In this document: in pieces, positions 1-64,000 of the stretch
Layout of the letters: each line of letters begins with the position of its first letter
How positions within the stretch are numbered: position 1 is the first letter of the stretch
Origin: an uncultured Nitrospiraceae bacterium
GTDB lineage: Bacteria; Nitrospirota; Nitrospiria; Nitrospirales; Nitrospiraceae
Direction: 5' to 3'
DNA length: 64,000 bases
Assembly: GCA_963706325.1 (NCBI GenBank)
Contig: CAVPLT010000004.1
Coordinates: 1-64,000 of the forward strand
The notes under the pieces: model-generated
Seen by the model: the letters and a program-made list of their open reading frames with translations, nothing else
Database searches by the model: none
What the model was told of the DNA's origin: nothing
Made by a program: the position numbers and the translations under genes

Positions 1-124
1 GCTGGATGCGTGGATACGGAAGAACACCGTGATGCCTATGCCACCAAGACGCGCATAGATCGCGAGATACGAGGCGGACGGGGTGCCAGTCGTGGCCCCG
101 CCGCCGCCCAGCTTTGTTAGCGGG

Positions 125-253
125 CTATTGCAGAAGATTAAGGGTCAATATACCCAAGGCGAGAACGAGACTCGCCACTGCGAGCCAGCGGTACCAGCGG
201 TTATTGTAGTCGGTCTTGTCGAAGGTGTCCGTGTAGCGATTGCGTCCGTTCAT
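125..253 (-). CDS. Small single-TM membrane protein, 42 aa (MNGRNRYTDTFDKTDYNNRWYRWLAVASLVLALGILTLNLLQ)
   Basis: Read by hand (below ORF-track cutoff); SD AAGGGAG before ATG, upstream TAGAAT -10-like box, C-terminal hydrophobic helix. Confidence 0.55.
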   Translation of the reverse strand: MNGRNRYTDTFDKTDYNNRWYRWLAVASLVLALGILTLNLLQ

Positions 254-326
254 CTGATTACTCCCTTGAGAGCCATTCTACGGCACAGTGTGGCATGAAA
301 AAAACCCCACGAAGGTCGGATTAAGA

Positions 327-356
327 TTGACAGCGAGGTGTATCTTTATATACCAT
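327..356 (+). promoter_or_regulatory. Sigma70 promoter of the XRE-integrase operon with palindromic operator in the spacer
   Basis: TTGACA 327-332, 18-bp spacer, TACCAT 351-356; imperfect palindrome GGTGTAT-CTTT-ATATACC 337-354. Confidence 0.6.
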
Positions 357-361
357 CCATT

Positions 362-574
362 ATGCTCACACAGTTGAAGAAATGGCGAGAAAAGCGGGGG
401 TTCTCCGTGCGCAAGCTTGGGGAATTAGCAGGTGTTACCCATGTGACTGTCGTGCGCATGGAATCAGGCAAGCTGGACCCGCGCCTCTCAACGGTCCTCA
501 GACTGTGTAGGGCATTAGGCATTACGGTGGATCAACTGTTAGGCGTGGCCACTGAGCCACGGAAAGGTAGGTAG
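362..574 (+). CDS. XRE/HTH_3 family transcriptional regulator
   Basis: LKKWREKRGFSVRKLGELAGVTHVTVVRMESGKLDPRLSTVLRLCRALGIT is a canonical Cro/CI-type HTH; ATG 362 chosen because the ORF-track start lies inside the promoter. Confidence 0.9.
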   Translation: MLTQLKKWREKRGFSVRKLGELAGVTHVTVVRMESGKLDPRLSTVLRLCRALGITVDQLLGVATEPRKGR

Positions 575-578
575 TCCG

Positions 579-1697
579 ATGGGACTGACTAGACGGAAGG
601 ACAGCTATTATGTCGAGTTTCGAGTGCTCGACGATGGCAAGGCGCTGAGGCTAGCCCATGAAGGTGCGGGGGGAAGGCTGAAGCGGTGGAAAGTTGGATC
701 GCTCAATAAGACCCTGGCTAAACAACACGAGTCGATCATTAAGACGGACTTGATGAAAGGCAGCATTACAACTGACCAGGCCAAACTTGTTCGGTTTAAG
801 GAATGGGGATTTCGCTACTTAGAGCTGGAAGAGGTTCGGCGCTTACGGTCTTTTCGAGACCGAGATAGGATTCTCAGGCACCACCTAATACCCTATTTCG
901 GCGCTTTGGCCTTGTCTGAGATCAAGCCAGACGACGTTGAGCAGTATCGAAGCCAGCGGCGTAAACAAAATGGTGACGCGCCTACACTCCAGACCGTAAA
1001 CAATGACCATATTATTCTGAAGCATTGCCTCAACGTAGCGATTCGACGCGGATTGCTCGTGAGTAATCCCGCTTCCAAAGTGCCCCTACCGGACCCTCAT
1101 AATGAACGAGACCGTGTGTTAACAGAGGGTGAGTGGGAACGCTTGCACGAGGCAGCGGCTCCGCACCTCAAGCCCATGCTCCTGCTGGCCTACCATCTAG
1201 GGCAACGCTTTGGAGAGATTACTAATTTGACGTGGGACCGCGTGGACCTTCAGCGGGGGTTCATTACCCTGCGTTCCATTGATACTAAGACTAAAAAGGC
1301 GAGACAGGTTCCACTCACACCCGCCGTACGGTTAGCCTTGAGCGAGTTAGCCAAGGTGCGGCGTCTGAATACGAACCATGTCTTTGTGTATGATGGGCAA
1401 CCCATTAAGAGCATTAAGACTGCATTCAGGAGAGCTAAACGGGTCTCGGGGGTCAATGGCTTCCGCTTCCATGACCTACGACATTGTGCAGCAACCAACC
1501 TGAGAAGGGCTGGAGTTGATACAGCAACGGCGATGCGGATTGTGGGTCACAAGTCCGAGAAGATGTGGAAGCGGTATAATGCGATCGACGAGAAGGACCT
1601 GACCAAGGCAGCGTCTAGACTGAACACTTACCTCGAAGCTAACACGCTAATAACACCTGCTGATTCCGCTCAATCTTCCAACTCTGTAAGTGCTTGA
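579..1697 (+). CDS. int: Tyrosine recombinase / phage integrase (left element)
   Basis: Catalytic motifs GQRFGEI (R), TKT (K), FHDLRH (HxxR), VGHK, KRY (Y); ends 5 bp from the tRNA 3' end. Confidence 0.95.
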   Translation: MGLTRRKDSYYVEFRVLDDGKALRLAHEGAGGRLKRWKVGSLNKTLAKQHESIIKTDLMKGSITTDQAKLVRFKEWGFRYLELEEVRRLRSFRDRDRILRHHLIPYFGALALSEIKPDDVEQYRSQRRKQNGDAPTLQTVNNDHIILKHCLNVAIRRGLLVSNPASKVPLPDPHNERDRVLTEGEWERLHEAAAPHLKPMLLLAYHLGQRFGEITNLTWDRVDLQRGFITLRSIDTKTKKARQVPLTPAVRLALSELAKVRRLNTNHVFVYDGQPIKSIKTAFRRAKRVSGVNGFRFHDLRHCAATNLRRAGVDTATAMRIVGHKSEKMWKRYNAIDEKDLTKAASRLNTYLEANTLITPADSAQSSNSVSA

Positions 1698-1699
1698 TT
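1687..1699 (-). promoter_or_regulatory. IHF-consensus site in left att arm
   Basis: AATCAAGCACTTA matches WATCAANNNNTTR. Confidence 0.55.
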
Positions 1700-1702
1700 C
1701 AT

Positions 1703-1779
1703 TGGTGCCCCCGGCCTGAATTGAACAGGCGACCTTCGGTTTAGGAAACCGCTGCTCTATCCAACTGAGCTACGGGGGC
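1703..1779 (-). tRNA. tRNA-Arg (CCT)
   Basis: Folds as a 77-nt cloverleaf: GCCCCCG/CGGGGGC acceptor, anticodon loop TTCCTAA, T arm GCCTG-TTCAATT-CAGGC, encoded CCA. Confidence 0.97.
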
Positions 1780-1780
1780 A
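1741..1780. repeat. att direct repeat, left copy (tRNA-Arg 5' half)
   Basis: 40 bp identical to 27888-27927. Confidence 0.95.
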
Positions 1781-1791
1781 ACGTTATTTTT

Positions 1792-1804
1792 CAATAGCTT
1801 GATA
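1792..1804 (-). promoter_or_regulatory. IHF-consensus site in island att arm
   Basis: TATCAAGCTATTG matches WATCAANNNNTTR. Confidence 0.55.
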
Positions 1805-1832
1805 CTCTATTGGCCAGCTGATGAATTGTCTA
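1804..1832 (-). promoter_or_regulatory. Putative island-supplied sigma70 promoter for tRNA-Arg, embedded in the integrase 3' end
   Basis: TAGACA (1832-1827), 17 bp, TAGAGT (1809-1804); the -10 box contains the integrase stop codon; 24 bp upstream of tRNA +1. Confidence 0.6.
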
Positions 1833-2919
1833 GTGTCATTACCGTGTCCGCTTGCTGAAGGTATTTATCTAACTTTGCAGCGGCCAGCGTCAAGTCACGT
1901 TCTTCTATAGAATTGTATCGCTTCCACATCTTCTCAGATTTATGCCCTATGATCCTCATGGCAGTGGCCGTGTCCACACCTGCCCGGCGAAGGTTGGTTG
2001 AGGCACAGTGCCGAAGATCGTGAAACCTGAAATCCTGAAGCCCTGCGGCTTTCAGCGCTGACTTGAAGGCCCTAGAAACCCTTTGAATAGGCTTGCCCTT
2101 GTATAGGAATACCCGGCTTGTCTCAAGCCTTCGCACTTTAGCGAGTTGCTGAAGTGTGGTTCTCACTGCTGGGGTCAACGGAACCTCCCGGCGCGTATTG
2201 GTCTTGGTGTCCACTGCTCGTAACAGAATGAACCCTCGCCTGAGGTCTACTCGGTCCCAGGTCAATTCTATAATCTCGCTGAACCGCTGTCCCAAGTGAT
2301 AAGCAAGCAACAATATCGGGCGGAGGTGAGGCTTGGCGGCCTGATAGAGTCGTGGCCATTCATCCTCACTTAGGACTCTGTCCCGCTCGTTTCGCGGGTT
2401 GGGCATGGCTACCTTTGCCGCTGGATTGCTGGCCACCAGTCCACGTCTCACAGCGATATTGAGGCAATGTTTTAGTGCCGTGTGGTCGTTGTTCACGGTT
2501 TGGAGGCTGGCTGGTTGGCCATCCTTCCTCAATCGCTGAGCGCGGTAGGTCTCAATGTCCTGCGGCCTGATCTCGCTAACAATTTTCCGACCGAAAAAGG
2601 GCATCAGCTGACCGGTGACTCGTTCCACTCGGTCGCGATAAGTCCTAAGCCCTTTCACTTCCTCCAGGCGGAGGTACTGTTTTGCCCACTCGCTGAACAG
2701 TATGGGCCTGGCTTCCTCAGTGAGTATTTTCCCAAGAAGGAGATTGGTTTTGATGGCCGCTTCCATGTCTCGCGCAGCCGTCTTGTTAAGAGTGCCAACC
2801 TTCCACCGTTTGAGCCTCGCACCAGGCACACCCGACGCCAGGCGAAGAGTCTTGCCGTCTTCAGAGGTGAGGACACGGAACGCGACGTAATAGCTATCAG
2901 GTCGTTTCGTCAATCCCAT
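1807..2919 (-). CDS. int: Tyrosine recombinase / phage integrase (island)
   Basis: GQRFSEI, TKT, FHDLRH, IGHK, KRY; start MGLTKRPDSYY chosen by alignment to the paralogue at 579 and SD GAGAGGG. Confidence 0.95.
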   Translation of the reverse strand: MGLTKRPDSYYVAFRVLTSEDGKTLRLASGVPGARLKRWKVGTLNKTAARDMEAAIKTNLLLGKILTEEARPILFSEWAKQYLRLEEVKGLRTYRDRVERVTGQLMPFFGRKIVSEIRPQDIETYRAQRLRKDGQPASLQTVNNDHTALKHCLNIAVRRGLVASNPAAKVAMPNPRNERDRVLSEDEWPRLYQAAKPHLRPILLLAYHLGQRFSEIIELTWDRVDLRRGFILLRAVDTKTNTRREVPLTPAVRTTLQQLAKVRRLETSRVFLYKGKPIQRVSRAFKSALKAAGLQDFRFHDLRHCASTNLRRAGVDTATAMRIIGHKSEKMWKRYNSIEERDLTLAAAKLDKYLQQADTVMTLDNSSAGQ

Positions 2920-2964
2920 TATTCGCCCTCTCACTCCTCCGAAGCTGCTAGAGCATGGTCCTTG

Positions 2965-3183
2965 TTATCCCTGAGTCGCGCGACCTTCCAGAAGCTTCTG
3001 CGTCTCGACCCGTGCCTTAACCGTGTGTTGATCGATCCACTTGTCGAGGTCATGCTGCTTGAATTTTACGAGGCGTCCCACCTTCACGAAGCCAAGCTTC
3101 CGTGCCGATACCCAGCCGTAGAGGGTCAATTTTGATATGCCTAGATACTCCGATGCCTCATCCATTGTCAAAAGCCTGCTCAT
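2965..3183 (-). CDS. xis: Excisionase / HTH_17 DNA-binding protein
   Basis: MSRLLTMDEASEYLGISKLTLYGWVSARKLGFVKVGRLVKF; SD GGAG; directly upstream of int. Confidence 0.88.
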   Translation of the reverse strand: MSRLLTMDEASEYLGISKLTLYGWVSARKLGFVKVGRLVKFKQHDLDKWIDQHTVKARVETQKLLEGRATQG

Positions 3184-3458
3184 GATCACTCCAGGAAAAT
3201 TTTGTTGTCTGTATCCCGCCGAGATCTGTCCGATTCCCGCCCTACATCCATGCCGCCTACCAGACGGCCCGGGTTGAAGAGAATTCCACAGCGGGTGCGA
3301 CCCGTGGCCGGAGAGCAGGGGACAGGCCTTCCCGGTCCCCTCCCGGTCTCGCCCCTCCAGGCCTGCCCACTGCGAGAGCCCCGTGCCGCCTCTTCTTCTA
3401 CGCCCCACCCTCGGTTTGTGAAGGGTGGGGCTACATAGTCTTGAAGAAGGAGGCGGAC

Positions 3459-3963
3459 ATGTCCGTTGATAGTTCTCTCGGTTCCTCGAACGGTGGACGG
3501 CCATTGAACCCGGTTCGGAAATACGGTGTACCTCGGTACCGCGTCACGCTCGTGCGGGAGGGCCGTGCCATTCCGGCGGCTGAGTCGGTGCATACATCGG
3601 AGGGCGCGGCCGCGATCCTCCGACCCTTGTTCGCCGGCTTGGACCGGGAGCAGTTCCTGATCTGCGGCCTGGATGCGAAACATGGGCTCATCGGCATCAA
3701 TGTCGTCTCCACCGGGTCGCTGACCTTGGCCATCGTCCATCCGCGCGAAGTGTTCAAGCCGCTGATCCTGATGAATGCCGGCGCCTGGATCTGTGCCCAC
3801 AATCACCCCTCCGGCGATATCACGCCGAGCCCAGAAGATCGTGTCCTGACCAAACGGCTGCGCGAAGCTGGCAGACCTGTTCGGCATTCCGCTGCTCGAT
3901 CATCTCATCCTCGCCGAAGAACGCTACTACAGCTTCGCCGACCAGGGCTGGCCCGGCGCTTAG
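3459..3963 (+). pseudogene. radC: RadC-like JAB domain protein, +1 frameshift near 3870
   Basis: VHPREVFK and AHNHPSGD motifs; the expected C-terminus DLFGIPLLDHLILAEERYYSFAD continues in another frame to TAG 3963. Confidence 0.88.
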
Positions 3964-4088
3964 CGGAGCAGCCGCAACACCCAGGCGGCTCCTGCGGCCA
4001 CTAGCGCGAGTCCAATCGCCGCCGTCCCCCAGGCGACCAGGTCGGTCGCCAACGCATTGCCGATGGTGTGAATTTGTTGCGCCGTCAT
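3960..4088 (-). CDS. Leaderless coat-protein paralogue, 42 aa (MTAQQIHTIGNALATDLVAWGTAAIGLALVAAGAAWVLRLLR)
   Basis: SD AAGGAG; shares DLxxWxxAxIGxAL with mature pVIII at 4178-4393; basic C-terminus. Confidence 0.7.
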   Translation of the reverse strand: MTAQQIHTIGNALATDLVAWGTAAIGLALVAAGAAWVLRLLR

Positions 4089-4143
4089 CCTTGCATCTCC
4101 TTCGCCGTTGCCCTACTCATGCTGTCGATGTGATGCGAGAAAG

Positions 4144-4169
4144 GAGGCAGGCTGCTGCCAGCCTGCCTC
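4144..4169 (-). terminator. Hairpin terminator after the major coat gene
   Basis: Perfect 11-bp stem GAGGCAGGCTG/CAGCCTGCCTC, 4-nt loop, short CTTT tail. Confidence 0.65.
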
Positions 4170-4177
4170 GATGGGCC

Positions 4178-4393
4178 TTACCCGCCCACAATCGCCTTCA
4201 CGCGCTTAAAGGCATAGATGGCCAACGCCACCCCAATCAGGGCCGCCGCCCACAAGAGCAGATCGGCCCGCACCGTGGCCACATCTGCGGAGACCGGAAA
4301 CAACTGCGCGAACGACAACGCCGGTACGCCCAATGCGAAGACCAACGCCATCAGGAACCCGGTGACTCCCTTCACCCATCCCACACCCTTCAT
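4178..4393 (-). CDS. Inovirus major coat protein (pVIII-like) precursor
   Basis: 71 aa: signal peptide ending ALSFA, 42-aa mature chain with acidic N-terminus, TM helix and basic tail FKRVKAIVGG; very strong SD AAGGAGG. Confidence 0.88.
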   Translation of the reverse strand: MKGVGWVKGVTGFLMALVFALGVPALSFAQLFPVSADVATVRADLLLWAAALIGVALAIYAFKRVKAIVGG

Positions 4394-4466
4394 AGAGCAC
4401 CTCCTTGTGCTATCTGGTGGAGTCGTCCACCCGCGCCGCCGGAATCCTCGCCGACGGACGAGCGCC

Positions 4467-4574
4467 TCAGTGACTCTGAGGCAGAATCAGTTTGATGATC
4501 AGCCCCACGGCAAAGCCGCCGAGCCAGAAGATCGCCGTGAAATAGGTCATGGCTTCAATCGCCGGCAGGTCCAT
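4467..4574 (-). CDS. Minor coat protein-like (pVII/pIX-like), 35 aa (MDLPAIEAMTYFTAIFWLGGFAVGLIIKLILPQSH)
   Basis: SD AAGGAG, single TM helix, directly upstream of pVIII. Confidence 0.7.
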   Translation of the reverse strand: MDLPAIEAMTYFTAIFWLGGFAVGLIIKLILPQSH

Positions 4575-4860
4575 AGAACACTCCTTCGCCAATCACCCGC
4601 ATCGATCCGTCCTCGTAGACTTCCGAGACCGATCATTCCATAGCGTCCGGTAATCTGCGCGGCCGTCAGGATCTCGCCGCTGTCCAAGAGATAGCGCCAG
4701 CCTTGACGGTTCGCTGATGAGCCTGCCCCGCCGAGGATGCGCACGGTTCGCTTCGGTGGTGGCGGAGTTGCTGGCGCAGATGGAGACAGACGCCCCAATG
4801 GATTCAGCAGACTGCCCGGCGCCGATGAGGCAGACGGAGGCAGACGTCGTGGTGCCACGG

Positions 4861-5568
4861 TCACTCCAGTCGCAGGGGTGTCCCTTGGTGCTGATTCAAC
4901 GACGACCAGGGCCGCCAGGCCATGAGGGCGATGGCAAAGAGTCCCGCGGCAATGCCGATCGCGATTCGCGCCGATTTGAAGATGGTATGGCTCCGCTTCT
5001 CTTCCTGGATCGCCGCCGACGCATAGCTCGAATAGTAGGCGTAGATCGCCGGTGAATAGGTCCCGACGAAGGCGCGAATGGTCTCGTGATCTTCGGGATT
5101 CCCCCGCACCTTGCCCTGATACTTTTTCGACAGGCCGACAAAGGCCAGCTTGCGAAACTTCACCGTCGCTTCGATCAGTCGCGTGACGCCTTGCGACATC
5201 TGCCGAAAATCCTGACTCATGAGCAGAATATCCACGCCGTAATGCCGATGGGTTTCGAGCCAGCGCAGCAGACCCGGCTCGACCTTCTGCATCGACCGAA
5301 AGACGGTTTGCGCTTCGTCGATAATCACCGCCGAGCCCGGCTCGACATGTGGAAAGGCCTGGAGGACTTCGACGGAGTCTTTCCAGATCGTGATCTGTTG
5401 TTCGAGGGCTTCGAGCTCAATGCCCGTGAACAACGCCAGCCGATCCAGATAAATCCCATCCACCGCGATATAGAGTCGTCGGCCTTGCCGGACCCACGGC
5501 AGGAACTTTTCGCAGATCGCGTGATAGGACTTCCCGGAGCCTGGCACGCCTTCATACAGTTCGATCAT
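4861..5568 (-). CDS. zot: Zot / pI morphogenesis ATPase; C-terminus probably continues in another frame to ~4600
   Basis: N-terminal Walker A GVPGSGKS, Walker B VIIDEAQ, HRHYGVDILLMSQ, TM helix; Pro-rich continuation in ORF 4547-4864. Confidence 0.93.
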   Translation of the reverse strand: MIELYEGVPGSGKSYHAICEKFLPWVRQGRRLYIAVDGIYLDRLALFTGIELEALEQQITIWKDSVEVLQAFPHVEPGSAVIIDEAQTVFRSMQKVEPGLLRWLETHRHYGVDILLMSQDFRQMSQGVTRLIEATVKFRKLAFVGLSKKYQGKVRGNPEDHETIRAFVGTYSPAIYAYYSSYASAAIQEEKRSHTIFKSARIAIGIAAGLFAIALMAWRPWSSLNQHQGTPLRLE

Positions 5569-5649
5569 CGCACTACGCCTCCAGAGCAGCCAGATGGTGC
5601 CCGGCCAAGATCGCCGTCCATCCATAGGCCACACTGACTGGTGTCATGT

Positions 5650-5925
5650 TCATGAGCCCCACCGCACAAACGGAATGGTTTGCAGAATGAACCGGGTTCC
5701 CATGGCGCTCGCCACGATGGCCAGCGCCTGACTCATGCCCGTCGCGCCCAGCACCCACGCATATTGATCAGGAATGACCGGCAGGGTGAGCCCTGCCGTG
5801 CCCATGGTGCTCAAGGTGCTGTCCGCCACGGAAAGCAGGGAATCCCAGATGCCCAAGCCCCAATCGGTGAGCGAGAAGAAGAACTCCTGCAGCCAGCAAT
5901 AGATGAGGGTCAGAATGGCCGTCAT
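5650..5925 (-). CDS. pVI-like minor coat protein (DUF2523-like)
   Basis: 91-aa hydrophobic protein ending RFILQTIPFV, between pIII-like and Zot; ATGA overlap with the upstream gene. Confidence 0.8.
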   Translation of the reverse strand: MTAILTLIYCWLQEFFFSLTDWGLGIWDSLLSVADSTLSTMGTAGLTLPVIPDQYAWVLGATGMSQALAIVASAMGTRFILQTIPFVRWGS

Positions 5926-7150
5926 GTGGTCTGTCCTCCTCCCACGAAGATGATGCGATAGGCGGCGAAGGAGGCAATGGCGATCACGAGCGTGCGGAGC
6001 ACGGTGAAGAACCAGGCCCACTGATTGAAGTCCACTTGCTGGTTGCCGAAGAAGGCCGAGGGGAGCGCAATCACCGGCAACGTCGAGGGCCAGGTCAGGG
6101 ATTTGAGGAGATTCAGGGTGCTGAGCAATCCGCTGCGTCGCCCAGATCGTTTGATGCGCTTGGAGGACGGTTCCGAAGGTTCGATTCTCATGTGTCCCTG
6201 CTGTAGCATGACGTGGTGGCTTCCGTCTCTTCTTGCTTGCGTCGTGGAGCCGTCGGGATTCTGGGTAGTTGTTGTGGTCGTCGTGGTGGTTTGCTGTTGC
6301 GTGTTCTGCTGCGGGGTACTTGCCGGAGGCGCGACACTATCGACGACGATGATGTCTCCCGCAGGCACGGGCTTCGGCTTGACGGTCGTCGGCATCTCAC
6401 TCGGGGACGACAGGCTGCGAGACGGTCTTGTCTGCCGGTTGCGTCGTGCCGGTCGTGCCGACGGGATTGGTATGCTGCTCAATGGACATGCGGAGCCGTG
6501 CGGGACGGTCACGAGATACTGTTGGACCGCCTGCTGGGCGTCGGCGGGATCGAGCGCTCTTGTAGCGGCGGGAGCAGCCCGGGACACCATCCGATGGCAG
6601 ACGTGGACCGGCGACCGACCCAGGACCGTGACGAAGAAGTTGCCGGGAAAGCCGTGCGATGCTTGAAAGGCCGACGACCCAGGCATGCAGATATCGATCG
6701 CCGCGCGCAGGGACTTGCCGGCTGAACTGAATACTGCGTGGGTAATCGTATGAGGTCTGGCCAGTTGGAAAGGTCTGGGTACCAGCATTGTACTGCCACT
6801 TGCCGGTCGGCGGGGTGAGGCCGCCGTTTTGATCGCGGCGAGGTCCGGTTGCGAATAGTACATCTGGGCCAGAACCAATCCGGCGCCGACTCCGAGCGCC
6901 GCCCAGTCCGACTGGACCAGCCACTAATCGAACGGCGAAGGAGCTGGCGGAAGGAGCGAGCGCAGCCGTCGCGACTTGGGACGCCAAGGCCGACCGTTGC
7001 GCGGCCAGATAGGCGATGCGTTCCGCTTGGGCGACGACCCGCGAGTACTGCGTCGTCTCTAGGGCGAGCGATTCGCCCGGTGCAAGACAGAAGGAGACGC
7101 AAGAGTGCCCAGATGAATCCGAGATAATCGGTGAGAGACAACAGTTTCAC
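5922..7150 (-). pseudogene. pIII-like adsorption protein, multiple frameshifts
   Basis: Signal-like N-terminus at 7150, Ala/Gly-rich hydrophobic segment (RLVAGPVG), Pro/Thr/Gln-rich linker (QQQTTTTTTTTTQNP), C-terminal TM anchor; pieces spread over three overlapping ORFs. Confidence 0.78.
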
Positions 7151-7221
7151 AATCGTCCGACTCCGAGGCCGGTGAGGAAGGCCAGTAACAAGACCGCGAC
7201 AAGGATAATGGTGAGATCCAC
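7147..7221 (-). CDS. Tiny TM protein, 24 aa (MDLTIILVAVLLLAFLTGLGVGRL), minor coat-like
   Basis: SD GGGAGG, GTG start, GTGA overlap with the pIII-like start. Confidence 0.65.
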   Translation of the reverse strand: MDLTIILVAVLLLAFLTGLGVGRL

Positions 7222-7242
7222 TGACCTTCCTCCCTCGGTCCG

Positions 7243-7506
7243 TTACTTCAAGACTTCCAATCCAGACAGATCGAAGAAGACCCGTCCGGTTTGTTCGAAC
7301 TTCCGCACTTCGATCGAGGCCCGGGCTTGCTTGCCTTCGGCTTGCTTACAGACGTCAATCAACGGCATCTGATCCTCCGGAATCCCCAACCGCAGAATCC
7401 CCGGATCTTTGCCCTTCACATAGAGATCCACCGATCTGAACACCTTGCCCTCCCGACTCCTCCGTTCCACATAGCCCTGTACCGCCCCCTCCGCTTTGAC
7501 TTGCAT
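7243..7506 (-). CDS. ssDNA-binding protein (pV-like), 87 aa
   Basis: SD AGGAGG before MQVKAEG; beta-rich OB-like pattern; size and position downstream of Rep. Confidence 0.75.
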   Translation of the reverse strand: MQVKAEGAVQGYVERRSREGKVFRSVDLYVKGKDPGILRLGIPEDQMPLIDVCKQAEGKQARASIEVRKFEQTGRVFFDLSGLEVLK

Positions 7507-7728
7507 CGTCGTGCACCTCCTGCATGAGTGAGTTGAATCGGAGTCAGCCAAGCGCCTGACCCACACGCCCCGGCCTTCAGACCGAGCTTTGGCGAGATAC
7601 TGAAATTCGGAGTCGCATTCCTGGCAGCTGACAAACAGGGCGCCCTTGACCCATCGGCAGGTCGCCCCATGGGCGCCACACCCGGGACACCCGCGTCGCC
7701 AGGCTCCGTTATGAAACTGTAAGGACAT
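7507..7728 (-). CDS. Small Zn-ribbon protein (CPGC...CQEC), in frame with the pV-like gene
   Basis: Two CxxC motifs; SD GGAGGAG inside the Rep 3' end. Confidence 0.5.
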
Positions 7729-8702
7729 AGGGCGTCCCTCTCCTCCGTTCCTTCAGCAGGGCGTAGTGCTTCTGCTTCCATTTCTTGGTCCCCGCATAGA
7801 TCAACTCCGTCAAAAATTGATCGCCTCGACAGGCCACCACGACCGCGAGCATCGACGCGACGGATTGCGCGAGCCAGGACGCCACGTCATCCAGCCGCTG
7901 CTGGATGCGTTCGACCACGAGTCGGCACCGCTTAAAGCCTTCGGTCAGGGCTTCCCACCAGGACAGCAATGGCGCCCGATACTTTTCGTACGATTCGGCC
8001 TCTCGCGTGGTCTCTCGGAAATCCACATAGGATCGGAGCACGCCCACGAGAAAGGCCCGCCAATCTTCGGCATCGAGCGTGAGGAGGGCCTTGGCGCAGG
8101 CTTGGGCCCGATCCTGTTTGAATTCCATTTCCCACCGGACTCCGTACGAGGCCGCGTCCTCCCGGCCTTTGGCCTGCAGTTCCAGCCGCTTGTCATAGAC
8201 CCGCAGCATGCTTTGGCTTTCCCGACTGCCGAAGTAGAGCGACTCTCCGGTTCGGACGCCTTCGCGATGATTCGAGGCTTGGATCACCTTGAATTGCTTG
8301 GACCGGCTCACGACCTGTCCGGCCTCCACGGCTTGCCGGACCGTCTCGACTGCGACAGTGGCCTCCCGGTCGTCCAGGGCCACATCGGTCCGTGTCACAT
8401 GGCCCTTCTGCGCGAAGATCCAGGCCAGGACCGTCTTGAGCTTGGTTTCATCCCACTGGGAGACAATCCCGGCCGAGAGATCCACATGCACTTCCTTCGG
8501 ATTGCGAGGCGCACCCGTCCCCAGTTTGCCGACGCCGGTCTTGCCCTGCGTCATGAGCTGGGCGACGGGATACCCGCGAAAGCCGGTCTCACTCTGGAAC
8601 CAGTCACCACCAATCAGTCTTGATCACGTCGTCCACCTCAGCCTTCGGGAGCGTGAAGGCCAGCCAATCGATCGTTTGAGTGAATCCTCCAGAACCCGTC
8701 AT
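7709..8702 (-). pseudogene. Rep_trans family rolling-circle replication initiator, +1 frameshift near 8620
   Basis: IDWLAFT at N-terminus (ATG 8702, SD AAGGGGG), TRTDVALDD, SLYFGSRES, LRVYDK, RWEME motifs. Confidence 0.9.
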
Positions 8703-8730
8703 TTCTTCCCCCTTGGCTTCCGTGCGATAG

Positions 8731-8770
8731 ACGCCCCCGTCTTACGCCCCCGTCTTACCAAGTCGGGGGC
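8731..8770 (-). other. Putative Rep_trans double-strand origin hairpin with 13-bp tandem duplication
   Basis: GCCCCCGACTTGGTAAGACGGGGGC then GTAAGACGGGGGCGT; resembles the CCCCC...TAA...GGGGG nick hairpins of Tn916/ICEBs1; just upstream of rep. Confidence 0.7.
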
Positions 8771-9023
8771 TGGTCGGCTGCGCGCGCCGCCGGCTTTCGC
8801 CGCCAGTCGCGCTGCGCCGTCCCGGCTTCCTCTTGGAGACGACAAAGGACGGACCATGTCCCTTGGTCTGCAGGGCTGCCTTCACCCGCTCCAGGTCGAA
8901 GCGCACAAATCGGCAGAATCGATCGACGGGAATCTCGCCTTTGCGGTAGGCCCGGCGGATCGACTTCGGGCTGACTTTGAGGACGGCGGCCAATTCATCG
9001 ACGGTCAACCATATCTGTTCCAT
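8742..9023 (-). CDS. HTH_17 / excisionase-like regulator of the phage module
   Basis: WLTVDELAAVLKVSPKSIRRAYRKGEIP...VRFD; SD AAAGGAG. Confidence 0.85.
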   Translation of the reverse strand: MEQIWLTVDELAAVLKVSPKSIRRAYRKGEIPVDRFCRFVRFDLERVKAALQTKGHGPSFVVSKRKPGRRSATGGESRRRAQPTSPRLGKTGA

Positions 9024-9100
9024 CACGTCTCCTTTAGGTTGCACGCACGATGTATGGCCGAACCATACGCATCGGCGTGCGGTGGTTAAAGAGGCCGGTT

Positions 9101-9140
9101 CGGGGACAGTAAGGGACAACAGGGGACACTAAGGGACACT
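9101..9140. repeat. Four tandem 10-bp repeats (consensus AAGGGACACT), operator/iteron-like
   Basis: cggggacagt aagggacaac aggggacact aagggacact. Confidence 0.75.
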
Positions 9141-9557
9141 ACGTCATCGCATGCAGAGCGTTCATCAGCACACGAAGAGAAGTCGGAAGCGGGTATGCAA
9201 AAAGGTTGTCTAAACTGACAGTTGTGAAGGGGACGCGATCAAAAGCAGCTCTAGGAGCGGTTATTCAGACATAGGGTTAAATCAGCGATGGAGATGAGAT
9301 AGGGCGAATGGAACTTGGGTGAGTCGAATGGGCGTGCCGCCGCGATCAAAATTATGGCGGAATATTACAAAAATCTGCCCTAGGGTCGAAATACTCGTCA
9401 GTAGGGCCTGACGGCTCTATTCATTGTGATGGCCGCAGGTCTCGGCAGTGGGCAGGAATAGCCAGTGGACCGGCAGGCAAAATCGGTGCAACGCAAAGCG
9501 TGGAGAAGTCGGCAGGAACACCACCAACTAGGCACGACTGCTCGTTGGGCACTAATG

Positions 9558-9955
9558 CGTTTATCTATCCGCCCTACAACACGGTGAATGAAGAATGGGT
9601 CTATAACCTATCTCAGCCGCAGTTCGAGGAATGGATTGGCAAGGTTGTTGGGAAGGAAGAAGAGGAAGCGAGTCGGCACGATAAGTGGTGCTGCATGATG
9701 CTTCCGAGGCTGCAATTGCTCAGATAGGTTTTGCGCGATGATGGAGCCCATCTTCATTTCGATCGATGACAATGAAGTTGCCAACTTGCGCGCGCTGATG
9801 GACAAGGTTTTTGGCGAGACCAATTTCATTGCTACGGTCATATGGCAGAAAAATTTCTCACCCAACAAATCTGCCAAATGGGCATCCGGCGACTTGAGCG
9901 CACGCAATCCATACAGTAAGGGTATTTATCCCATTACATGCCCCGATGGTCGCCA
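9558..9955 (+). pseudogene. Type III R-M methyltransferase (Mod) remnant
   Basis: YPPYNT (degenerate DPPY), SRHDKWCCMMLPRLQLLR, ISIDDNEVANLRALMDKVFGETNFIATVIWQK; in-frame stop, frameshift and truncation. Confidence 0.85.
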
Positions 9956-10471
9956 GTCTCCTCCAGGCTCTCGGGGCCTTCGCGAAGTTAAGGCGCTGAT
10001 TACGAGAGACCCCAGCCGAGTACAGCTATCGGCTTGCCGAGCATTCTCCTGGACATTCTGCCAAGGGAGCAGACAACCGAAACGACCTGTGCTAACGATC
10101 CCGCCCGCCTTCGCATGCTGAAAATCCCATTCTGTCCGGATCCCCAGCGGCCGGCCACCGATCGTTCCAGGAATATCTGTCAGGGCGGATTAAGCGAAGC
10201 ATGCGAAGAAGTGCCACCGAGCCCAGCACCATATTCCTGACATGGAGATCGCGAGGGGTGCCATACGCCACTAGGACTTATCCCAGGTGGATGGTGTACT
10301 GTTGTCACGTACCCTGTCAGATAATACGGGTGGTAGGTGGGAGGGAGGGATTGGAATGTTAATGCAATGTGTGCTTGGGCAAGCCCGTTGAAAAACAGAA
10401 TGAGCGCACGTTTGATCGCCACGTGTCGGTCGACTCGGAATTTCAATTCTTTTATAAGATGGGTGGTTTAG

Positions 10472-12796
10472 ATGAACATCACCGGACAGGAGCGCGCCGA
10501 GGAGGCCGTACCTGAAAGTGGCGCGATTTATTGCTCACTCATGGAGATCTTAGATCAGGGCTGCTGTGTGATCGAGGTGTTGTTCGAACAGGAGCAGCCA
10601 GTCGACTATCGATTTTTGGAGACTAATCCATCCTTTAATGAACAGACAGGACTCGCTCATCCTCGGGGCAAGCGCATGCGGGATCTGTCCCCTCAGCACG
10701 AACAACATTGGTTTGATGCCTACGGCCGTGCCGCGTTAACGGGCGAAGTTCAACGGTTCCAGAACGATGCCGTGCAGCCGGGGCGACGGTACGAGGTGTT
10801 CGCCTTTCGCGTCGGGAAGCCTGCAGATCATCACGTGGCGGTCGTGTTTACGGACATTACGGCACACAAACAGACGGAGCAAGCGTTGCAGGCCAGTGAA
10901 CGGCGTCTCCGCAGCATCATGGACCAACTTCCTGCCGGGGTCGGCATCATGGATAAGACGGGCGCTTGGCTGCTGACCAACGCACAGATGGAGAAACTAA
11001 GCCCTTCAGCGCTCCCCGGGCAGACAGCGGAGGGCGTGACGGACCCAACGTGGGACGAGCACGGCATACCGATATTGCCGGAGCAGTGGCCTAGTCGTCG
11101 GGCGTTGCGCGGCGAAACGGTCATCCCAGCGGTGGAGACGCGTCACGTCGGTGAAGCGGGGGAAACATGGACGCGAGTGAGCGCCGCACCTCTTCGTGAC
11201 GACACAGGAAACCTCGTGGGCGCCACCGCAATGGTGTACGACATCACGCACGAGAAACAGGCCGAGCAAGCGTTGCGAAGGAATGCTGAGACCTTTGCAA
11301 CACTGGTTGAACAATCACCGCTCGGTATTTACTCAGTCGATTCGCAGTTCCGGATCCGGCACGTCAGTGCGGGGGCCATGCCTGCGTTCCGCAATGTGCA
11401 GCCACTCATCGGTCGCGATTTTGCTGAGGTGATGCATACGCTCTGGCCAGACTCCTTTGCAAACGAAGCGATTCAGATCTTTCGCCGCACCCTGGAGACG
11501 GGGGAACCCTATTTATCACCAGGCCTCACAAACGTGCGCAAAGACATTGGCGCGATTGAGTCCTATGAATGGCAGACCATCCGCGTTACCCTCGCCGACG
11601 GACAATACGGTGTCGTCTGTTACTATTTCGATACGACACGTCTCCAGCAAGCCAACCAGAACATTCGCGAAAGTGAAGCGCGCTTCCGCGCCTTAGCCAG
11701 CGCCACAAAAGATTCCGTGTATCGCATGAATGCAGACTGGTCCGAGATGCGCCATCTGGCCGGACGGCAGTTCAACCCCGATGAGGGCCACCCTGGTGGC
11801 TCATGGATGGATCGAATCATTCCCGCAGAGGATCACCCGGACGTCCTCGAAAATATTCGACGAGCCATCGATTCTAAAAGCGTGTTTGAGCTTGAGCATC
11901 GTGTCATTCAGACGAACGGCAAAGTGGGCTGGGCGTACTCGCGAGCCATTCCGATTTTGGATGAGCAGGGTGAAATTCGCGAATGGTTCGGCGCAGCCAG
12001 CGATGCGACGGAACGGAAGGAGATCCAGGATCGACTTGAACAGTTTACGGAGGAACTGGAAGCACAAGTCACACACCGTACTGCAGAACTGCTTCAGTCA
12101 CAAGCCCAGCTACGGGCGTTGGGTACCGAGCTGAATCTTGCCGAACACCGCGAACGTCAACGTTTAGCGGAGGAACTGCACGACCATCTGCAACAGCTCC
12201 TGGTATTAGGCAAGTTGACCATCGGCCAACATAAGCGACGAGGCACGACCGACTCGTATTCGGCGGAAGCGATGGCGAAGGTCGATGACCTGCTTTCTGA
12301 CGCCTTGAACTATACTCGAACGCTGGTCGCTGAATTAAGTCCACCGGTGCTCACGGATCACGGCCTCGCGGCAGGATTGAGATGGCTCGGCAACTATATG
12401 AAGAAACATGAGCTAACCGTCACCGTGCTTCTTCCAGCTGAACAGATGCCGGCGTTACCTGCTGATCAGGACATGATGATATTCCAATCGGTTCGAGAAT
12501 TATTGATTAACTGCTCGAAGCACGCCGGAACGGGACAGGCGTCTGTCATGGTTGAGAAACAGGCCGATCTCCTTTGCATCAAGGTGATCGATCAGGGGGT
12601 TGGCTTTGAGAGGGCTGCAAATGCTCCCACTGGAGAACTCTCCTCCAAGTTTGGTCTCTTCAGCATCCGGGAACGGATGAGAGCGCTGGGTGGCTCCTTG
12701 AGTATTCAGTCGGCTCCTGGCATGGGTACCACGGCGACGCTGAGATTGCCGCTGACACCAAAACCCTCTCAATCAATTAAAATGCCCGTGCCTTAA
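10472..12796 (+). CDS. Multi-PAS sensor histidine kinase (HisKA_3, NarX-type), cytoplasmic
   Basis: Repeated PAS/PAC (DIT) motifs, ELHDHLQQ H-box, ELLINCSKHA N-box, DQGVGF, FGLFSIRER, GMGT. Confidence 0.93.
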   Translation: MNITGQERAEEAVPESGAIYCSLMEILDQGCCVIEVLFEQEQPVDYRFLETNPSFNEQTGLAHPRGKRMRDLSPQHEQHWFDAYGRAALTGEVQRFQNDAVQPGRRYEVFAFRVGKPADHHVAVVFTDITAHKQTEQALQASERRLRSIMDQLPAGVGIMDKTGAWLLTNAQMEKLSPSALPGQTAEGVTDPTWDEHGIPILPEQWPSRRALRGETVIPAVETRHVGEAGETWTRVSAAPLRDDTGNLVGATAMVYDITHEKQAEQALRRNAETFATLVEQSPLGIYSVDSQFRIRHVSAGAMPAFRNVQPLIGRDFAEVMHTLWPDSFANEAIQIFRRTLETGEPYLSPGLTNVRKDIGAIESYEWQTIRVTLADGQYGVVCYYFDTTRLQQANQNIRESEARFRALASATKDSVYRMNADWSEMRHLAGRQFNPDEGHPGGSWMDRIIPAEDHPDVLENIRRAIDSKSVFELEHRVIQTNGKVGWAYSRAIPILDEQGEIREWFGAASDATERKEIQDRLEQFTEELEAQVTHRTAELLQSQAQLRALGTELNLAEHRERQRLAEELHDHLQQLLVLGKLTIGQHKRRGTTDSYSAEAMAKVDDLLSDALNYTRTLVAELSPPVLTDHGLAAGLRWLGNYMKKHELTVTVLLPAEQMPALPADQDMMIFQSVRELLINCSKHAGTGQASVMVEKQADLLCIKVIDQGVGFERAANAPTGELSSKFGLFSIRERMRALGGSLSIQSAPGMGTTATLRLPLTPKPSQSIKMPVP

Positions 12797-13365
12797 GGCT
12801 TAGTTTAAAAGTTTTAGGGACCTGTACATCTGGACTGAATTTCTGCTGACATTGGGAGCAGGTGGCTATGTTCAACACATTCTTCTGAAACTCATTCGTC
12901 AAAAGAGACATGTCTTGATTGCGCACGAAACGTGTTCCTCGGTTCGACAAATGTTGGGTTACAACCCCGCGTGAAGTCCCATATTCATTCCTCCCATTTC
13001 TTGGAAGACATCTTTGTCAAGTGGTCTAGCTAAGATCGCTCGACCCACCGTACGGGTCTCGTGAGGGCGCCCATCATCGCGAGCATGCAGATCGCGAGAA
13101 GCAGCAGCAAGCTAGCGGCGAGAAAGAGCCATCCTTTCAATTACTGTGTGAGCATCGCGGAGAGTCTAGTGAACTCCTGGGCCGAACGGACCTAGGAAGA
13201 CCTCTAGCGGCTCGGCAAAATCGGAAGACTTCGCAGCGAAGACTCGCTCCCCCATAACTGTTTCCTGACAGCCTCGAATCCAAACAAACCGTTCGCACAT
13301 GTCCCGACCCAGAAAGCGTATACTCGGCTCTCGCTCCTAGGCCGTTAATGCTAGAAGGACGCCGC

Positions 13366-14139
13366 ATGACGCACCAAGAACGCATCCGTATTTTTGACTC
13401 TCAGGGTGAGGCCTATAAACAGGCCTTTCAAATCTTCCTTGACCACACCGACCAAAAACGCAACGCCAAGCAGTGGCTTCAAGCCGTGGTCGAGAGATTG
13501 CCAGCACGCAACGTGTTTATCGACGCAGGGGCCGGAAATGGAGAGGTCACGCAGGCGTTTGCTGGTGCCTTTACGCGCACCATTGCCATCGAGCCAAACG
13601 TCTATCTTCGGGAACAACTCGAACGGAGGCTCCCGAATGCAGAGGCCATTGGCCAACCGATTCTAGCCGCTCACCCTGCTGCGCAGGGGGACTTGGTCCT
13701 CTGCTCGCATACGTTCTATTACATTCCTCCCGAGGAGTGGGTCGCTCATCTCGAACGGCTGGTATTCTGGATGGCGCCAACGGGCGTGACCGTTGTGGTG
13801 TTGCAGCATCGGGAGAGTGGATGCATGAACATGGTGCATCACTTTTTCGGCCACCGGTTCGAATTGCGCCGGACCGCCGACGCTTTCCGGGCCAAGCATG
13901 GAGACCGCTATGATGTCGTGACGACGATCGACCCTGCCCACGTCCAGACGGCAGACCTGAACAAAGCCTACGCCGTCGCCGAATTTATGCTCAACTTGTT
14001 GGAGATTAAGTACGCCCCGACCAGGCAAGAGGTCGAAGCCTACGTGCAGGCCCATTTTGCCACAAAGGACGGGGGGTACCGCATCCCGGTCGATCAAGAG
14101 TTTCTCCACATTAGCCACCGACAAAGCTCGGATGGGTAG
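13366..14139 (+). CDS. Class I SAM-dependent methyltransferase
   Basis: FIDAGAGNG motif I, AIEPN, DLVLCSHTFYY. Confidence 0.9.
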   Translation: MTHQERIRIFDSQGEAYKQAFQIFLDHTDQKRNAKQWLQAVVERLPARNVFIDAGAGNGEVTQAFAGAFTRTIAIEPNVYLREQLERRLPNAEAIGQPILAAHPAAQGDLVLCSHTFYYIPPEEWVAHLERLVFWMAPTGVTVVVLQHRESGCMNMVHHFFGHRFELRRTADAFRAKHGDRYDVVTTIDPAHVQTADLNKAYAVAEFMLNLLEIKYAPTRQEVEAYVQAHFATKDGGYRIPVDQEFLHISHRQSSDG

Positions 14140-14585
14140 GCTTCAGGTGGTAGGAGGTGCAGTCAGGAGAGGGTGTCCTCGACGTTGGCCTGCAATCCCA
14201 ATGTTAAGGCGCTGGTCACATGCCGTGGTCAGATAACGTCCATGGCAAGAAGGATGACAGAGCGGCAGGTTCCCATTCGAGGAAGGACTGCGATGACGGC
14301 ACCACCAGCACAAGCCAGTCCATCGGCTCGACCTGTCCATAATTTCAGCAATGGGGCAACACCACGCACCTCCTCTGCGAAAATCTGGGATTCATCGTCA
14401 ACCGAGCGGGCTACGCTTTGAACGTGAAGCCCATCAAAATCGGGTTCCTTCGATTGCGGCGGTTCGTCGCCGAAATGTTTCATGTGGAAGGGTCGGTCTC
14501 GGTGATCGGATTGACCGCATCCGTGATTGCCCTCCTGCTGTTCCGCGTTGCCATTTTCTTGGTCATGGGATGGTAACGAGAACGT

Positions 14586-14972
14586 CTACTTGGCAAGTTT
14601 AATGGCTTGTCCGGTGCACGTGATACGTTCCCAACAACCCTGGAAGAGGGTCCTCCCGCGGGGAGGGTCGCATTTCAAATTTTTGATGCCCTCGGCCCCC
14701 TGCTGCTTGGCCCAGTACTTCGCCTCGTTCATAGCATCGGTCTTGGTCGCCGGACGGTCGCCCCTCTTATATTGGCACGACGTCCCTTTCACACTGTCAA
14801 TCACGACATGCTCTTTTCCACTCAGGTCACCTTCCTGCAAGATAGGTAGCTCGAAGATAGCCTCGCGCTCTTCCCGTGGAAGCGAATCCATCTTGTTGAC
14901 CGGCGCCGTCCATCCAGCACACCCTCCTGCCGTCAAAAAAACAGCTACGAGCACACTACGCCTGATGGTCAT
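14586..14972 (-). CDS. RcsF-like lipoprotein
   Basis: Lipobox AGGC; VKGTSCQ...C...GCW...CTGQAI four-Cys pattern as in RcsF. Confidence 0.65.
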   Translation of the reverse strand: MTIRRSVLVAVFLTAGGCAGWTAPVNKMDSLPREEREAIFELPILQEGDLSGKEHVVIDSVKGTSCQYKRGDRPATKTDAMNEAKYWAKQQGAEGIKNLKCDPPRGRTLFQGCWERITCTGQAIKLAK

Positions 14973-15207
14973 GACTCCTCCACTGGGTCTTGAGAGACGA
15001 TGCTGAATACCTTCCACTGATGGACGTGACGGTAAAGGAACCTAGACAGATTCTCTCGTGCCACCTATGTGGCCCGGCTCTGTATTGATGCCGTCGTCTC
15101 GTCCGCTCACCCAGGCCGGCACATCCGCCGATAATAGGGGACGGCCTGATGGGTATGGGAAAAATCTAATTATAGGGGAACTTCTGTTGGTGGGCCATGC
15201 CGCGCTG

Positions 15208-16389
15208 CTATTTGGCAATCGTGATACTCGGCACACCCAGTCGAGGGACTTCCGTCATGGTCATCTGAAACAGCAGGTACAGTAACTGGAAGGCGTCGCG
15301 GTTCCAGCGCGCCAGCGGGCCGTCGGTCCGTACTGCGTAGTATGTTCCCTGAGACTGGATTGCGAGATCAGCCTCCGATGGACTGCTATCGGACCGCACC
15401 ATCTCCATGGTGTACACGGGATTTTCAGCCACGTCTGGCGTGAGGGGTGCTTTGTCGACGTGGTATTCCCGGTCCTCGCCGAGTGACCGTGCAACAAAAT
15501 GGAGCATGGCGTGAAAGGACCGGAGGCGAAAATATCCCCTCATGGGATACTGTCCTCCCAAGTAGCCTGGGCGAATGTCAAAGGAGACATCGTTGAGCCG
15601 CTCCACGTCCGGTTCCTCGCTTAACTGCGCCCGTTCCTCAGCCGACAGCGTCGCAGGGTCATAATTGGTGATGCGGATGCGTCCAGGCACCGATTTCCGC
15701 AGGGTATAGGTGTTCTCGCGTTGGTTGTAGGTGACGAGATATTCCTTTTCCAAGGCGATGAACCCCTCAGCCGTCACAGCATTCGCGGGGATCACCCAGG
15801 TTCGCTCGCTGTTCCGCGGTTCGACGTAGAGATGGTTGTCATCCTGCATGGCCGAGAGGTGGAGGACGACACGTCGAAATCTCTCATACCCGAGGCGATC
15901 GGCGGGCATGTTACGGAAGGCCACCTCTTCACCGTTCTGTTGCAGCCGCACCTCCTGCGCCATCAAGCGCAGCAGGAGGTCAATGTCGAACCGCTGCCGG
16001 AGCAGGAGGATGAGTTTGGCCTCATTGAAGGGCGTCAGCAGCCGCTTGGCAAATTCTTCTCCCTCGATCGGGACAATGCTAATCGTGGGATTTTCGGCCA
16101 CACTGCCCCCGAAGATCGGCACCAACGACCGCCCAGCGTCTCCGGTGAGCGTCGGCGTCGCGCCGGCACTGACTCGGAAATCGAATGTCGCCGCGACGTT
16201 CGACACGCCGGTGAAGTGGATGGGTTGGTGGCGTTCAGCACGAGCGATGTTGACGAGAAGTTGTTTGGCAACGGCGTCCGTGATGGCCTGATCGTAGGCC
16301 ACCACGGCTCGGTTGAGCGTGATGGGAGAGAGACACCCAGACAGGGGGAGCGCACAGCAACATGCAAGGATCGCAGTCGTTGTCTTCAT
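15208..16389 (-). CDS. Hypothetical lipoprotein
   Basis: Signal peptide with lipobox LSGC; long clean ORF. Confidence 0.75.
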   Translation of the reverse strand: MKTTTAILACCCALPLSGCLSPITLNRAVVAYDQAITDAVAKQLLVNIARAERHQPIHFTGVSNVAATFDFRVSAGATPTLTGDAGRSLVPIFGGSVAENPTISIVPIEGEEFAKRLLTPFNEAKLILLLRQRFDIDLLLRLMAQEVRLQQNGEEVAFRNMPADRLGYERFRRVVLHLSAMQDDNHLYVEPRNSERTWVIPANAVTAEGFIALEKEYLVTYNQRENTYTLRKSVPGRIRITNYDPATLSAEERAQLSEEPDVERLNDVSFDIRPGYLGGQYPMRGYFRLRSFHAMLHFVARSLGEDREYHVDKAPLTPDVAENPVYTMEMVRSDSSPSEADLAIQSQGTYYAVRTDGPLARWNRDAFQLLYLLFQMTMTEVPRLGVPSITIAK

Positions 16390-16890
16390 AGGAATCCTGT
16401 AGTCTGGGATGCCTGATACCAACGAAGAGCCCGAATGTACTTAATTTCTGACGTACAGCGCAACTCGCGTCTCTTCATGAGTTGCCTCTCCGTCGTTTCA
16501 AGGATGTAGGTAGGACGCTCCGCAATGTGTGGGGGTGTTGGCAAATGAATTGACTAGCGATGGCCTCAGGCTCAGCCGAAGAGGAGTAGGAATGGCTGAC
16601 TCGTTAGGTATCCGGAAAAGCCTTCACGACTGATGAAGGCGCGCTCGCCAAACTAGCGAGTAGTCCCTTACAGCTGTGGCCGTGATCTTTCCAAAACTGT
16701 TTGTGTCGCGAAAGGAGCGACTGCTCATCGTGATTCCGTCCACTTACGTTAATTAAACCCGTGGAACCGTCGGGCATTTGTAGGGGAGCAGCCCCAACCC
16801 TGAGGGTATGGTTCGCAAGGCGCGGACCCGCTAGCCTTGAATCAGTCGCAGCGGGTTGCCATACTCCTAAGGCTCCATACGAGGTGCGTC

Positions 16891-17541
16891 ATGGATACGA
16901 ATCTTGGACAGGTTTTTTATGGCACGGCGGGTATTGTGGCACTTCCCTTGGCCGCCTGTCTGCTCGTCAGCGGCTGTTCCTCCCTGCCAAAAGGAGAGCT
17001 TGCACTCGATCTTGGTATCAAGGACCGCGGCGTCGCCTCCTGGTACGGAAAGGCGTTTCATGGCAAGCTCGCGGCCAATGGGGAAGTCTTTGATATGACG
17101 GCGTTCACTGCGGCGCACCGCAAGCTGCCGTTGGGAAGCGTCGTGCGCGTCCTTAACTTGGAGAATGGCAAGTCAGTACACGTCCGGATCACTGATCGTG
17201 GTCCCTATGTCATCGGTCGCATGTTGGACCTTTCTCAAGCCGCGGCGCGAGCACTGGACATGGTCGACATGGGGACGGCGGCCGTCCAGGTTGAAGTGAT
17301 CGGCGCGCATCGCGGTCTATTACCAGTCCCCGATCGGCAGTGGGTTTCCATCACCGGCCTGGTGTTCAGTACCGATAGTCGCCCCAGCAGCAAGCGGTCT
17401 CAGAAAGGCGTGGAGCCACCCAAGGTCGCTCTCCGCCTCATGCCGCAAGAAGCGTTGTATGTGCGACGTGAGCGCCGAAGCGGCAGCGTGCTGGCCGCCG
17501 ACCATCTGGCACACAGAGACGTCCCCTCGCTTCTCGTCTGA
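16891..17541 (+). CDS. rlpA: RlpA family lytic transglycosylase lipoprotein (island copy)
   Basis: Lipobox [26 protein letters not shown] (DPBB); paralogue of 37966-38625. Confidence 0.92.
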   Translation: MDTNLGQVFYGTAGIVALPLAACLLVSGCSSLPKGELALDLGIKDRGVASWYGKAFHGKLAANGEVFDMTAFTAAHRKLPLGSVVRVLNLENGKSVHVRITDRGPYVIGRMLDLSQAAARALDMVDMGTAAVQVEVIGAHRGLLPVPDRQWVSITGLVFSTDSRPSSKRSQKGVEPPKVALRLMPQEALYVRRERRSGSVLAADHLAHRDVPSLLV

Positions 17542-17798
17542 TACGAATTGGAAGCCATGCTTCATCCTGGTCCCTAGCAGGTTCGCGGATCTCCACCTTC
17601 CGTCTTGATCTCCTCGTCGGATATTCGTATGACCTCCTCTCCATGCCCCTTCGGAGGTACGCCCTCCGTGTGATGGCACGCGGACTGTCCCTCGCTATGC
17701 TTACACCATGTAAGGACGACGAGAGGAATCGGCCCTGGCATACTTGCCGAGTCTTTGAGGTACCACCCACCCGAGGCCGCGATCGGAAGGAAACGCCC

Positions 17799-18119
17799 AT
17801 GGACAATCTGGACCCGCATCTCACGATCCTGCTCGAGGATTTCGTCCGCCTCTGCCCGGGAGACGCCCCCTTGGAAGAAGAGGATTGGACCGGCCTGTAT
17901 GAAATTTGTTTATTCGTCCATGAGCAGGCGATTCCCTGCACGCCTTCGTCCCTCCGGGAGTATTTACTCGAACACGGATGCTCAGCGCGCAAGGCGACGT
18001 ATCTCGGGCATCAGTTCGGCCATTTTTTCCATATCCTCACGCTGCGCGACCGACGGAACCCGTCATCGGCCAAGCCGCGTGCAAAGAGAGAGAATGTGGC
18101 GAACGAGGAGGCGGTATGA
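17799..18119 (+). CDS. Hypothetical protein
   Basis: SD AAGGA before MDNLDPH; ATGA-coupled to the next ORF. Confidence 0.6.
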   Translation: MDNLDPHLTILLEDFVRLCPGDAPLEEEDWTGLYEICLFVHEQAIPCTPSSLREYLLEHGCSARKATYLGHQFGHFFHILTLRDRRNPSSAKPRAKRENVANEEAV

Positions 18120-18415
18120 AGCGGGCGGACGAGGTTCGGGCGGAGCACAAACTCGACACCATTACACACTACCTGTTGAAGGCGCTTCCCGGTGCGGCAA
18201 TTGTGTCGCATCGGAGGCACCGAGGGGACTATCTCGTGACGGTCTGCTCGCCGGCCCTTGAGGATACCCATTGCCTCCACATCGCGAAGACCTTTCTGAA
18301 CCAGACGCATCCCACGGTGGAGGAGTTGCCTGGCCTGTTTGACCAGCTTCAACTGGCGCGGGTCCTTCGAGAGCGGGGGGAGTACCGCCTCGACCTGCCA
18401 GATCAACTATCATGA
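18116..18415 (+). CDS. Hypothetical protein
   Basis: SD GGAGG, ATGA overlap with the previous stop. Confidence 0.6.
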   Translation: MKRADEVRAEHKLDTITHYLLKALPGAAIVSHRRHRGDYLVTVCSPALEDTHCLHIAKTFLNQTHPTVEELPGLFDQLQLARVLRERGEYRLDLPDQLS

Positions 18416-18744
18416 CGATGGAACGACGGTGTTCCCGTCTCCGAGTCATCCCTTCCACGCTCAATAGCACGGTACTTTCTACCAGGTAGTTCTTGTCCCG
18501 CGGTGGGTGCAGGCCACCGGCCCACAGGGGAGCTTGGCGAGTGATTGCATGAAAAGAGGATGGAGACGGCTGCGAAGCGTCAGTGAGTGGCGACCACCGG
18601 TACGAGGTACCTCAAGAGAGGGCGGTTTAGGACTTTCGCTGCCTTGGCACAGGCGAGAGGCTGGTCTACGCTGCGGGACATGAGAAAAGGAGGCACCGAC
18701 CGCCTTATCGCAGAGTTCCTCACTCTCCCCCTGACGATTCAGCA

Positions 18745-18927
18745 ATGGACGACAAACATGACCGGTTGTCGCGGCTACACATCAATAGCCTATCGGACGC
18801 GATCAGCGACCTCCACCGTTATACGACGCTCTGGAAGAAACAGGAACTGTCCCGGCGAGGGGCATCTGGGCGGAACAAGGGAAAGCGAAAAACGACAATC
18901 CTCCGTCGTCGGCTAGAGGACCCGTGA
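18745..18927 (+). CDS. Hypothetical small basic protein
   Basis: ORF only, weak SD. Confidence 0.3.
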   Translation: MDDKHDRLSRLHINSLSDAISDLHRYTTLWKKQELSRRGASGRNKGKRKTTILRRRLEDP

Positions 18928-19087
18928 TCAAGGTCGACGAGTGGGGATCGAGCATGACACAGCCTCGTTTAGTACGCCCACACGCGACCGCGCCACTCAT
19001 CGCGATCTTCCTGAGCGTCAGCCCTGACGATCATTCTTTTGGAATTACACGTTCAACAGCCTACGACGGCTTGGGCGGTCCTTCCAC

Positions 19088-19333
19088 ATGGTAACTGTTC
19101 GCCTCACGCTTCAGGTCAAACGCAACACCTGGCACATCGTGGCGTATCACATAGACTCCGCGCAGGAGGAGCAGCCGGTCATTATGCTGGGATATCTCAG
19201 ACGGAAGTTTATTTCCCCAGAGGCCGCCATGACCTATGTTAGGCGCACTGTCCTGGGTCGTCTGAAACTCCAAAGGCCTGATGCGACCGATGCCGATGTA
19301 GTGTGTGACGTGACGGTCAGGAGTCAGCAATAA
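19088..19333 (+). CDS. Hypothetical protein
   Basis: 81-aa ORF with globular composition. Confidence 0.45.
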   Translation: MVTVRLTLQVKRNTWHIVAYHIDSAQEEQPVIMLGYLRRKFISPEAAMTYVRRTVLGRLKLQRPDATDADVVCDVTVRSQQ

Positions 19334-19404
19334 TGTCACCTGAATGGCCAGGCTTCGAATCCAGTGTGTGTGAGAGCCTGTCCACGTCGCTCGGCGGCGT
19401 AATC

Positions 19405-19506
19405 CTATCGCCGCATATGCCGAATCACGCCGACCACAACGCCTTCAATGTGGAAGCTATCGCCCTCCTTGACGGTCGTGGGCTTCATCGTGTCGTCCGC
19501 CGGGTC
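19405..19506 (-). pseudogene. LexA/S24 peptidase C-terminal fragment
   Basis: RPADDTMKPTTVKEGDSFHIEGVVVGVIRHMRR* resembles the LexA C-terminus; no N-terminal part visible. Confidence 0.6.
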
Positions 19507-19722
19507 GTTGTTATTCCTCGTGGTTTCCCGCCCTTTTAAGGCGAGGTAGTCGAGCGCCAAATGCAAACGACTTTCCTAAATTTCCCGCAGGATGAGCGGC
19601 AAGGCCAGGCAGGATTATGACCCTCTCCATGGGCGGCTGCCATCTTGAAAGCAGCGTGTGATCAGCAATTTTATAACACGGGCTTCGTGCCATTGGTTCA
19701 TTATAGACAGATGTTCACTTCG

Positions 19723-19869
19723 TTAGGCCGCTTCCTGAACGGGTTCATCACCATCGGCAGCTGATTCAATTGCCACCCGCCGCCTCTCCGCATCGCTCTC
19801 TCGCACCAGGCTATTAACGAGAACCCATACTAACGCAGTCATCGTCACCAACCCGATCATCGTTTCCAT
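19723..19869 (-). CDS. Small membrane-anchored protein, 48 aa (METMIGLVTMTALVWVLVNSLVRESDAE...QEAA)
   Basis: SD GGAGG; downstream of a consensus sigma54 promoter. Confidence 0.65.
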   Translation of the reverse strand: METMIGLVTMTALVWVLVNSLVRESDAERRRVAIESAADGDEPVQEAA

Positions 19870-19927
19870 CTCGTCCTCCGATCAATAAATACGACGGTCC
19901 CGGTGCCCGTCTGACAGCAGCTGTCAG

Positions 19928-19943
19928 TGCAATGGAGGTGCCA
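19928..19943 (-). promoter_or_regulatory. Sigma54 (-24/-12) promoter
   Basis: TGGCAC-CTCCA-TTGCA. Confidence 0.75.
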
Positions 19944-20236
19944 CTGATTCGCTGCGGTATACGTAACTCATCCTTCACAAGGACTTAATCGAATGGAAAT
20001 AACGCGGTCAAATCGCCCAGGCTAAGGGGTTCGGTAGCCCTGTTTTAAGGCAAAAGCATGTCAGTTGGACTGCTTAATTCTTGACGGGAGAGTGTCAAAA
20101 TTGGCCCTCATGCTACTTGAAAAGCGACCTCGTCCGCTTCAACGATTTCAGACCTTGTGCCAGGCGTGGGCTTCTCCAGAAGGGTCTCTCGCTCACTTCT
20201 TCCACCGACCGTCTCATGTTCTCCGCTGACGGGAGG

Positions 20237-20344
20237 TCACTCGCGCGGCGACAGGAAGAAGACGACACGCAAGACATAGATAATGCACAGAAACAGAAAC
20301 CCTCCAAAGGCGAGATGAAGGAGAAAATCGACGAGTTCATGCAT
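20237..20344 (-). CDS. Small TM protein, 35 aa (MHELVDFLLHLAFGGFLFLCIIYVLRVVFFLSPRE)
   Basis: SD GGAG, strongly hydrophobic. Confidence 0.55.
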   Translation of the reverse strand: MHELVDFLLHLAFGGFLFLCIIYVLRVVFFLSPRE

Positions 20345-20928
20345 GTAGCACTCCATGAAGGGAATTATGGAGAGAGTCTAATCGCGTGGTGTTACGTGGG
20401 TGTTCCGGCACACTCAAGGAACCTTAACGACACGGCGGCAGGGGTGGATAAGTTGAGGACGGTCGTCTGGGCGGGACGCTCGATGTGTGCTCGAACGAAG
20501 GCAGCTTCCATTGAACGTCCCTTTATATCGTGATCGATGACTCAGCGATCAAAAGCATGGATGGAGCGGAGTGCCCTGCAAGCTGCACAGGTCCCTCGTG
20601 AGAGCCTCTCTAGGCGCCCCGGTGATTCGATCAGGACCACCGACGTTGCTTCGAACAGCCAATTTCTCAAGGTCTCCAGGCCAAATCGAGGTTGGATGAG
20701 GCCATTCTATGGGTGACCAAAAATAAAGTCACAGACTGCATGCACCACGCACCATTCATTAATTGACCGCATAAAACGCATCCAGGGGGCGACCAGTTTT
20801 GCGCTACTGCAAAGGCCGAATCGAGATTTCTCCATACCACTCTCCTGTGACATACTGACCGATGACTGCGGCTGTGCGCTTGGTAGGGGAAGGCCGAGCG
20901 GAGGTCTGTTGCGATTCGTGAGTGCACC

Positions 20929-21639
20929 ATGACACAAGAAGACGCCAACATCATTGATCAGCCCGAAGGGCACCTCGGGACGCTGGCGACTATCGACTTC
21001 GCCGGCACGACCTATCAGGTCCCAGAGGGCATGACGGCGCTGAAGGCCTTGTGGCACGCGGGCCAAGAGGTGGTGAGGGGAGCGGGCTGCCTCGGCGGGT
21101 TCTGCGGCGCCTGTGCAACCTACTATCATACGAAGGATGATCCGAAGGTGCGGTCGGGTCTGGCCTGCCAACTGGCCGTCCAGGACGGCATGTCTTTTAG
21201 CTTCATGCCTCCGTTCCCAGCCCGCAAGGCTCTGTACGACATTCATACGCTGAAGGACCCGAAGAAACACCTCTTCGATCTCTATCCCGAAGCCCCGCTC
21301 TGCAAAAACTGTAATGCCTGTACCGAGGCGTGCCCGCAGAACATCGACGTGCGCGCCGGCGTCTGGAAAGCTGTGTTCGGCGAGTACAAGACAGTCTCAG
21401 AGATGTTTATGGACTGTGTGATGTGCGGGATGTGTAACCCGGTCTGTCCTGCCGACATTGCGCCCAATCTGGTGGCGCTTTATGTCAGCCGGGTCCAAGG
21501 GGCTCGCCTAACGGAAAAGGGGCCAGGGCTTGAGACCCGGATCAAGGAAATCGAAGACGGGTGCTTCGACCTGGAATGGGACAATGTGCTCGCCATGAAC
21601 GATCACGAGCTGGCCGGCTACGGTGCGACAGGGGCATGA
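20929..21639 (+). CDS. 2Fe-2S / 4Fe-4S dicluster protein (SdhB/FrdB-like architecture)
   Basis: GCLGGFCGAC...LAC, CKNCNACTEACP, CVMCGMCNPVCP. Confidence 0.88.
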   Translation: MTQEDANIIDQPEGHLGTLATIDFAGTTYQVPEGMTALKALWHAGQEVVRGAGCLGGFCGACATYYHTKDDPKVRSGLACQLAVQDGMSFSFMPPFPARKALYDIHTLKDPKKHLFDLYPEAPLCKNCNACTEACPQNIDVRAGVWKAVFGEYKTVSEMFMDCVMCGMCNPVCPADIAPNLVALYVSRVQGARLTEKGPGLETRIKEIEDGCFDLEWDNVLAMNDHELAGYGATGA

Positions 21640-21716
21640 TTCAAGGCCAGCCGAAAAGTTCAAAACAATTACTCTGTATGGGCTGAGAAGACGGAATATG
21701 AATCGGGGGGAGCCGC

Positions 21717-21923
21717 ATGACAGCTACGATACAGCTCGATTTCATCTTGGAGGAACTGCGTGTTCTCAACGTCGTCCTTGTACGATTCCTCAAGCACGAT
21801 GATGTTGGCGAAGAAGTCTTCTCTGGGGTTCAAACCGACATCGCGTTAATCAAAGGGATTGCAGCGCGGGTGAACGCTCAATACATGGTGCGGAAGCTCG
21901 AGCTTGGGACTTCTGAGGCCTAG
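21717..21923 (+). CDS. Hypothetical protein
   Basis: SD GGGGAG, 68 aa, helical. Confidence 0.55.
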   Translation: MTATIQLDFILEELRVLNVVLVRFLKHDDVGEEVFSGVQTDIALIKGIAARVNAQYMVRKLELGTSEA

Positions 21924-22207
21924 GCAGGGCCGGCAAGCAGAGTTCTTGAACGGGCCGTCCCGCGGCTCTGACGCTGCCGTTCGTATGGAGTTCGGCTAGT
22001 CGGCGACCTGATTTCGGCTTAGCAACAGAAGCAGTTTTCCCCAATCTTCCTTGGTGCGGTGCATTCGCGTGGAGTCGACCAGTACGCTCTTCTAGACTGG
22101 CCGTCTTATCGGGGTCGGAGTAATGGCGATAAGCATTCGAGTGATGAGTGCATTAATATTGCTAAGCTTGCTCAATCACGGATCCACACGAAAGCCGAGG
22201 TGCCGCG

Positions 22208-22369
22208 ATGACTGACTTCAAGGACGTTGAAGCGATGGATAAACGATGTGGGGTCTGTCCATTTTGCCAAGAGAACGGCTTTGACGCCATTGGGCTCAAG
22301 AAGCATCTTGTGATGTGGTGCGCCACCTTCAAGAATCTGCCTCCTATTTATAGGCCATTCTATGGGTGA
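22208..22369 (+). CDS. Small putative zinc-finger protein, 53 aa
   Basis: SD GAGG; CPFC...LKKHLVMWC. Confidence 0.5.
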   Translation: MTDFKDVEAMDKRCGVCPFCQENGFDAIGLKKHLVMWCATFKNLPPIYRPFYG

Positions 22370-22660
22370 CGCAAGGAAGAAATCACCGGCTCTGATAGAT
22401 CAAATACGAGTGCATCTTTAGGCAAGGCCACCACTCAGCCCCTTACCAACACGAATGGTCCTTCCCATCGGTGGTAGGCATCCTTGCGGTTACCATCTCC
22501 GTGACAGCACCTCAGCGGCTTCCAGGTATCGCATCACATACGTATCGCATCGCTTTTCATACCGTGCCTTTTAAGGAAAGGAGGATGCCCGCGCCCGTGC
22601 TGAGAGTGGAAATCCCTTAATTGTCATAGTTCTGCGGTGCGATGCCGGAATCGGGGCGCT

Positions 22661-22676
22661 TGGTATGCCTATTGCT
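22661..22676 (+). promoter_or_regulatory. Sigma54 (-24/-12) promoter
   Basis: TGGTAT-GCCTA-TTGCT. Confidence 0.65.
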
Positions 22677-22715
22677 CATCATATGGCACAGCAACTGAAA
22701 TAAGGAGATGCCAGC

Positions 22716-22829
22716 ATGAACATCCTCGCAGCCCTCACCTTGACCTTGTATTCTGGGACACTCGTGCTCCTCAGATGTTTCTGGCCTAAATGTGAAGCAG
22801 CGAGACTCCCCCACATACGTGCAGAGTAA
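22716..22829 (+). CDS. Small hydrophobic protein, 37 aa (MNILAALTLTLYSGTLVLLRCFWPKCEAARLPHIRAE)
   Basis: SD TAAGGAG downstream of the sigma54 site. Confidence 0.5.
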   Translation: MNILAALTLTLYSGTLVLLRCFWPKCEAARLPHIRAE

Positions 22830-23243
22830 AGCTGAACATGGACCCCATTACTTCTCTGAATAAAGGCGCATGTCATGACCCCGCGTCGGGTGAAATCGTG
22901 GACGTCTCTCACCGTACGTAAATAGTTGAGCTATCTTGGGCTCAATGACTACCCCCTTGACCCGCTCTTTCTTCACGCGTAGCATAAGACCTTGACGTAC
23001 CAGTTACGTCGACTGCTCTCTCCTACGCGCGTTGCATTCTCCCCTGCGCGATGGATCCCACGGTCCCCGCAGCTCCTACGCCAACCTCTTTCTGAAGCGC
23101 GGCATTCTTTGATGTCGCCCATTACGAATGTCGGCTCTTGCTTCAGCGAGTCGCAGCTCGGACAGGGAAAACTTTCCGGTTCCGTATCGGATTCGTCCCT
23201 GGTCAAGCAGGTCGTGGTGTTCTCAACGAAAGGGGTGCAGGCC

Positions 23244-23573
23244 ATGAAATGCTATACAATCGTGATGATAGGGCTCGTCTTGGTAGGGGGTGCCTCTCTC
23301 GCCTCCGCGAATCCCGCGATGCTGCCCAAGCATCCTGGGTATCCATCAGGCGGAGAGTATGCCAACGATACCGGGCAAAAGAGCCTGACCGTTGAGCAAT
23401 CTCTCAGCAGCGCCGCCGCGTCAGAGGATGCGCATACGAGCCAGAAACTGGTGGATCCCAACAATGCCAGGCTGCTGAAGCCGCAGGGAGCCGGTCAACT
23501 ACCCACGGTTCAAGGGCCTCAAATCAAAATTGAACCGCCGGTCACGGAGGCGACTCGTATGCCCAAGCAGTAG
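23244..23573 (+). CDS. Exported protein of unknown function
   Basis: SD AAGGGG, signal peptide ending ASA-NPAMLPKHPGYP. Confidence 0.75.
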   Translation: MKCYTIVMIGLVLVGGASLASANPAMLPKHPGYPSGGEYANDTGQKSLTVEQSLSSAAASEDAHTSQKLVDPNNARLLKPQGAGQLPTVQGPQIKIEPPVTEATRMPKQ

Positions 23574-23653
23574 CGCCCGGTTCACGCCTGAGGTAAAGGT
23601 CGTCGGCAATGACGGAAAGGTTCTTCCGTAGCGTGGGGATCGCAGGAGTGGCA

Positions 23654-24199
23654 ATGGGATTGATTCAGATTGGCCGACGCAAGAAAGATGGGGCGACTGA
23701 CATCATCACGACGACGATAGAGATCGCGGTCAACTGGGCCAGAAAAAGTTCCCTCTGGCCGATGACCTTCGGGTTGGCCTGTTGCGCGATTGAAATGATT
23801 GCCGCGGTGTCTTCGCGCTACGATATGGATCGCTATGGGGCCGGCGTCTTTCGCGCGTCACCCCGGCAAGCAGATCTGATGATTGTTGCAGGGACGGTCT
23901 GTCGGCGGATGGCACCGGTCATCCGGAAAATCTACGACCAGATCCCGGAGCCCGAGTATGTGATCGCCATGGGCTCATGCGCAACGTCGGGTAACATTTA
24001 CGACAGCTATAGTGTGGTGCAGGGTGTCGACCGGTTCGTCCCGGTTGATATCTACGTTCCAGGCTGTCCCCCGACTCCGGAGGCACTGTTCGACGGCATC
24101 TTAAAACTGCAGGAACGGATCATGCTGAAGCGGGTCTTCGTCACGCAACCGAAAGAAGTCAGGCCGTCGCTCAAAGATTACGATCGAAGCCATGCCTGA
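23654..24199 (+). CDS. nuoB: NADH-quinone oxidoreductase subunit B (orphan)
   Basis: [47 protein letters not shown]. Confidence 0.95.
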
Positions 24200-24445
24200 G
24201 CGGAGCCGCACCGTTCACTGGATAATCTGTTCCCCCAGAGAATTTGCAGAAAGCAGGTCAGCTCAGCAGGCCACAGAAGCGCAGATCGTCATCCTGTCGA
24301 TGGCCTAGTTCCTGGGTGCTGGTCAGTGATGGCAGGCCTACCATCAGTGGGCGCCATACAAGGTTACCACCATTAGGGCGCACCGAACCGTATCACGAGT
24401 CACATTGCGGTTCCCATTGCCTTTCCCCTTGCCAGGAGGTGAGCC

Positions 24446-24799
24446 GTGAAAGTTCTACTTCCGCTGTTGACCGTGCTCGCGCTGACCTTCGTGCCACCGT
24501 TTGCGGTCCATGCGAAACCACTATCCCCCGTCCAACAGCCTGAGAGCCCTGGCGCGCGAGATACTGACCAGCCCGCCAAGAGGCGATCGGAGCCCGACGT
24601 TCCGGCTATCCCTCCATCCCAAATGGATCCGGGCATGCAACACCTGCAAGAAGGCCGCGATGATCCCCACGCCTCCAGGGCACCGCGTAACCTCGATCCA
24701 AGCATGTCGACGAATCCTGACGTTGCGTCTCCCGGACGCGAGGGCATCCAGGATTCCCACGCCACCCAGGAGTTCAAAGGAAGTCAGGGGGTCCAGTAG
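24446..24799 (+). CDS. Exported Pro-rich disordered protein
   Basis: SD AGGAGG, GTG start, signal peptide ending AVHA. Confidence 0.7.
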   Translation: MKVLLPLLTVLALTFVPPFAVHAKPLSPVQQPESPGARDTDQPAKRRSEPDVPAIPPSQMDPGMQHLQEGRDDPHASRAPRNLDPSMSTNPDVASPGREGIQDSHATQEFKGSQGVQ

Positions 24800-24831
24800 T
24801 CACTCAACTGCATTCCACAGAAACGATCATC

Positions 24832-25317
24832 ATGACTGACCTTGCAATGTACGACGATTCTTTCCCTCCGATCCGACTCAGAGGACATACGCTCCTGTGT
24901 TTGCAAGGGTTCAGCGGAGAGGGATACAGTTCAGCGTTTGTTGAGAACATGGCTGTGGTCCACCGAACCCTTTCTGCCCATCCCGAGTCCCTGGTCGAGG
25001 TTCTGGATTCTCCCGATGCAGTATGTGGAGCGTGTCCGCATCACTATTCCACCGGATGTACGTTGAACGGGGATCGGTCTGAGGAGGGGATAAGAGACCA
25101 GGATCGCATCGTGCTTCGAAGGCTGGGACTGCAAGTGGGAGGTCGCATCCGCTGGCAAGACCTTCTTGACCGAATCCGTGCATCGGTGAGTGGCGCTGAT
25201 CTGCCGGCTATCTGTGGCAGTTGCCGGTGGTTGGCCCGTGACCTCTGTCGACAGGGGATTGATCGGCTGCGTGGCGAAGCAGCACATCCTAGTAGCCAAA
25301 CCAATCTTGGACCCTAA
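24832..25317 (+). CDS. DUF1284 family protein (putative Fe-S binding)
   Basis: LRGHTLLCLQGFSGEGYS, DAVCGACP, CGSCRW. Confidence 0.85.
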   Translation: MTDLAMYDDSFPPIRLRGHTLLCLQGFSGEGYSSAFVENMAVVHRTLSAHPESLVEVLDSPDAVCGACPHHYSTGCTLNGDRSEEGIRDQDRIVLRRLGLQVGGRIRWQDLLDRIRASVSGADLPAICGSCRWLARDLCRQGIDRLRGEAAHPSSQTNLGP

Positions 25318-25425
25318 CATGTCGCATGGTGGTGGGTACACGGGTCAGGAAGGAGAATGATCCATTGTGCCCCCTGACGATTGCAAGGCCAGAACAGGAA
25401 CCTGTCTAATCCGGAGGAACTGATC

Positions 25426-25670
25426 GTGGACGACCAGGCAGAAGATCAGCCGGTCCTGAATCATATCCAGCGCCTGCATCAGAAGAGCACCGGCTCTTTT
25501 CACAGAGGGTGCGCACCAAGGCAGATCAGAAGCGGTTGGCGAACATCCAGGTCGAATTGGATCAGTGTTGGGACTTACTGCGCCAGCGTCGGGCATTACG
25601 TGACGTGGGGGAGGATCCGAACGAAGCGGAACTACGCCCACCGGACATTGTCGAGAATTACGAACAATAG
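25426..25670 (+). pseudogene. DUF2630 family protein, 1-bp deletion near 25477
   Basis: VLNHIQRL / SEEHRL...VELDQCWDLLRQRRALR...RPPDIVENYEQ in two frames; SD GGAGG. Confidence 0.8.
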
Positions 25671-25966
25671 CTTTCAGCGTCTGAACGATTAGGGCAGTAC
25701 GATTGATAATTTCTTTGTGACTCCGTGTTACATGCCAGACACTAGCTCTACAGAGTCTCCCTGTCCTTCATGAAAAAATTGACCCCGGTCGCGTTGTCCC
25801 AATCATGTCAGCGAGCATTTCTGGACTAACGTTAGGAATGCTCTGTTGAGGTTTCCCCTGCTTGCCGAAATTCGCGAGCACCCGGCATACAAAGGTTGGA
25901 AGTCTCTGCATATCCGAGCAGCTCGACCATAATCGACTGTTTCATGGCACCATTCCCGGAGGACAT

Positions 25967-26281
25967 ATGAGCAAATTGACAGGAATAATGGCCGTGATTG
26001 TTTCAATGGCTCTCGGAGGAGGGTCCACAGTCACGGCAGCTAAAGAGAAGGAAAATGCAGTTTCCTCATCTACGGAGGAACAGCCTACCGGCGAGTCAGT
26101 GAAAGGGACGCTGCTGAAGATAGAGGGTCAATACTTCGTCATTAGAGGTCATGACGGAGAACAAGTCCGGGTCCATGTAGACGAAACCTCCAAGCTGGAT
26201 CGGGTCGTGGAGGGCGACATGGTGAGAGCCTTTATCACCAAGAAGGGGCATGTGATGACCTTGCAGCGGTTAGAGAAGTAA
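25967..26281 (+). CDS. Exported small beta-barrel (OB-like) protein
   Basis: SD GGAGG, signal peptide, VKGTLLKIEG...GEQVRVHVD...GDMVRA. Confidence 0.75.
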   Translation: MSKLTGIMAVIVSMALGGGSTVTAAKEKENAVSSSTEEQPTGESVKGTLLKIEGQYFVIRGHDGEQVRVHVDETSKLDRVVEGDMVRAFITKKGHVMTLQRLEK

Positions 26282-26372
26282 CATTACTCAGCCTAAAGAC
26301 CTCTGCCTTTTTTGGCTCAGCACGACGGTTTGAATCGCTAGGTCTGAACGCAATGCCAGAGGAGCGACAACC

Positions 26373-26869
26373 ATGGACGGATCGGTTAGTAGTAGCTATC
26401 AGAAGAGCCTTGATCAGACATATCAAAACCTAATCAATTTGTGGACCGACGCAGTACGGTCTATAACAGCTTGTTCTCTGACTACCTCACGGCCAATTCT
26501 ATCTTTGTGGCGGCAATTGGCTTTTTGTTCGCACGTCAGCCAAGCACCATCATCTGTGTTGTGCTGATTCTCATTCTGTGCTCCTTTGGCATGCTCATGG
26601 CCGTGCAGATGGCCATTGTCCTTGGCCGCTTTTCTGCACAAAGGTGCCTATGGGAATGGCGGCTTCGGGGCATCGAGAAAACCAAAAACTGGTCACAGCC
26701 CAAACTCTTTGGTGACCTCCGTAGGTTTCAGGACTTTCATGAACCCCTCGATGATCCCTCCAACGATCCTCCGACATTACTGCCCAATCGAGCTATGCGT
26801 CAGCATCGGCAGTGGTGGGCGCGACGAGAGATTAGTTTTCCATTATTTTTTGAAAGGATAGGAGGTTGA
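26373..26869 (+). pseudogene. Two-TM membrane protein, frameshifted near 26460 and probably truncated
   Basis: SD GAGGAG at ATG 26373; reading continues in ORF 26441-26869 with two hydrophobic helices. Confidence 0.5.
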
Positions 26870-27400
26870 TGGCCTAAGCGGAGTCCAAAGACCCTGGTAC
26901 CGAGCGAAGCGTATCGGATCAGTGGAGGTCTTCCTGGCGAGGAGCTCGCCGAGAGCAAGGAGCTGCTTGACTCGGTCTAAGACTTGGCGAGACTGCTCAC
27001 TGGTCAATCCGTCCCGATTGAAGGCGTCGAGGATCTGTTGGATCACTCGGTCGGAGACTTCGGTGGAAAGATAGGATTCGGGGAAGGCGGAACTGGGCTT
27101 GTTTTGGGGGAGATTCGACATGGTGACTGCCGGCTTCAAGTTCACGGCGTCGACGAGCTTCAACACATGATCGACGAGGAACTGCTCCTCTTTGGTGTTG
27201 GGCGGAGGTCCTGGCACAATGACCTTTCCGTTCAGTTCGCCGTGCCGTTTGCGCAACTCTGCCACCATGTCGTGCACTTCCTGCTTGGTACAGAGACCCT
27301 TGCGTTCCAGCAACTCGACAATTGCTTCCATGACCCACATGTTGGCGAGCACACCTTCATCGACGGTGAAGGTCTCTCGGGGGGTGAGTTTCTCAGCCAT
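26843..27400 (-). CDS. Hypothetical protein
   Basis: SD AAGGAAG; EAIVELLERKGLCTKQEV helical N-domain. Confidence 0.7.
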   Translation of the reverse strand: MAEKLTPRETFTVDEGVLANMWVMEAIVELLERKGLCTKQEVHDMVAELRKRHGELNGKVIVPGPPPNTKEEQFLVDHVLKLVDAVNLKPAVTMSNLPQNKPSSAFPESYLSTEVSDRVIQQILDAFNRDGLTSEQSRQVLDRVKQLLALGELLARKTSTDPIRFARYQGLWTPLRPSTSYPFKK

Positions 27401-27454
27401 GGCGACTTCCTTCAGGCGAGTGCGTTGCCCTCGACAAGCTATGAATTCAGGGTT

Positions 27455-27631
27455 TCAACAAGGTTCGGTGACCGCAAAGAGGTTGAGGCAGGTGGGACAC
27501 ACGCAATTCTGATAGTTCTCCTTCGCTGCCTTCCATCGTGTTTGGTCGAGCGTCACCTTCTCACACCAGCACCCAGGAATCGGTGCGTTACAGTGAAAAC
27601 GTTTGCCACACCTCGAACATGCCTTGTCCAT
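27455..27631 (-). CDS. Cysteine-rich CWC family protein
   Basis: CSRCGKRFHC...CWC...CVCPTCL. Confidence 0.8.
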   Translation of the reverse strand: MDKACSRCGKRFHCNAPIPGCWCEKVTLDQTRWKAAKENYQNCVCPTCLNLFAVTEPC

Positions 27632-27887
27632 AAAGCGCAGAGTAGGCACTCGGAACACCACTGTCAAGGAGGACAGGCACTGGTTGACCATTCCACTGAA
27701 ACCTGATTGAAGAACTGATCTAGCGATTTACCCTACGTGTTCCGGGCGTGTCACGTCTACAGCAAAAACTGCCTCATTCCACCTCATTTCACCTGAACTG
27801 AACGCAGCTGAATAATCAGCGCAAAGCGCCTGTGGGAGCCAGTTTCAGCTGTACTGAGAACGGTTTGTATAGGAGTATCAGAATGGC

Positions 27888-27927
27888 TTAGGAAACCGCT
27901 GCTCTATCCAACTGAGCTACGGGGGCA
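27888..27927. repeat. att direct repeat, right copy: displaced 5' half of tRNA-Arg
   Basis: ttaggaaaccgctgctctatccaactgagctacgggggca, identical to 1741-1780 and ending at the anticodon loop. Confidence 0.95.
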
Positions 27928-27942
27928 GGCTAGAATCGGGAT

Positions 27943-27971
27943 ACCTTACACCAGTCTGAATGCGGGCTCAA
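27943..27971 (-). promoter_or_regulatory. Putative native tRNA-Arg promoter, now facing the half-tRNA
   Basis: TTGAGC (27971-27966), 17 bp, TAAGGT (27948-27943). Confidence 0.55.
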
Positions 27972-27979
27972 GCATCTAC

Positions 27980-28011
27980 CAGAGCGCAGACCCCACAGAG
28001 CGCAGACCCCA
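27980..28011. repeat. 16-bp perfect tandem duplication
   Basis: cagagcgcagacccca x2. Confidence 0.85.
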
Positions 28012-28371
28012 ATGCCACCTTTTTGGCAGTTCTTCGAAGACTGAATAATGCCGAAAGATCGTCTGTAGGCACTCGAGGTGGCGCCACAACTTCATTCATA
28101 CTGCTGACCGCACACTGCCCTTGGTATGAAGGGCTCGCACTGCCCATTGGGGAAATTCTCTGTGGCGGCCGGAAGAATGCTGATCAGGAGATTGATTTAA
28201 ACAGGTCTTCCTGACCACGCAGGACGTTTGCTTACACTCGCCCAGGGCCTTCCCTAGCTGGGGTCTGGATGCTGACCGGTTAGCATACAGCAGCGATGTG
28301 AAAAGCACGGGTTTGGATTGCCTGTAGGCGGACGCTTTGGTGGGCGGTGACATCTAGGGAGGATTCCGATC

Positions 28372-29634
28372 ATGCCCAGTGATGGGTCAGGCTTGACCCT
28401 TAACCGAGGCTGGCGCCTTATCACCACAAGAAATTTCGGGCTTCTCTGGTGGGGCCAGGCCACATCGCAGATCGGCGAAGGCTTAAATAGAGTTGCTCTA
28501 CTTTGGTTTGTGTATGAACTCACCGGTTCGGCCATGAAGATGACCGTGGTGGGACTCTTGCAAACCATCCCTCCACTTCTATTTGGTCCTTTTATTGGAG
28601 TGTACCTTGATCGATGGCCTAAAAAGGCTGTTATGGTATGGGTGGACGTCCTACGAGCGCTTTTGACGCTCCTTATCCCGACCCTATATGCCATCGGTGT
28701 CCTTTCCATTGAAGGTTTATTCGGCCTCATTTTTCTTACGTCTGTGGTGTCGACCATATTTGGCCCCGCGCTGGTCTCGTCCGTCCCCTTGCTGGTTCGG
28801 CCTTCGGAACTCATGTCTGCGAATGCGCTGATTCAAGGGACGAATAATATCGGAATGTTGCTGGGACCGGCGATCAGTGGAGTCATGATTGCCCTCATCA
28901 ATGCGGAGAATGTGTTGTTTGTTAACTCCGCCACATTTCTGATTTCAGCCCTGTGTCTAATACCCATCCAATTCACGGTTCCCCACGTGAGGTCGACGGA
29001 GAACGCTTCGTCTATGTGGGAGGAACTCAAGGTTGGATTTCGTTTTGTATTTGGACAGCAATCCATGGTGTTTACCTTGGTGATTATTTCATCGCTCTAC
29101 AATTTAGGGGTGAGCGCATTCGTCTTCATTCTGCCGGTCTATGCCAAGGAGTTTCTCTTGGTAGGCCCCGTGCAGCTGGGCTGGTTATGGTCGGCGCTCG
29201 GGGTAGGGATGCTGGCGGCTTCAACGTGGTTGGCCTGGAGGAAGCAGAGCGACGTGCAGAGCCGCTTACGCATTGTCGTCATCGGGATGACAATCGGTGG
29301 TCTTGCCGTCTGCAGTTTGACTCTCCTCAAAACCGCCGTAGTCGCCGCAGGGGTAATCATTATTGTGGGCGGCAGCACCGCCGTGCTCAATCCGATCGTG
29401 TGGGCACTCCTGCAAGAGGTGACGCCCCAACATCTCATTGGGCGCGTGTTAACCACATTCAGTGTGGGATCCATGGCCTCCGCAATGGCAGGCATGACGG
29501 GATTTGGTTGGATGGCCGATGCAATCGGTCCCGCAGCAAGCCTTGTAGGATTGGGTCTGGTACTGTTACTTACTGCAGCGGTCGCGGTGCCCTCCGTGCG
29601 CAGATGTTATTCATTCCCGGTTGGGAACACGTAG
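28372..29634 (+). CDS. MFS transporter (MFS_3/EntS-MefA-like)
   Basis: About 12 TM helices, GVYLDRWPKK motif A. Confidence 0.92.
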   Translation: MPSDGSGLTLNRGWRLITTRNFGLLWWGQATSQIGEGLNRVALLWFVYELTGSAMKMTVVGLLQTIPPLLFGPFIGVYLDRWPKKAVMVWVDVLRALLTLLIPTLYAIGVLSIEGLFGLIFLTSVVSTIFGPALVSSVPLLVRPSELMSANALIQGTNNIGMLLGPAISGVMIALINAENVLFVNSATFLISALCLIPIQFTVPHVRSTENASSMWEELKVGFRFVFGQQSMVFTLVIISSLYNLGVSAFVFILPVYAKEFLLVGPVQLGWLWSALGVGMLAASTWLAWRKQSDVQSRLRIVVIGMTIGGLAVCSLTLLKTAVVAAGVIIIVGGSTAVLNPIVWALLQEVTPQHLIGRVLTTFSVGSMASAMAGMTGFGWMADAIGPAASLVGLGLVLLLTAAVAVPSVRRCYSFPVGNT

Positions 29635-29731
29635 CGATTTTTATGTGGATGAGAACAGAATTCGGAGGCATAACCTTATGGTTAGTGCCAACGGATGGCT
29701 TGCGCGCAGCGCATAAGTGGAAGGATGATGT

Positions 29732-31042
29732 GTGGAAGACGATCAGCCGCCATCTGTTCGCGCAGGGGCTGATCATGCCGCAACTACCCATGTTGACAGT
29801 ATGGTTCGTGCTCAGAGCGTAACCCCTCGATGGCTCCTCACTCGCGACTTCAGTCTGCTGTGGTGGAGCCAGGTTCTGTCCCAGATCGCTGATGGGGTCA
29901 GCAAGCTTGCGTTATTGTGGTTCGTCTACGCCATTACCGGATCTCCCCTCAAGACCACCATCGTGGGACTGCTACAGACTCTCCCGCCGATTCTCTTCGG
30001 ACCAATCATCGGTGTCATTGTTGATCGTTATCCCAAGAAAGCGATTCTGATCGGCAGCGATGTGGCAAGAGGGTTCTTAATAGGGGTGATACCCTGTTGG
30101 ATCTCGGTTGAGAACTTTACGGTTGAATCCCTCTACTTCATTACTTTCCTCTATGGTATCGCGACAGCCCTTTTTGTGCCCACGCTTTCATCTGCCGTGC
30201 CATTTATGGTCCAACGCCCGCAGTTCACCGCGGCGAATGCGCTTTTACAAACGACGACGAGCCTCGGCATCATCGTCGGACCGGCTTTGAGTGGAGTCGG
30301 TATCGCCTTTTCCGGCTCGCAGGATGTGCTGTGTTTGAATGCCGTGACTTATCTTGCATCAGCTGCTTGTCTTTTACCGATTCGGGTGCGATCGACTGAG
30401 CCGAATCACACCGACAGTGCAGGCGCTAGACAGTTTGGTCGTTATTTGATCGAAGGCATACGATACGCATTTCTCACCCATCGGACTCTCCTGATCCTCA
30501 TCGTCTTGGCTTCGGTCTATACGTTCGGCACGGGTGCGTTCACGACGCTGTTCCCCGTGTTCGGACGCCATATGCTTGGACTCGGACCAGTCGAAGTGGG
30601 CTATCTATGGTCTTGGCTCGGGGTCGGCCTCTTTCTTACCTCACTTGGCTTGATTCGGATCAGCACATGGAAACTTCAGCAGCGGTTATCTGCCATCGCG
30701 GCGTCGTGTGCTCTCGCAGCCTTCTCAGTCGTCGGACTCACTTGGACTCGAGACATGCACGTGGCTGCCTTTTTGGTGGCCTGTATCGGAATCGGCTTCG
30801 GGACGTGGACTCCGATCGCCTGGGGCATCATTCAGGAAGTGGCTCCTCCCGGCATGGTGGGGCGCGTGATGGCCGTCTATACGGCTATCGCTACGGCCAC
30901 ATCGATGTTGGGTATGAGCTTTTTCGGATGGGTCGCGGAATCGTTCGGGTCGATCGTGAGTGTGATGGGGATTGCCGGGGTGATGTTCGTATTGGCAGGC
31001 GGTAGTGTCTGGTTCAGTCGTCGAATCCGTGTTCCAGAGTAA
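29732..31042 (+). CDS. MFS transporter, tandem paralogue (start uncertain)
   Basis: GVIVDRYPKK; aligns with the upstream MFS. Confidence 0.92.
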   Translation: MEDDQPPSVRAGADHAATTHVDSMVRAQSVTPRWLLTRDFSLLWWSQVLSQIADGVSKLALLWFVYAITGSPLKTTIVGLLQTLPPILFGPIIGVIVDRYPKKAILIGSDVARGFLIGVIPCWISVENFTVESLYFITFLYGIATALFVPTLSSAVPFMVQRPQFTAANALLQTTTSLGIIVGPALSGVGIAFSGSQDVLCLNAVTYLASAACLLPIRVRSTEPNHTDSAGARQFGRYLIEGIRYAFLTHRTLLILIVLASVYTFGTGAFTTLFPVFGRHMLGLGPVEVGYLWSWLGVGLFLTSLGLIRISTWKLQQRLSAIAASCALAAFSVVGLTWTRDMHVAAFLVACIGIGFGTWTPIAWGIIQEVAPPGMVGRVMAVYTAIATATSMLGMSFFGWVAESFGSIVSVMGIAGVMFVLAGGSVWFSRRIRVPE

Positions 31043-31228
31043 TGGATTTTTGATGCGGGGAAATTCCGCGCTGCTAGCCGCCGCTTGCATGTCTCTTTGG
31101 GTATCAGCAGACACGTATGAGTGGTAACGAAACGGCAAGGAAGGTTTTGTCGAATGGTCGGTGGGGCACCAAGTCGGGAGGCAGTGGCAAGGAAACCCTC
31201 GCCTTAGATGAGAGTTGGCGGTAAAAGT

Positions 31229-31272
31229 ACTTCGCCTCCGGAAGGGATGGGTGACATCTCCGCAGGCGAAGT
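31229..31272 (-). terminator. Hairpin between convergent genes
   Basis: ACTTCGCCT...AGGCGAAGT stem followed by ACTTTT on the minus strand. Confidence 0.5.
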
Positions 31273-31291
31273 GGTTGCGATGAGCGACGGA

Positions 31292-31762
31292 TTAGCGTTG
31301 ATTTGCCTGATCGCGTTTGCAGCTCTCTGCGGCTAACATTCGTTGTCCGGCGGAGGCATCTTGCGGTATTCGCGCCACGCAGTCATTCAGATTGTCTTCG
31401 ACACTGCCGGAGGCGACGCGGTTGCGTGTTTTTGTATCATTGGTGAGCAGGGAAGAACCGACCTGTCCTTCCCGTCGACAGCTTCCTTCGGCTAACATAC
31501 GCGTTCCTGCGGTGCTGTCAGAGGGAATGCGCGCGAGACAGGCTTCCACGGTGTCATAGTTCGGGGACGAGGCCGGAGCCGCAGTCGTGGCTTTCTTGGG
31601 GCTCTTCACCGGAACGGCTGGAGCTGACGGCTGTGTCGATCCGCTACTGGTGATCGCCTCTTCTGTAGCGCAGGCACTGAGTAAAAGGAGCGATAAGGAC
31701 AAGACAAGAGCACTAGGTAACTGCGAGTACATCATTGAACGATCCTCCTTGAGCAAGAACAT
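31292..31762 (-). CDS. Lipoprotein with two Cys-paired internal repeats
   Basis: Lipobox LSAC; CLARIPSDSTAGTRMLAEGSC / CVARIPQDASAGQRMLAAESC; start may be ~31730. Confidence 0.75.
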   Translation of the reverse strand: MFLLKEDRSMMYSQLPSALVLSLSLLLLSACATEEAITSSGSTQPSAPAVPVKSPKKATTAAPASSPNYDTVEACLARIPSDSTAGTRMLAEGSCRREGQVGSSLLTNDTKTRNRVASGSVEDNLNDCVARIPQDASAGQRMLAAESCKRDQANQR

Positions 31763-31819
31763 AATGCGGGCACAGTAGCATAAACCGCCACCTTCTGGAA
31801 ACACCTCTGCGATCCCTGA

Positions 31820-33190
31820 CTAGGGGGTGGGCTGCGCTTCTGGCCCGAGGAGCGCCAGTCGCGAGGGGATCTGGGTCAGCAGATCTGGCCGAACCTGGAA
31901 TACACCAGGTATACGGTGGCCGATGGCATAAACGAGGCCGCCCACTTGATTGCCCAGAGCCAAACGTCCGGTGATGCGTCCGTCTTTGCCGGTGGCCACG
32001 AATTCGGCCACAGGAGCCACGAGCCCATAGGGCGCAAGGGGGCCTGCCTGTTTTAGAACACGCTCCTCTGCCGGAAGGTTGACGATACGGCTGACGACTA
32101 GATCCGCGACGTCCTGACGGACCTTCTCTGTCGGCTGATCCTCGAGCACCCACTCGTTATGTTGATGAATGAGGACGTAGCGCTCATCGCGTGTCTTGAT
32201 CGACAACAAGGCGATATCGCCAATGTCCACGCCGAGTAAGCGTTTATCCTGCAGTGTGAAAAGGTCCCTAGTGAGATCCTTGATGGCCGAGGGACTAATT
32301 TTGTATATCGGGCCGTCGGGGATCGTCTGGGCATAGGCCTCGCCGCTGGCCGGGTCCGGCTGGAAGAGCCGCACGACTTGGTCAGCGCCTGCGGCATGCA
32401 GAGTGATTTTAACTTTGGGCTTGGTAAGCAGTGGCGCAAGCTTATCCCGTTCCGGTCCTGGGTCAACGATGGCCAACGCCTTAAGATCTTCCAGGCGGAA
32501 AAGCAGCGCTTGCACTTGGGTTCGGTCGCCCTCGGCCTCGATGGGATACCGAATCTTCCATTTCTTTTTGGGCCTTTCGTCGACTGCGTTGAGCACGATT
32601 TCCGTTGTGGGATAAGTAAGGCGAAGTCGCTCCACATCTTGTTGGGCGAATGGCAGCACTTCCTTGCGGCGGAATGATAGTAAGGTTTTGTTGAGGAAGT
32701 CCTTGGGCGCCAGGTCCGTCAAGAGCACTGCCTGGTCCGAGGCCCGCAACACATACAAACTGGAAGATAGGGGTCCTGCATCGCCGATGGATAGTGTTTC
32801 CTGCCGACTCCCGGTCCCCACTGTGACGACCGTGGAAGCATGGTCCAGACCGAATGGGGTGAGCGAAACCGGATGCGCCTCGACAAGCCTCGAAACGTTT
32901 CCTGTCACAAGAGCGCGGAGGAGCGCCTGCACCTGCCTCTGATCAGCGTCGGTATGAATTGGTTGGGAAATCGTCCACGACTGCCCGGGACCTTGAGTGA
33001 GAGCCACTTCTCCGGACTGACTCCGAACTGTCAACGTGGTAATGTCCGCCTCATTGAAGGGCAATATCCGCTTGGCCTGAGTGGCGGTCGTTTCTTCATG
33101 GCGTTGTTCGGGAAGTTCTATGAGATAGAGATACAGTCCAAGAGCTGCAAAGACGCTCGCCATCAGTAAGGTCGGCCAGTAGCGCCTCAT
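31820..33190 (-). CDS. DUF4340 domain protein
   Basis: N-terminal TM, repeated FGL/YGL modules, last gene of the Gld-like ABC operon. Confidence 0.82.
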   Translation of the reverse strand: MRRYWPTLLMASVFAALGLYLYLIELPEQRHEETTATQAKRILPFNEADITTLTVRSQSGEVALTQGPGQSWTISQPIHTDADQRQVQALLRALVTGNVSRLVEAHPVSLTPFGLDHASTVVTVGTGSRQETLSIGDAGPLSSSLYVLRASDQAVLLTDLAPKDFLNKTLLSFRRKEVLPFAQQDVERLRLTYPTTEIVLNAVDERPKKKWKIRYPIEAEGDRTQVQALLFRLEDLKALAIVDPGPERDKLAPLLTKPKVKITLHAAGADQVVRLFQPDPASGEAYAQTIPDGPIYKISPSAIKDLTRDLFTLQDKRLLGVDIGDIALLSIKTRDERYVLIHQHNEWVLEDQPTEKVRQDVADLVVSRIVNLPAEERVLKQAGPLAPYGLVAPVAEFVATGKDGRITGRLALGNQVGGLVYAIGHRIPGVFQVRPDLLTQIPSRLALLGPEAQPTP

Positions 33191-33194
33191 GTGG

Positions 33195-34724
33195 TTATAA
33201 GCGCCGCCTTTTGCGCCAAACCAGAATGCCGCAGAGGATGGTCATGGCGGGGAGGAAAATGACCTGGAGATACAGCAGAATACGTTCCTGGAGCGGGTTG
33301 GGAGTAAATGGTCGCATTGCGGAGTCTTTGGGGGTGAGGGAAATGAGATCGCCCTCCTCCGTGAGCCATCCGATCGTCCGTTGAAAGAAATCGCTGTTGC
33401 CGACGAAGTTGATAAATCCATTACTGGCAAACGACGAGTTGCCGACGACTATCAAAGCAGGACGGGGTTTGCCTTCCTCGGGAGCCTGTTTTGGAGTCAA
33501 GGCTGCTGCCAATGCCAGGGGACCCTGGATGTCCTCCTTTGCGTCGTAGCTCACGACCCGACCCTTCATGTCGGTCTCGGCCCAACTACGTGGCGATGTT
33601 CTGGCCAGAGGGACATAGTCCCAGTCTTTCCCCTTGTCCTCATGGAAGATGAGATGGCGGGTAAGGGGGAATAAGACCGCGGCGGTCAGTTCATGGGTAA
33701 TTTCATGGTCGGTAAACGTGCGGACCAGGAGGGCAGTTAAATCGCCTTGGGCGAGTCTGTCTTGCAGGTCGACCAACACGCCGCGTCCCAACTCCATGCC
33801 CCAGGTATTCAATAAGTCATCCATGTCGGCCTGTGTATCAGGATCGACCAGCACGAGGAGACGTCCACCTTTGGCGACATACGCGCGAATGCGGTCCTTC
33901 TCTTCCTTGGTTACCGCTCGACGCGGTCCCGCGATGATCAACACCGCGGTATTTTCCGGTACCGCCGCTTCCTGCAGCAAAGAGAGGGTGCCGATGTCGT
34001 AGCCCTGTTTTTCCAATACTTCTTTGGTCAACGCCAATCCGCCACGGTCTCGATCGTCCAGGCTCCGCTCCCCATGACCTTCAAGAAATACGAGCCGTTT
34101 CTTAGTGTCTTTGGACACACGAAGCAGGGCGCCTGTAATTTCGACCTCAGCGGGAGAGGTAATTCGAACCGACTGGGGACCACTTTCGAAGATCGCAATG
34201 TCGGTTCTGGTGATGCCGTAATTCTGGGCCACCTTCGGTTGACGTTCGGGATCGATGAATTGAACGGTCAATTTGGGACTCGCTTGCCTGTAACTATCGA
34301 ACCGCTCTTTATAGGCCTGATAGCCGGGATCTTTTTCCCGGGTAAAGACCGTGATGCTGACATCTCTGGTCAGGCCACGAAGGACGCGATAAGTTTCCGG
34401 CGCGAGCGTGTAGTTCTGATTTTCGGAGAAATCCCACCGGATCGAATGCCGGGCTCCGAGGAAATTCACAATGGCTAAAATGGCGATAAAGAGCGCCACC
34501 ATGAGTGCGCTGTTGACCCCCATGCGGGTGGAGCGTTGGGCGATGAGGGTCTTCAGGCGGTCGAAATGGTTCGCGAAAAACCAGATAAGGCAGACCAGGG
34601 CCAGCGCTTCAAGGAGGGTGACGAGCCAGAGCGTTTCAGACATCAAGGAATAGGCGATCAAGCCGGCCACGGCCAAGCCGATACCGAGGGCGCCCACAGG
34701 AATGGTGCGGCGCGTTATTTCCAT
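33195..34724 (-). CDS. gldG: GldG-like ABC transporter auxiliary component
   Basis: RWDFSENQNYTL, FLEGHGER, GGRLLVLVDP. Confidence 0.85.
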   Translation of the reverse strand: MEITRRTIPVGALGIGLAVAGLIAYSLMSETLWLVTLLEALALVCLIWFFANHFDRLKTLIAQRSTRMGVNSALMVALFIAILAIVNFLGARHSIRWDFSENQNYTLAPETYRVLRGLTRDVSITVFTREKDPGYQAYKERFDSYRQASPKLTVQFIDPERQPKVAQNYGITRTDIAIFESGPQSVRITSPAEVEITGALLRVSKDTKKRLVFLEGHGERSLDDRDRGGLALTKEVLEKQGYDIGTLSLLQEAAVPENTAVLIIAGPRRAVTKEEKDRIRAYVAKGGRLLVLVDPDTQADMDDLLNTWGMELGRGVLVDLQDRLAQGDLTALLVRTFTDHEITHELTAAVLFPLTRHLIFHEDKGKDWDYVPLARTSPRSWAETDMKGRVVSYDAKEDIQGPLALAAALTPKQAPEEGKPRPALIVVGNSSFASNGFINFVGNSDFFQRTIGWLTEEGDLISLTPKDSAMRPFTPNPLQERILLYLQVIFLPAMTILCGILVWRKRRRL

Positions 34725-35485
34725 CGTGAGGAATCCACAACCCGGTGCGCTAAGAACAGCATGAGGACGGTGCCGCTGACGTAATAAATGAGATCTTTGG
34801 TGTCGATCAAGCCACGGACCAGGTGGTCGAAGTGTTCCATGAACGAGAGATACGAGACGACATGGCCCACTGACGTATCACCCAGGAGCGATCCGAGCCC
34901 GGCGAGGAGCCAGCACATTAGGAGCAGCCCGAAGCTCGTAAAGGCCGCCACGATTTGGTTTTCGGTAATGGACGACGCAAAGAGGCCCACCGCAAGAAAC
35001 AACCCTCCGAGTAGCGTCAAGCCGAGATAACCAGTCAGGACAGGATACCAGTCGAAATCGCTAAAGAGCGCCAGAGTCAGCGGGACGAGCGTGGTCATGA
35101 GTAGCATCCCGATAAATACGAGAGCCACGCTCACGAATTTCCCCACAATGATGTCGCTGATTCGCACTGGAGCCGTCATCAAAAACTCGAAGGTGCGGAG
35201 TTTGCGTTCTTCGGCCAGCAGTCGCATCGTGAGGATAGGCAATATCAGCAGCAGGACGAATCGCATGCTGGTGAAAAGGTTGCGAAAGACCAAGTCGTTC
35301 AGATTGATCTGTGCCGTACCGCCCTGCATTTGCATCAACTGAATGGCTTGGGCTCCGGTAAAGACAATGTATAGGTAGGCCAGAAAGCCAAAGGTCAATA
35401 GGAATACCCCTCCGACCACGTAGACAATCGGCGAGACGAAGTACGTCCGTAGTTCCTTTGCGATAATTGCTTGAACGGGTGTCAT
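34715..35485 (-). CDS. gldF: ABC-2 permease (GldF-like)
   Basis: KELRTYFVSPIVY, TMRLLAEERKLRTFEFL. Confidence 0.88.
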   Translation of the reverse strand: MTPVQAIIAKELRTYFVSPIVYVVGGVFLLTFGFLAYLYIVFTGAQAIQLMQMQGGTAQINLNDLVFRNLFTSMRFVLLLILPILTMRLLAEERKLRTFEFLMTAPVRISDIIVGKFVSVALVFIGMLLMTTLVPLTLALFSDFDWYPVLTGYLGLTLLGGLFLAVGLFASSITENQIVAAFTSFGLLLMCWLLAGLGSLLGDTSVGHVVSYLSFMEHFDHLVRGLIDTKDLIYYVSGTVLMLFLAHRVVDSSRWK

Positions 35486-36453
35486 CAGTGTTGATTGATC
35501 TCGGTGCTGGAATCCGGCCTCGGCATGCCGTCTTCATGTTGAGTGAGTTGCAGGAACACGTCTTCCAAAGTCATGGAGATCGGTTTCATTTCAAGCAGCC
35601 CCCATTCGTTTGTGACGGCGAAGCGCGCCACCTCTTCTCGGATGTCCTTGCCCAGCGCACATTCGATGAGGATGGTGTGCGGATCGGGGGTTGCCAGCAC
35701 ATGCTCCACTCCGGTGACCTCATGGAATCGTTCGAGCGCGTTGAGCGGCGGGGCCTTCAGGGTGATGCTGATCTTTTCCGAACGTCGTAATCTGGCCGAG
35801 AGCTGGTTCGGGGTATCTTCGGCGACGATTCGACCACCATTGATGATGACCACGCGTTGGCAGACGGCGGTCGCTTCTGGAAGAATGTGTGTGCTCAAGA
35901 TGACCGAGTGTGAGCCGGTCAGACTCTTGATCAGTTCTCTGATTTCAATGATTTGTTTCGGATCGAGGCCGACGGTAGGCTCGTCCAAAATCAACACCGG
36001 TGGATCGTGGATCAGCGCTTGCGCCAGACCAACGCGCTGCCGGTACCCACGCGACAGGTTGGCGATGAGCCGGCGTCGGACCGAACCCAAAGACAGTCGC
36101 TCCATCACGCGATCCATTGCCGTGGTCAGGCCGACACCGCTGAGGCCGCGGAGTTTGCCCACGAAGGAGAGATATTCGCAGACGGTCAGCTCCTGATACA
36201 CCGGCGGTGTTTCAGGCAAGTAGCCGATTCGTTTCTTGACCTCTTCGGCTTGGTCCGCACAGTCGAAGCCGGCGACGTGCGCCGACCCTTCTGTTGCCGG
36301 CATGAAGCAGGTAAGAATGCGCATGGTCGTGGTTTTTCCCGCGCCATTCGGGCCCAAGAATGCCAGCACCTCACCTTTTTCGACGCGAAAGGTCACCCGG
36401 TCGATTGCGGTGAGGTTTCCGTACCGTTTTGTAATATCGCGAACTTCGATCAT
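35485..36453 (-). CDS. gldA: ABC transporter ATP-binding protein (GldA-like)
   Basis: GPNGAGKTT, LSRGYRQR, LILDEP. Confidence 0.93.
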   Translation of the reverse strand: MIEVRDITKRYGNLTAIDRVTFRVEKGEVLAFLGPNGAGKTTTMRILTCFMPATEGSAHVAGFDCADQAEEVKKRIGYLPETPPVYQELTVCEYLSFVGKLRGLSGVGLTTAMDRVMERLSLGSVRRRLIANLSRGYRQRVGLAQALIHDPPVLILDEPTVGLDPKQIIEIRELIKSLTGSHSVILSTHILPEATAVCQRVVIINGGRIVAEDTPNQLSARLRRSEKISITLKAPPLNALERFHEVTGVEHVLATPDPHTILIECALGKDIREEVARFAVTNEWGLLEMKPISMTLEDVFLQLTQHEDGMPRPDSSTEINQH

Positions 36454-36531
36454 GCAGTCGGCATAAGCGGCTGGATGGGTCTGCTGTCTGTTGATTGCTG
36501 ATACAAAGCGTGGTGTGGCAAATCGGGGCTG

Positions 36532-36560
36532 ATCTTAACGACCGCCTTCGATGCAGTCAA
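36532..36560 (-). promoter_or_regulatory. Sigma70 promoter of the ABC operon
   Basis: TTGACT-17-TAAGAT. Confidence 0.6.
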
Positions 36561-36612
36561 GGGAGGCACGCAGATCCCTTTTGATAGCGGAGTAAAAAAG
36601 GCGTCATCTGGC

Positions 36613-36641
36613 TTTACAGCCTGAGTCGTAACTGCTACAGT
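36613..36641 (+). promoter_or_regulatory. Divergent sigma70 promoter
   Basis: TTTACA-17-TACAGT with TG extension. Confidence 0.55.
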
Positions 36642-36688
36642 TCCGCGAATTTATGTGACGTTGCACCGCACGACGGACGAGGTGAGGG

Positions 36689-37054
36689 ATGAAGCAGCCG
36701 CGACCGAGCTTGTTAGGTGTGTTGGTGATTGGGGCATTACTCTGTGTGGCATTCGCAGGCCTCGGTAGCCTCTTGAATTCAGTTTATGCCGCAAATAGCA
36801 CCGTGCATGAAATTAGAGGGACGGTCCAATCCGTCACTCCCGGGGATACGCCTCCTGTCGTTGTGATAAGGGGGCTTCATGGGCACAAGGAAGAAATCGT
36901 CGTTGGGGCGATGGTTCAGCAAGGTGCCACCGTTCTGCGTGGGAAAAGAAAGATTGGTCTCGATCAGATTCATGTGGGAGATGACGTGACATTAAAGTAC
37001 GTCAAAACGCGTGAGGGACTCGCCGTTCGTTCGATAGTGCTCCACCGTAAGTAA
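36689..37054 (+). CDS. Exported hypothetical protein
   Basis: SD, N-terminal hydrophobic segment, beta-rich domain. Confidence 0.75.
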   Translation: MKQPRPSLLGVLVIGALLCVAFAGLGSLLNSVYAANSTVHEIRGTVQSVTPGDTPPVVVIRGLHGHKEEIVVGAMVQQGATVLRGKRKIGLDQIHVGDDVTLKYVKTREGLAVRSIVLHRK

Positions 37055-37108
37055 GAAAATGCATGGCATGATGGCGGTGTCTCGTTCATAAGGAGGAAGA
37101 GAAATTCT

Positions 37109-37768
37109 ATGATTCGACAGCATGGGGTGCGGGGGATGTCTGCGCCGGTGACCGTCGGGTTGTTGCTACTGCTGGGCTGTTCGGGAAAGGGCGATGTCAT
37201 TCCGATGAACCTGAATCCGAAGCCGCTGACAGAGAGCAATGCTGCCAGCCGGGCAGCGAAGTTGATGCCTGGCCCTCGAGTGATGGTGATCCCGTTCGAC
37301 GATCAACGGGGGGACCGAACCAACGTCGGGGGCCGGAGTTCGATGTGGGGCGGCGAAAGCCATTTCAGTGTGTCGAATGGCACCGCAGGAGAAGCTACAG
37401 CTCAGGCATTTGCCGACTATTTGAAGGGTAAGGGTTGGCAAGCTCAATACGCGAAAAGCGAGCCAGCGGAATCTGAAAACGGCCCGGACATTGTATTGAC
37501 CGGCAAAATTCTCGATTTAGTCGTTCATGCTAAGAAGGGTTTTTTCCTCACGGATATTGAAGCGAAAAGTAAGCTTATTATTCAGGCAAGCAACCGTCAA
37601 GATACCAGCTCGCTTACAAGAACAGACGCGCACTCAGGCAGCCATGACAACGTGTTGTGGTTTGAGCCGGAGGATGGCGAGCAGATCCTCGCTGAAGTGC
37701 TGGAAAAGAATTTTGAACGGTTTCTCAGCAATACCAAGGTTGAGGGTCGGGCCATACGGTTTCGCTAG
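37109..37768 (+). CDS. Lipoprotein (YajG-like fold suspected)
   Basis: SD AAGGAGG, lipobox LLGC, PFDDQR. Confidence 0.75.
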   Translation: MIRQHGVRGMSAPVTVGLLLLLGCSGKGDVIPMNLNPKPLTESNAASRAAKLMPGPRVMVIPFDDQRGDRTNVGGRSSMWGGESHFSVSNGTAGEATAQAFADYLKGKGWQAQYAKSEPAESENGPDIVLTGKILDLVVHAKKGFFLTDIEAKSKLIIQASNRQDTSSLTRTDAHSGSHDNVLWFEPEDGEQILAEVLEKNFERFLSNTKVEGRAIRFR

Positions 37769-37965
37769 TTGGCTTGAGTCTGCGGGTTCACCGACCAGGT
37801 GTGAATGATGTGAGATTCGTGGAGTAATGGACTTTCAATCATTGGTAGGGGAGTCTTCCTACCCTAACGGTATTGTTGCGAACAAGAATCCCCAGTAGTC
37901 TGAAGCCATGGTGCGCGAGGGTGACAAGCACCTTGTGAGATTCAAGTTTCACATGAGGTACATCC

Positions 37966-38625
37966 ATGGATAAGCCATTCCGGAATGCTTTGCATCGCAA
38001 AGCTGGGTATGCCGCGGTTCCATTGGCCGGGTACCTGTTGTTTAGTGCCTGTTCTTTCTTGCCTAAAGGTGAACTCCATCTTGATCTTGGCATAAAAGAT
38101 CGCGGAGTCGCCTCATGGTACGGAAAGGAATTTCATGGGAAACTCGCCGCAAATGGGGAAGTCTTCGATATGACAGCGTTTACGGCTGCTCATCGCAAAT
38201 TGCCGCTAGGCAGTATAGTCCGTGTAATTAACCTAGAAAATGGGAAATTCGTTCAAGTTCGAATCAACGATCGAGGCCCTTACGTGATCGGCCGAATGTT
38301 GGATCTATCTCATGCAGCGGCTCGTGAGCTTGGTATGATAGAGGCCGGCACAACAGCCGTACAAATTGAGGTGATCGGCAACCATCGTCCGGTCGCGCCT
38401 GTCCCGGTAGGGAAAACCTCTACTGTCGCAGGACTACTGTTAACTAGTGATACCAGTCTGGTGAGACAGCGCGGTCGGCAGCAAGTAGGATTTGAGGTGC
38501 CCTCTCTTCCTGTGAGAATGAATCCAGGTGAAGCTTTATACGTGCGACGTGAACGCCGTATTGGTAGCATACTTGCCGCCGACCATACGGCTCACAATAC
38601 AGTTCCAGTGCTAATCGTTTCCTAA
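37966..38625 (+). CDS. rlpA: RlpA family lytic transglycosylase lipoprotein (core copy)
   Basis: Lipobox [28 protein letters not shown]. Confidence 0.93.
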
Positions 38626-38650
38626 CTCTTCGCCTACTGCGTTCCATCAG

Positions 38651-38680
38651 TTGACACTCCCGTATACACTTGATTAGACT
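38651..38680 (+). promoter_or_regulatory. Sigma70 promoter
   Basis: TTGACA-18-TAGACT. Confidence 0.55.
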
Positions 38681-38753
38681 GCCTGCTGCACGTGACGTAG
38701 GTTTGCATCGTCACTCCTATTCTCGATTTTAATTGTTGGAGGTTAAGGGCTGC

Positions 38754-38957
38754 ATGGCAAAGAAACCGACCGATGAATCAGATGAAACCAGGCTCAAAAA
38801 GAAAATCGCGGTGCGAGTGAAAGAGGAAAAGAAGCTTTCGGGAGATCCTGCGGCGCGTTCTTTACGCAAACGACTCAAGCGCGTGCAACGAAAACGCCGT
38901 GCTCTTTCGTTAAGAAAGAAACATGCAGCTGGAAAGCAACCAGAAACTAAATCTTAG
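38754..38957 (+). CDS. Small highly basic protein
   Basis: Lys/Arg-rich, 67 aa from MAKKP; SD GGAGG upstream. Confidence 0.7.
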   Translation: MAKKPTDESDETRLKKKIAVRVKEEKKLSGDPAARSLRKRLKRVQRKRRALSLRKKHAAGKQPETKS

Positions 38958-39017
38958 CAGGCTTCTGACGAGGGGCTGATCGTTACCTTCATTCTGTGCG
39001 CAACAAGGAAGATTGCT

Positions 39018-39848
39018 ATGGAACAAGCTGGTGAAAAAACAGAACAGGCCCAGGCTGCTTCCCCTGCTGGCCAGGTCACGGACGAGACCCTGACAGATCA
39101 GCTTTCAGACCAACTTGCCACCTCGTTGGATTCTACGAATGAGGGGCAGGACATCACTGATCCTATTCAGGAAGTAGCACTTGAAGAAGAACAAGTGAAG
39201 GATGAGATCGATATCCAAATCGATCTTCTCAAGGATCCTGACTGGGTGGTAAGGCGAGAGGCTGCGATTACGCTGGGAGAAATGGGTGACGAGCGTTGTG
39301 TGGAACCACTCGCCGCTGCGCTGCGAGATGGTGATTGGCAGGTTCGAGAGGTCGTGGTTGAAGGCCTCGGGCAGATCGGTTCTCCAGCGGTTGATGTATT
39401 GCTCAAGCTACTTCGCGATTGGGATGTGCGCAAATCTGCCATTATCGCATTAGGCAAGATTCGTGACGAACGGGTCCTGGAACCGTTGATGCAGCAGCTT
39501 CGTAATGATGAATTCATGGAGGATGCCACGGATGCGTTAGTCAATCTTGGTGAACCATCGTTGCCAGGTTTGATCAAGGCATTGAAGGACAAGGAAGAGT
39601 TGGTTCGAAAACAAGCAGTGATTGCGCTGGGTCGGATTAAGTCACCGGAAGCAATCGATCCGTTGATTGAAATGTTGCAAAACAAGGACTGGTTTACTCG
39701 CTTAACGGCTGCTGCCGCACTTGAGGCTATCGGCCATGAACGGGGTCGCGAGGCGATCAAGCCCCTCCTAAAAGACAGCGATATGGTGGTCAAAATGAGA
39801 GTTGAGCGGATTCTCGCCAAGTGGAAAAAGCAACCGGCCACTGTGTAA
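39018..39848 (+). CDS. HEAT repeat (PBS lyase-like) protein
   Basis: Repeated L.D.DW.VR..A...LG.I. Confidence 0.92.
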   Translation: MEQAGEKTEQAQAASPAGQVTDETLTDQLSDQLATSLDSTNEGQDITDPIQEVALEEEQVKDEIDIQIDLLKDPDWVVRREAAITLGEMGDERCVEPLAAALRDGDWQVREVVVEGLGQIGSPAVDVLLKLLRDWDVRKSAIIALGKIRDERVLEPLMQQLRNDEFMEDATDALVNLGEPSLPGLIKALKDKEELVRKQAVIALGRIKSPEAIDPLIEMLQNKDWFTRLTAAAALEAIGHERGREAIKPLLKDSDMVVKMRVERILAKWKKQPATV

Positions 39849-39856
39849 AACGAGCA

Positions 39857-40291
39857 TCATTTACGTAGGAGTCCATCCAGTTCCCTTTGAATCTCATCTA
39901 GTTTAGTGGGAGATACCTTCTTACCGAGAGAGAGCTCAAGCCGAAGTTCCCTTATTTTACCCATCAGCTCTCTGATTTGAGTCTCAGGATAGATCTGTTT
40001 TGCTCCTCTCGTAATCGTCTCCAGTGAGATCACCGCCTCGCCTAATTCCGTTGAAGCTTCGGTCGTATTTTTATTGAACAGTTCGGCTTTCGCCTGTATG
40101 ACTCGACCTTTTGCCTCTACAAGGCTTTGACGTCGGTGGAAGTCCCGCTCGATCCCAAGGGTGGTGTCCACCATATTTCGAGAAAAATCCTTCACTGTTT
40201 GCTCAAGGTTATTCGTGGGCGATGTGCCCCAGAGATAGCCGAACCAAAATGCCAGGGCGAGGAGGACCACTAGGCCAATAAACCTGAGCAT
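39857..40291 (-). CDS. Membrane-anchored hypothetical protein
   Basis: N-terminal TM then helical domain. Confidence 0.75.
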   Translation of the reverse strand: MLRFIGLVVLLALAFWFGYLWGTSPTNNLEQTVKDFSRNMVDTTLGIERDFHRRQSLVEAKGRVIQAKAELFNKNTTEASTELGEAVISLETITRGAKQIYPETQIRELMGKIRELRLELSLGKKVSPTKLDEIQRELDGLLRK

Positions 40292-40305
40292 TGCTGTTGT
40301 CAGCC

Positions 40306-41751
40306 CTAGCGGGCGCTCCCTTGTGCATCATTTCGCGACAGCACCTGAAATAGGCTTCCGGCAGAAGCGATACGCACGGCGGCATCCGAATCCTGGAGCC
40401 CCGTTTTGAGGGAAGCGATCACTGACGGCAGCCGTGATCTGCCCAGCGCGCGGGCGGCCAGAAGGCGAGGAAGTGGTTGTTGATCTTTGAGCAAGCTCTC
40501 AAGGATCGGCAGTGCATTGGGGGTCGTGGCGGCTGCCAAGGCTTGCGCCGTCCCTCCTCGAATTGACGGGTCAGGATGTCGGGCAAGATCCGCTGCATGT
40601 AGAATCGCGCCGGCGTCACCCAAGCGCAACAGAGCTTCTACTGCGCTGATACGCACATGTTCGTCTGGGTCTCGTAACAAAGGTTGGATGACGGCGCGCG
40701 TATCAGCACCTCCCAGCCGCCCAAGACTTGATGCTGCGACCGCTCGAACGCGTGGATTATCATCACCCACGGAATGTGTTAAGGGAGCGATCCCGTCGAC
40801 GCTGCCGAATTCTCCCAACGCCCCGGCTGCGAAAGCGCGAACAGCCGGATGAGGGTCATATACAGCTTGACTGAGGACCGAGATGCTTCGAGGGCGGCGC
40901 AGACGACCTAATATCCCTACTGCTGCCATTCGCACTTCAGGGTCCGGTAGCGTGACGGCGTTGGAGATATCCGTCAGTACATCCGTGCGCCCGAGTTTGT
41001 ATAGGCCGGCCAAGGCAAAAATGGATTCGGGCCCTTCATCGACTCGCGCAATTTCAGTGAGCTGATCAACAATACTGGATACTTTGGCATCACCGAGCGC
41101 ATTAATTGCGGCAATACGCACGCCGGGTGCTTCATCGCGCAGTGCCCGCTTCAGGGCCGAGGACTGTGCTGCCATGCCGCTCCGCCCAATTGCCTCACCG
41201 GCGCGGGCACGTACCAAGGCTGATGAATCCAGCAGGCCGTCCTCAAGAATCGGCAACGTGTCGCTCGCGCCCATGTCCGCCAGGGCTGTATAGGCGGCAA
41301 TGCGGATATGCTCCTGGGGATCGCGGACGCGGGCGACAACAAAACTCCGCGCGAGATCACGTAACAGTCTGACGTCGTCTGGACGGTTGGTCACGACGTG
41401 TCGAGAGTACAGTTTCCAAGCTTCCTCAGGTTTCCCCAGCTTCAAAAGGCTCATGACGGCATAACGAACCAACTCCCGGCTTGGTTCTTCGTCGGCTGGA
41501 AGGCTTTGGAGGAGCTGTAACACGCCGTCATACTCTCCGGCCTGATACCGTTTCGACGCCTGTCGCTCGAATGGGACGTGGGAAGATTTCGGCGAACTCG
41601 AGGCTCCAGTTGCCGGAACGGGAAGAATCCACGAAAGTAGAAGCAACCCGATGGGAACAGTCCATTTAGTGAAATGAGGGTGTCGCCAAGCTACGTATCC
41701 CCGGTAGATCACATTACCATTTGTTCGGGGTACGCGTGGTGGCCGGTGCAT
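40306..41751 (-). CDS. Exported HEAT repeat protein (true start probably downstream of 41714)
   Basis: Signal-like segment then ~10 HEAT repeats. Confidence 0.88.
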   Translation of the reverse strand: MHRPPRVPRTNGNVIYRGYVAWRHPHFTKWTVPIGLLLLSWILPVPATGASSSPKSSHVPFERQASKRYQAGEYDGVLQLLQSLPADEEPSRELVRYAVMSLLKLGKPEEAWKLYSRHVVTNRPDDVRLLRDLARSFVVARVRDPQEHIRIAAYTALADMGASDTLPILEDGLLDSSALVRARAGEAIGRSGMAAQSSALKRALRDEAPGVRIAAINALGDAKVSSIVDQLTEIARVDEGPESIFALAGLYKLGRTDVLTDISNAVTLPDPEVRMAAVGILGRLRRPRSISVLSQAVYDPHPAVRAFAAGALGEFGSVDGIAPLTHSVGDDNPRVRAVAASSLGRLGGADTRAVIQPLLRDPDEHVRISAVEALLRLGDAGAILHAADLARHPDPSIRGGTAQALAAATTPNALPILESLLKDQQPLPRLLAARALGRSRLPSVIASLKTGLQDSDAAVRIASAGSLFQVLSRNDAQGSAR

Positions 41752-43873
41752 ACAGTTGCCTCATGTATTCTTTGACCATCCGCTTAGTGCAGAACCGGGG
41801 AGCGATAGTCTTGATGCTTTCTTTGACGATGTGAAGCCAGCCGCGGGGAATGCCATCAAGGTCGCGTTGGTAAAACAAGGGCACGACTTCCTGTTCTAAT
41901 AGGCGGAACAATTGTTCCGCATCATGAGAGTCCTGCGCCTGCGTGTCTGATTCCTCTGCGAGGGGCTGAATGCCCCACCCATTAGCGCCGTTATACCCTT
42001 CTTGCCACCATCCATCTAAGACGCTGAGGTTTATGACCCCATTAAGCGCAGCTTTTTGACCGCTGGTTCCACTGGCCTCAAGTGGAGCCCTGGGTGTATT
42101 GAGCCAAATATCAACACCTTGGACAAGGTATTTGGCCATATGCATATCGTAGTCTTCGAGGAACGCGACATGTCCTCCGATCTTGTGATCATTGCAGTAA
42201 TTCAGGACCTCGTGGATAAAGTAACGGCCTGGTTCATCGGCCGGGTGCGCTTTCCCGGCAAACACAATTTGGACTGGGCGCCACCGATTATGGAGCAGCT
42301 GTTTGAGCCGTTCGAGGTCGCGAAACAACAGGGTTGCGCGCTTGTAGGTCGCAAACCGTCTGGCAAAACCGATGGTGAGTGCTTCTGGGTCCAGCAGGGT
42401 TCCTCTGGCGATGGCCTGCATGGGTTGAAGCTGGCCACGAATCCATCCATCGCGCGCGCGCTCGCGGATAAAGCGCATGAGTTTTCGTCTGCTGGTTTGG
42501 CGAACAGCCCACAATTCATGGTCCGGCAGGTCCGTGACGCGCTGCCAGATCGTGGGATCGTCGATTCGTTCGGCCCATTCAGGGCTGAGATATTTGGCGT
42601 AAAGGGAATTTGCCTCCGGGGAGATCCACGTCGGCGCATGAATGCCGTTCGTCACGTGCCTGATAGGAACGAGCTCCTCCGCCAAGCCGGGCCATAAGTG
42701 TTGCCACATATGGCGAGATACTCGTCCATGCTCCCGGCTGACACCATTGACATGAGCAGAAAGACGCATGGCAAGGGCTGTCATGTTGAAGCCGTGACCC
42801 GTGCTTTCTGGTGTCTCGCCGAGACGCAAAAATTCTTCCCTGGACAAGCCGATTTGACCCCAATAGTTCGCGAAATAACGGTCCATGAGGTGGAATGGAA
42901 AGATATCGTGTCCGGCGGGGACCGGGGTGTGCGTGGTGAAGACGGTGCTCTGTCGAACCAGGTCACTTGCTTCGGCATGGCTATGACCGGCGGTGACGAA
43001 TTCGCGGATTCGTTCCATCGTCAGGAAGGCTGCATGGCCTTCATTGCAGTGCCAGACAGACGGATTGATACCGAGAGCGCGGAGAACACGTACGCCGCCG
43101 ATGCCTAACAGAAACTCCTGACAGAGTCTCGTCTCTTGGTCCCCACCGTATAACCGCGCGGAGAGAGCGCGATCCTCGGGCGTATTTTCTGGCACGTCCG
43201 TATCAATGAGGAACAGTGACATGCGACCAGCGCGAACCTGCCACACGAGTACCGTGACTTGGCGATGACCGATCTCGACCTTAAAGGAGCAGGACATGCC
43301 AGCCGGCGTGATGGCATGCTGGATAGGTGAATCATGGCGATTGAAGGGTGCGTAAGTGGCTTCCTGCCAGCCCTCAGGGTTGATACGTTGCTTAAAGTAA
43401 CCCTGAGGGTACATGAACCCAATGCCGATGAGGGGGATCCCTAGATCGCTGGCTTCTTTGCAATGGTCTCCGGCCAGAATGCCAAGGCCTCCGCTGTAGA
43501 TCGGAATCGAGATATGCAATCCGAATTCTGCCGAGAAGTAAGCGATGGGAGAATTTTGAAGCGCAGGAAACTCCGTCGCTGCCCATGTTTTTTTATCGCT
43601 CAGATATTCGTCGAAGGTACGCAAAACGGCCGAATACCGACGCACAAAACTCGGATCACCGGCCAAGGTGGCGAGCCGTTCTGGTTTGACACTAGAAAGT
43701 AGCTGAACGGGATTGTGGTGAGTGAGAAACCACAGCGTGGGGTCGATGGATTCAAACAGCTGCCTTGCCGTTGGGGTCCAGCTCCACCACAAATTGCGGG
43801 CTAATTCATCCAGTCGGTGTAAATTGTGTGGAACCGTATCATGAGCGGCCTGTCCTTGATCGGGTGCTTGCAC
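41714..43873 (-). CDS. glgP: Alpha-glucan (glycogen) phosphorylase
   Basis: AYFSAEFG, YSGGLGILAGD, NEGH, EASGTSGQKA PLP-lysine motif. Confidence 0.96.
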   Translation of the reverse strand: MQAPDQGQAAHDTVPHNLHRLDELARNLWWSWTPTARQLFESIDPTLWFLTHHNPVQLLSSVKPERLATLAGDPSFVRRYSAVLRTFDEYLSDKKTWAATEFPALQNSPIAYFSAEFGLHISIPIYSGGLGILAGDHCKEASDLGIPLIGIGFMYPQGYFKQRINPEGWQEATYAPFNRHDSPIQHAITPAGMSCSFKVEIGHRQVTVLVWQVRAGRMSLFLIDTDVPENTPEDRALSARLYGGDQETRLCQEFLLGIGGVRVLRALGINPSVWHCNEGHAAFLTMERIREFVTAGHSHAEASDLVRQSTVFTTHTPVPAGHDIFPFHLMDRYFANYWGQIGLSREEFLRLGETPESTGHGFNMTALAMRLSAHVNGVSREHGRVSRHMWQHLWPGLAEELVPIRHVTNGIHAPTWISPEANSLYAKYLSPEWAERIDDPTIWQRVTDLPDHELWAVRQTSRRKLMRFIRERARDGWIRGQLQPMQAIARGTLLDPEALTIGFARRFATYKRATLLFRDLERLKQLLHNRWRPVQIVFAGKAHPADEPGRYFIHEVLNYCNDHKIGGHVAFLEDYDMHMAKYLVQGVDIWLNTPRAPLEASGTSGQKAALNGVINLSVLDGWWQEGYNGANGWGIQPLAEESDTQAQDSHDAEQLFRLLEQEVVPLFYQRDLDGIPRGWLHIVKESIKTIAPRFCTKRMVKEYMRQLYAPATTRTPNKW

Positions 43874-43941
43874 GACGCCTCCGTGGAAAATGGTCGATGG
43901 CTGAAGAAGCAGACTGGGGGGTCGTGCTTCCGAATGTTGCG

Positions 43942-44778
43942 TCAGGCATGTCCGGCTTTATGCCAGGATACCCACTGGTCAGAAAAAGCGACGGCGGCGT
44001 AGCGTTCTCCGAGGATTTTGGCGACACGATTCATGGTCGTCGTGAGTTGTTTCGCCTCCTCTTGCGTAAGGTCCTGACGAAACCGAGGATGAAGTCCCCA
44101 TCGCGTCTCGACCTCTTCTCCCTTGACACTCGACATGACACTGACGAGTTTAATATCGGTGCCGGTCGCACCCCGAGGGGCCTGGCTGGCGGAGGCTCCA
44201 CTAGGGCTCGCCGATGAGTCAGTCGCGGCCGGCGGCGCCTGCCCTTCAAAAATACCGGTAAGAGCCGGAATGACGGCGCTGATACAGAGCGTGGCGGCGG
44301 CAGTTACGGCCGGATTGCCGGTAGCTCCGACTAAGCGGGCAATGCGATCGCTGAAATCGCGATACATGTCATTCTTGGCCGGACTGTCTTCAGTGACTAG
44401 GAAACGGTAGCGCTCATAGGTCTGACGGCTTTCCGCTACCGCCGCCCCGATGGTGAGTACGATCTCTGTCTGGTCGCTGCCGACTCCGAAGGCTGGTTCC
44501 AGCGCTTTCTTGAGTAGATCGATCACTGCGTCTGTCAGTTCATCCATGAACTGAGGCTGTTCCTTGAGCGGAATGTGCAGCGTCGACACGCGATCCGCCA
44601 GGTTGAACATGACGCGTAAAAATTCCAGATAGATGGTCCACTCATCCTGGCGTTTCAGTTTTAGCGCCTGTTCCGGCACGGCACGTTTGAGCACCGATAC
44701 GGATTCACCTGCCACCGCGAGCATGAGCTCCGCGACAATTTGCAGCTGTTGAGCGAACGAAGTGTGTCTGATTGTCAT
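43942..44778 (-). CDS. Hypothetical protein
   Basis: 278-aa ORF with SD AGGGGA. Confidence 0.8.
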   Translation of the reverse strand: MTIRHTSFAQQLQIVAELMLAVAGESVSVLKRAVPEQALKLKRQDEWTIYLEFLRVMFNLADRVSTLHIPLKEQPQFMDELTDAVIDLLKKALEPAFGVGSDQTEIVLTIGAAVAESRQTYERYRFLVTEDSPAKNDMYRDFSDRIARLVGATGNPAVTAAATLCISAVIPALTGIFEGQAPPAATDSSASPSGASASQAPRGATGTDIKLVSVMSSVKGEEVETRWGLHPRFRQDLTQEEAKQLTTTMNRVAKILGERYAAVAFSDQWVSWHKAGHA

Positions 44779-44954
44779 ACAGGTCCCCTACGTGCCGGCA
44801 TTATATACAACTCGATTTCAAGGTCCAAGTGCTGATCTTTCCTGACGCAGTTAGGAGGAGCGGCGAACAGCCTCTGTCGTTGCAAGGGATGCAGTGGTAT
44901 GTTATACAGCGCGCCTCTCCCGTCATGCGCGTCACTCCAAAGACGGATGCTATC

Positions 44955-46982
44955 ATGGACCGAGACGTTATACCTTACATTCTGAAACGGACCGCGGATC
45001 AGGACATTACCCCCAAGCTCTCGCTTGATTACGCCAGAGCGCTCAACCCGCAGCAGTTTGCGGCGGTGACGGCGGGTGACGGCCCTGCGCTCGTGATCGC
45101 CGGAGCCGGCAGCGGTAAGACCCGCACACTGGTCCATCGCGTTGCCTATTTGATCGATTCCGGCGTCGATCCATCTCACATTCTTTTGCTGACCTTTACG
45201 CGGAAGTCCTCCGAGGAGATGTTGGAGCGTGTGGGGGCCTTGATTGGTTCTCGTAGTCAGCGGGTCTGCGGGGGTACGTTTCACTCGGTTGCCAATATGT
45301 TGCTCCGGCGCCATGGGCGCGTGCTCGGGATCGAGCCGGCGTTTACCATCATGGATCGTGGCGATGCAGAAGATCTTATCGCCCTGTTACGCGCCCAAAT
45401 GGGACTCAATGAAAAAGATAAGCGGTTCCCTCGCAAGGGCACTATCGCTGAAATCTACAGCAAATGCGAAAATACGTTACGCGGATTAGAGGATATTGTT
45501 CTCGAAGAGTTTTCGCATTTTGCCGACCACCTCGATGATCTTGGGAAACTGCAGCGAGCCTATCACGCGGCGAAGCGTCAACGGCAACTGCTCGACTATG
45601 ATGACTTACTCGTCCTACTGCGGGACCTGCTGACCAAAGATGAACCGACTCAGCGGGCCATTTCTCAACGATTCCGGTATATCCTCGTGGACGAATATCA
45701 GGATACCAACCGGCTGCAAGCGGAACTCATTCGAAAGTTGGCGGCCACTCACGACAATGTCATGGTGGTTGGAGATGACTCACAATCCATTTATGCGTTC
45801 CGGGGCGCGACCTTCCGGAACATTATGGAATTCCCGACTTGGTTCCCGGGCGCACACATCTATAAACTTGAAGAGAATTATCGCAGCACGCAGCCGATTC
45901 TCAGTGTGGCCAACGAAATCATTCAAGAAGCGCCGGAGAAGTATTCGAAGCATTTGTTCACACGCAAGCTGGATGGGCCATTGCCTGCACTGGTAGAAGC
46001 AGCCGGTGAAAATGCACAGTCTCGTTTTGTGGCGCAGAAAATACTCGAGTTGCGGGAAGAGGGCGTGCCGCTGAATGAAATTGCGGTGCTCTTTCGGTCC
46101 AGCTTTCACTCCTTTGATCTGGAAATCGAGCTGTCTCGCTGCGGTTTACCGTTTGTGAAGCGGGGAGGAATCAAGTTCGTCGAGGCGGCGCATGTCAAAG
46201 ATCTTCTCGCGCATTTGCGCGTAGTGGTGAATCCACAGGACGCAGTCAGCTGGCATCGTGTCCTTATGCTGGTTGAAGGTGTCGGCCCCAAGAAGGCGCA
46301 AGACTTAGTAGGAGCTATGGTGCGGACGAACGATCCGTATCAAGTATTGCGGGACAGCAGCGGCCGTTCAGGCAAAGGATTAAAGGAGCTGGCGCTGGTG
46401 CTCGAAAATCTTTCAAAGAGCGACGATCTGAGTCCGACTGAACAGGTGAACCGAATTTATGAATACTATCTCCCGATCCTGAAGGACCACCATGACGACT
46501 ATCCGAAACGGATCAGGGATCTGGACCATTTGCATACCATCGCCGAGAGTTATCCAGGCCTGACTGAGTTCCTCGCCGATCTGGCGCTGGCACCTCCCGA
46601 CGGAAGTGCGGTGGGGGTAGAGCCGTCAGGCCGAGACGATGAGCAGTTAGTGCTCTCGACGATTCATTCTGCCAAAGGGCTGGAATGGCAGTGCGTCTTT
46701 CTTCTGTGGGTTGTGGATGGGAAGTTTCCATCGGTCTTTTCGTTCAATACCGATGAGGAGTTGGAGGAGGAACGGCGGTTGTTATATGTGGCGGTAACAC
46801 GGGCCAAGCGGTACCTCTTTTTGATCTATCCAATCAATGTCTATGACAAAAGCTCGGGCATGTTGTTGTGCAAACCGTCTCGATTTCTGGACCATGTGTC
46901 TCCACGCCTGTTTGAGACCCTGGCACTGGTTGAAGAGGGCAGTTCGTACGAATGGGGAGGTGAGCGTGACCGTTTTATGTAG
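44955..46982 (+). CDS. uvrD: UvrD/Rep/PcrA family ATP-dependent DNA helicase
   Basis: AGAGSGKT, LVDEYQD, VGDDSQSIYAFRGA, ENYRS, STIHSAKGLEW, EERRLLYVAVTRAK. Confidence 0.93.
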   Translation: MDRDVIPYILKRTADQDITPKLSLDYARALNPQQFAAVTAGDGPALVIAGAGSGKTRTLVHRVAYLIDSGVDPSHILLLTFTRKSSEEMLERVGALIGSRSQRVCGGTFHSVANMLLRRHGRVLGIEPAFTIMDRGDAEDLIALLRAQMGLNEKDKRFPRKGTIAEIYSKCENTLRGLEDIVLEEFSHFADHLDDLGKLQRAYHAAKRQRQLLDYDDLLVLLRDLLTKDEPTQRAISQRFRYILVDEYQDTNRLQAELIRKLAATHDNVMVVGDDSQSIYAFRGATFRNIMEFPTWFPGAHIYKLEENYRSTQPILSVANEIIQEAPEKYSKHLFTRKLDGPLPALVEAAGENAQSRFVAQKILELREEGVPLNEIAVLFRSSFHSFDLEIELSRCGLPFVKRGGIKFVEAAHVKDLLAHLRVVVNPQDAVSWHRVLMLVEGVGPKKAQDLVGAMVRTNDPYQVLRDSSGRSGKGLKELALVLENLSKSDDLSPTEQVNRIYEYYLPILKDHHDDYPKRIRDLDHLHTIAESYPGLTEFLADLALAPPDGSAVGVEPSGRDDEQLVLSTIHSAKGLEWQCVFLLWVVDGKFPSVFSFNTDEELEEERRLLYVAVTRAKRYLFLIYPINVYDKSSGMLLCKPSRFLDHVSPRLFETLALVEEGSSYEWGGERDRFM

Positions 46983-47019
46983 GACGATCGCTCCCACCGC
47001 ATAGGTCAGCCCGCCTTCT

Positions 47020-47982
47020 ATGATCCGATTCCATCTTGGTAAAAAGATGCACATTGTGCATACATCTGTCGGTCGCCTGCGCGGAGTGATCGTCCTAATC
47101 GGGGCGGGAATGTTGCTGGGATTGTCGATGTCGGCTCTGGTGCAGGCTGATACACCGACAGCTGTTTCGGATGCCTCGCGAATGTGGTTGACTGTGGTGT
47201 CTGAAGCGAAATCCCTCGCACTTCCGACGCGGTTTCTTCAGCAAATTCCTCCGCAGTTTGTCACGTTTGAGTTTGAGGATTTGCAGGCATTTGCTGCGGA
47301 GTACCATCCGAAGGACCATCGAATGGTGCTGAATCGGTCCCTTTCCCTGAATGCAGCGGGGGGGACTCTACGGCCACTTGCGCGATTGACGCATAAAGAG
47401 CTGGAAACGCTCTACCACGAGCTGTTTCATGCCTACATGGATTTTCTTGAACAAGAGAGTGCGCCGCCCGAGGCGCATGCGTTGTTAATGGTGTTTGCTC
47501 GCGAACAACAACTGTGCCGGTATCAGCAGGTGCTCATCACGCCGGTGCTTCAAAAGAGAGAATTGAAAGAAGAGCGGTTTCTTAGTGAGGCAGAATCCTG
47601 GGAAGCTCTGAATGAGACATGGGCCGTGTTTGTGGGGTGGGCGGTGTGGACGCAGATGGAGTTGGGTAAGAAGCGGACCAAAGAGGTTCAGTCGGGAAGT
47701 AAGCCCCACTACATACCTGCGTGGCTCAAACGGTTGGAACTGGCGGAGCGGGATGCGGTCTTCAGGGGTTATTATGAACCTGAGGATCCAAATGAAAAGC
47801 TCATGGCGAGAAAGCGATTTTTGGCGCCTGAGTTTCGGCTATCGGCGCCTGAGCTGACTGTTCTGATGCGGGATGTGCTGGGCAGTTCTGCGGAATTAAT
47901 TCGTCAGGCGAGTCTGGTGCTGAGACATAGCAGTGTGAATTCCAGTGCTCAAACGACTTGCCCTGCTCCGGTCTCCCCCTAG
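47020..47982 (+). CDS. Exported protein with HExxH (zincin-like) motif
   Basis: Signal peptide, TLYHELFHAY, EALNE. Confidence 0.7.
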   Translation: MIRFHLGKKMHIVHTSVGRLRGVIVLIGAGMLLGLSMSALVQADTPTAVSDASRMWLTVVSEAKSLALPTRFLQQIPPQFVTFEFEDLQAFAAEYHPKDHRMVLNRSLSLNAAGGTLRPLARLTHKELETLYHELFHAYMDFLEQESAPPEAHALLMVFAREQQLCRYQQVLITPVLQKRELKEERFLSEAESWEALNETWAVFVGWAVWTQMELGKKRTKEVQSGSKPHYIPAWLKRLELAERDAVFRGYYEPEDPNEKLMARKRFLAPEFRLSAPELTVLMRDVLGSSAELIRQASLVLRHSSVNSSAQTTCPAPVSP

Positions 47983-48009
47983 AATTCTTCCTGCATAGAA
48001 CATACCCCC

Positions 48010-48038
48010 TTGACAATGGAACGTGTGGCAAATAAAAT
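48010..48038 (+). promoter_or_regulatory. Sigma70 promoter of the tRNA-tuf operon
   Basis: TTGACA-17-TAAAAT. Confidence 0.75.
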
Positions 48039-48213
48039 CGGCTGCTTTCAAGGCCAGGTCAATCTTCATTTCATCAGCACCCCAGCCCTGTCGTTTTGCT
48101 GGGAAGCTGTGCGTGGTGGGGCTTACTTCATTCGCCGATTCAAAGAATGAAACCGCTTCGGTTAGAGACTTGCCTGGAAGAGAAAGTCTTGATTTGAATT
48201 GGGCTTGAGAGAC

Positions 48214-48299
48214 GGGCAGGTACCCAAGTGGACAAAGGGGGCAGACTGTAAATCTGCTGCCTTATGGCTTCCAAGGTTCGAATCCTTGCCTGCCCACCA
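48214..48299 (+). tRNA. tRNA-Tyr (GTA)
   Basis: Anticodon arm GCAGA-CTGTAAA-TCTGC, long variable arm, CCA. Confidence 0.97.
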
Positions 48300-48424
48300 T
48301 ATTTGAACCGGATCGCATCTGCCTAGTCAGAATAATGATCGTGAAGGATGTGCTGTGGCGGGCGCGGACTTGTTCCAGGCAGGGTGGCCGGCAAGTCATG
48401 AAGTGTTGGTAGGTTCACCCGTGG

Positions 48425-48499
48425 GCGGGCGTAGCTCAGTGGTAGAGTTCCAGCCTTCCAAGCTGGCTGTCGTGGGTTCAAATCCCATCGCCCGCTCCA
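48425..48499 (+). tRNA. tRNA-Gly (TCC)
   Basis: CCAGC-CTTCCAA-GCTGG, CCA. Confidence 0.97.
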
Positions 48500-48566
48500 A
48501 TTGAGCGCCTTTGAGCAGGAGTACATCTACAGGGATATGGCGAGCGGATACAGATTTGAATTGATG

Positions 48567-48642
48567 GCCCACGTAGCTCAGTTGGCAGAGCACGTCCTTG
48601 GTAAGGACGAGGTCACGCGTTCGATTCGCGTCGTGGGCTCCA
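48567..48642 (+). tRNA. tRNA-Thr (GGT)
   Basis: CGTCC-TTGGTAA-GGACG, CCA. Confidence 0.97.
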
Positions 48643-48739
48643 CCCCATAATTTGCCGGAGCGGGGTCGTTCTCCTCGTGAGGGAGAAGCATTCGATTATG
48701 GGTTTTGGGAAAACAGTGTCGTGAGAAAAGGAGTAAATC

Positions 48740-49945
48740 ATGGCGAAGGCGAAATTTGAGCGACGAAAGCCCCACGTGAACATCGGGACGATCGGGCACG
48801 TGGACCATGGCAAGACGACGTTGACGAGTGCCCTGACCAAGATCTGCTCGGACAAGGGCATGGCGAAGTTCATCAGCTATGACGAAGTGGCGAAGGCCTC
48901 GGAGAGCCAAGGGCGGCGCGATGCCAGCAAGATCATGACCATCGCGATCAGCCACGTGGAGTATGAGACGGCCAACCGGCACTATGCGCACGTCGATTGT
49001 CCGGGCCACGCGGATTATGTGAAGAACATGATCACCGGGGCCGCGCAAATGGACGGCGCGATTCTGGTGGTGAGCGCGGCCGACGGGCCCATGCCGCAGA
49101 CGCGAGAGCACATTTTGTTGGCGCGCCAAGTCGGCGTCCCGTACATCGTGGTGTTTCTGAACAAGGCCGACAAGGTGGATGACAAGGAATTGCTGGAGCT
49201 GGTGGAGCTGGAAGTGCGGGAGTTGCTGACCAAGTACGAGTTTCCGGGCGACAAGATTCCCATCGTGCAGGGCTCGGCGTTGAAGGCGATCGAGGGGGAT
49301 CAAGGGCCGTTGGGCGTACCGTCGATTCTGAAGTTATTGGAGGCCGTCGACACCTATATTCCGACGCCGACCCGCGCCATCGATAAGCCGTTTCTGATGC
49401 CGATCGAAGACGTCTTCACGATCAGCGGGCGCGGGACGGTCGTGACGGGGCGCTGCGAGAAGGGGATCGTGAAGGTGGGCGATGAAATCGAAATCGTCGG
49501 GTTGAAGCCGACGCAGACGACCATCGTGACCGGCGTGGAAATGTTCCGCAAGGTTCTCGACGAAGGGCAGGCGGGCGATAACATCGGCGTCTTGCTGCGC
49601 GGGACGAAGAAGGAAGATGTGGAGCGGGGCATGGTGCTGGCGAAGCCCAAGAGCATCACGCCGCATACGAAGTTCAAGGCCGAGATCTATGTGTTGACGA
49701 AGGAAGAGGGCGGGCGGCATACGCCGTTTTTCAACGGGTACCGGCCGCAGTTCTACTTCCGGACGACGGACGTGACGGGAATCGTGACGCTGACGCCGGG
49801 GGTGGAGATGGTCATGCCCGGAGACAATGTGACGGTGACCGGCGAGTTGATCAGCCCGATCGCCATGGATCAGGGGCTGCGCTTTGCGGTGCGCGAGGGT
49901 GGGAAAACCGTCGGCTCAGGCGTCGTCACTGAAATTCTAGCGTAG
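48740..49945 (+). CDS. tuf: Elongation factor Tu
   Basis: [17 protein letters not shown]. Confidence 0.99.
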
Positions 49946-49951
49946 GAGAGG

Positions 49952-50021
49952 GAGGCGTGAGGCGTTAGACGTTCTAAGTGAGGGAGTGACTGTTCCCCGC
50001 CTTCACGTCGCACGCTTCGCG
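49952..50021. repeat. Heptamer-periodic imperfect inverted repeat (REP-like)
   Basis: gaggcgt gaggcgt tagacgt ... cttcacg tcgcacg cttcgcg. Confidence 0.5.
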
Positions 50022-50031
50022 GGATTACGAC

Positions 50032-50181
50032 ATGCGAGACATTATTGATTTGGCCTGTACGGTCTGCAAGCAGCGGAATTATACGACCCGCAAGAACAAG
50101 AAAAATGACCCGGATCGTTTGGAGCGGAATAAGTTCTGTAAGTTTTGCCGGAAGCACATTGCCCATAAGGAAGTGAAGTAG
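50032..50181 (+). CDS. rpmG: 50S ribosomal protein L33 (Zn-binding form)
   Basis: [49 protein letters not shown], read by hand. Confidence 0.97.
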
Positions 50182-50240
50182 GGTTTTTCGTGCTGGGTGG
50201 GGATTTTGACCTTGGCTCGGCAGCGCGCATGTTCCGAAGG

Positions 50241-50315
50241 AGGGGCATGGTGTCAACGGCAGCACATCGGTCTCCAAAACCGAGAGTCTAGGTTCAAATC
50301 CTAGTGCCCCTGCCA
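50241..50315 (+). tRNA. tRNA-Trp (CCA)
   Basis: TCGGT-CTCCAAA-ACCGA, CCA end, position before secE. Confidence 0.96.
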
Positions 50316-50473
50316 AGCTCAACGCGTATGACCTGGTGCATGGTGGTGTCGTGGCATTGTTTCTGTGAACCACTCGTTCTATGCTGTTGAGATTGCCTTC
50401 GCGCGTGACGCGATATCAGGCCGTCGGTTCGGGTAGCTGAACTGTTGGAAAGTTCCACGAGAGGATTGTAACC

Positions 50474-50668
50474 GTGTTTCAGCGATTGACCGCTTCTATT
50501 CGGGAATTCATCGAAGGCGTTCACGGCGAACTGAAAAAGGTGTCGTTTCCGACGAGGACGGAAACGATCGGAGCCACCACAGTCGTTATTGTGTTCTGCA
50601 TCCTCATGTCCCTGTATCTTTCGATGATGGATTCCGTGCTGGGCTGGCTGATGCGCAAGGTTATCTAG
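50474..50668 (+). CDS. secE: Preprotein translocase SecE
   Basis: ELKKVSFPTR plus single TM. Confidence 0.95.
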   Translation: MFQRLTASIREFIEGVHGELKKVSFPTRTETIGATTVVIVFCILMSLYLSMMDSVLGWLMRKVI

Positions 50669-50738
50669 ATGCGTCGTGCGGCTGGACAGGTCCGGCATTG
50701 TCCGGACGATATGATGCTGGATGTTCAGCTGAGAGGAG

Positions 50739-51281
50739 ATGATGAACAATAAGAACTGGTACGTCATCCATACCTATGCGGGGTTTGAAGGCCGCGTAAA
50801 AACCAGTCTCCTTGAGCGCGCAAATCAAATGGGGCTCACTGAGCGACTTGGGCAGGTCTTGGTGCCGACGGAAGATGTGATTGAAATCAAGGATGGCAAG
50901 CGACGGACTTCCAGACGCAAGTTTTTCCCGGGTTATGTCCTGATTGAGTTGGAATCGCCCTTGGCCGACGAAACCTTGCAGATGATCAAGGAAACTCCAA
51001 AGGTGACGGGGTTTGTCGGCGGCGGTGCCCAACCGACACCGCTTTCGCCTGAGGAAGTCGATTCGTTGTTGAAGCAGGTGGACGCCGGTGCGGCAGGTCC
51101 TCGCGAGCAGGTTCGGTTTATCAAGGGTGACAATGTCCGCATTGTGGACGGTCCGTTCCTGGGTTTTAACGGCGCCGTGGATGACGTGGATTCCGACCAT
51201 AGCCGGGTGAAAGTCTTCGTGAGTATTTTTGGCCGGTCCACGCCGGTGGAGCTAGGATTCTTGCAGGTCGAGCGTATTTGA
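50739..51281 (+). CDS. nusG: Transcription factor NusG
   Basis: WYVIHTYAGFE, FFPGYVL, KOW domain. Confidence 0.98.
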   Translation: MMNNKNWYVIHTYAGFEGRVKTSLLERANQMGLTERLGQVLVPTEDVIEIKDGKRRTSRRKFFPGYVLIELESPLADETLQMIKETPKVTGFVGGGAQPTPLSPEEVDSLLKQVDAGAAGPREQVRFIKGDNVRIVDGPFLGFNGAVDDVDSDHSRVKVFVSIFGRSTPVELGFLQVERI

Positions 51282-51359
51282 GGTCACTGGATTGGCGTTG
51301 CTGGACAGGGACCCGCTCCCAGCCTGTGCGCCCGATCCGCAGTTCTCATGGAGTAACTC

Positions 51360-51782
51360 ATGGCTAAGGAAGTATCCGCACAAATTAAGTTGCAGATTCC
51401 GGCTGGCAAGGCCAACCCTGCGCCGCCTGTTGGCCCCTCGTTGGGGCAGCACGGTGTGAATATCATGGAGTTCTGCAAGCAGTTCAATGCGAAAACGCAG
51501 AAGGACGGGGATAGCATCATCCCGGTGATCATAACGGTCTACAAAGATCGTAGCTTTACCTTCATCATGAAGACCCCTCCAGCTTCGGACTTGCTGAAGA
51601 AAGCCGCCGGTATTATCAAGGGCTCCGGGGTGCCCCATAAGGATAAAGTCGGGAAGATCAGTCAGGCCCAAGTCCGGGAGATCGCCCAAAAGAAATTGTC
51701 CGACCTGAATGCGGCTGATCTGGAAGGCGCCATTAAGATCATCCAAGGGACAGCGCGCAGTATGGGCATCACCGTCCAGTAA
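51360..51782 (+). CDS. rplK: 50S ribosomal protein L11
   Basis: [18 protein letters not shown]. Confidence 0.99.
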
Positions 51783-51826
51783 GTCTCGGTAGAGTGAACC
51801 TCCGGCGGACGTGAAGGAGTAGCAGT

Positions 51827-52519
51827 ATGGGAAAGAAGTTGACCGCGGCTCAAGAAAAGATCGAGCCCAGGTTCTATGCGTTGAAAGAGGCGGTCGAGGC
51901 CGTCAAAGAGGCAGCGTTTGCCAAGTACGATGAATCCGTGGATCTAGCGATTCGCTTGGGGATTGATCCGAAGCGATCGGATCAAATGGTACGCGGTACG
52001 ACCGCGTTACCGCACGGAACCGGGAAGAAAGTCCGTGTGCTTGTCTTTGCGAAGGGCGAGAAGGAACAAGAGGCTCGGCAGGCCGGCGCCGATTTTGTCG
52101 GCTCCGATGACTTGATGGAAAAGATCAAGGGCGGGTGGATGGATTTTGATTGTGCGATTTCCACCCCAGATCTGATGGCCTCCGTCGGCAAGCTCGGAAA
52201 GGTATTGGGTCCCCGCGGTCTGATGCCGAATCCGAAAACCGGCACGGTGACCTTCGAAGTTGGCAAGGCTGTGAGCGAGATTCGTAAAGGCCGCGTCGAG
52301 TTCAAGGTCGAAAAAGCCGGGATCGTTCAAGTGCCGGTTGGGAAGGTCTCATTTGATGCCCAAAAATTGTACGACAATGCCCATGCGGTGTTGGAGTCTG
52401 TCGTCAAAGCGAAGCCGTCCTCCTGTAAAGGCCGCTATCTCAAGAGTGTGACGATGTCGAGCACCATGGGGCCGGGCGTGAAGCTGGATCCCGTGGCCTT
52501 GTCGAAGTTGTGGAGTTGA
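51827..52519 (+). CDS. rplA: 50S ribosomal protein L1
   Basis: [23 protein letters not shown]. Confidence 0.99.
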
Positions 52520-52550
52520 GAACGTAGAGGTTCTCAGTAAGGGGAAAGGC

Positions 52551-53486
52551 ATGAAGAAAGAAGAGAAGGCAACAGCGATCGCGGAATTGACGGAAAAATT
52601 CGGTCGCGCCCGCTTGGCTATTCTGACGGAGTGCGCCGGCATGCCCGTCAATCAGATGACCGAGTTGCGCAGGCAGTTACGTGGCGCCAAGGCCGAGTAT
52701 TGCGTGATCAAGAATACCCTAGCCGTCCGTGCGTCGGCCGGGACAAGTCTTGCCGATGCGAAGCCGCATTTTAAGGGACCAACGGGGTTGGTGATCGGCT
52801 ATGACGATCCGGTTCTCCCGGCGAAAATCTTGCGGGATTTTATTCAGGCTGAAAAACGCTCGGAAAAGATCAAAGTTACTGTCGGGGTACTGGAAGGCCG
52901 GTTGGTGCAAGCGGCGGATCTCAACGCCATTGCGCAGCTGCCGAAAAAGGAAGTGTTGATTGCGATGCTGCTGTCGGCCATGCAGGGTCCGATTCGCGGC
53001 GTGGTGTACGCGTTGAGCGGAGTATTGAGCAAGTTCGTGCGAGTCATTGCAGCCATTCAGGATAAAAAGAAAGGGGAGGGCGACATGTCAGCAGCAGAAG
53101 GAACCAAGTTGTCACAGGATGAATTGATCAAGGCAATCGAGAGCATGAGCGTATTGGAATTGGCGGATCTCGTGAAGGGACTGGAGACACGTTTTGGAGT
53201 GACCGCGGCGGCGCCGATGGCCATGATGGCACCGGCCGGCGGCGGAGCGGCTGCGGCACCGGCAGAGGAAAAGACATCGTTCGACGTCATTTTGGTCAGC
53301 GCGCCGGCTGACAAGAAAATCCAGGTCATCAAAGTCGTGCGCGAACTTACCAGCCTCGGACTTAAGGAAGCGAAGGACTTGGTTGAAGGCGCTCCGAAGC
53401 CCGTCAAGGCCGGCGTGACCAAGGAAGAATCCGATACTATGAAGAAAAAGCTTGAAGAGAGCGGGGCTAAAGTCGAAATCAAGTAA
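52551..53486 (+). CDS. rplJ: 50S ribosomal protein L10 fused in frame to L7/L12 (L10 part 52551-53084)
   Basis: [31 protein letters not shown]; no stop before the L12 ATG. Confidence 0.92.
53085..53486 (+). CDS. rplL: 50S ribosomal protein L7/L12 (internal start)
   Basis: SD AAGGGGAGG then [38 protein letters not shown]. Confidence 0.95.
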
Positions 53487-53567
53487 TCGCTCGGTGATCT
53501 GCGGTGCGAGTTGTCCGGTGGGATGGCGCGAGGCGTTCATCTCCTTATGAGCTTGGAGGGCTAACGA

Positions 53568-56500
53568 ATGTCGGAATCGACTCTTTCGGAGTTTGTCGAA
53601 CGCAAGGATTTTTCTCGGATTCGTACGAGCATCGACATTCCCGATCTCATTGAAATCCAAAAGCGGTCCTACGAGGAGTTCCTCCAGATGGAGGTCGAGC
53701 CGGATCGTCGCAAGGATCAAGGGTTGCAAGCGGCATTGGCCAGTGTCTTTCCCATCACGGACTACAACAACACCGCCGCGCTGGAGTTCTCCAATTACAC
53801 CTTGGGGACACCCAAATACGATGAGCGGGAATGCCTTGAGCAGGGAATGACCTATGCCGTCCCGCTGAAACTACGGGTGCGACTGATTGTCTTCGACAAG
53901 GAAGACAAGGGTCCTAAGAAGAAAGTCCTGGACGTGCGAGAGCAGGAAGTGTATGTCGGTGAACTTCCGCTTATGACGGAGCGTGGGACGTTTCTGATTA
54001 ACGGAACTGAGCGAGTGGTGGTCAGTCAGCTGCACCGCTCGCCAGGCGCGTCCTTTACTCACGACAAGGGGCGAACCCATGCCAGCGGGAAGGTGCTATT
54101 TTCCGCTCGGATCATTCCGTATCGCGGATCGTGGCTCGATTTCGAGTTCGATGCCCGGGACATCTTGTATGTTCGGATCGACCGCCGCCGGAAGATGCCG
54201 GCAACTATACTGTTGAAGGCGTTCGGGTATAGCACCGACGATTTGCTGCGCATGTATTACCCCGTGGAAGAGATTCGTGTTTCCAGAGGGAAGCTCTACA
54301 GGAAGCTCGATGCGGAGATCCATCATGGCCTGAAGTGTTCGACGGAAGTGATGGAGAAGGGCGGGAAAGATCCTCTCGTTCGCGAAGGCGCCAAACTGAC
54401 GAAAGTTTTGATTGCCAAGCTCAAGGCTGCAGGAATCAAGGAGATTCCTGTGACGCCGGCTGAGTTGGTCGGGCGCGCGGTGCTGACGGAACTCGTTGAT
54501 GCCGGCAAGAAGCAGTCGTTGGCGGAGAAGAATCAGCGTCTCACTGAAGAAATCCTTGAGAAGGTTTTGGAAAGCGACATTGCGGAATTCAAGGTCATTT
54601 ATCTCGATACGACGAATGCCACGCTGGTGATCCTCGACACCCTTGATATGGAGCGCACCGCGTCAAAAGAAGAGGCAATGGTCGAGATTTATCGTCGCCT
54701 GCGGCCAGGCGAGACGCCATCTGTTGAGACCGCGCGGGCGTTATTTGACAACTTATTTTTAAGTCCCAAGCGATATGATCTATCCCCGGTGGGACGGCTC
54801 AAGCTCAACAAAAAGCTGGGGCTCGATTTTGCGCTCGAACAGCGTACCTTAACGGCGCAAGATATCGTGGAAGTGGTGCGATACCTCGTGAATCTCAAGA
54901 TTGGTCGCGGTGAGATCGATGACATCGACCACTTGGGCAATCGTCGTGTGCGGTCTGTGGGCGAGCTTTTGGAAAACCAGTTCCGATTAGGTCTCGTGCG
55001 AATGGAGCGGAGCATCAAGGAGCGCATGAACCTCCTGGACATGGAGACCGTGCTGCCACACGACCTGATCAATGCTAAGCCCGTTGTTGCGGCGGTCAAA
55101 GAGTTTTTCAGCAGCAGCCAGCTCTCTCAGTTTATGGATCAAACGAATCCTCTGGCTGAAATCACCCATAAGCGCCGCCTGTCGGCCCTGGGCCCAGGCG
55201 GGTTAACGCGTGAGCGTGCCGGCTTTGAGGTGCGCGACGTGCATCCTTCGCATTACAGTCGCATTTGCCCGATTGAAACACCGGAAGGCCCCAACATCGG
55301 GTTAATCACATCCCTGGCCACCTATGCGCGCATCAATGAGTTTGGATTCATCGAGGCGCCGTACCGGAAGGTGCTCAAGGGCCGAGTGAGCGATGAGCTG
55401 GAGTATCTCTCGGCCATCGAGGGTGACAAGTACATCATTGCCCAGGCCAACTCAAAGGTTGATACATCGGGCAAGCTCGTATCAGAAACGGTGTCAGCCC
55501 GCTCCGGCGGAGATTTTATTACGGCCACGCCCGACAAAATCGAATACATGGACGTCTCCCCGAAGCAGGTGGTCAGCGTGGCGACGGCATTGGTGCCGTT
55601 TCTTGAGCACGATGACGCCAACCGTGCATTGATGGGCTCGAACATGCAGCGGCAAGCGGTGCCTTTGCTGAAGGCGGAGTCCCCGTTGGTCGGAACTGGG
55701 ATGGAAGCTGTGGTGGCGCGCGATTCCGGGTATGTCGTGCAGGCAAAGCGAGAAGGAGTGGTGGAGAGTGTCGATGCCACCAGGATCGTCGTTCGTGCCG
55801 ATTCGAAAGAGGGACGCAAGCGAAACGATTCGGGCCTTGATGTCTATGAAATGATCAAGTTTCAGCGGTCGAATCAAAATACCTGCATCACCCAGACGCC
55901 CGTGGTCCGGGTCGGGGAACCTGTGAAGAGAGGACAGGTCTTGGCGGATGGTCCCGCAATTGATCACGGAGAGCTGGCGCTCGGCAAAAATGTCCTCGTC
56001 GCATTCATGCCGTGGGGGGGATACAACTTCGAAGATGCGATTCTGTTGAGCGAAAAGTTGGTGCGTGAAGACGCGTTCACCTCCATTCACATTGAAGAAT
56101 TTGAGGTAGAAGCCCGCGATACGAAATTGGGCAAGGAAGATATTACGCGCGATATTCCGAACGTCGGTGAGGAAGCGCTTCGTGATTTGGACGAGAGCGG
56201 GATTATTCGGATCGGCGCGGAGGTGAAGCCCGGTGATATTCTCGTCGGAAAGGTCACCCCGAAAGGTGAAACCCAGCTGACACCGGAGGAGAAGTTGTTG
56301 CGCGCGATCTTCGGTGAGAAGGCAGGGGACGTCAAGGACACCTCACTGACGGTTCCTCCTGGCGTGGAAGGCATTGTCGTCGATGTAAAGATCTTTTCCC
56401 GCAAAGGGTTGGATAAGGACGAACGCTCGAAGAGCATCGAGAGCGAAGATCACATGAAGTTGCAGCGAGACCACCAGGAAGAGCTGCGAATCATTGAGGA

Positions 56501-57527
56501 CGAAAAAACAAAAAAAGTTCGCAAGCTGCTACTGGGGAAAGTGGTCGGACGGGATCTGATGGATCCTGAGACCGGCGACGTGATTTTAAAGAAGAAGGGC
56601 AAGTTGACCGCTGACATCTTGAAGCGCTTGCCGGATGACATGGTGCGCCATATCATTCTCAGCGATCCTGATGAGCAAAAAGAGCTGGAGGATGTCGAGC
56701 GTCGCGCCAAAGAGCAGATCGAAATTCTGCAGACGCTATATGATGAAAAAGTCGGTCGTCTGAGACGAGGGGATGAGCTTCCGCCAGGTGTGATTAAGCT
56801 CGTGAAGGTCTACATCGCGATGAAGCGTAAGATTCAGGTCGGCGACAAGATGGCCGGGCGTCACGGTAACAAAGGCGTGGTGTCGCGCGTGTTGCCGGAA
56901 GAAGACATGCCCTATATGCCGGACGGGACGCCTGTAGAGATCGTCTTGAATCCGTTGGGTGTGCCGTCTCGTATGAACGTGGGTCAGATTCTGGAGACGC
57001 ACCTGGGTTGGGCGGCGCGGGCACTGGGAATTAAGGTGGCGAGCCCGGTCTTCGACGGTGCCTCTGAAAAGGAAATCAAAGACCTTCTCAAGAAGGCTAA
57101 GCTTTCCCCCAGCGGTCAAACAGAGTTGATGGACGGGCGTACGGGCGAATCATTCGCGAGCCATGTGACGGTTGGATATATGTATGTGCTGAAGCTCCAT
57201 CACCTCGTGGATGATAAGATTCACGCCCGATCGATTGGCCCATATTCCCTGGTGACTCAGCAGCCCCTCGGAGGAAAAGCACAATTCGGCGGTCAACGAT
57301 TGGGAGAGATGGAAGTGTGGGCGCTTCAGGCGTATGGAGCCGCTTCTATACTACAAGAATTCTTGACTGTGAAATCTGACGATGTGCCGGGACGGTCGCG
57401 CATGTATGAAGCGATCGTTAAAGGGGAACCATTCCTGGAACCAGGGCTGCCGGAATCGTTCAACGTGTTAGTCAAAGAGCTGCAAAGTCTGGGGCTCGAT
57501 GTCGAGCTGGTTAAATCGAAGGACTGA
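53568..57527 (+). CDS. rpoB: RNA polymerase beta subunit
   Basis: [31 protein letters not shown]. Confidence 0.99.
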
Positions 57528-57604
57528 TTTTAGTGCTGAGTGTTCATAGAGAATTAGCTCACCACTGAGAATGCGCTCAGGCGACCGTTAAGGAGGGATC
57601 AACC

Positions 57605-60600
57605 TTGGAAGGTGTATACACATTATTCGAAAAGCCGCGTGACTCGGTGTCGTTCGACTCGATGCGGATTCGCATTGCGTCGCCCGAAAAAATCCGATCG
57701 TGGTCATATGGCGAAGTCAAGAAACCGGAAACGATCAATTACCGATCCTTCAAACCCGAAAAAGACGGATTGTTCTGCGCCAAGATTTTTGGCCCGATCA
57801 AGGACTGGGAGTGTAATTGCGGCAAATACAAACGGATGAAGCATCGCGGCATCGTGTGCGACAAGTGCGGTGTCGAAGTGATTCAGTCGAAGGTGCGCCG
57901 CGAGCGGATGGGGCACATCGAGCTGGCGGCCCCGGTTGCGCATATCTGGTTTCTCAAGGGTGTCCCCAGTCGGATTGGGACATTGCTGGACATGAGCCTC
58001 AAGCAGCTCGAAAAGATTCTTTACTTCGAAAGCTACGTCATGGTGGATCCCGGATCTACGAGCATGAGCGAGCAGGAGTTGGTGACGGAGGAAAAGCTGC
58101 GGGAGTTGCAATCTGAGTATGGTAACGGCGCGTTCAAGGTTGGGATCGGCGCTGAGGCCATCCGTGAGTTGCTACGCAAAGTCGATATCAATACCCAGTG
58201 GGACGAATTGCATGTGAAGGCCAAAGCGTCGGCGTCTGCTGCGCTGAAAAAGAAATATGCGAAACGTCTGAAGGTCCTTGAAGCGTTTCGCCGTTCGGGT
58301 AACAAGCCAGAGTGGATGATTATGGATGTTATCCCGGTGTTGCCGCCCGAACTCCGTCCATTGGTGCCCTTGGACGGAGGTCGTTTTGCGACCTCGGATC
58401 TCAATGACCTCTATCGCCGCGTGATCAACCGGAACAATCGCTTGAAGCGTCTGATCGAATTGAAGGCTCCCGGCGTCATCATCCGCAACGAAATGCGTAT
58501 GTTGCAGGAGGCCGTGGACGCCCTGTTCGATAACGGTCGTCGGGGTCGGGCCATTCGCGGACCGAACAAGCGTCCACTGAAGTCGTTGAGCGATATGCTC
58601 AAGGGAAAACAAGGACGGTTCCGCCAGAATCTCCTGGGTAAGCGCGTCGACTATTCAGGTCGGACCGTTATCGTCGTTGGGCCGGAATTGCGTCTGCATC
58701 AGTGTGGATTGCCCAAGAAAATGGCTTTGGAATTGTTCAAGCCGTTCATCTTCCACAAGCTGGAGGAACGGGGCGCGGCCACGACGATTAAGAGCGCCAA
58801 ACGATTAGTCGAAAAAGAGCGGCCTGAGGTGTGGGATGTGCTGGATGAAGTCATCCGCGAGCATCCTGTATTGCTCAATCGCGCACCGACCTTGCACCGG
58901 CTTGGCATTCAGGCCTTCGACCCTGTGTTAGTGGAAGGCAAGGCGATTCGACTTCATCCTCTTGTCTGCGCTGCGTTCAATGCCGACTTTGACGGCGATC
59001 AAATGGCCGTCCACGTGCCCTTATCCGTCGAGGCGCAGGTCGAGGCGCGCGTTCTGATGATGTCGATCAATAACATCCTTTCACCTGCCAATGGAAAGCC
59101 GATCGCCGTACCATCCCAAGATATGGTTCTTGGATGTTATTGGCTTACAAAGGAACGTGTCGGCGCGAAGGGTGAAGGTAAACTGTTTGGATCGCAGGAG
59201 GAAGCGCGGATTGCCTATGATGCGGGTGCGTTGGATGAGCATGCGCGAATTAAGGTGCGATCCAACGGGGCGATGATTCAAACCACTGCTGGGCGTGTCA
59301 TTCTCGCGGAAATTCTTCCTGCGATGATGCCGTTTGCGGATGCCAACAAACTGATGACCAAGAAGGAAATGTCGAAGCTGATCGATGCGGTCTATCGGCA
59401 GGCGGGACATCGTGAAACCGTGACGTTCCTGGACAAGATCAAGGACCTCGGCTTTCATTATGCCACCAGGGCTGGGATGTCCATTTGCATCGATAACATG
59501 CACATTCCTACCCGTAAGGAAGACCTTATTGGGAAGGCTCAGCATGAAGTCAACGAAATCGAAAAACAATATTCCGAAGGTTTGATCACCAACGGTGAGC
59601 GATACAACAAAGTCATCGACATTTGGGCGCACGTCACCGAACAGGTGGCCAACGAGATGATGAAGGAATTGGGCGCTGGCGGTGATCCGGCAAAGATCGA
59701 ATCGTTCAATCCCATTTTCATGATGGCCGATTCGGGTGCACGAGGCAGTTCGCAGCAGATCCGTCAGCTGGGCGGTATGCGCGGATTGATGGCGAAACCG
59801 TCCGGAGAAATTATCGAGACGCCGATCACGGCCAACTTCCGTGAGGGCTTGACGGTATTGCAGTACTTCATCTCAACGCACGGTGCGCGAAAAGGTTTGG
59901 CCGACACGGCACTAAAAACCGCCAATTCGGGATATCTCACCCGTAGGTTGGTTGATATTGCGCAGGATGTCATCGTGACCGAGGAGGATTGCGGCACGAC
60001 CGACGGCATCTTGGTCAGCGCCCTCCTCGAGGGTGGAGAGATCATTCAGCCATTGGAAGAGCGTCTCCTTGGGCGTCTTGCCGGGGAAGATATCCGCGAC
60101 CCAGTGACCGGAGAGATCATCGTCTCCTTCAACGAAGAAATCGACGAAGAACAGGCGAAGGCGGTCGTTGAGGCCGGTGTGGATCGGGTGAAAATCCGTT
60201 CGGTATTGACATGCCAGTCCCCACGCGGGGTATGCCGTCTTTGCTACGGCCGCGATTTGTCGCGAGGTCGACTGGTAGAAAAGGGAGAGCCGGTTGGAGT
60301 GATTGCCGCGCAATCGATCGGCGAGCCTGGCACGCAGTTGACCATGCGGACCTTTCACATCGGAGGCACCGCGAGCAAAGTGGTTGAGCAAACGGTGTTG
60401 GAAGCCAAGCACGCTGGCCAGCTGAAGTTCATGAGTTTGGATGCCAAGAAGAATGCCGACGTCCACAATGGTGGCATTGCGGTACGGAATAAAGATGGCG
60501 AATGGGTCGTCATGAATCGCAATGCGAAAATTGCGATTGTGGACGATACCGGCCGAGAGCGGGAGAAGTACCCGGTTGTGTATGGCGCCAAGATCAAGGT

Positions 60601-61792
60601 CAAGGATGGAGACCGGGTTGAGGTGGGGCAAAAGTTGGTCGAATGGGACCCCTATTCGTTGACGATCCTGACGGAGACCGGCGGGAAAGTTGCCTACGGC
60701 GACATTCTTGAAGGGGTGACCATGAAGGAAGAGTTTGACGAGGTGACCGGTCTGTCACGGAAGGTCATCATCGAGCAGAGTGGGGCTACGCTTCGCCCTC
60801 GTGTGTCGATCAAGGACGACAGCGGCAAGACGGCAAAAGTGTCTGGATCGGGCACGCCTGTGGCGCGGTATCTCCTGCCGGTGGGTGCGCATATCTTCGT
60901 CGAGAAGGGGGCTCAAGTGCATCCCGGCGACGTGCTGGCCAAAATTCCGCGAGAAACAACCAAGACCAAGGACATCACCGGCGGCCTTCCGCGAGTCGCA
61001 GAGTTGTTCGAGGCCCGCAAGCCGAAGGAGCAGGCGGTGATCAGTGAGATCGACGGCGAAGTCTCTTATGGCGGCTTTGTAAAGGGTATGCGGAAGGTGC
61101 TTGTCGACAACAAGATGGGCGATGTGAAGGAATATTTCATTCCCAAGGGTAAGCACGTCAATGTGCATGAGGGAGACTGGGTGCGGGCCGGTGAGCCACT
61201 CATGGATGGTTCAGCCAATCCTCACGACATTTTGGATGTGTTGGGGCCGAAAGAACTGCAAAAGTATCTCGTCGACGAAGTGCAGGATGTCTACCGGTTG
61301 CAAGGCGTGTCCATCAATGACAAGCACATTGAGATCATTGTCAGGCAAATGCTTCGGAAGGTCCGGATCGAAGATCCTGGGGATACCTCATTCTTGCCGG
61401 GTAGCCAAGTCAGCAAAGGCTTGTTCGATGTGGAGAATCAACGGGTCCTAGACAAGGACGGCAAGCCGGCGCTTGGAAAGCCGGTCCTCCTCGGTATTAC
61501 CAAGGCCGCGCTGACCACGGATAGCTTTATTTCGGCGGCATCCTTCCAGGAAACCACGCGCGTGCTGACCGAGGCCGCGATCAACGGTCGCGAGGATAAC
61601 CTCCTTGGCTTGAAGGAGAATGTGATCGTGGGCCGTCTCATTCCAGCCGGAAGCGGTTTTGAGGAATATCGCGAGACCTTTGTGGCGAGTGCGAGGAGTG
61701 CCGGAGATCTACCGGGAGGTCAGGCTCAACCAGTTGCCGTCGGGCAACATCCGATCGACTCACCGGCCAGTGCAACTGAAAATAATGAGTAA
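57605..61792 (+). CDS. rpoC: RNA polymerase beta' subunit
   Basis: NADFDGD, Zn fingers; TTG start with SD AAGGAGG. Confidence 0.99.
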
Positions 61793-61807
61793 AGGAAGAG
61801 AACTTTC

Positions 61808-61836
61808 TTGACATAAGTAGTGCGGATCTCTATAAT
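61808..61836 (+). promoter_or_regulatory. Consensus sigma70 promoter of the str operon
   Basis: TTGACA-17-TATAAT. Confidence 0.9.
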
Positions 61837-61899
61837 CCGACGGCTTTGCTCATGAGCATTTTAAGTAAATGTTTGCTTGACCACGAAAGAGTATAGTGC

Positions 61900-62271
61900 A
61901 TGCCAACGATTAATCAGCTCGTGCGAAAAGGCCGCACGCTTGTAAAGCCTAAGACGAAAAGCCCGGCGCTCAAAAGTTGTCCGCAGAAGCGCGGAGTCTG
62001 TCTCCGCGTCTACACGACGACTCCCAAAAAACCAAACTCCGCTCTTCGGAAGGTGGCTCGTGTTCGGTTGACGAACGGGATGGAGGTCACCACGTACATC
62101 CCTGGTGTCGGCCATAATCTGCAGGAGCACTCCATTGTATTGGTTCGTGGTGGTCGCGTGAAGGACTTGCCTGGTGTGCGATATCACATTGTGCGAGGTT
62201 CTCTGGATGCGGTGGGGGTCGCTGATCGTAAGCAGTCCCGTTCCAAGTACGGAGCGAAGCGCCCAAAGTAG
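61900..62271 (+). CDS. rpsL: 30S ribosomal protein S12
   Basis: [21 protein letters not shown]. Confidence 0.99.
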
Positions 62272-62331
62272 CAATTGTTGTGTCATTGCGTCTGTGCGCA
62301 ATGGAAACCGATTTTACCTTATAGGATAACG

Positions 62332-62805
62332 ATGCCACGCGGACAATTTTTCGGTCATCGAGAGGCGCAGCCCGATTCGAAGTATCGCGATAAGCTTGTC
62401 GGCAAATTTCTGAACGTCCTAATGGGCGGCGGAAAGAAGAGCACGGCAGAGCGTGTATGTTACGGGGCATTCGATTTGATCCAGGAGAAAACTAGCGGCG
62501 GTGATCCGATGAAGGTCTTCAAGTCGGCCGTCGATAACGTGAAGCCGGTTGTAGAGGTGAAGTCGCGTCGGGTGGGTGGTGCTTCCTATCAGGTGCCTGT
62601 TGAGATACGACCGTCACGTCGGGTTTCATTGGCATTGCGATGGATTACCGAATACTCGCGTTCGCGGGGCGGGAAAAGCATGCAGGATCGACTTGCCGCT
62701 GAATTGCTCGATGCGTCCAATAACACGGGTGCATCGGTGAAAAAGCGCGAGGATGTCCATAGAATGGCTGAGGCCAACAAGGCCTTTGCTCATTACCGCT
62801 GGTAA
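62332..62805 (+). CDS. rpsG: 30S ribosomal protein S7
   Basis: MPR start, [25 protein letters not shown]. Confidence 0.99.
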
Positions 62806-62926
62806 TTAGTTGGTCTCGTGTCGTGCTGCTGTTGAGCCAGGCTGCGAAATTGCCGGATAAATTCCGGCCTCGCAGGGCAAGGTTTACGGCTCGGATGGCG
62901 GCACGTTCGTTTTTTCTGGGGGAGTT

Positions 62927-64000
62927 GTGGCCAGGCAGACACCGTTAGAGCGTACTCGAAATATCGGCATCATGGCGCATATTGATGCTGGAAAGACGAC
63001 GACCACTGAGCGAATTCTCTATTACACGGGAATGACGCATAAGATGGGAGAGGTGCATGAGGGCGCTGCGACGATGGATTGGATGGAGCAGGAGCGTGAG
63101 CGTGGCATTACCATCACCGCGGCCGCAACGACCTGCTTCTGGCGCGAGCACCGTATCAATATTATCGATACGCCTGGTCACGTAGATTTCACCATTGAGG
63201 TTGAGCGTTCGTTGCGGGTTCTTGATGGTGCCGTTGCGGCATTTGACTCGGTGCAGGGTGTCGAGCCTCAGTCTGAGACCGTGTGGCGCCAAGCTGATAA
63301 GTATGAGGTCCCTCGCATCGCTTTTATGAATAAGATGGATCGTATCGGGGCAGATTTTTACGCCAGTGTTCAGTCGATTATCGATCGTTTGGGCGCCAAT
63401 CCTGTGCCCATTCAGATCCCGATCGGGCGCGAATCGGAGTTTCGTGGCTCTGTCGATCTCATTACGATGAAGGGATACTTTTACGACGACGAAACGCTTG
63501 GGGCTAAATATAAAATCGGTGAAATTCCTGCCGATATGGTCGACCAGGCAAGCGAGTATCGGCAGAAAATGCTCGATGCGGTTGCCGAATTCGATGATCA
63601 CGTCATGGAGAAGTATATCAACGGTCAGTCGTTGAGTGAAGACGAGGTCCGGCGTGTCGTTCGTGCCGGCACTATCTCTATGAAGATCGTTCCTGTGCTT
63701 TGCGGCTCTGCCTTTAAGAATAAGGGTGTACAGCAGTTGCTGGATGGCGTTGTTGATTTCCTTCCTTCGCCGGTTGATATCCCGCCAGTGATCGGGGTGG
63801 AGCCTAACGGCGGGAAAGAAGTGCAGCGTGCGCCCTCCGATTCTGAACCATTTTCCGCGCTTGCATTTAAAATCATGACTGACCCCTTTGCTGGACAGCT
63901 GACGTTTTTTCGAGTGTATTCAGGCACCTTAAAGACCGGAACTCCGGTTCTCAACGTGACTAAGGGAACGAAGGATCGCGTCGGGCGCCTTTTGAAGATG
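62927..64000 (+). CDS. fusA: Elongation factor G (runs off the window)
   Basis: GTG start, [35 protein letters not shown]. Confidence 0.98.

Follow-up and report, generated by a model that had tools for sequence, protein, structure and literature searches.

The occurrence of two sister integrase genes that converge from opposite sides on one tRNA gene is the principal finding of this analysis of a 64,000-nucleotide stretch of DNA (the window) from an uncultured Nitrospiraceae bacterium, and we regard it as very probable that the single native tRNA-Arg(CCT) gene is a hotspot occupied on both sides by islands of opposite polarity, with integrases of a single family. When an element integrates site-specifically into a tRNA gene, it is almost always the 3' part that it replaces, which leaves the host promoter in charge of the gene. 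Here, both islands are bounded by direct repeats of tRNA fragments that end at the anticodon loop, and in both the integrase gene stands beside the intact tRNA gene. The features that carry this reading are as follows.

579-1697, plus strand: int1, an ORF of 372 aa, tyrosine integrase of the canonical (3'-restoring) island
1703-1779, minus strand: tRNA-Arg(CCT), found by ARAGORN, identical in sequence to the native gene of the relative G023
1807-2919 (or to 2934), minus strand: int2, an ORF of 370/375 aa, tyrosine integrase of the reversed (5'-restoring) island
1701-1747: 3' half of the tRNA with the anticodon loop, repeat at the right end of the canonical island(s)
1741-1780: loop with the tRNA 5' half, left (int2-side) repeat of the reversed island
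27888-27927: displaced native tRNA 5' half with the loop, far end of the reversed island, still adjoining the native upstream region
1741-1747: anticodon loop, TTCCTAA on the tRNA strand, sole overlap (7 nt) of the 3'-half and 5'-half repeat blocks

The two integrases align end to end (229/367 residues identical, 62%; E 4e-177), as an earlier note on this DNA had claimed, and both lie above the curated cut-off of 27.1 bits for Pfam Phage_integrase (PF00589), int1 with 102.7 bits (E 2.5e-29) and int2 with 108.0 bits (E 5.8e-31). Residues R210, K237, H298, R301, H324 and Y333 are invariant across int1, int2 and a further copy, int1', and we take these to be the probable catalytic set (R, K, H-x-x-R, H/W, Y). 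The best matches among solved structures were chains of lambda Int (1z19, 1p7d and 1z1g; E about 3e-9 to 2e-8), and the N-terminal 70 residues gave no match to a Pfam arm-binding domain. The stop codon of int1 ends at 1697, which leaves 5 nt to the 3' end of the tRNA, and that of int2 (1807-1809) lies 27 nt from the tRNA 5' end, in agreement with the earlier description of both genes stopping within 30 bp of the tRNA on opposite sides; int2 is thus upstream of the tRNA gene and co-oriented with it, and shares 90% identity with integrases placed likewise in two further Nitrospira genomes (L014 and L015). Each integrase gene is preceded by a gene for a small DNA-binding protein.

338-574, plus strand: XRE-type HTH regulator (Pfam HTH_3 E 3.4e-13), directly upstream of int1
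2965-3186, minus strand: excisionase-family HTH protein (HTH_17 E 8e-14, TIGR01764 E 1.3e-16), upstream of int2

The same note had placed an XRE repressor before one integrase and an excisionase before the other, and the family matches bear this out. By its TIGR01764 match the protein beside int2 is a candidate recombination directionality factor; the neighbour of int1 is the XRE-type regulator, and a scan of contig C5 that covered left-island ORFs of 80 aa or longer found no member of the excisionase family.

On the right-hand side, the blocks at 1741-1780 and 27888-27927 form an exact 40-bp repeat (40/40), which begins precisely at the loop and ends 1 nt past the tRNA 5' end, and the displaced fragment lies upstream of the intact tRNA, both being on the minus strand. 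The island so delimited spans about 1741-27927 (26.2 kb). From 27928 onwards the flank is 91% identical over 3 kb to the closest relative, G023, where it abuts an intact tRNA-Arg(CCT) gene, and it is because the G023 tRNA stands directly against the flank that here follows 27927 that the right island can be assigned reversed, 5'-restoring polarity. The 26 kb between the 5'-half copies are missing from the corresponding G023 site, whose 5' side is therefore unoccupied, and the opposite side of that tRNA is taken up by a homologue of C5:329811-334226 (86%). A fully empty site was not seen, G023 itself carrying islands on the tRNA 3' side. The content of the right island is as follows.

3459-8554: RadC-like gene with a filamentous-phage-like module, inside the right island (Pfam RadC 9e-28)
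4178-4393: small membrane ORF, part of the filamentous-phage-like module
4861-5634: Zot-family ATPase (Pfam Zot 4.8e-30)
7709-8554: Rep_trans initiator (Pfam Rep_trans 7e-37)
8700-27700: cargo, namely a second HTH_17 protein, a PAS histidine kinase, a methyltransferase, a DPBB protein, Fe-S proteins, a NuoB-like protein, DUF1284 and many ORFs without a family

Small membrane ORFs are present in the phage-like block, in which no Pfam match to an inovirus-like coat or pIII family was obtained, and at most one module of the island is phage-like, since 26 kb far exceeds the size of a filamentous phage. Comparison of the DNA with five close relatives, which covered 1780-21000, gave matches mostly at the level of paralogues, with closer exceptions of 390 nt at 100% (G022), 1.2 kb at 86% (G012) and 0.8 kb at 84% (G014).

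On the left-hand side, a duplicate of the tRNA 3' half, which the earlier note had proposed to look for beyond the window, is present at C5:334393-334440 and adjoins DNA that in G023 sits on the far side of the same tRNA. It matches 1701-1747 at 47/48 positions, the difference being one extra C, and 1708-1747 equals C5:334401-334440 throughout (40/40). The window begins at the first base of contig C4; positions 1-1421 are 100% identical to C5:347471-348891, and the sequence is unique from 1422 on, so that the XRE gene lies within the exact repeat and only 1422-1697 of int1 are unique to C4. A second module, consisting of int1', a second tRNA-Arg(CCT) with a different 3' half, and int2' (pseudogene/fragments), lies on the stretch of C5 that runs from the displaced 3' half to the contig end. 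Owing to this module, the displaced 3' half may belong to either int1-type element, the assembly may combine two haplotypes, and the left side cannot be described as one simple element. The earlier note had proposed that two elements can share one attB, at which they may cross-excise; both repeat blocks do meet at one tRNA. The C5 tail (a miaA-like fragment, a sigma factor and a Ser/Thr kinase) had no DNA match in five relatives and is therefore accessory DNA, which does not by itself fix its placement. On contig C3, a canonical array holds a tRNA-Thr fragment in five copies.

Such a duplicated left side raises the question of whether int1 truly lies beside this tRNA copy, or whether C4 and C5 are strain variants, or the product of a wrong path through a repeat, in which case the mirror-image arrangement would have been created by the assembly. 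In favour of an artefact are the position of the exact repeat at the very start of C4, the fact that no other contig end of the genome abuts C4:1, the draft state of the assembly (8 contigs, 2% contamination), and its two tRNA-Arg(CCT) genes, where each of five other Nitrospira genomes has only one close match (87-88%) to this tRNA, with other full-length matches at 71-86%. Public contigs do not bridge the int1-tRNA-int2 junction: the best public sequencing runs held at most 0.47 of the sampled words and were all soil-metagenome contigs, and four of these (X1, X4, X7 and X9) gave short pieces that spanned neither this junction nor the window start and are uninformative on the former. We nevertheless consider an artefact improbable. 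The segment 1422-1702 differs from the C5 copy at about 26 positions, yet it still encodes an int1-type C-terminus and continues unbroken into the tRNA and int2. The layout of an int1-type gene and an int2-type gene converging on a tRNA is found independently on C5, with the different tRNA 3' half mentioned above, and even if two haplotypes had been assembled the convergent pair would be present in each. Moreover, when nine int1-like loci elsewhere were examined, three had a whole convergent tRNA and four only the 3' half with the loop (the remaining two had neither).

The same duplication could suggest that XRE, int1, tRNA, int2 and xis form one mobile cassette that has been duplicated or has moved as a block, its attP being the whole tRNA between inward-facing integrases, and that no separate islands meet here. 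Indeed, homology between C4:1-4454 and C5:347471-351906 extends through the tRNA and both integrases (90% over 4.5 kb), and if C5 and C4 were joined the DNA between the two tRNAs would run from a 5' half to a 3' half and could be closed into a whole tRNA. However, identity within the duplicated block is mosaic, standing at 100% over 1421 bp, at roughly 60-80% in int2 and at roughly 95% in xis-radC, a pattern that points to separate histories with recombination; at other loci an int1-like or an int2-like gene is found alone, with a half-tRNA junction and an arm pair of its own; and in four other genomes islands are bounded by 5' halves alone. Movement as a block is therefore, in our view, quite unlikely, more so than an assembly artefact, and occupation of one native tRNA gene from both sides is the reading that we retain.

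Under this two-sided occupation, the right island would have integrated in reversed polarity, its attP bringing a tRNA 5' half beside int2 that was joined to the resident 3' half, so that the native 5' half and the native upstream region would have been displaced by 26 kb. The left island or islands, with XRE and int1, would have integrated in the usual polarity and supplied the 3' half, the displaced native 3' half ending far to the left (C5:334393-334440) beside the conserved far flank. The working tRNA gene, being assembled from two flanking islands, is wholly mobile-element DNA. As the two repeat blocks overlap in 7 nt, we infer that the 7-bp anticodon loop is the crossover region for both integrases, which would exchange strands there with the stem arms as inverted core sites. 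At the attP-like junctions L021 and L022 tRNA identity ends inside the loop after 4-5 nt, so that in some members of the family the crossover may cover less than the full loop. Zhao and Williams, in 2002, reportedly also tied polarity reversal to the symmetry of the anticodon stem-loop.

Around this core, a recurrent set of short motifs was found.

1641-1656, plus strand: int-proximal candidate arm pair AACAC-N6-AACAC, inside the int1 3' coding end, 89 nt from the loop
1833-1848, minus strand: int-proximal candidate arm pair GACAC-N6-GACAC, inside the int2 3' coding end, 90 nt from the loop
27737-27752, minus strand: int-distal candidate arm pair GACAC-N6-AACAC, 136 nt from the loop copy at 27888-27894
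1687-1699, minus strand: match to the IHF consensus only, overlapping the int1 stop and covering the family-conserved motif TAAGTGCTTGA
1792-1804, minus strand: match to the IHF consensus only, between the int2 stop and the tRNA 5' end
1804-1832, minus strand: weak promoter-like site TAGACA-17-TAGAGT (9/12 consensus positions), overlapping the int2 stop

The pattern RACAC-N6-RACAC has four matches in the window against 0.38 expected, a number reached in 0/100 shuffles, and three of the four are the pairs at 1641, 1833 and 27737; no core-like site was seen near the fourth (20389-20404). The sole pair in 19 kb of C5 (334573-334588) is again distal, 133 nt from the loop, and the C5 module has two pairs, the AACAC pair on the int1 side being kept both in this copy and in int1-like loci elsewhere. 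An independent 9-kb island in G042 has three pairs (0.07 expected), the distal one 134 nt from the loop. Pairs are always in the orientation of int, at 89-90 nt from the loop when proximal (five cases) and at 133-136 nt when distal (three cases). This regularity makes them candidate arm-type Int sites on both sides of the core, which each integrase is predicted to use at fixed distances. Both attPs have the same layout, in which int is followed by the proximal pair, then after about 90 nt by the loop and after about 135 nt more by the distal pair, and this single scaffold is flipped as a whole relative to the tRNA.

The IHF consensus WATCAANNNNTTR has three matches in the 64-kb window against 0.96 expected. 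Two of these three flank the tRNA, and the assertion that each integrase has an IHF-like site is upheld to that extent, but both are on the minus strand and we have rejected them as mirror-image sites; any binding of IHF there is a prediction from the consensus. At 1792-1804 the consensus is not kept in most relatives, where TAAGTnnTTGA stands instead, and the match is absent from the C5 copy. Promoter-like sites numbered three in the region against 1.2 expected, and TAGACA-17-TAGAGT may tentatively be put forward as a candidate island-borne promoter from which the rebuilt tRNA could be expressed. A TTGAC-like -35 element follows the arm repeat at many Arg-CCT loci and not at Arg-TCT loci.

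The split in orientation extends to the whole family. Among 77 related Nitrospira loci, 56 have a tRNA just downstream of int on the same strand, as int2 does (35 Arg-TCT, 16 Arg-CCT, 4 Gly-CCC and 1 Leu-CAA); five are convergent, as int1 is, eight have no tRNA within 200 nt, five have too little downstream sequence and three lack a C-terminal match. Displaced 5' halves were found upstream on the same strand at 9.1 kb (G042), 19.6 kb (G048), 24.5 kb (G049) and 32 kb (G046), i.e. in one of five Arg-CCT genomes and three of five Arg-TCT genomes; in three further Arg-CCT genomes a 5'-half copy is 122 kb off or on another contig, and in three of the ten genomes checked (G041, G047 and G050) none was found. 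A quick integrase tree was built from 48 rows, 31 of the 77 loci having been dropped (ORF shorter than 330 aa, longer than 420 aa or interrupted). In this tree int1 groups with L013 (SH-aLRT 95) and int2 falls in a clade of 38 rows (96), 34 of them 5'-side and four without a tRNA call; more distant relatives are 3'-side, and the node joining the int1 clade and two 5'-side clades lacks resolution. The orientation-labelled tree that the earlier note had called for thus shows int1 within a small clade of 3'-side members and int2 within a large one of 5'-side members, both from a single Nitrospira family, and, taken with the 5'- and 3'-half repeats, it agrees with the proposal that one integrase clade has both attP orientations at the anticodon stem-loop. 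That the copy at 27888-27927 was left behind when the tRNA was locally duplicated or deleted, with int2 upstream by chance and no reversed integration, is scarcely credible, for although short two-copy repeats have other possible origins and the crossover is inferred and not observed, the repeat has exactly the ends at loop and tRNA given above, the intervening 26 kb are missing at the G023 site, the distal arm pair lies at the expected 136 nt, and the layout recurs in G042, G046, G048 and G049.

Nitrospira are a key group of nitrite oxidisers, and their islands provide an integrase family whose two polarities can be studied side by side, at one target within one genome copy, the arms being conserved within 3 bp. 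This amounts to a natural experiment on what determines the direction of integration, which is likely to be set only by the orientation of the 7-bp overlap in a symmetric core. Bases 1-43 do not vary among the tRNA-Arg(CCT) variants seen, every difference falling within bases 44-77; a 5'-restoring element therefore fits any Nitrospira host unchanged, and this may explain the dominance of that polarity in the family. The system also bears on the takeover of the promoter of an essential-type gene by an element, and on annotation, since software that looks for islands by 3' fragments alone would overlook most of those that this family forms in Nitrospira. A more speculative extension, which we think less likely than not, is that islands of opposite polarity complete each other's leftover halves: a reversed island strands a native 5' half, a canonical island would integrate there and add a 3' half, and the converse would also occur. 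Every such junction would be a new whole tRNA gene and a new attB, so that arrays would grow outward in both directions without limit and the tRNA gene would be duplicated. The assembly does hold a pair of complete tRNA-Arg(CCT) genes, and beside each of them stand one int1-type gene and one int2-type gene. If this were true, a working tRNA gene would be wholly element-derived, its promoter included, and translation of AGG codons would be tied to the elements.

Reversed polarity at tRNA genes is already known, and the present case is a clear new example and a variant of it and establishes no new principle. Reversed-polarity islands have been described (Zhao and Williams 2002, J Bacteriol 184:859) and, in the Islander report, form a "5' tDNA fragment" class of 159/3919 islands, about 4% (PMC4383910); 5'-distal recombination is called "considerably less frequent" by Krupovic et al. 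2019 (PMC6563490). As in those islands, a displaced 5' fragment lies upstream here and the gene is completed by a 5' part that the island brings. The present case differs in that the reversed form is the majority in a whole Nitrospira integrase family (56/77 loci) and that a sister integrase of canonical polarity stands on the other side of the same tRNA copy. In the literature covered, which included few subscription journals and is weak evidence on this point, we found neither opposite-polarity sister integrases on one tRNA nor a description of these elements in Nitrospira.

The use of the anticodon loop also has precedents, in the "A" sublocation of tRNA sites (Williams 2002, Nucleic Acids Res 30:866, as cited in PMC4383910 and PMC8371274), in the 2083 anticodon-centred attP sites given in the Islander report (PMC4383910), and in a review of archaeal recombinases that follows the same logic (PMC8371274). 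In such sites, and probably here too, the 7-nt loop serves as the overlap and the stem arms as inverted cores, and in both cases the repeat ends at the loop; unlike them, one loop appears here to be used from both directions at one gene copy. Paired direct repeats at fixed distances on both sides of the core, an excisionase-family gene beside int2 and IHF-consensus matches near the core recall heterobivalent integrases and systems of the lambda type. Unlike lambda Int, the similarity of which is remote in sequence, these integrases have the putative proximal arm pair inside their own reading frame, and, unlike lambda-type systems with Xis, int1 has no excisionase gene beside it, its neighbour being an XRE-type gene; the scan of the remaining left island covered ORFs of 80 aa or longer. 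The pTN3-like integrases of Thermococcales plasmids (Cossu et al. 2017, in PMC8371274) have as attB the tRNA 5' half, where, according to that review, integration restores an uninterrupted tRNA gene, as it does here; they are archaeal, with no detectable close relationship to the Nitrospira family, and the review's passage on them mentions no opposite-polarity sister clade at the same gene. Finally, Islander counts 125 tandem arrays in which at least two islands occupy a single tRNA gene (PMC4383910); in them, as at the present locus, several islands share a gene and each has its own integrase and tRNA fragment. Whereas canonical arrays are one-sided and add fragments only, the Nitrospira array occupies both sides of the gene, and the junction of its canonical and reversed islands is a complete tRNA gene.

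The genome carrying the window (G000; 8 contigs, 4.24 Mb; contig C4 begins with the window's 64 kb) has two related tyrosine integrase genes converging on a single tRNA gene:

579-1697, + strand: int1, stop codon 5 nt from the 3' end of the tRNA
1703-1779, - strand: tRNA-Arg(CCT), called by ARAGORN
1807-2919, - strand: int2, stop codon 27 nt from the 5' end of the tRNA

The two proteins align over their full length (229/367 identical), both match Pfam Phage_integrase far over the cut-off and both have the residues that, judged from sequence, a working tyrosine recombinase should contain. An earlier note's claim that sister integrases converge on one tRNA is thus borne out, as is, by HTH-family matches, its placing of an XRE-type gene upstream of int1 and an excisionase-family gene upstream of int2. 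It had also given each integrase an IHF-like site within a mirror-image arrangement. The IHF consensus has three matches in the 64 kb against 0.96 expected, and two of these (1687-1699 and 1792-1804) do flank the tRNA; both are on the - strand, however, and therefore are not mirror images of each other.

The tRNA region was compared by BLAST with the whole genome and the sequences were then read. The anticodon loop, 5' half and one further base (1741-1780) recur exactly and in the same orientation at 27888-27927, and the 3' half with loop (1708-1747) recurs exactly at C5:334401-334440 (47/48 over 1701-1747, with one extra C), so that the two blocks overlap only at 1741-1747, the 7-nt anticodon loop. 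The displaced 3' half (C5:334393-334440) has six C residues rather than five in the acceptor-stem run, and the same six-C run is seen in a second genome, at a 3'-half junction beside an int1-like gene (L080). Of 40 relatives searched, G023 is the closest, sharing 91% identity over the 3 kb right of 27927. In G023 the flank homologous to 27928 onwards directly meets a tRNA-Arg(CCT) that is intact and matches the window copy at every base; on the other side of that tRNA lie approximately 14.5 kb, including another 3'-half copy, and then DNA 86% identical to C5:329811-334226. From this arrangement the native site is [C5 up to 334392]-tRNA-[C4 from 27928], and all between is insert. The 3'-half duplicate for which the earlier note had proposed looking upstream of the window is present on C5, adjoined by DNA homologous to that on the far side of the G023 tRNA, and the note's proposal that one integrase clade evolved both attP orientations is supported.

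Taken together, the repeats, the G023 comparison and the DNA matches in relatives show that the right-hand island is a 26.2-kb element of the rare, reversed polarity, with the native 5' half displaced. Compared with five close relatives, 1780-21000 gave mostly paralogue-level DNA matches, the exceptions being three stretches, of 390 nt (100% identity), 1.2 kb (86%) and 0.8 kb (84%). Besides int2, the excisionase and a RadC-like gene, the island has a filamentous-phage-like block, in which a Zot-family ATPase and a Rep_trans initiator are encoded, and its cargo includes a PAS histidine kinase, a methyltransferase and Fe-S proteins. The RadC-like ORF (3441-4004, +) matches only profile positions 2-98 of 121, and the gene looks frameshifted because the expected C-terminal motif (LLDH...) is found in another frame, at approximately 3870-3960. 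Within the phage-like block, a 318-aa ORF with a nine-threonine run (5922-6878, -) has no Pfam match and lies at the place in which the adsorption protein of a filamentous phage would be expected.

On the left, window positions 1-1421 are identical to C5:347471-348891, with 90% homology onward to 4454. This second module on C5 comprises an XRE gene, int1' (with 98% identity to int1), a second tRNA-Arg(CCT), also complete, with eight differences, all in the 3' half and with compensating T-stem changes, and then pieces of an int2-like pseudogene, an excisionase and RadC, beyond which unrelated accessory genes run as far as the contig end. Four other Nitrospira loci have a tRNA-Arg(CCT) identical to this second one. 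Three layouts would each fit: at least four elements alternating in an array, with two of the tRNA genes rebuilt; an assembly that took the wrong path through the 1.4-kb repeat; or two haplotypes assembled together. Public metagenome contigs gave no choice among these three. Under each of them an int1-type 3' end, a tRNA and an int2-type gene are adjacent, as is seen both in the unique stretch 1422-1702 and, independently, in the C5 module.

Alignment of the tRNA-upstream regions of related loci revealed a conserved AACAC-N6-AACAC within the integrase gene, at its 3' end, and RACAC-N6-RACAC was then searched for. The window has four matches against 0.38 expected, a number reached in 0/100 shuffles, and further matches lie on C5 and in G042:

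1641-1656, + strand: pair
1833-1848, - strand: pair
20389-20404, - strand: unexplained pair inside the 26-kb island
27737-27752, - strand: pair
C5:334573-334588: the one match in 19 kb of C5 (L001)
C5 module (L002): two matches, one per integrase 3' end
10-kb island of the Arg-CCT relative G042 (L090): three matches against 0.07 expected, at 662, 8263 and 9582

The proximal pair, on the integrase side of the anticodon loop, starts 89-90 nt before the loop, in the direction of the integrase gene, for int1, int2, their C5 counterparts int1' and int2', and G042; past the far-end loop copy, the start of the distal pair comes at 133 nt in the left island, 136 nt in the right island and 134 nt in G042. 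These matching positions indicate one attP layout in both elements, inverted whole relative to the tRNA. Because the anticodon stem is an inverted repeat, such a flip would keep the core sites and reverse only the 7-bp overlap, switching the tRNA half beside the integrase gene, which is the mechanism proposed here; the RACAC pairs would be bound by Int as arm-type sites. No tRNA-like core was seen within 300 nt of the pair at 20389-20404, which may be chance or the relic arm of an older nested element. In G042 a third identical pair (L090 8263-8278) lies approximately 240 nt upstream of the integrase start; in the window, a search upstream of int2 gave no exact counterpart.

The native upstream region went with the displaced 5' half, so the rebuilt tRNA must presumably be driven by the island. 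A sequence resembling a promoter, TAGACA-17-TAGAGT, overlaps the int2 stop codon, and TTGAC directly follows the second arm repeat in many Arg-CCT relatives, which hints at an island-borne candidate promoter; alternatively, the tRNA may be expressed by read-through from int2.

One genome per species was scanned for relatives of int1 and int2, giving 77 loci, nearly all from Nitrospira, which sort by nearest-tRNA position as follows:

56/77: int2-like, tRNA no more than 200 nt downstream of the integrase on the same strand (35 Arg-TCT, 16 Arg-CCT, 4 Gly-CCC, 1 Leu-CAA)
5/77: int1-like (convergent)
8/77: tRNA absent within 200 nt
5/77: downstream sequence too short
3/77: C-terminal match absent (L079 and L086 convergent by an ORF-based count)

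Nine int1-like loci were inspected by eye: in three the convergent tRNA is whole, two have neither this nor a 3' half with loop, and four have only the 3' half and loop followed by unrelated DNA, which from their sequence we read as attP or array junctions. Matching 5'-half junctions occur at three int2-like loci. Displaced 5' halves were sought in ten genomes. For the five Arg-CCT genomes, a copy lies 9.1 kb upstream on the same strand (G042), 122 kb off round the contig ends (G043) or on another contig (G044, G045), and none was found in G041; for the five Arg-TCT genomes, it lies upstream on the same strand at 19.6 kb (G048), 24.5 kb (G049) and 32 kb (G046), and none was found in G047 and G050. 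A quick tree built from 48 full-length proteins places int1 with L013 (support 95) and int2 in a 38-row clade (support 96), 34 of whose rows are 5'-side, the other four having no tRNA call (the contig ends, or no tRNA is within reach). Another small clade, also 5'-side, stands apart and more distant relatives are 3'-side; the tree gives no branching order for the three groups and therefore no count of polarity switches. In the tRNA-Arg(CCT) genes of 22 related loci, both G000 copies and G023, bases 1-43 do not vary, the differences among the six variants being confined to bases 44-77.

Both polarities are common elsewhere in G000. Integrase-family genes or fragments at C4:694929-695796, C4:596531-597040, C2:104111-104853 and C7:573935-574435 are upstream of and co-oriented with tRNAs (directly at Arg-TCT and Arg-ACG, approximately 160-200 nt off at Ser-TGA and Val-TAC), and convergent ones are found at Thr-TGT, Val-CAC, Leu-TAA and Lys-TTT. 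A second two-sided tRNA, tRNA-Pro(TGG) (C4:667830-667906, +, outside the window), has a co-oriented match upstream (667225-667815, +; 50% to int1 residues 179-372) and a convergent one on its 3' side (668285-668695, -). At the end of C1, tRNA-Thr(CGT) (C1:1247631-1247703) is cut by the contig end, and C1's final 42 bases, which lie inside this gene, appear at five places on the 81-kb contig C3 (20513-20553, 29612-29652, 32627-32668, 38766-38807 and 71716-71757), which also has integrase fragments of this family; this is probably a tandem array of canonical type, made up of four or five islands at tRNA-Thr, and it would link C1 to C3.

The literature consulted, which covered few subscription journals, gave no account of sister integrases with opposite polarity on a single tRNA copy, of a scaffold conserved but flipped, or of these Nitrospira elements. 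The observation itself is real; the principle of reversed polarity at the symmetric anticodon stem-loop is already known. Table 1 of the Islander report (PMC4383910) gives 159/3919 5'-fragment islands and 2083 anticodon-centred sites, and a passage in Krupovic et al. (PMC6563490), citing Zhao and Williams (2002), describes 5'-distal recombination as considerably less frequent. What appears to be new is the occurrence of both polarities side by side as a natural comparison, an arm architecture conserved to within 3 bp and the dominance of reversed polarity across a whole integrase family. The pTN3-like archaeal integrases, in the section of PMC8371274 that concerns them, use a tRNA gene's 5' half, as does the int2 island.

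Follow-up and report, generated by a model that had tools for sequence, protein, structure and literature searches.

A 5'-replacing island at tRNA-Arg(CCT) of a Nitrospiraceae bacterium, with a candidate tRNA promoter in the tail of its integrase gene

In a 64,000-nucleotide stretch of DNA from an uncultured Nitrospiraceae bacterium (hereafter the window; contig CAVPLT010000004.1 of assembly GCA_963706325.1), the 5' half of the tRNA-Arg(CCT) gene and its upstream DNA have been replaced by an integrated element, whose integrase gene ends in a candidate promoter for the rebuilt gene. The element comprises int, xis, radC, an inovirus-like module and variable cargo, all lying between a displaced 5' half and the intact tRNA gene. 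Reverse-orientation tRNA islands of this type are a known minority class, and what sets this case apart is that the promoter pushed aside by the island seems to stem from an earlier, vanished element of the same kind. The full explanation, which joins a 5'-replacing island, a tail promoter, an older promoter derived from integrase subfamily B and a 3'-type neighbour, is considered likely. Such islands must re-supply transcription of the tRNA, and the searchable papers hold little direct evidence on how they do so.

Architecture of the attachment sites

The tRNA gene, the recombination genes and the sites attributed to them are the following:

1703..1779, minus strand: intact tRNA-Arg(CCT) (ARAGORN and Rfam)
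1741..1780, minus strand: att repeat, tRNA-proximal copy (= 27888-27927)
27888..27927, minus strand: displaced tRNA 5' half, the distal att repeat (match to tRNA-Arg(CCT))
1807..2919, minus strand: intR, 370-aa tyrosine integrase of the 5'-replacing island (Pfam PF00589; frame open from 2934)
2965..3189, minus strand: excisionase-like HTH_17 gene (Pfam PF12728; the G016 ortholog matches a PHROG excisionase)
579..1697, plus strand: intL, tyrosine integrase of the neighbouring 3'-type element (Pfam PF00589; converges on the tRNA 3' end)
1833..1848, minus strand: putative arm-type direct repeat in the last intR codons, 85 bases from the anticodon loop
1641..1656, plus strand: putative arm-type direct repeat within the tail of intL (84 bases to the anticodon loop)
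27737..27752, minus strand: putative arm-type direct repeat at the far end (135 bases to the anticodon loop)
1792..1804, minus strand: IHF-like site (sequence match; spans the predicted start near 1797)

The 40-bp repeat reported in an earlier, sequence-only reading of this DNA was recovered exactly, with 40 of 40 bases identical between 1741-1780 and 27888-27927 and no extension on either side. It comprises one upstream base and tRNA positions 1-39, the last of which closes the anticodon loop. The repeat is not a chance match, since the remaining genome-wide tRNA matches in G000 are other tRNA genes, a 3' half at C5:334401-334440, which goes with the intL-type (3') element, and a full copy at C5:349173-349249. 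This second full copy lies within a 4.5-kb stretch that is 90% identical to window positions 1-4454, carries a frameshifted integrase and presumably represents a strain variant or an assembly overlap. Rfam returned nothing besides the tRNA over positions 1-33000.

It is extremely improbable that the arrangement is an artefact of a metagenome-assembled genome. Although the frameshifted near-copy on C5 and the indels relative to public contigs in the inovirus-like module could be read in that way, 1752-3198 and 1631-1900 are each covered by a contig that appears independent, with 6 and 0 differences respectively, and G011, G016 and G004 share the layout. At the tRNA-intR junction these data refute an artefact; for the 27.9-kb junction, the matches come from relatives only.

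The intR product scores 108 bits against PF00589 (cut-off 27.1), has orthologs of 89-90% identity in G011 and G016, and has no close named phage integrase, the best match being 29%. Its neighbour intL, which together with the phage-like genes was absent from the earlier reading, is 62% identical to it (229/367, BLASTP). The arm-type repeat at 1833-1848 reads GACAC-N6-GACAC, and the far-end repeat is also found beyond the displaced halves of relatives. The distance from arm to loop is 85 bases in 15 of 15 5'-type elements at Arg-CCT and 84 in 4 of 4 3'-type elements there; integration polarity appears to have switched about four times within the integrase family, with near-fixed arm-to-core spacing. 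The putative binding site at 1792-1804 matches the IHF consensus, a similar motif occurs in most homologous integrase tails, and the genome encodes four HU/IHF-family genes.

Displaced halves in relatives end at the same point as the repeat of the window, in the anticodon loop: 5' halves end at its last base and the C5 3' half starts at its first. The loop (1747-1741) would thus be the 7-bp overlap of the crossover, and the tRNA gene would have received its 5' half from the right-hand island and its 3' half from the related 3'-type element on the left. By lambda-type chemistry, the order of attP would be integrase tail, arm repeat, IHF site, tRNA 5' half, 7-bp anticodon-loop overlap and far arm, that is, the usual attP of the family with the tRNA read in the other direction, so that the crossover would strand the resident promoter and set the integrase tail before the rebuilt gene. 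The integration chemistry itself is unchanged by these findings.

Empty sites and relation to catalogued islands

The closest island-free relative has an empty 5' site that joins the 27.9-kb flank directly to an intact tRNA gene; in this genome, G023, the sequence is collinear with 27885-33500 at 90% and then joins the tRNA. In all three relatives lacking the island (G023, G014 and G022), the flank from 27927 onwards, not the 1781-1830 sequence, precedes the intact gene. The earlier reading had named the latter sequence, if found there, as evidence against itself; since the 27927 flank is found instead, this objection falls away, and its view that integration replaced the tRNA 5' half and the upstream DNA holds against these relatives. 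G011 and G016 share the same island ends and the same module. Displaced 5' halves were detected in four of five genomes tested at Arg-TCT, three of five at Thr-TGT and four of five at Arg-CCT, and serial replacement at the tRNA was also seen in G004, G115 and G188.

The earlier reading set the layout against the usual duplication of the tRNA 3' part. The layout is already on record: 5'-fragment islands have been catalogued, with a 5' tDNA fragment in 159 of the 3919 islands of Islander (PMC4383910, Table 1), and PMC6563490 credits reverse-orientation tRNA islands to Zhao & Williams 2002 (J Bacteriol 184:859). Islander defines them by a terminal tDNA fragment in the same orientation as the gene, with a 5' fragment upstream and 2-200 kb apart; here the fragment covers positions 1-39 and lies 26.1 kb upstream of the gene on the same strand, which on sequence grounds confirms the element as a reverse-orientation tRNA island. 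As far as these sources describe the class, it shares with our element a tyrosine integrase, a site in the anticodon loop, an upstream displaced 5' fragment and a gene rebuilt from element DNA. The present case differs in that 5'-type elements are frequent both in the clade of the integrase and in the host family, in the several changes of polarity and a sister 3'-type element in the same gene, and in that a candidate tail promoter and its survival after decay could be traced. The word "promoter" is absent from the accessible Islander text (PMC4383910). A literature search turned up no account of integrases that decay and leave a tRNA promoter behind; promoters may be treated in Zhao & Williams 2002, in Williams 2002 and in the TIGER paper of 2020.

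A candidate promoter in the integrase tail

Upstream of the intact tRNA gene, the tail of intR contains the following feature:

1804..1832, minus strand: candidate element-supplied sigma-70 promoter, TAGACA-17-TAGAGT (consensus scan match)

The hexamers lie where the earlier reading placed them, TAGACA at 1832-1827 and TAGAGT at 1809-1804 on the minus strand, 17 bases apart, the TAG of the latter being the intR stop codon. The match scores 13.0 bits (99th percentile of random windows, 9.7 bits; 0 of 40 shuffles as high), on a par with native tRNA promoters, and recurs in an unchanged register in G011, G016, G123 and the C5 variant. The ancestral promoter of this tRNA gene likewise has TAGACA as its -35. 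Of the proposal that the tRNA came under an element promoter, the swap of upstream DNA is borne out and the tail promoter is a plausible prediction. It seems reasonably probable that transcription of the tRNA starts near 1797 from a constitutive sigma-70 promoter in the tail, aided by read-through from int.

General conservation of the motif in homologous 5'-type integrases, which the earlier reading had named as a point to check, did not hold. At a threshold of >=8.45 bits, 20 of 58 5'-type tails carry a promoter, against 0 of 27 3'-type tails and 0 of 22 3'-type relatives of subfamily B, and the idea of a tail promoter in all 5'-type elements was rejected on this count. A scoring motif is missing in the other 38, including all 27 at tRNA-Arg(TCT) and, at Arg-CCT, those of G004, G162, G196 and G273, with the caveat that a low score does not equal promoter absence, since the matrix misses several native Arg-TCT upstream regions, one of them directly after a tRNA-Pro. 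The 3'-type control is not spotless either, because the intL tail gives a 9.9-bit match just outside the scored window when 18-base spacers are unpenalised. Many scoring tails lack the final T of the -10. A conserved TTGACA-18-TAT[CT]TA about 1.3 kb upstream was not counted, as it lies within xis codons and may reflect protein constraint.

The tail hexamers share letters with the arm repeat and the stop codon, and TAGACA/TAGAGT could be a by-product of both in a reverse-orientation island whose tRNA is transcribed only by xis-int read-through or from promoters internal to int. This alternative is unlikely, yet it is the strongest competitor: the minus strand has no terminator from 3700 to the tRNA, further promoter-like matches lie 84, 318, 485 and 1362 bases upstream, and the proximal motif occurs in 0 of 27 Arg-TCT elements, although tRNA-Arg(TCT) is presumably essential. 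It also agrees with an RNA-library contig of 270 bases (1631-1900, 0 differences, depth 4.84), which runs past the predicted -35 and gives no strand or start; of 30 bins, only the one with the tRNA was covered by the RNA run, which is no sign of silence elsewhere. Against it, besides the native-like score, the motif keeps its register across clades with differing tail peptides, does not occur in 49 3'-type tails whose arms are similar, and analogous tails outlast their integrases.

Promoter replacement as such has precedents. According to PMC8409611, the dusA-specific IMEVchUSA3 and SXT at prfC enter the 5' end of a gene and bring a new promoter, which at dusA was active by reporter at a lower level. 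In both cases and here the resident promoter is stranded and the element supplies a substitute, a candidate one in our island, which works like these elements without being a member of their group: their targets are protein-coding, whereas here the target is a tRNA gene and the candidate promoter overlaps the integrase's own stop codon.

Possible regulation of the tRNA

The earlier reading also had an IHF-like site and arm sites overlapping the new promoter. The IHF-like match at 1792-1804 does overlap it; the arm repeat at 1833-1848 abuts the -35 hexamer without overlap. Conceivably, the promoter would be repressed or released by Int bound at the arm repeat and IHF bound across the predicted start, tying AGG decoding to the state of the element. 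This geometry and the codon usage of intR (11 AGG among 44 Arg codons, against 6% genome-wide) would suit such regulation, which is nevertheless improbable: the geometry is dictated by att spacing, relic promoters remain after the arm and IHF motifs are lost, and the AGG enrichment is not common to the intR orthologs (3-4 AGG). Arg-CCT integrases as a group use AGG at 10.5%, against 12.7% in Arg-TCT integrases (p 0.26). An AGG feedback on the integrase was accordingly rejected, as intR is AGG-rich and its orthologs and clade are not. Moreover, tRNA-Arg(UCU) can probably read AGG as well. The closest parallel is the intS promoter at attL of KplE1 which, as far as described in PMC2951348, is overlapped by arm-type and other recombination sites and is repressed by IntS; there the promoter drives the integrase, whereas the candidate promoter here would drive a host tRNA.

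Origin of the stranded promoter

At the far end of the island, three further features bear on the history of the locus:

27943..27971, minus strand: stranded promoter TTGAGC-17-TAAGGT (homologous to the integrase subfamily B tail)
28372..31042, plus strand: a pair of MFS transporter genes that separate the stranded promoter from the ancestral tRNA position
31190..31270, minus strand: hairpin and decayed remnants at the site of the ancestral tRNA promoter (follows the gene that ends at 31292)

As previously reported, a promoter-like TTGAGC (27971-27966)-17-TAAGGT (27948-27943) precedes the half gene. Its assignment to the host probably needs revision, as it matches the tail of subfamily B integrases and is probably the relic of an older element, that is, a domesticated element promoter. 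Very probably this promoter arrived in the same way as the present one, with a subfamily-B element whose integrase has since decayed, and the tRNA would have been served in turn by three promoters, the ancestral one, a B tail and an A tail. Intact subfamily-B integrases in G130, G192 and G225 end in TTGAGG-17-TAAGGT, with the stop codon within the -10, and G130 has a displaced half with the ancestral promoter 44.7 kb upstream. The MFS genes, which in G023 and G014 stand next to the tRNA on its upstream side, would be leftover cargo of the older element.

The graded relics of subfamily B amount to a natural experiment on tail promoters. When 12 relics sharing ancestry are compared with the intact consensus, using the -35 as anchor, the -10 differs at 2.8% of sites, the spacer at 36% and the 10 downstream bases at 40%, a comparison that covers subfamily B and not intR. 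In the four relics of the G000 clade, nothing of the upstream similarity is left (26-27 differences out of 40) and no sign of an integrase remains. The hexamers thus outlive coding and recombination constraints, which argues that tail promoters work.

The reverse course, in which the 27.9-kb promoter is the true host promoter of one lineage that subfamily-B elements captured without any domestication, would agree with G000, G023, G014 and G022, where neither an integrase trace nor an arm repeat precedes a promoter of this type. It is quite improbable, being weakened already by G130. Another promoter type, T[AG]GAC[AT]-17-TATCGT, stands at 43 of 118 loci in many genera, directly after a conserved upstream gene, and is stranded before displaced halves in G011, G016, G123, G125 and G130; B relics form a graded series (G173, G001, G004, G007 and G185); and the ancestral position in G000 is decayed, 3 kb away.

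In the direction of the island, no minus-strand terminator-like site was found in 26800-28500, and a 185-aa ORF with no name lies 490 bases on from the stranded promoter. Beyond the displaced halves of relatives, inspection by eye gave no shared gene and no consistent direction.

Tail-type promoters occur at up to 57 of the 118 family loci, 15 with a detectable integrase; for class D, an element origin is suggested by an integrase-like tail that was recognised by eye in G068 and gave no HMM match. A wider generalisation to this bacterial family, in which the integrase cluster of one relative bears the label Nitrospira sp., is tentative and on balance doubtful: at least three or four integrase subfamilies with a tRNA promoter in their last codons would replace one another and leave the promoter on decay, about half of the sampled lineages would run tRNA-Arg(CCT) from a fossil tail, and the recombination proteins of an intact element would tune the tRNA. 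If the reading of the relics is right, core housekeeping promoters of nitrifier-type bacteria are repeatedly overwritten by mobile DNA, "host" promoters beside tRNAs are not safely ancestral, and sister integrases find two compatible sites in a single tRNA gene, one 5' and one 3'.

Content of the island

The genes following int and xis are listed below:

3441..4004, plus strand: RadC-like JAB gene (Pfam)
3960..9119, minus strand: inovirus-like module (Pfam, PHROG and phage protein matches), with the next six entries
3960-4088, 4178-4393 and 4467-4592, minus strand: small hydrophobic ORFs
4861-5634, minus strand: pI/Zot-family ATPase (PF05707; PHROG 197 and 11271)
5650-6021, minus strand: pVI-like gene (PHROG 306)
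within 3960..9119, minus strand: pIII-like region, in pieces
7709-8554, minus strand: Rep_trans initiator, rolling-circle (PF02486)
8742-9119, minus strand: HTH_17 gene
9200..27700, unstranded: variable cargo, not common to G016

Judged by its genes, the core of the island appears inovirus-like. The best phage matches of the ATPase are inoviruses (29-33%). A short major coat protein with one membrane helix is an inovirus trait, and the candidate coat ORFs, of 42 and 71 aa, are hydrophobic as judged by eye and match no PHROG or Pfam family. Positions 1701-9138 are 80% identical to G016 DNA, and several frames of the module are shorter than in that genome. Searches for an excised circle, with the integrase before the half gene, found none among 1 viral and 18 metagenome matches.

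As far as the main text of Roux et al. 2019 (PMC6813254) describes them, integrase-encoding inovirus prophages likewise combine a pI-like ATPase, a pVI-like gene, a rolling-circle initiator, small hydrophobic ORFs and tRNA att repeats; that text does not contain the string "nitrospir". The present island differs from those prophages in its 5' polarity, in that no circle was found and in the 18 kb of variable cargo within the att sites, which includes a PAS histidine kinase, a methyltransferase, RlpA-like, Fe-S and NuoB-like genes and unknowns.

The island and its polarity

The features on which the analysis centres lie at the start of contig C4 of the source genome (G000; 4.24 Mb in 8 contigs, the window being C4:1-64000):

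579-1697, plus strand: intL, the integrase of a sister element, facing the tRNA 3' end
1703-1779, minus strand: tRNA-Arg(CCT)
1741-1780 and 27888-27927: the two copies of the att repeat
1807-2919, minus strand: intR, the island integrase, facing the tRNA 5' end

The 40-bp repeat of the sequence-only reading holds as 40 identical bases that cannot be extended on either side, comprising bases 1-39 of the tRNA and one base upstream. Alignment to island-free relatives, which had been proposed as a check, bears out the direction of replacement: in the relative G023, 90% identical over 27885-33500, the flank at 27.9 kb runs directly into an intact tRNA, and G014 and G022 agree. As judged from these alignments, the element is a 5'-replacing island. 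The arrangement reported earlier is thus real, and it is one of a rare class already known: in Islander, a 5' fragment marks 159 of 3919 islands (PMC4383910), and 5'-distal recombination has been described as considerably less frequent, citing Zhao & Williams 2002 (PMC6563490). As a separate observation, the top pair of the anticodon stem (1737 and 1753) is a G-A mismatch shared by G023, G014 and G022, most relatives having G-C.

Of 301 family genomes, 96 contain homologs of intR (E 1e-60), a tally that takes in the unpublished G046; apart from this tally and another that takes in G114, no claim depends on these two genomes. One protein in the 90% cluster of a relative's integrase bears the label Nitrospira sp., and on this basis the family is taken as Nitrospira-like. 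Among 92 loci examined (the best 90 of the listed matches, intL and its copy on contig C5), a full tRNA lies at the integrase end in 85, of which 58 are 5'-type (the element replaces the 5' half of the tRNA) and 27 are 3'-type; no tRNA was called at the other 7. Among the genomes tested, 4/5 for Arg-TCT, 3/5 for Thr-TGT and 4/5 for Arg-CCT contain a displaced 5' half that stops at the anticodon loop; the pattern does not fit the remaining two Thr-TGT genomes. On a tree of 83 proteins, from which partial and stop-containing rows were excluded, polarity requires 4 changes, 1 of them forced by strong branches; a thinned tree (n=44) has 4 changes, 3 forced, and rejects a single 5'-type clade (p-AU 0.002, with a long-branch warning). 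Arm and loop are 83-86 bases apart in most rows of either polarity, the exceptions being Leu-targeting groups and a few others, and we infer that attP geometry is constant in the family and only the captured tRNA half differs.

Further displaced 5' halves are present in the source genome:

C2:103820-122517: tRNA-Ser(TGA)
C4:596396-599868: tRNA-Arg(ACG)
C4:659959-667906: tRNA-Pro(TGG), for which a displaced 3' half is also present

Several of these tRNAs have integrase remnants upstream, without a strong proximal promoter. Elsewhere, loci L140 (G233), L152 (G314), L202 (G225) and L193 (G012) carry integrase-tail relics before half genes, also at tRNA-Thr(TGT), and are stacked or decayed 5'-type elements. 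Displaced Arg-CCT 5' halves at L156, L158, L165 and L167, where tRNA and flanks differ, apparently stem from other taxa. At L199 (G192) and L138 (G149), an apparent tRNA-Pro 3' end natively lies close upstream of tRNA-Arg(TCT), so that 5'-type islands there sever the latter from an upstream operon.

The putative promoter in the integrase tail

Both promoter-like motifs of the sequence-only reading were located where it had placed them. The one in the tail of intR (its last codons before the tRNA), TAGACA-17-TAGAGT, was scored with a two-hexamer matrix built from 39 regions upstream of tRNA genes in the source genome, of which 28 contributed; CCT genes were excluded, and a few regions themselves lie downstream of integrase relics. 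It reaches 13.0 bits; the 99th percentile of 600 random windows is 9.7, and none of 40 shuffles scores as high. Scores of at least 8.45 bits are found in 20/58 5'-type versus 0/27 3'-type tails, the 20 forming about three clades of kin that are not independent. None of 27 Arg-TCT tails scores, nor do those of G004, G162, G196 and G273; the -10 lacks its final T in many scoring tails, some hexamer letters also belong to the arm repeat and the stop codon, and a looser spacer setting yields a 9.9 match for intL. One RNA-library contig matches 1631-1900 with 0 differences, confirming the intL-tRNA-intR junction, and reaches 70 bases past the -35, an extent that fits read-through or DNA carry-over; no terminator-like site was found on the minus strand from 3700 to the tRNA. 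Taken together, we lean towards the intR tail functioning as a promoter. Integrating elements are known to bring new promoters, as demonstrated at dusA and also reported at prfC (PMC8409611), and the available text of PMC9897764, PMC13626063 and PMC1635311 contains nothing relevant on promoters.

Predicted IHF-like and arm-like sites overlap the promoter, an overlap forced by att geometry; in correction of the earlier reading, the arm-like repeat of 1833-1848 lies immediately next to the -35 and does not cover it. In KplE1, such overlap can repress. Active control of the tRNA by the element appears unlikely. The AGG richness of intR is not common to its orthologs.

The stranded promoter and its probable origin

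The outline of the promoter swap proposed earlier, from a resident to a putative element promoter, is probably right, but the identity assigned to the 'host tRNA promoter' (TTGAGC-17-TAAGGT, at 27.9 kb) is probably wrong; this motif matches the tail of another integrase subfamily, here called B. In most genera, the tRNA is preceded by a conserved gene (ortholog at 31292-31804), a hairpin and the ancestral promoter T[AG]GAC[AT]-17-TATCGT. In G000, G023 and G014, the position of this promoter has decayed and is separated from the tRNA site by 3 kb containing two MFS genes. The TTGAG[AC]-17-TAAGGT of these three genomes aligns with G001, G004 and G007, and in G001 it stands at the end of a decayed integrase frame, a relic that finds matches in 14/301 genomes. 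Intact 400-codon integrases of subfamily B (31% identical to intR) occur in G130, G192 and G225 with the tail TTGAGG-17-TAAGGT and the stop codon within the -10; in G130, the displaced half is preserved 44.7 kb upstream, together with the ancestral promoter.

Twelve relics differ from the intact consensus by 2.8% at the -10 and 8.3% at the -35 (biased, since the -35 anchored the comparison), compared with 36% for the spacer and 40% for the downstream bases; 3/12 versus 13/17 columns are variable (Fisher p 0.01, overstated by kinship). The relics of the G000 clade retain the promoter core only, and their homology to B tails is supported by about ten bases shared beyond the generic consensus and by an intermediate tail in G014. 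Of 30 B-related loci, 26 have a tRNA: three of the 4 5'-type tails score 10.8 and one 4.8, and none of the 22 3'-type exceeds 8.3. The 27.9-kb promoter is thus probably second-hand, from an older element. A short tandem duplication (27986-28011), not present in G023, lies directly upstream of its -35.

Succession of promoters

Among 141 family genomes, 118 have an intact tRNA-Arg(CCT), in single copy in 116 of the 118 matching genomes; of 120 matches, all but the C5 copy (119) were read, and 118 of them had sufficient flank. Under motif rules chosen once the data had been seen, these comprise 43 ancestral, 9 A-tail (intR-like), 9 B-tail, 36 C-type, 3 D-type and 18 other promoters, and in 15/118 an integrase HMM match ends within 75 bases of the tRNA. 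The C-type corresponds to the tail of a third integrase (G115, G199; traces in G142 and G138), intact in G115 with the displaced half 15.4 kb away. Most C rows were selected by hexamers and lack an integrase trace, so the count of 57/118 tail-type promoters leans high. Three genomes show serial replacement directly: an A tail followed a B tail in G004, C followed B in G115, and A followed C in G188. Comparative evidence indicates that integrase-tail promoters persist after element death and replace one another in series, which is what this analysis adds.

A tRNA rebuilt from both sides

The integrases intR and intL are 62% identical. A 3' half identical to that of the window is found at C5:334401-334440, and the genes that flank the tRNA 3' side in relatives have their counterparts on C5 at about 317-325 kb. 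A further stretch, C5:347471-351906, shares 90% identity with window 1-4454 and includes a second full tRNA and an intR with a frameshift. We infer that C4 and C5 adjoin at the tRNA locus, the C5 copy being either a strain variant or an overlap; the intact tRNA is therefore rebuilt on both sides. Double occupancy also occurs in G004, G011 and G016, with a different 3'-type integrase. The sister element spans about 14.8 kb on the other tRNA side (window 579-1697 and C5:334401-349249), and the arm-like repeat recurs at its far end, 132 bases away from the loop. The stretch C5:347471-354453 comprises the near-copy of window 1-4454, which has frameshifts, and then, as far as the contig end, genes that differ from those that follow in the window; it may be a strain variant whose end is chimeric.

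Island content

The first 7.4 kb of the island, 80% identical to G016 and G011, encode xis, radC, a Zot-family pI ATPase, a pVI-like gene, a Rep_trans initiator and small hydrophobic ORFs, a gene set that is inovirus-like by predicted content; integrated inoviruses with tRNA att sites have been described (PMC6813254). Several of these frames are shorter than their G016 counterparts and public contigs show single-base indels relative to the window, so read errors are likely. The cargo at 9-27.7 kb varies among genomes, and the far 200 bases are conserved. In the orthologous island of G016, the place of the window's cargo is taken by an RHS protein of 2503 aa (L022:12386-19897) that bears SpvB, FG-GAP and TcdB_midN domains. 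The window's cargo consists partly of paralogs of genes found elsewhere in the genome, diverged to 72-79% DNA identity and including Fe-S and NuoB-like genes:

16943-17515: paralogous to 38018-38596
20929-21631: paralogous cargo
23713-24161: paralogous cargo

Follow-up and report, generated by a model that had tools for sequence, protein, structure and literature searches.

We analysed a 64,000-nt stretch of DNA (the window) from an uncultured Nitrospiraceae bacterium and found that a filamentous-phage (inovirus) gene block within it is part of a 26.2-kb island at positions 1738–27927, which includes radC, an excisionase-like gene (xis), an integrase gene and cargo (Table 1). The original prediction took the 5-kb block, bounded at 3960 and 9140, for the prophage itself; the parts that it described are present, but the unit is the whole island and the copy is frameshifted. 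The lineage is almost certainly a functional inovirus family, the island is in all likelihood the unit of excision and transfer, and the chances that the filament carries the whole island are about even.

Table 1. Features of the island and its integration site (positions in the window)
Feature	Position	Strand	Remarks
tRNA-Arg(CCT)	1703..1779	-	integration target; island on its 5' side
att repeat, proximal	1738..1780	-	5' half of tRNA; 42/43 nt same as 27885-27927
Tyrosine integrase	1807..2916	-	intact; clusters with other Arg/Gly 5'-type integrases
Excisionase-like HTH, 72 aa	2965..3183	-	label from position and sequence
Conserved non-coding block	3293..3458		holds 10-bp-stem hairpin 3402-3431
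RadC-like JAB gene	3459..3963	+	belongs to conserved core; frameshift near 3871
42-aa leaderless coat paralogue	3960..4088	-	Pf3-coat-like; own ribosome-binding site; dN/dS 0.059
Terminator-like hairpin	4144..4169	-	between the two coat genes
71-aa major coat precursor	4178..4393	-	predicted signal peptide ending A-x-A/Q, then 42-aa mature chain
35-aa TM protein	4467..4574	-	probable pVII/pIX-type tip protein
pI/Zot assembly ATPase	4555..5568	-	PF05707 E 3.6e-30; phrog_197 E 1e-42
pVI-like minor coat	5650..5925	-	intact; phrog_306 E 2e-9
pIII-like adsorption protein	5922..7150	-	several frameshifts; intact form 422 aa in L006
24-aa TM protein	7147..7221	-	probable pVII/pIX-type tip protein
pV-like ssDNA-binding protein, 87 aa	7243..7506	-	OB fold
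Cys-rich Zn-ribbon-like ORF	7507..7728	-	Pfam Zn-ribbon only at E 0.016; 3' end variable
Rep_trans rolling-circle initiator	7709..8702	-	PF02486 E 7e-37; frameshift near 8618
HTH_17 regulator	8742-9023	-	HTH_17 E 4.8e-8
Double-strand-origin-like GC hairpin	8746-8770	-	TAA in loop; single copy per island
Tandem TGTCCCC-type repeats	9102..9141		upstream of HTH; present in most close relatives
Semi-conserved motif	9403..9419		~400 nt upstream of HTH; outer limit of core conservation
Cargo, ~18.5 kb	9430..27884		PAS histidine kinase, methyltransferase, DPBB lipoprotein, ferredoxin, NuoB-like, unknown ORFs
att repeat, distal	27885..27927	-	full tRNA at equivalent place in relatives

All parts of the block lie on the minus strand in the predicted order, which is kept across Nitrospiraceae relatives, and further relatives were found in IMG/VR. 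Its identity as a Nitrospiraceae inovirus prophage, and with it the predicted Nitrospira host, is supported by fold and by family matches, including those returned by the profile searches that had been proposed for Zot and Rep_trans. The block holds a pI/Zot ATPase with a transmembrane (TM) anchor in the sense of Roux et al. (2019), a rolling-circle Rep together with a ssDNA-binding protein, and a major coat within the 30–90 aa range with a TM helix, as expected of inoviruses. For Zot, no phage record reached 80% coverage, the best matches standing at 25–33%. The structural model of pV (pLDDT 94) matches SSB OB folds, and pIII has the expected layout with a weak Foldseek match to Pf3 G3P (E 0.016, on a pLDDT 61 model); its middle region is variable, like that of receptor-binding proteins. 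As predicted, no secretin was found within the block; the need for a host secretin is supported, and the genome has two secretin genes. Core conservation stops near 3293, at the start of a swappable xis–integrase module.

There is support for a pair of coat paralogues, of which the first has a leader and the second is leaderless. PF05356 was matched by 10 of 19 coat homologues (best E 4e-5); the 71-aa protein of the window alone matched none, and the 71-aa coat profile yielded nothing meaningful against PDB sequences. The 42-aa paralogue, the stop of which overlaps that of radC, falls in the PF05356 cluster at 0.90, with the Pf3 coat as its best PDB match (E 1.2). The predicted position of the coat genes after Zot was confirmed, and differs from that in all 22 distant inoviruses with an identifiable coat. 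A literature search returned nothing on paralogous inovirus coats and genome organization; subscription papers and the supplementary notes of Roux et al. may discuss this order.

Compared with intact relatives, the Rep, pIII, Zot and RadC genes of the window copy are frameshifted, and the copy as assembled is probably non-functional. The Zot frameshift runs out and back in the C-terminal part (about 4890–4630), and the origin-like hairpin carries a 13-nt tandem duplication. The four frameshifted genes may reflect decay or assembly error. A single frame change was detected in 55 host genes (67 kb; compensated shifts can escape), which suggests decay; the frameshifts are mostly single-base insertions near the contig end, and a second, more damaged allele was assembled on C5, which together suggest consensus error. 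Across the lineage, 11 of 19 copies are fully intact and eight score as broken in one or more genes (in one copy via an N gap), and purifying selection was detected on all 11 core genes (dN/dS 0.06–0.18; HTH 0.37).

Zot occurs in 21 of 39 genus genomes, with up to four copies each, and IMG/VR holds 13 close records, cut at about 5 kb. None of the 28 short records checked showed terminal repeats or a circular form, and no virion or ssDNA was seen. Among sequencing runs the best share was 0.27, none containing the window strain in depth, and no attP junction was present among the loose ends listed from sequencing reads at depth 3–6. A soil contig extends from rep–HTH into the cargo (8342–9940; 14 differences, one gap), and cargo pieces with no differences occur in two studies, one of which may be the source sample. 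In an RNA run, contigs of relatives cover the core and are deepest at pV and the coats; such contigs carry neither strand nor level, so the pattern is given no weight here.

Repeats of att type of at least 23 nt were found in 17 of 22 extended loci, 12.9–35.2 kb apart and enclosing one origin, and empty sites were found at L191 and L219. At the core edges, no att site, recombinase or terminal repeat was found. The window and five related loci belong to the 5'-fragment tDNA island type of Islander (159 of its 3919 islands), with a displaced 5' tRNA fragment upstream and the integrase inside. Islands of the lineage use at least 11 tRNA targets, some with 5'-side insertions, and both tyrosine and serine recombinases; the integrase tree sorts by tRNA target and not by core, each integrase matching its own tRNA site, and integrases have been exchanged between cores. 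Cargo amounts to about 5–28 kb across these islands, and its kinds include restriction and helicase defence, copper/heavy-metal efflux, RHS and B12 (cobalamin) synthesis. Integrase, relaxase, transposase and T4SS families were absent from the 84 scanned of 121 called cargo ORFs, some large ORFs lying outside the scan. Neither these ORFs nor the core gave a T4SS or coupling protein, unlike a MOBT-type ICE.

Comparison of two divergent genomes, G001 and G294, showed that a 29-kb island moved recently between them as a whole. The 29,244-bp islands have three differences and flanks that are 70–83% alike; two of the three differences sit in the att copy that was displaced, as would follow from an exchange of tRNA alleles during genuine integration. 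The core, the integrase and 22 kb of cargo were transferred together. No conjugation genes were found in this island, P-loop_TraG was undetected in either genome, and the VirB4-type family was detected in only 4 of 39 genomes, neither G001 nor G294 being among them. Islands that use different tRNAs and unrelated recombinases also share cargo next to the core (L013 and L032, 6.4 kb at 87%; G424a and L019, 2.3 kb at 88%). ComEC was present in all five genomes tested, and also in 10 of 14 controls. Two distal att copies were found in L016 and L017; the available text of PMC7549136 describes Pf loci whose att sites are duplicated at a distance, and some distal copies here may therefore mark tandem arrays.

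We read the element as an inovirus prophage that integrates, cargo included, at tRNA genes and likely travels as ssDNA in a long filament that takes in the entire excised island; the odds for this explanation as a whole are about even. In such a cycle, xis and the integrase would excise an att-to-att circle, and Rep_trans would nick the hairpin lying between HTH and rep, then copy the full circle. The single strand would be coated by pV, extruded by Zot via the host secretin and wrapped by the 71-aa coat, presumably highly made with a terminator behind it; the 42-aa paralogue, produced by read-through, might serve as a minor or second coat. pIII and pVI would cap the filament end and choose the host, in which the integrase would insert the circle at its cognate tRNA. 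Co-resident copies could recombine in the conserved core, exchanging integration modules and cargo. We suggest more tentatively, at somewhat less than an even chance, that 13–35 kb circles packaged in a two-coat capsid carry gene clusters (defence, metal resistance, RHS or cobalamin) from one nitrite-oxidiser species to another, and that such phages act as helpers for the commoner virion-less Rep islands sharing the origin. Circles of this size would be extrudable, since capsid size does not limit a filament.

It is possible, if rather doubtful, that the whole island excises and moves by another vehicle: a conjugative helper for which Rep_trans acts as the MOBT-like relaxase, transduction by a large tailed phage, or DNA uptake. 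The filament genes would then be retained because they make rare or shorter particles or bring some other benefit. Rep_trans is the MOBT relaxase domain, with the same nick-site type, in the available text of PMC6499999 and PMC9371924; conjugative helpers exist in 4 of 39 genomes, and the accessible part of PMC12595487 documents that jumbo phages transduce integrase islands. Sister islands with an integrase, HTH, 50%-identical Rep and near-same origin, and without virion genes (three inspected), outnumber those of the phage type, the 39 genomes giving 55 near-full Rep matches at 48–52%, and islands here thus spread without a coat of their own. The occurrence of ComEC and the island sizes, larger than the 7.9–17.9 kb of att-delimited Pf, also count against the filament as vehicle. 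However, a VirB4-type gene was detected in neither of the two genomes that share the 29-kb island, and the virion genes are all under strong purifying selection. Moreover, the origin hairpin is single in 13 of 13 and 9 of 9 loci, no second origin able to free a core-only circle being found when up to three substitutions were allowed, which leaves rolling-circle replication without a shorter template.

The joint transfer of core, integrase and cargo between G001 and G294, the persistence of cargo with the core across sites, and core edges lacking a second origin, recombinase or terminal repeat make it unlikely that the 6-kb core (HTH to radC) alone is the phage, joining or recombining with pre-existing xis–integrase islands of non-viral cargo, even though core conservation ends sharply, near-identical cores lie beside unrelated integrases (serine recombinases included) and the IMG/VR records are cut at about 5 kb. 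Domestication of an inovirus into a non-viral membrane or secretion module is very improbable: the eight broken copies and the lack of particle evidence would fit it, but Rep, the origin, SSB, both coats, pIII, pVI and Zot are retained together under selection, and pIII varies where a receptor-binding protein would.

If the whole island is packaged as we propose, inovirus genomes would be as much as roughly double the size of the largest att-delimited Pf, and restriction/helicase defence, copper/heavy-metal efflux and B12 synthesis would have a concrete gene-flow route in key nitrifiers with rare conjugation genes. How cargo islands that lack transfer genes travel can be tested directly in this system, which might also become a tool for delivering genes to a genus that is hard to manipulate. 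Should the islands move by a different vehicle, this is still a widespread, oddly ordered two-coat inovirus with wrong database boundaries.

The original prediction knew of no characterised Nitrospira inovirus. The lineage is present in more than half of the genus genomes searched, yet no isolated filamentous phage of Nitrospira came up in literature searches; a relative, however, had already been catalogued as the Nitrospirae inovirus Sp_2711355007_Ga0155970_173 of 'Amplinoviridae' Sf_3 (Roux et al. 2019, PMC6813254), the main text of which is silent on Nitrospira and gene order. An IMG/VR record that agrees with this catalogued relative in taxon id and length (L186) shows the order seen here (HTH-rep-pV-pIII-pVI-Zot-35-aa TM-coat), with Zot 50% and pVI 63% identical. 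This relative and the 13 IMG/VR records make the phage itself less novel. The catalogued record stops inside the coat gene, without the 42-aa paralogue, radC, xis, integrase or att sites, and placement in the proposed Sf_3, made by gene-sharing network, covers only this syntenic, 50%-identical relative.

According to the available text of Fiedoruk et al. (2020, PMC7549136), Pseudomonas Pf phages likewise have a shared conserved core with accessory genes, a 33–36 aa ORF after Zot and CoaB/Pf3-type coats, and integrate at tRNA/tmRNA sites by means of five types of site-specific integrase, 40–62% alike and all tyrosine. In Pf the coat precedes pIII and the size is 7.9–17.9 kb, whereas here two coats follow Zot, radC is present and islands span 12.9–35.2 kb; a coat before pIII together with Pf core genes was not found in the window. 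Vibrio CTX-I inoviruses with hypervariable regions also carry defence and other cargo, but in the accessible part of PMC12715192 this cargo averages 1.9 kb and host XerCD is used, compared with ~5–28 kb and an element-encoded recombinase here. Finally, as far as the available text of PMC6499999 and PMC9371924 describes them, the MOBT elements ICEBs1, Tn916 and ICESt3 share with the present islands the integrase–xis arrangement, the PF02486 nickase, the YxK motif and the GC hairpin with a TAA loop. In contrast to these elements, T4SS and coupling protein were not found here, HTH is a separate gene and the hairpin loop is GT-AA instead of CT-AA; the place of their conjugation module is occupied here by the filamentous-phage module.

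The 5′ half of tRNA-Arg(CCT) is repeated at the far end of the island, and the full tRNA lies exactly at the distal site in two of 29 relatives anchored on the flanking MFS gene, and 1 kb away in one; the other 26 had no tRNA within the stretch covered at that gene. The repeated tRNA half, together with the full tRNA at the same place in relatives, indicates that radC, the integrase, the HTH protein beside it (presumably xis), the core and 18.5 kb of cargo form one 26.2-kb insertion. The original prediction had taken the core alone as the prophage, an extent that did not hold. Of the 22 extended loci, 17 have att repeats of 23 nt or longer (span 12.9–35.2 kb, median 25.4) and two of the serine-recombinase type have only 12-nt att candidates; the search detected none in three, and none at the core edge in any of the 22. 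A single origin-like hairpin lies between HTH and rep in 13/13 and 9/9 loci, of the same GC-stem, TAA-loop type as reported for Rep_trans/MOBT origins (PMC9371924). Cargo varies among islands, including type III R-M, SNF2 helicases, SIR2, HEPN, Cu-ATPase and RND efflux, RHS and cobalamin genes, and no mobility families were detected in the 84 scanned of 121 called cargo ORFs. At loci L077 and L006, the att-bounded phage island spans 33 kb (att match 23 nt) and contains a gene cluster for cobalamin synthesis and uptake.

Coordinates of the island, its core and associated features
Feature	Sequence	Position	Strand
Island, att to att	window	1738-27927	
tRNA-Arg(CCT) 5′ half	window	1738-1780	
Repeat of tRNA half	window	27885-27927	
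Core genes in predicted order	window	3960-9140	-
42-aa coat paralogue	window	3960-4088	-
71-aa putative major coat precursor	window	4178-4393	-
Short ORF like type III R-M methylase fragment, at cargo start (by eye)	window	9738-10121	
Second island, 3′ side of same tRNA-Arg	window	338-1747	
Second island, 3′ side of same tRNA-Arg	G000:C5	334393-349249	
Second-island integrase	window	579-1697	
Second allele int-xis-radC-coats	L001 (end of G000:C5)	16600-20000	
Lone pV gene remnant	L003 (G000:C7)	6733-6819	
Cobalamin cluster	L077 and L006	1-6000	
Virion-less island (tRNA-Val)	L002 (G000:C1)		
Virion-less island	L023	6800-11400	
Virion-less island	L032	13800-18236	

The predicted core genes and their order, from HTH, origin and Rep_trans through pV-, pIII- and pVI-like genes and Zot to the coats and radC, were recovered. 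Profile search matched Zot to PF05707 (E 3.6e-30), Rep to Rep_trans (E 7e-37; its YDK motif is invariant), and the HTH_17 and RadC families; the pVI-like protein matched phrog_306 (E 2e-9), and the model of the 87-aa pV-like protein (pLDDT 94) matched SSB OB folds. The pIII-like call agreed with the gene layout and found no support beyond it. The small TM proteins are probably of the pVII/pIX type. The 71-aa protein has a basic C-terminus and a predicted leader, presumably a signal peptide; Phage_Coat_B was matched by 10 of its 19 homologues and the PHROG major coat by six, the window protein on its own matching neither. As predicted, the 42-aa protein is a paralogue of the 71-aa one (hhalign 95%, E 1.6e-8); it lacks a leader, resembles a Coat_B cluster (0.90) and has the Pf3 coat as its top, weak PDB match (E 1.2). 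The family-wide hairpin 3′ of the 71-aa gene and the separate ribosome-binding site upstream of the 42-aa gene suggest that the paralogue is probably produced in smaller amounts. Further coat paralogues were observed elsewhere (locus L111, before Zot; proteins P0020, P0032, P0033 and P0055; locus L120): some are coat-like proteins whose C-terminal tails are acidic, and one distant inovirus has four coat-like ORFs that lack a leader; multiple coats are therefore no unique trait of the Nitrospira inovirus lineage.

Purifying selection acts on every core gene, most strongly on the 42-aa coat gene and pVI (dN/dS 0.059), and 11 of 19 core copies are intact. Otherwise close copies differ in the middle of pIII (alignment A3, columns about 150–295), which falls into unrelated types, a sign that the receptor-binding part may have been exchanged. 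Most of pIII is missing at locus L011, and at L100 radC is split, about 2500–4000 after the Zot start, by a 505-aa ORF, presumably a group II intron reverse transcriptase. In the window copy, Rep, pIII, Zot and RadC are frameshifted relative to intact relatives (reference L006: 330, 422, 335 and 167 aa, respectively), while one frame change was seen across 55 host genes of the same assembly. The frameshifts may reflect decay or a local consensus error. The changes are mostly single-base insertions, the locus sits at the end of a contig, and a second allele is present on contig C5, identical over 1.2 kb, then 72–96% alike and more damaged. This allele stops after the coat gene, followed by unrelated-looking miaA-, ECF sigma- and kinase-like genes (by eye), possibly a chimeric join. 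A lone 29-codon pV remnant lies elsewhere in the genome.

The Zot search returned 29 loci in Nitrospira-labelled genomes (83–97% identity), and 13 IMG/VR records; Zot was present in 21/39 genus, 19/75 family and 24/401 phylum genomes. Core order, including radC, was unchanged wherever covered and in another 18 of 18 loci from the family, at Zot identities as low as 43%; it was absent from two loci of other families. The coat position proved as unusual as predicted: in the 26 of 63 distant viral loci inspected by eye, a coat-like ORF preceded pIII in 22, the position was unclear or uncovered in four, and none followed Zot. The claim that no inovirus was characterised from Nitrospira stood in part, since literature searches found no paper describing this lineage, and failed in part, since one Nitrospirae inovirus is catalogued in ‘Amplinoviridae’ Sf_3 (Roux et al. 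2019, PMC6813254, supplementary files 4 and 5). The main text of that paper, as distinct from its supplementary notes, contains neither ‘Nitrospir’ nor ‘gene order’; an IMG/VR record of the same taxon id and length as its entry has the same gene order and ends within the coat gene.

A FastTree phylogeny of 27 integrases, from which the motif filter had dropped some Lys-site ones, sorts them by tRNA target; Zot groups by host lineage. The targets observed were Arg CCT/TCT/TCG, Gly CCC/GCC, Lys TTT/CTT, Phe, Ser TGA, Thr TGT/CGT and Ala CGC, with a large serine recombinase at the Ala loci. Insertion is on the 5′ side in the Arg CCT/TCT and Gly CCC group, a type comprising 159 of 3919 islands in Islander. 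Core conservation ends about 165 nt upstream of radC. Cargo can be kept with the core across different sites (L013/L032, G424a/L019) and can differ at one site (window vs L032). In the second island at the same tRNA-Arg, no virion genes were seen; its integrase and that of the phage share 63% identity, and one tRNA is thus used from opposite sides by two related integrases.

At tRNA-Lys(TTT), genomes G001 and G294 carry an island of 29,244 bp, att to att, with three differences between them; its flanks align at only 70–83%. Two of the three lie within the displaced att copy of G294, whose restored tRNA half equals the G001 sequence, a pattern that indicates site-specific integration and that misassembly would hardly give. 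G294 has no detected VirB4-type gene, and P-loop_TraG was detected in neither genome. The excised circle would have one origin and one att pair, so that rolling-circle replication would take in the entire island, and the length of a filament is set by its DNA. On these grounds the favoured, putative vehicle is extrusion of the whole island through Zot and a host secretin, the predicted need for which is matched by two secretin genes in the genome. Neither a particle nor a circular form was seen, the latter in 28 short records (terminal repeats) or among the read-contig loose ends listed.

The main rival is that a helper, instead of the island's own filament, moves the island. Islands that lack virion genes but have a 50%-identical Rep and an origin identical at 24/26 positions are commoner than the phage type, and integrase islands can reportedly be transduced by jumbo phages (PMC12595487), both of which speak for a helper; these sister islands may just as well be satellites of the inovirus. 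Islands of this kind, each combining an origin, HTH, integrase and a Rep of about 50% identity, were observed at three loci (table), and their class of Rep gave 55 near-full matches in 39 genomes; they are candidate satellites or IMEs.

Compared with known systems, the element appears to function as integrating inoviruses of the Pf type do, and its island layout resembles that of an ICE. It has the genomic characters of an inovirus, with a putative pIII, lacks the Pf gene order and does not qualify as an ICE. No match was found in the papers examined for the coat-last order, the leadered and leaderless coats, the fixed radC or the island size. Pf prophages are likewise reported to exchange integrases and carry cargo, but at 7.9–17.9 kb (PMC7549136) versus 12.9–35.2 kb for the Nitrospira islands, and CTX-I likewise carries cargo, of 1.9 kb on average (PMC12715192), compared with 18.5 kb in the window island.

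Follow-up and report, generated by a model that had tools for sequence, protein, structure and literature searches.

Inoviruses are described, in the available text of PMC7047154 and PMC10175506, as viruses with a single major coat protein plus tip proteins. The locus considered here raises the question of whether one such phage can carry a second coat-type gene and what that gene might do. It lies in a stretch of 64,000 nucleotides from an uncultured Nitrospiraceae bacterium (the window; bare coordinates below are positions in this stretch), for which the original prediction, made from the letters alone, held that a second copy of the major coat gene, devoid of a signal peptide, stands behind a terminator.

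The coat-gene pair and its setting

The predicted gene, here denoted ORF42, is a real open reading frame on the minus strand (3960..4088) with an ATG start and a TAA stop, and encodes a leaderless coat-type protein of 42 amino acids that is predicted by AF2 to form one helix over residues 3-41 (pLDDT 95.7). Its Shine-Dalgarno (SD) sequence AAGGAG (4097..4102, minus) stands 8 nt upstream of the ATG and is weaker than that of the preceding gene (4178..4393, minus), which encodes a pVIII-like major coat precursor of 71 amino acids. Cleavage of this precursor after Ala29, to which the A-x-A pattern and conservation in the family point, would separate a 29-aa leader from a mature chain of 42 amino acids. 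The ORF42 start lies 92 nt beyond the last codon of the 71-aa coat gene, and the predicted 11-bp GC hairpin is indeed found between the genes at 4169-4144 (4137..4169, minus, including a short pyrimidine tail); its loop is GCAG, followed by CTTTCTC, that is, by a weak U tract only, and the 111-nt stretch with the hairpin has a z of -2.42. A second short hairpin (4189-4171, minus), which close relatives share, spans the pVIII stop codon just 5' of the 11-bp one.

Judged from its genes, the element is a Nitrospira-type inovirus (Tubulavirales) prophage: it has a pI/Zot-family ATPase, short single-helix structural genes, pVI and a rolling-circle initiator, the kinds of genes by which inovirus prophages are recognized in the accessible part of PMC6813254. 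Upstream of the coat pair and on the same strand are, in this order, a hydrophobic 35-aa ORF (4467..4574; dN/dS 0.037), whose size and position alone make it a candidate pIX-like tip protein and which gave no clear match to M13 pVII or pIX (<3%, hhalign); the pI morphogenesis ATPase of the Zot family (4547..5568; PF05707, E 4.8e-30; phrog_197; 303-342 aa in intact relatives); a pVI-like minor coat protein of 91 aa (5650..5925; phrog_306, E 2e-9); a putative pIII-like adsorption protein, assigned by size and position (5922..7150; 397-460 aa in relatives); a hydrophobic 24-aa pVII-like ORF (7147..7221; hhalign to M13 pVII 47%, E 1.9e-4); an 87-aa ORF without a family match in the position of the ssDNA-binding protein pV (7243..7506); a Rep_trans replication initiator (7709..8702; PF02486, E 7.2e-37); and an HTH_17 excisionase-like regulator (8742..9026). 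On the other side, a RadC-like JAB gene (3459..3963, plus; PF04002, E 1.2e-27), its frame broken near the end, is convergent with ORF42 and is followed, at 1807..3189 on the minus strand, by an HTH_17 gene (3189-2965) and a tyrosine integrase (2916-1807). A 43-nt att-like repeat (1738..1780) over a tRNA-Arg gene (1703-1779) has its second copy at 27885-27927, with ORF42 between the repeats; these repeats were not found in six relative loci of 12-14 kb, which are possibly too short to show them.

The Rep, pIII, pI and radC genes are each frame-split in the window (3441-8702), with Rep, pIII and pI spread over two frames, and are whole in relatives, so that the splits reflect either decay or an assembly error; pVIII, ORF42, pVI and two small ORFs are intact. 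Across relatives, the pVII-like ORF has 24-31 aa and the pIX-sized ORF 34-35 aa. Since the pVII-like, pIX-sized, pVI and pIII genes are all separate, ORF42 is an extra, sixth candidate structural gene and probably not a stand-in for a missing tip protein.

Conservation and purifying selection

Conservation in related elements, whose absence the original prediction had named beforehand as grounds for refutation, is what was found. Full ORF42 is kept in 37 of 39 aligned copies, the window included (one copy lacks the start and one is degenerate), and in the 36 distinct intact copies its dN/dS is 0.064 (pN 0.036, pS 0.40), compared with ratios of 0.17-7.5 in the other five frames. Third positions vary in 37 of the 42 codons and second positions in 6. 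Mean identity is 86.4% in ORF42, 46.6% in the spacer upstream of it and 98.6% in the hairpin, and in three groups the pN/pS values of ORF42 and pVIII are close (0.10 and 0.09, 0.30 and 0.25, 0.38 and 0.38, respectively). ORF42 is a protein-coding gene under purifying selection. Conservation as a by-product of the convergent radC gene was considered and rejected: only the stop codons of the two genes overlap in intact relatives, the selection signal lies in the ORF42 frame, and 14 of 122 elements are without a radC motif within 300 nt. With the motif found at up to 300 nt in 108 of these 122 elements and at up to 1.5 kb in 113, radC comes close to being a core gene of these prophages.

Among 126 loci found through pVIII, an ORF42 homologue was recognized by pattern in 103 and by inspection in 18, while 5 ended too soon; it thus follows pVIII in 121 of the 121 loci with enough flank, in one of them without its start. 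A pass with HMMs gave 233 paired loci (a redundant set, with 138 distinct DNAs), eight pVIII-like ORFs without an ORF42 partner, six of these at locus ends and two being the same third copy, and two ORF42 matches without pVIII, both in one place at a contig end. A scan of 400 genomes with Pfam PF05356 matched 39 at E <= 0.05 and returned 30 loci, 24 with the pair and 6 without a coat gene; in the 22 of these 24 pair loci that were picked through pVIII, ORF42 was present in every case. The ORF42 profile matched 25 of 401 genomes of the phylum, all from the family of the window (24 of 75 besides genome G000), one match being spurious, and 33 of 61 genomes gave a match in a DNA search, many of them through radC only. 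A search of 1.84 billion proteins yielded 27 ORF42 matches, mostly proteins of 42-52 aa, fragments or read-throughs, and none of 50,697 phage records was matched by an ORF42 relative in tblastn. All but one of the 33 named relatives are recorded as Nitrospira, Nitrospiraceae or Nitrospirota, the exception being recorded as Nitrosospira. ORF42 is 42-49 aa long among relatives and, unlike the small ORFs between pVI and pI, which differ between elements, is a fixed core gene of the examined Nitrospiraceae inoviruses. Single genomes (G018, G020, G027 and G430) carry three to five related prophage copies each.

Relationship to the coat family

The in-register likeness to mature pVIII that had been noticed in the window holds in part: the 16-mers align without gaps, with Asp and Trp at positions 16 and 20 of ORF42 and 15 and 19 of mature pVIII, but BLASTP finds no significance for the window pair by itself (E 1.9), and the pair in a close relative (L002) has 9 identities in 40 columns. 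Significance comes with family profiles, which gave 86% (5e-6), 95.2% (2.9e-8 over 30 columns, hhalign) and 95.7% (8.5e-9, score 37.3, hhalign). Against this last score, the highest value among 60 column shuffles and 60 block shuffles was 17.9, and the reversed profile scored 12.3; ORF42 compared with the other membrane proteins of the element and with the M13 and Pf1 tip proteins stayed at or below 1% (hhalign). Of the second-tier matches of the ORF42 profile over the 401 genomes, 16 of 17 are the adjacent pVIII (E 1.8e-7 to 8e-5). By these profile comparisons, ORF42 is homologous to the adjacent pVIII, above the hydrophobic background.

The links to known coat families point the same way at lower significance. 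PF05356 weakly matches 9 of 19 and 8 of 23 ORF42 family members (E 5e-5 to 1.3e-4), none of them seen above the cut-off of 23.5 bits (the best has 23.0 bits; P0001 gave no match); pVIII also matches weakly, and one pVIII family member passes the cut-off. The only PDB match of ORF42 is 1IFP, a major coat protein of 44 aa (E 0.45). The Pf3 coat gave 69% (4.4e-5) against ORF42 and 45% against pVIII (hhalign), and may, on this weak indication, be the closest solved relative of ORF42, which nonetheless scores higher against pVIII than against the Pf3 coat (37 vs 23, hhalign). A 42-aa PF05356 cluster is the Atlas neighbor of ORF42 at 0.90, a score that shuffles reach 4-10 times in 100. ORF42 has the traits of the coat fold, namely 40-50 aa, one long helix, a hydrophobic core and a basic C-terminus. 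The last of these is reduced to 1-2 basic residues, fewer than in pVIII, so that the claim that both proteins end basic fully applies to pVIII (3 basic residues in the last 10 aligned columns) and to a lesser degree to ORF42 (mean 1.17).

In a tree of 29 pairs plus Pf3, built from 32 columns and without a usable root, pVIII and ORF42 form separate groups (97/100), and the Pf3 coat is placed with ORF42, by a branch that is long and unreliable. The same clade of 11 elements appears on both sides of the tree, and the protein distances of ORF42 and pVIII are correlated (Spearman 0.83 over 64 distinct pairs), which indicates that the pair is old and has traveled together. The second gene without a signal peptide is thus real, conserved and leaderless, but it is an old, diverged paralogue rather than a recent copy. 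Gene conversion or coupled evolution of the paralogues was also considered; identity within clades (9.0-11.9 of 30) is not clearly above that across clades (8.0-10.8), so there is no sign of coupled substitutions. Duplication of the major coat gene is the simplest origin for ORF42; it may also have arisen by capture of a Pf3-like coat gene.

Hairpin and probable expression asymmetry

Indirect signs favor the upstream 71-aa gene as the abundant major coat. Its codon score is 0.097, compared with -0.011 for ORF42, -0.037 for the 35-aa ORF and -0.042 for pI (the 95th percentile of the genome is -0.007), and its codon usage resembles that of the host ribosomal-protein and EF-Tu genes. The codon score of pVIII exceeds that of ORF42 in 98 of 98 related pairs, and its SD duplex is the stronger one in 102 of 105 (mean -12.5 vs -8.7 kcal/mol for ORF42); these counts come from close relatives and short genes and are not independent, so that the asymmetry is a hint, not a measurement. 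In line with the lower output that had been proposed for the second gene, the weaker SD and weaker codon bias suggest that less ORF42 than pVIII is probably made. ORF42, pVIII, pI and radC are all covered in the same way by four sets of RNA-library contigs, which are unable to rank genes and may stem in part from carried-over DNA.

All 135 spacers examined contain a hairpin with a folding energy of -16 kcal/mol or lower (3 of the 138 distinct DNAs, without a start, were dropped), with hairpin sequences unrelated between distant clades and z values of -2.1 to -4.8 in 20 diverse loci; 55-nt stretches within ORF42 fold about as strongly in some loci. The U tract 3' of the hairpin varies from 0 to 8 T in 8 nt, a count lowered in part by the frequent inclusion of the tail in the fold. 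Because the U tail varies, leaky termination or mRNA protection is inferred, and the hairpin is probably a leaky terminator or a stabilizer of the mRNA 3' end. Of the terminator in the original prediction, the hairpin is present, with a U tract that is weak in the window and variable in relatives. No promoter-like site was seen in the spacer between pVIII and ORF42.

A second lineage with paired coat genes

The layout is not peculiar to this phage. A self-scan for coat-like pairs in 17 reference inovirus genomes found a clear pair in one, Stenotrophomonas phage SMA9 (NC_007189, L296; z 11.2). The other 16 genomes reached z <= 5.6 with pairs that were spurious on inspection, in a scan that is insensitive (71 Nitrospira pairs score z 3.0-9.4, with a median of 5.2). 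Supplement file 2 of PMC6813254, in its available portion, gives several size-based major-coat candidates for some genomes, SMA9 and RSM1 among them, and does not call them paralogues; the second candidate of RSM1, ORF7, is not in the top pair of its genome in the self-scan.

Both SMA9 coat genes are leaderless, lie on the minus strand and are unannotated in the NC_007189 record. The first (6206-6069) encodes 45 aa and the second (6016-5867) 49 aa, with PF25631 scores of 59.6 and 33.2 bits, respectively, against a cut-off of 27; between them are a GC hairpin with five T and then an SD. The two proteins match each other (98%, 6e-14) and show no likeness to the Nitrospira pair (about 1% or less); hence the coat-hairpin-coat layout arose at least twice, and the duplication looks independent. 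The second SMA9 copy is not less basic than the first. All 14 IMG/VR loci that were located by means of the second gene have the layout. When loci were picked through the first gene, a second coat-like ORF lies directly downstream in 19 of the best 80 of 106 loci (14 of 46 distinct first coats). Among the same best 80 of 106 SMA9-type loci, 28 have at least two coat-like ORFs within 1.5 kb, with three in a row in L325, and 52 have a single coat gene within that distance, which implies that inovirus assembly does not generally require a second copy. The second coat is thus fixed in the examined Nitrospiraceae elements and optional in the SMA9 lineage.

Further variants occur in both lineages. 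In one Nitrospira-type element, pI is immediately preceded by a third pVIII-like ORF whose product has an acidic tail (L113:867-1064, plus). Among several of the more distant copies in the SMA9 lineage, acidic or D/E-rich C-terminal tails also replace the short basic end, in the downstream copies of L358 and L360 and in the upstream copies of L359, L361, L362, L365 and L382; such paralogues are found in two unrelated lineages. They might possibly act as DNA mimics or as decoys that inhibit assembly. In L345, from the SMA9 lineage, a leader-like first copy is followed by a shorter second copy. One element only, L112, has an SD-led ORF42 homologue of 67 aa (1242-1442, plus) with a leader-like start, ending A-L-A-Q-T where pVIII precursors end in A-Q, and with a two-cysteine stretch ahead of the core; this stretch resembles a displayed loop.

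The role of ORF42

The preferred reading, with a rough probability of 0.55, is that ORF42 is a minority coat subunit made by read-through. Most transcripts would end or be trimmed at the hairpin, which would keep pVIII abundant, and ORF42 would be made at a lower rate from read-through. The leaderless protein would enter the inner membrane as the Pf3 coat does, a leader-free route cited in the reference list of PMC7047154, and the pI machine would add it to the growing filament, in layers near the tip or spaced along a mosaic shaft. ORF42 keeps the helix-packing motif D-x3-W-x4-I-G-x-A-L and only about one of the three DNA-facing basic residues, and would therefore fit best where less DNA has to be neutralized; the loss of basic residues could equally mean that it does not bind DNA any more.

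Fewer DNA-facing charges would also suit a protein that stays in the inner membrane, where ORF42 would either tune assembly at pI or prevent superinfection by interfering with pili, with the entry machinery or with the uncoating of related phages that arrive. Capsid proteins have precedents in such a role: pVII, pVIII and pIII of Pf4 are reported to mediate superinfection exclusion in the portion of PMC11436027 that was available, and small inovirus proteins conferred exclusion in tests according to the accessible part of PMC6813254. The acidic tails of other coat paralogues (L113, L358, L360 and others), seemingly unfit for DNA binding, and hosts that often harbor several related prophages, up to 5 elements in G430, are compatible with it as well. 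The same coexistence of close prophages in one genome, however, means that exclusion of kin is not tight, and the fixed position of ORF42, its fixed length of 42-47 aa, its kept N-terminal amphipathic half and its retention in every examined element are more those of a structural core gene than of an accessory defense, so that a membrane-bound role appears on the whole unlikely.

More doubtful still is a dedicated tip protein of about five copies per particle, a version of the minority-subunit reading with fixed stoichiometry, in which ORF42 would take the outer-ring role of pIX or bridge the shaft to pIII/pVI. ORF42 is leaderless and probably low-copy, and, by the structural account in the available text of PMC10175506, the pVII bundle of f1 is surrounded by alternating pIX and pVIII, each of the two tip proteins being a single helix without a leader; the assignment of the 35-aa ORF to pIX by size and position leaves room for such a role. 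Yet a pVII-like gene and the conserved 34-35-aa candidate are both present, ORF42 compared with M13 pVII and pIX and Pf1 orf30 and orf83 gave <= 1%, and its codon score above those of the 35-aa ORF and pI weakly hints at an output above tip level.

It is quite improbable that ORF42 serves as an alternative major coat under other conditions or in other particles, whether it was acquired from a leaderless phage of the Pf3 type or retained as a spare. The higher score of the Pf3 coat with ORF42 than with pVIII, its place in the tree and the 42-aa PF05356 cluster near ORF42 in the Atlas would agree with such a coat, but pVIII is nearer to ORF42 than Pf3 is, the poorly conserved spacer has no promoter-like site, the SD and codon bias are the weaker ones of the pair, about one basic residue is little for packaging, and the only ORF42 lacking a pVIII partner lies at a contig end. 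Finally, a chance likeness between hydrophobic helices, with ORF42 an unrelated membrane peptide, could appeal to the insignificant single-pair BLASTP and to the inflation of scores by such helices, and is largely refuted by the shuffle, block-shuffle, reversal and other-helix controls (<= 18 vs 37), by the dominance of pVIII among the genome-wide second-tier matches and by independent coat-family matches (PF05356, 1IFP and the Atlas cluster).

Comparison with known systems

Among known phages, Pf3 (NP_040652, PDB 1IFP, in the neighborhood of PF05356, Phage_Coat_B) offers the best solved match to ORF42, a leaderless protein of 44 aa with one helix, but there it is the product of the only coat gene and is followed by a pIII-type gene, whereas ORF42 is the second gene behind a leader-bearing coat. 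The Ff phages (M13/f1) and Pf1 share with the Nitrospira elements a leader-bearing major coat gene followed by an intergenic stretch, which in Pf1 contains an annotated rho-independent terminator; the next gene in these phages is gene III, whereas here gene III is upstream and a second coat gene lies behind the hairpin. The Nitrospira coat pair does not resemble pVIII of M13 or Pf1 in sequence (hhalign, about 1% or less). The SMA9/PF25631 (Inovirus_capsid) lineage has a like succession of coat gene, GC hairpin with a U run, SD and second coat gene, and differs in that both coats of SMA9 are leaderless and the second copy is optional in the lineage. Two related coat genes that yield a mosaic coat are also a feature of engineered 'type 88' display phage, closteroviruses have two related coat genes, CP and CPm, in one filamentous virus, and some archaeal filamentous viruses have two major capsid proteins, with mosaic or end-specific coats in these viruses; all of these are engineered or belong to unrelated groups, and are functional analogies only.

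No description of a natural inovirus with two coat paralogues was found in the open full-text literature, including the available parts of the preprints 10.1101/2023.12.30.573655 and 10.1101/2024.03.19.585677; an earlier mention in subscription journals or preprint supplements is possible. A broader proposal is made tentatively, at somewhat less than even odds: extra coat paralogues may be a recurring, independently evolved and mostly unannotated inovirus design, in which several lineages would have duplicated the major coat gene and a copy behind the coat terminator sets a low ratio and gives naturally mosaic filaments. Such a copy would be free to change its DNA-facing charge, to gain a loop with two cysteines at its N-terminus (L112) or to end in an acidic tail (L113, L358, L360). 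If this is true, the picture of one major coat plus four tip proteins would be overturned for a substantial part of the family. Should a coat-derived protein prove to be a sixth subunit, fixed throughout one lineage and recurring in an unrelated one, virion modeling and annotation would change, and such a subunit would show how the filament lattice tolerates two subunits, as a natural counterpart to two-gene display vectors. If ORF42 is instead a membrane-only decoy, it would represent a new route from a capsid gene to an exclusion or assembly factor. Since the isolated phage SMA9 has the same layout, the question is directly testable.

Other features of the prophage region

Contig C5 of genome G000 (347471-351906, L051) has a second copy of window positions 1-4454, 90.6% identical, in which ORF42 is intact and pVIII is frame-shifted, and which is without the upstream phage genes. 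At 338-2916 of the window, two related tyrosine integrases face each other across the tRNA-Arg gene; the 5' half of this tRNA gene is covered by one repeat, found again at 27885-27927, and the 3' half by another, found again on C5, and the facing integrases together with the two tRNA-half repeats suggest that two elements use one tRNA. A cysteine-rich ORF (7506-7728, minus) extends over the end of Rep into the gene in the pV position and has equivalents in L126, L105 and L104. About 19 kb of other genes (window 9100-27900), including a PAS histidine kinase at 10472-12796, separate the phage core from the far att-like repeat.
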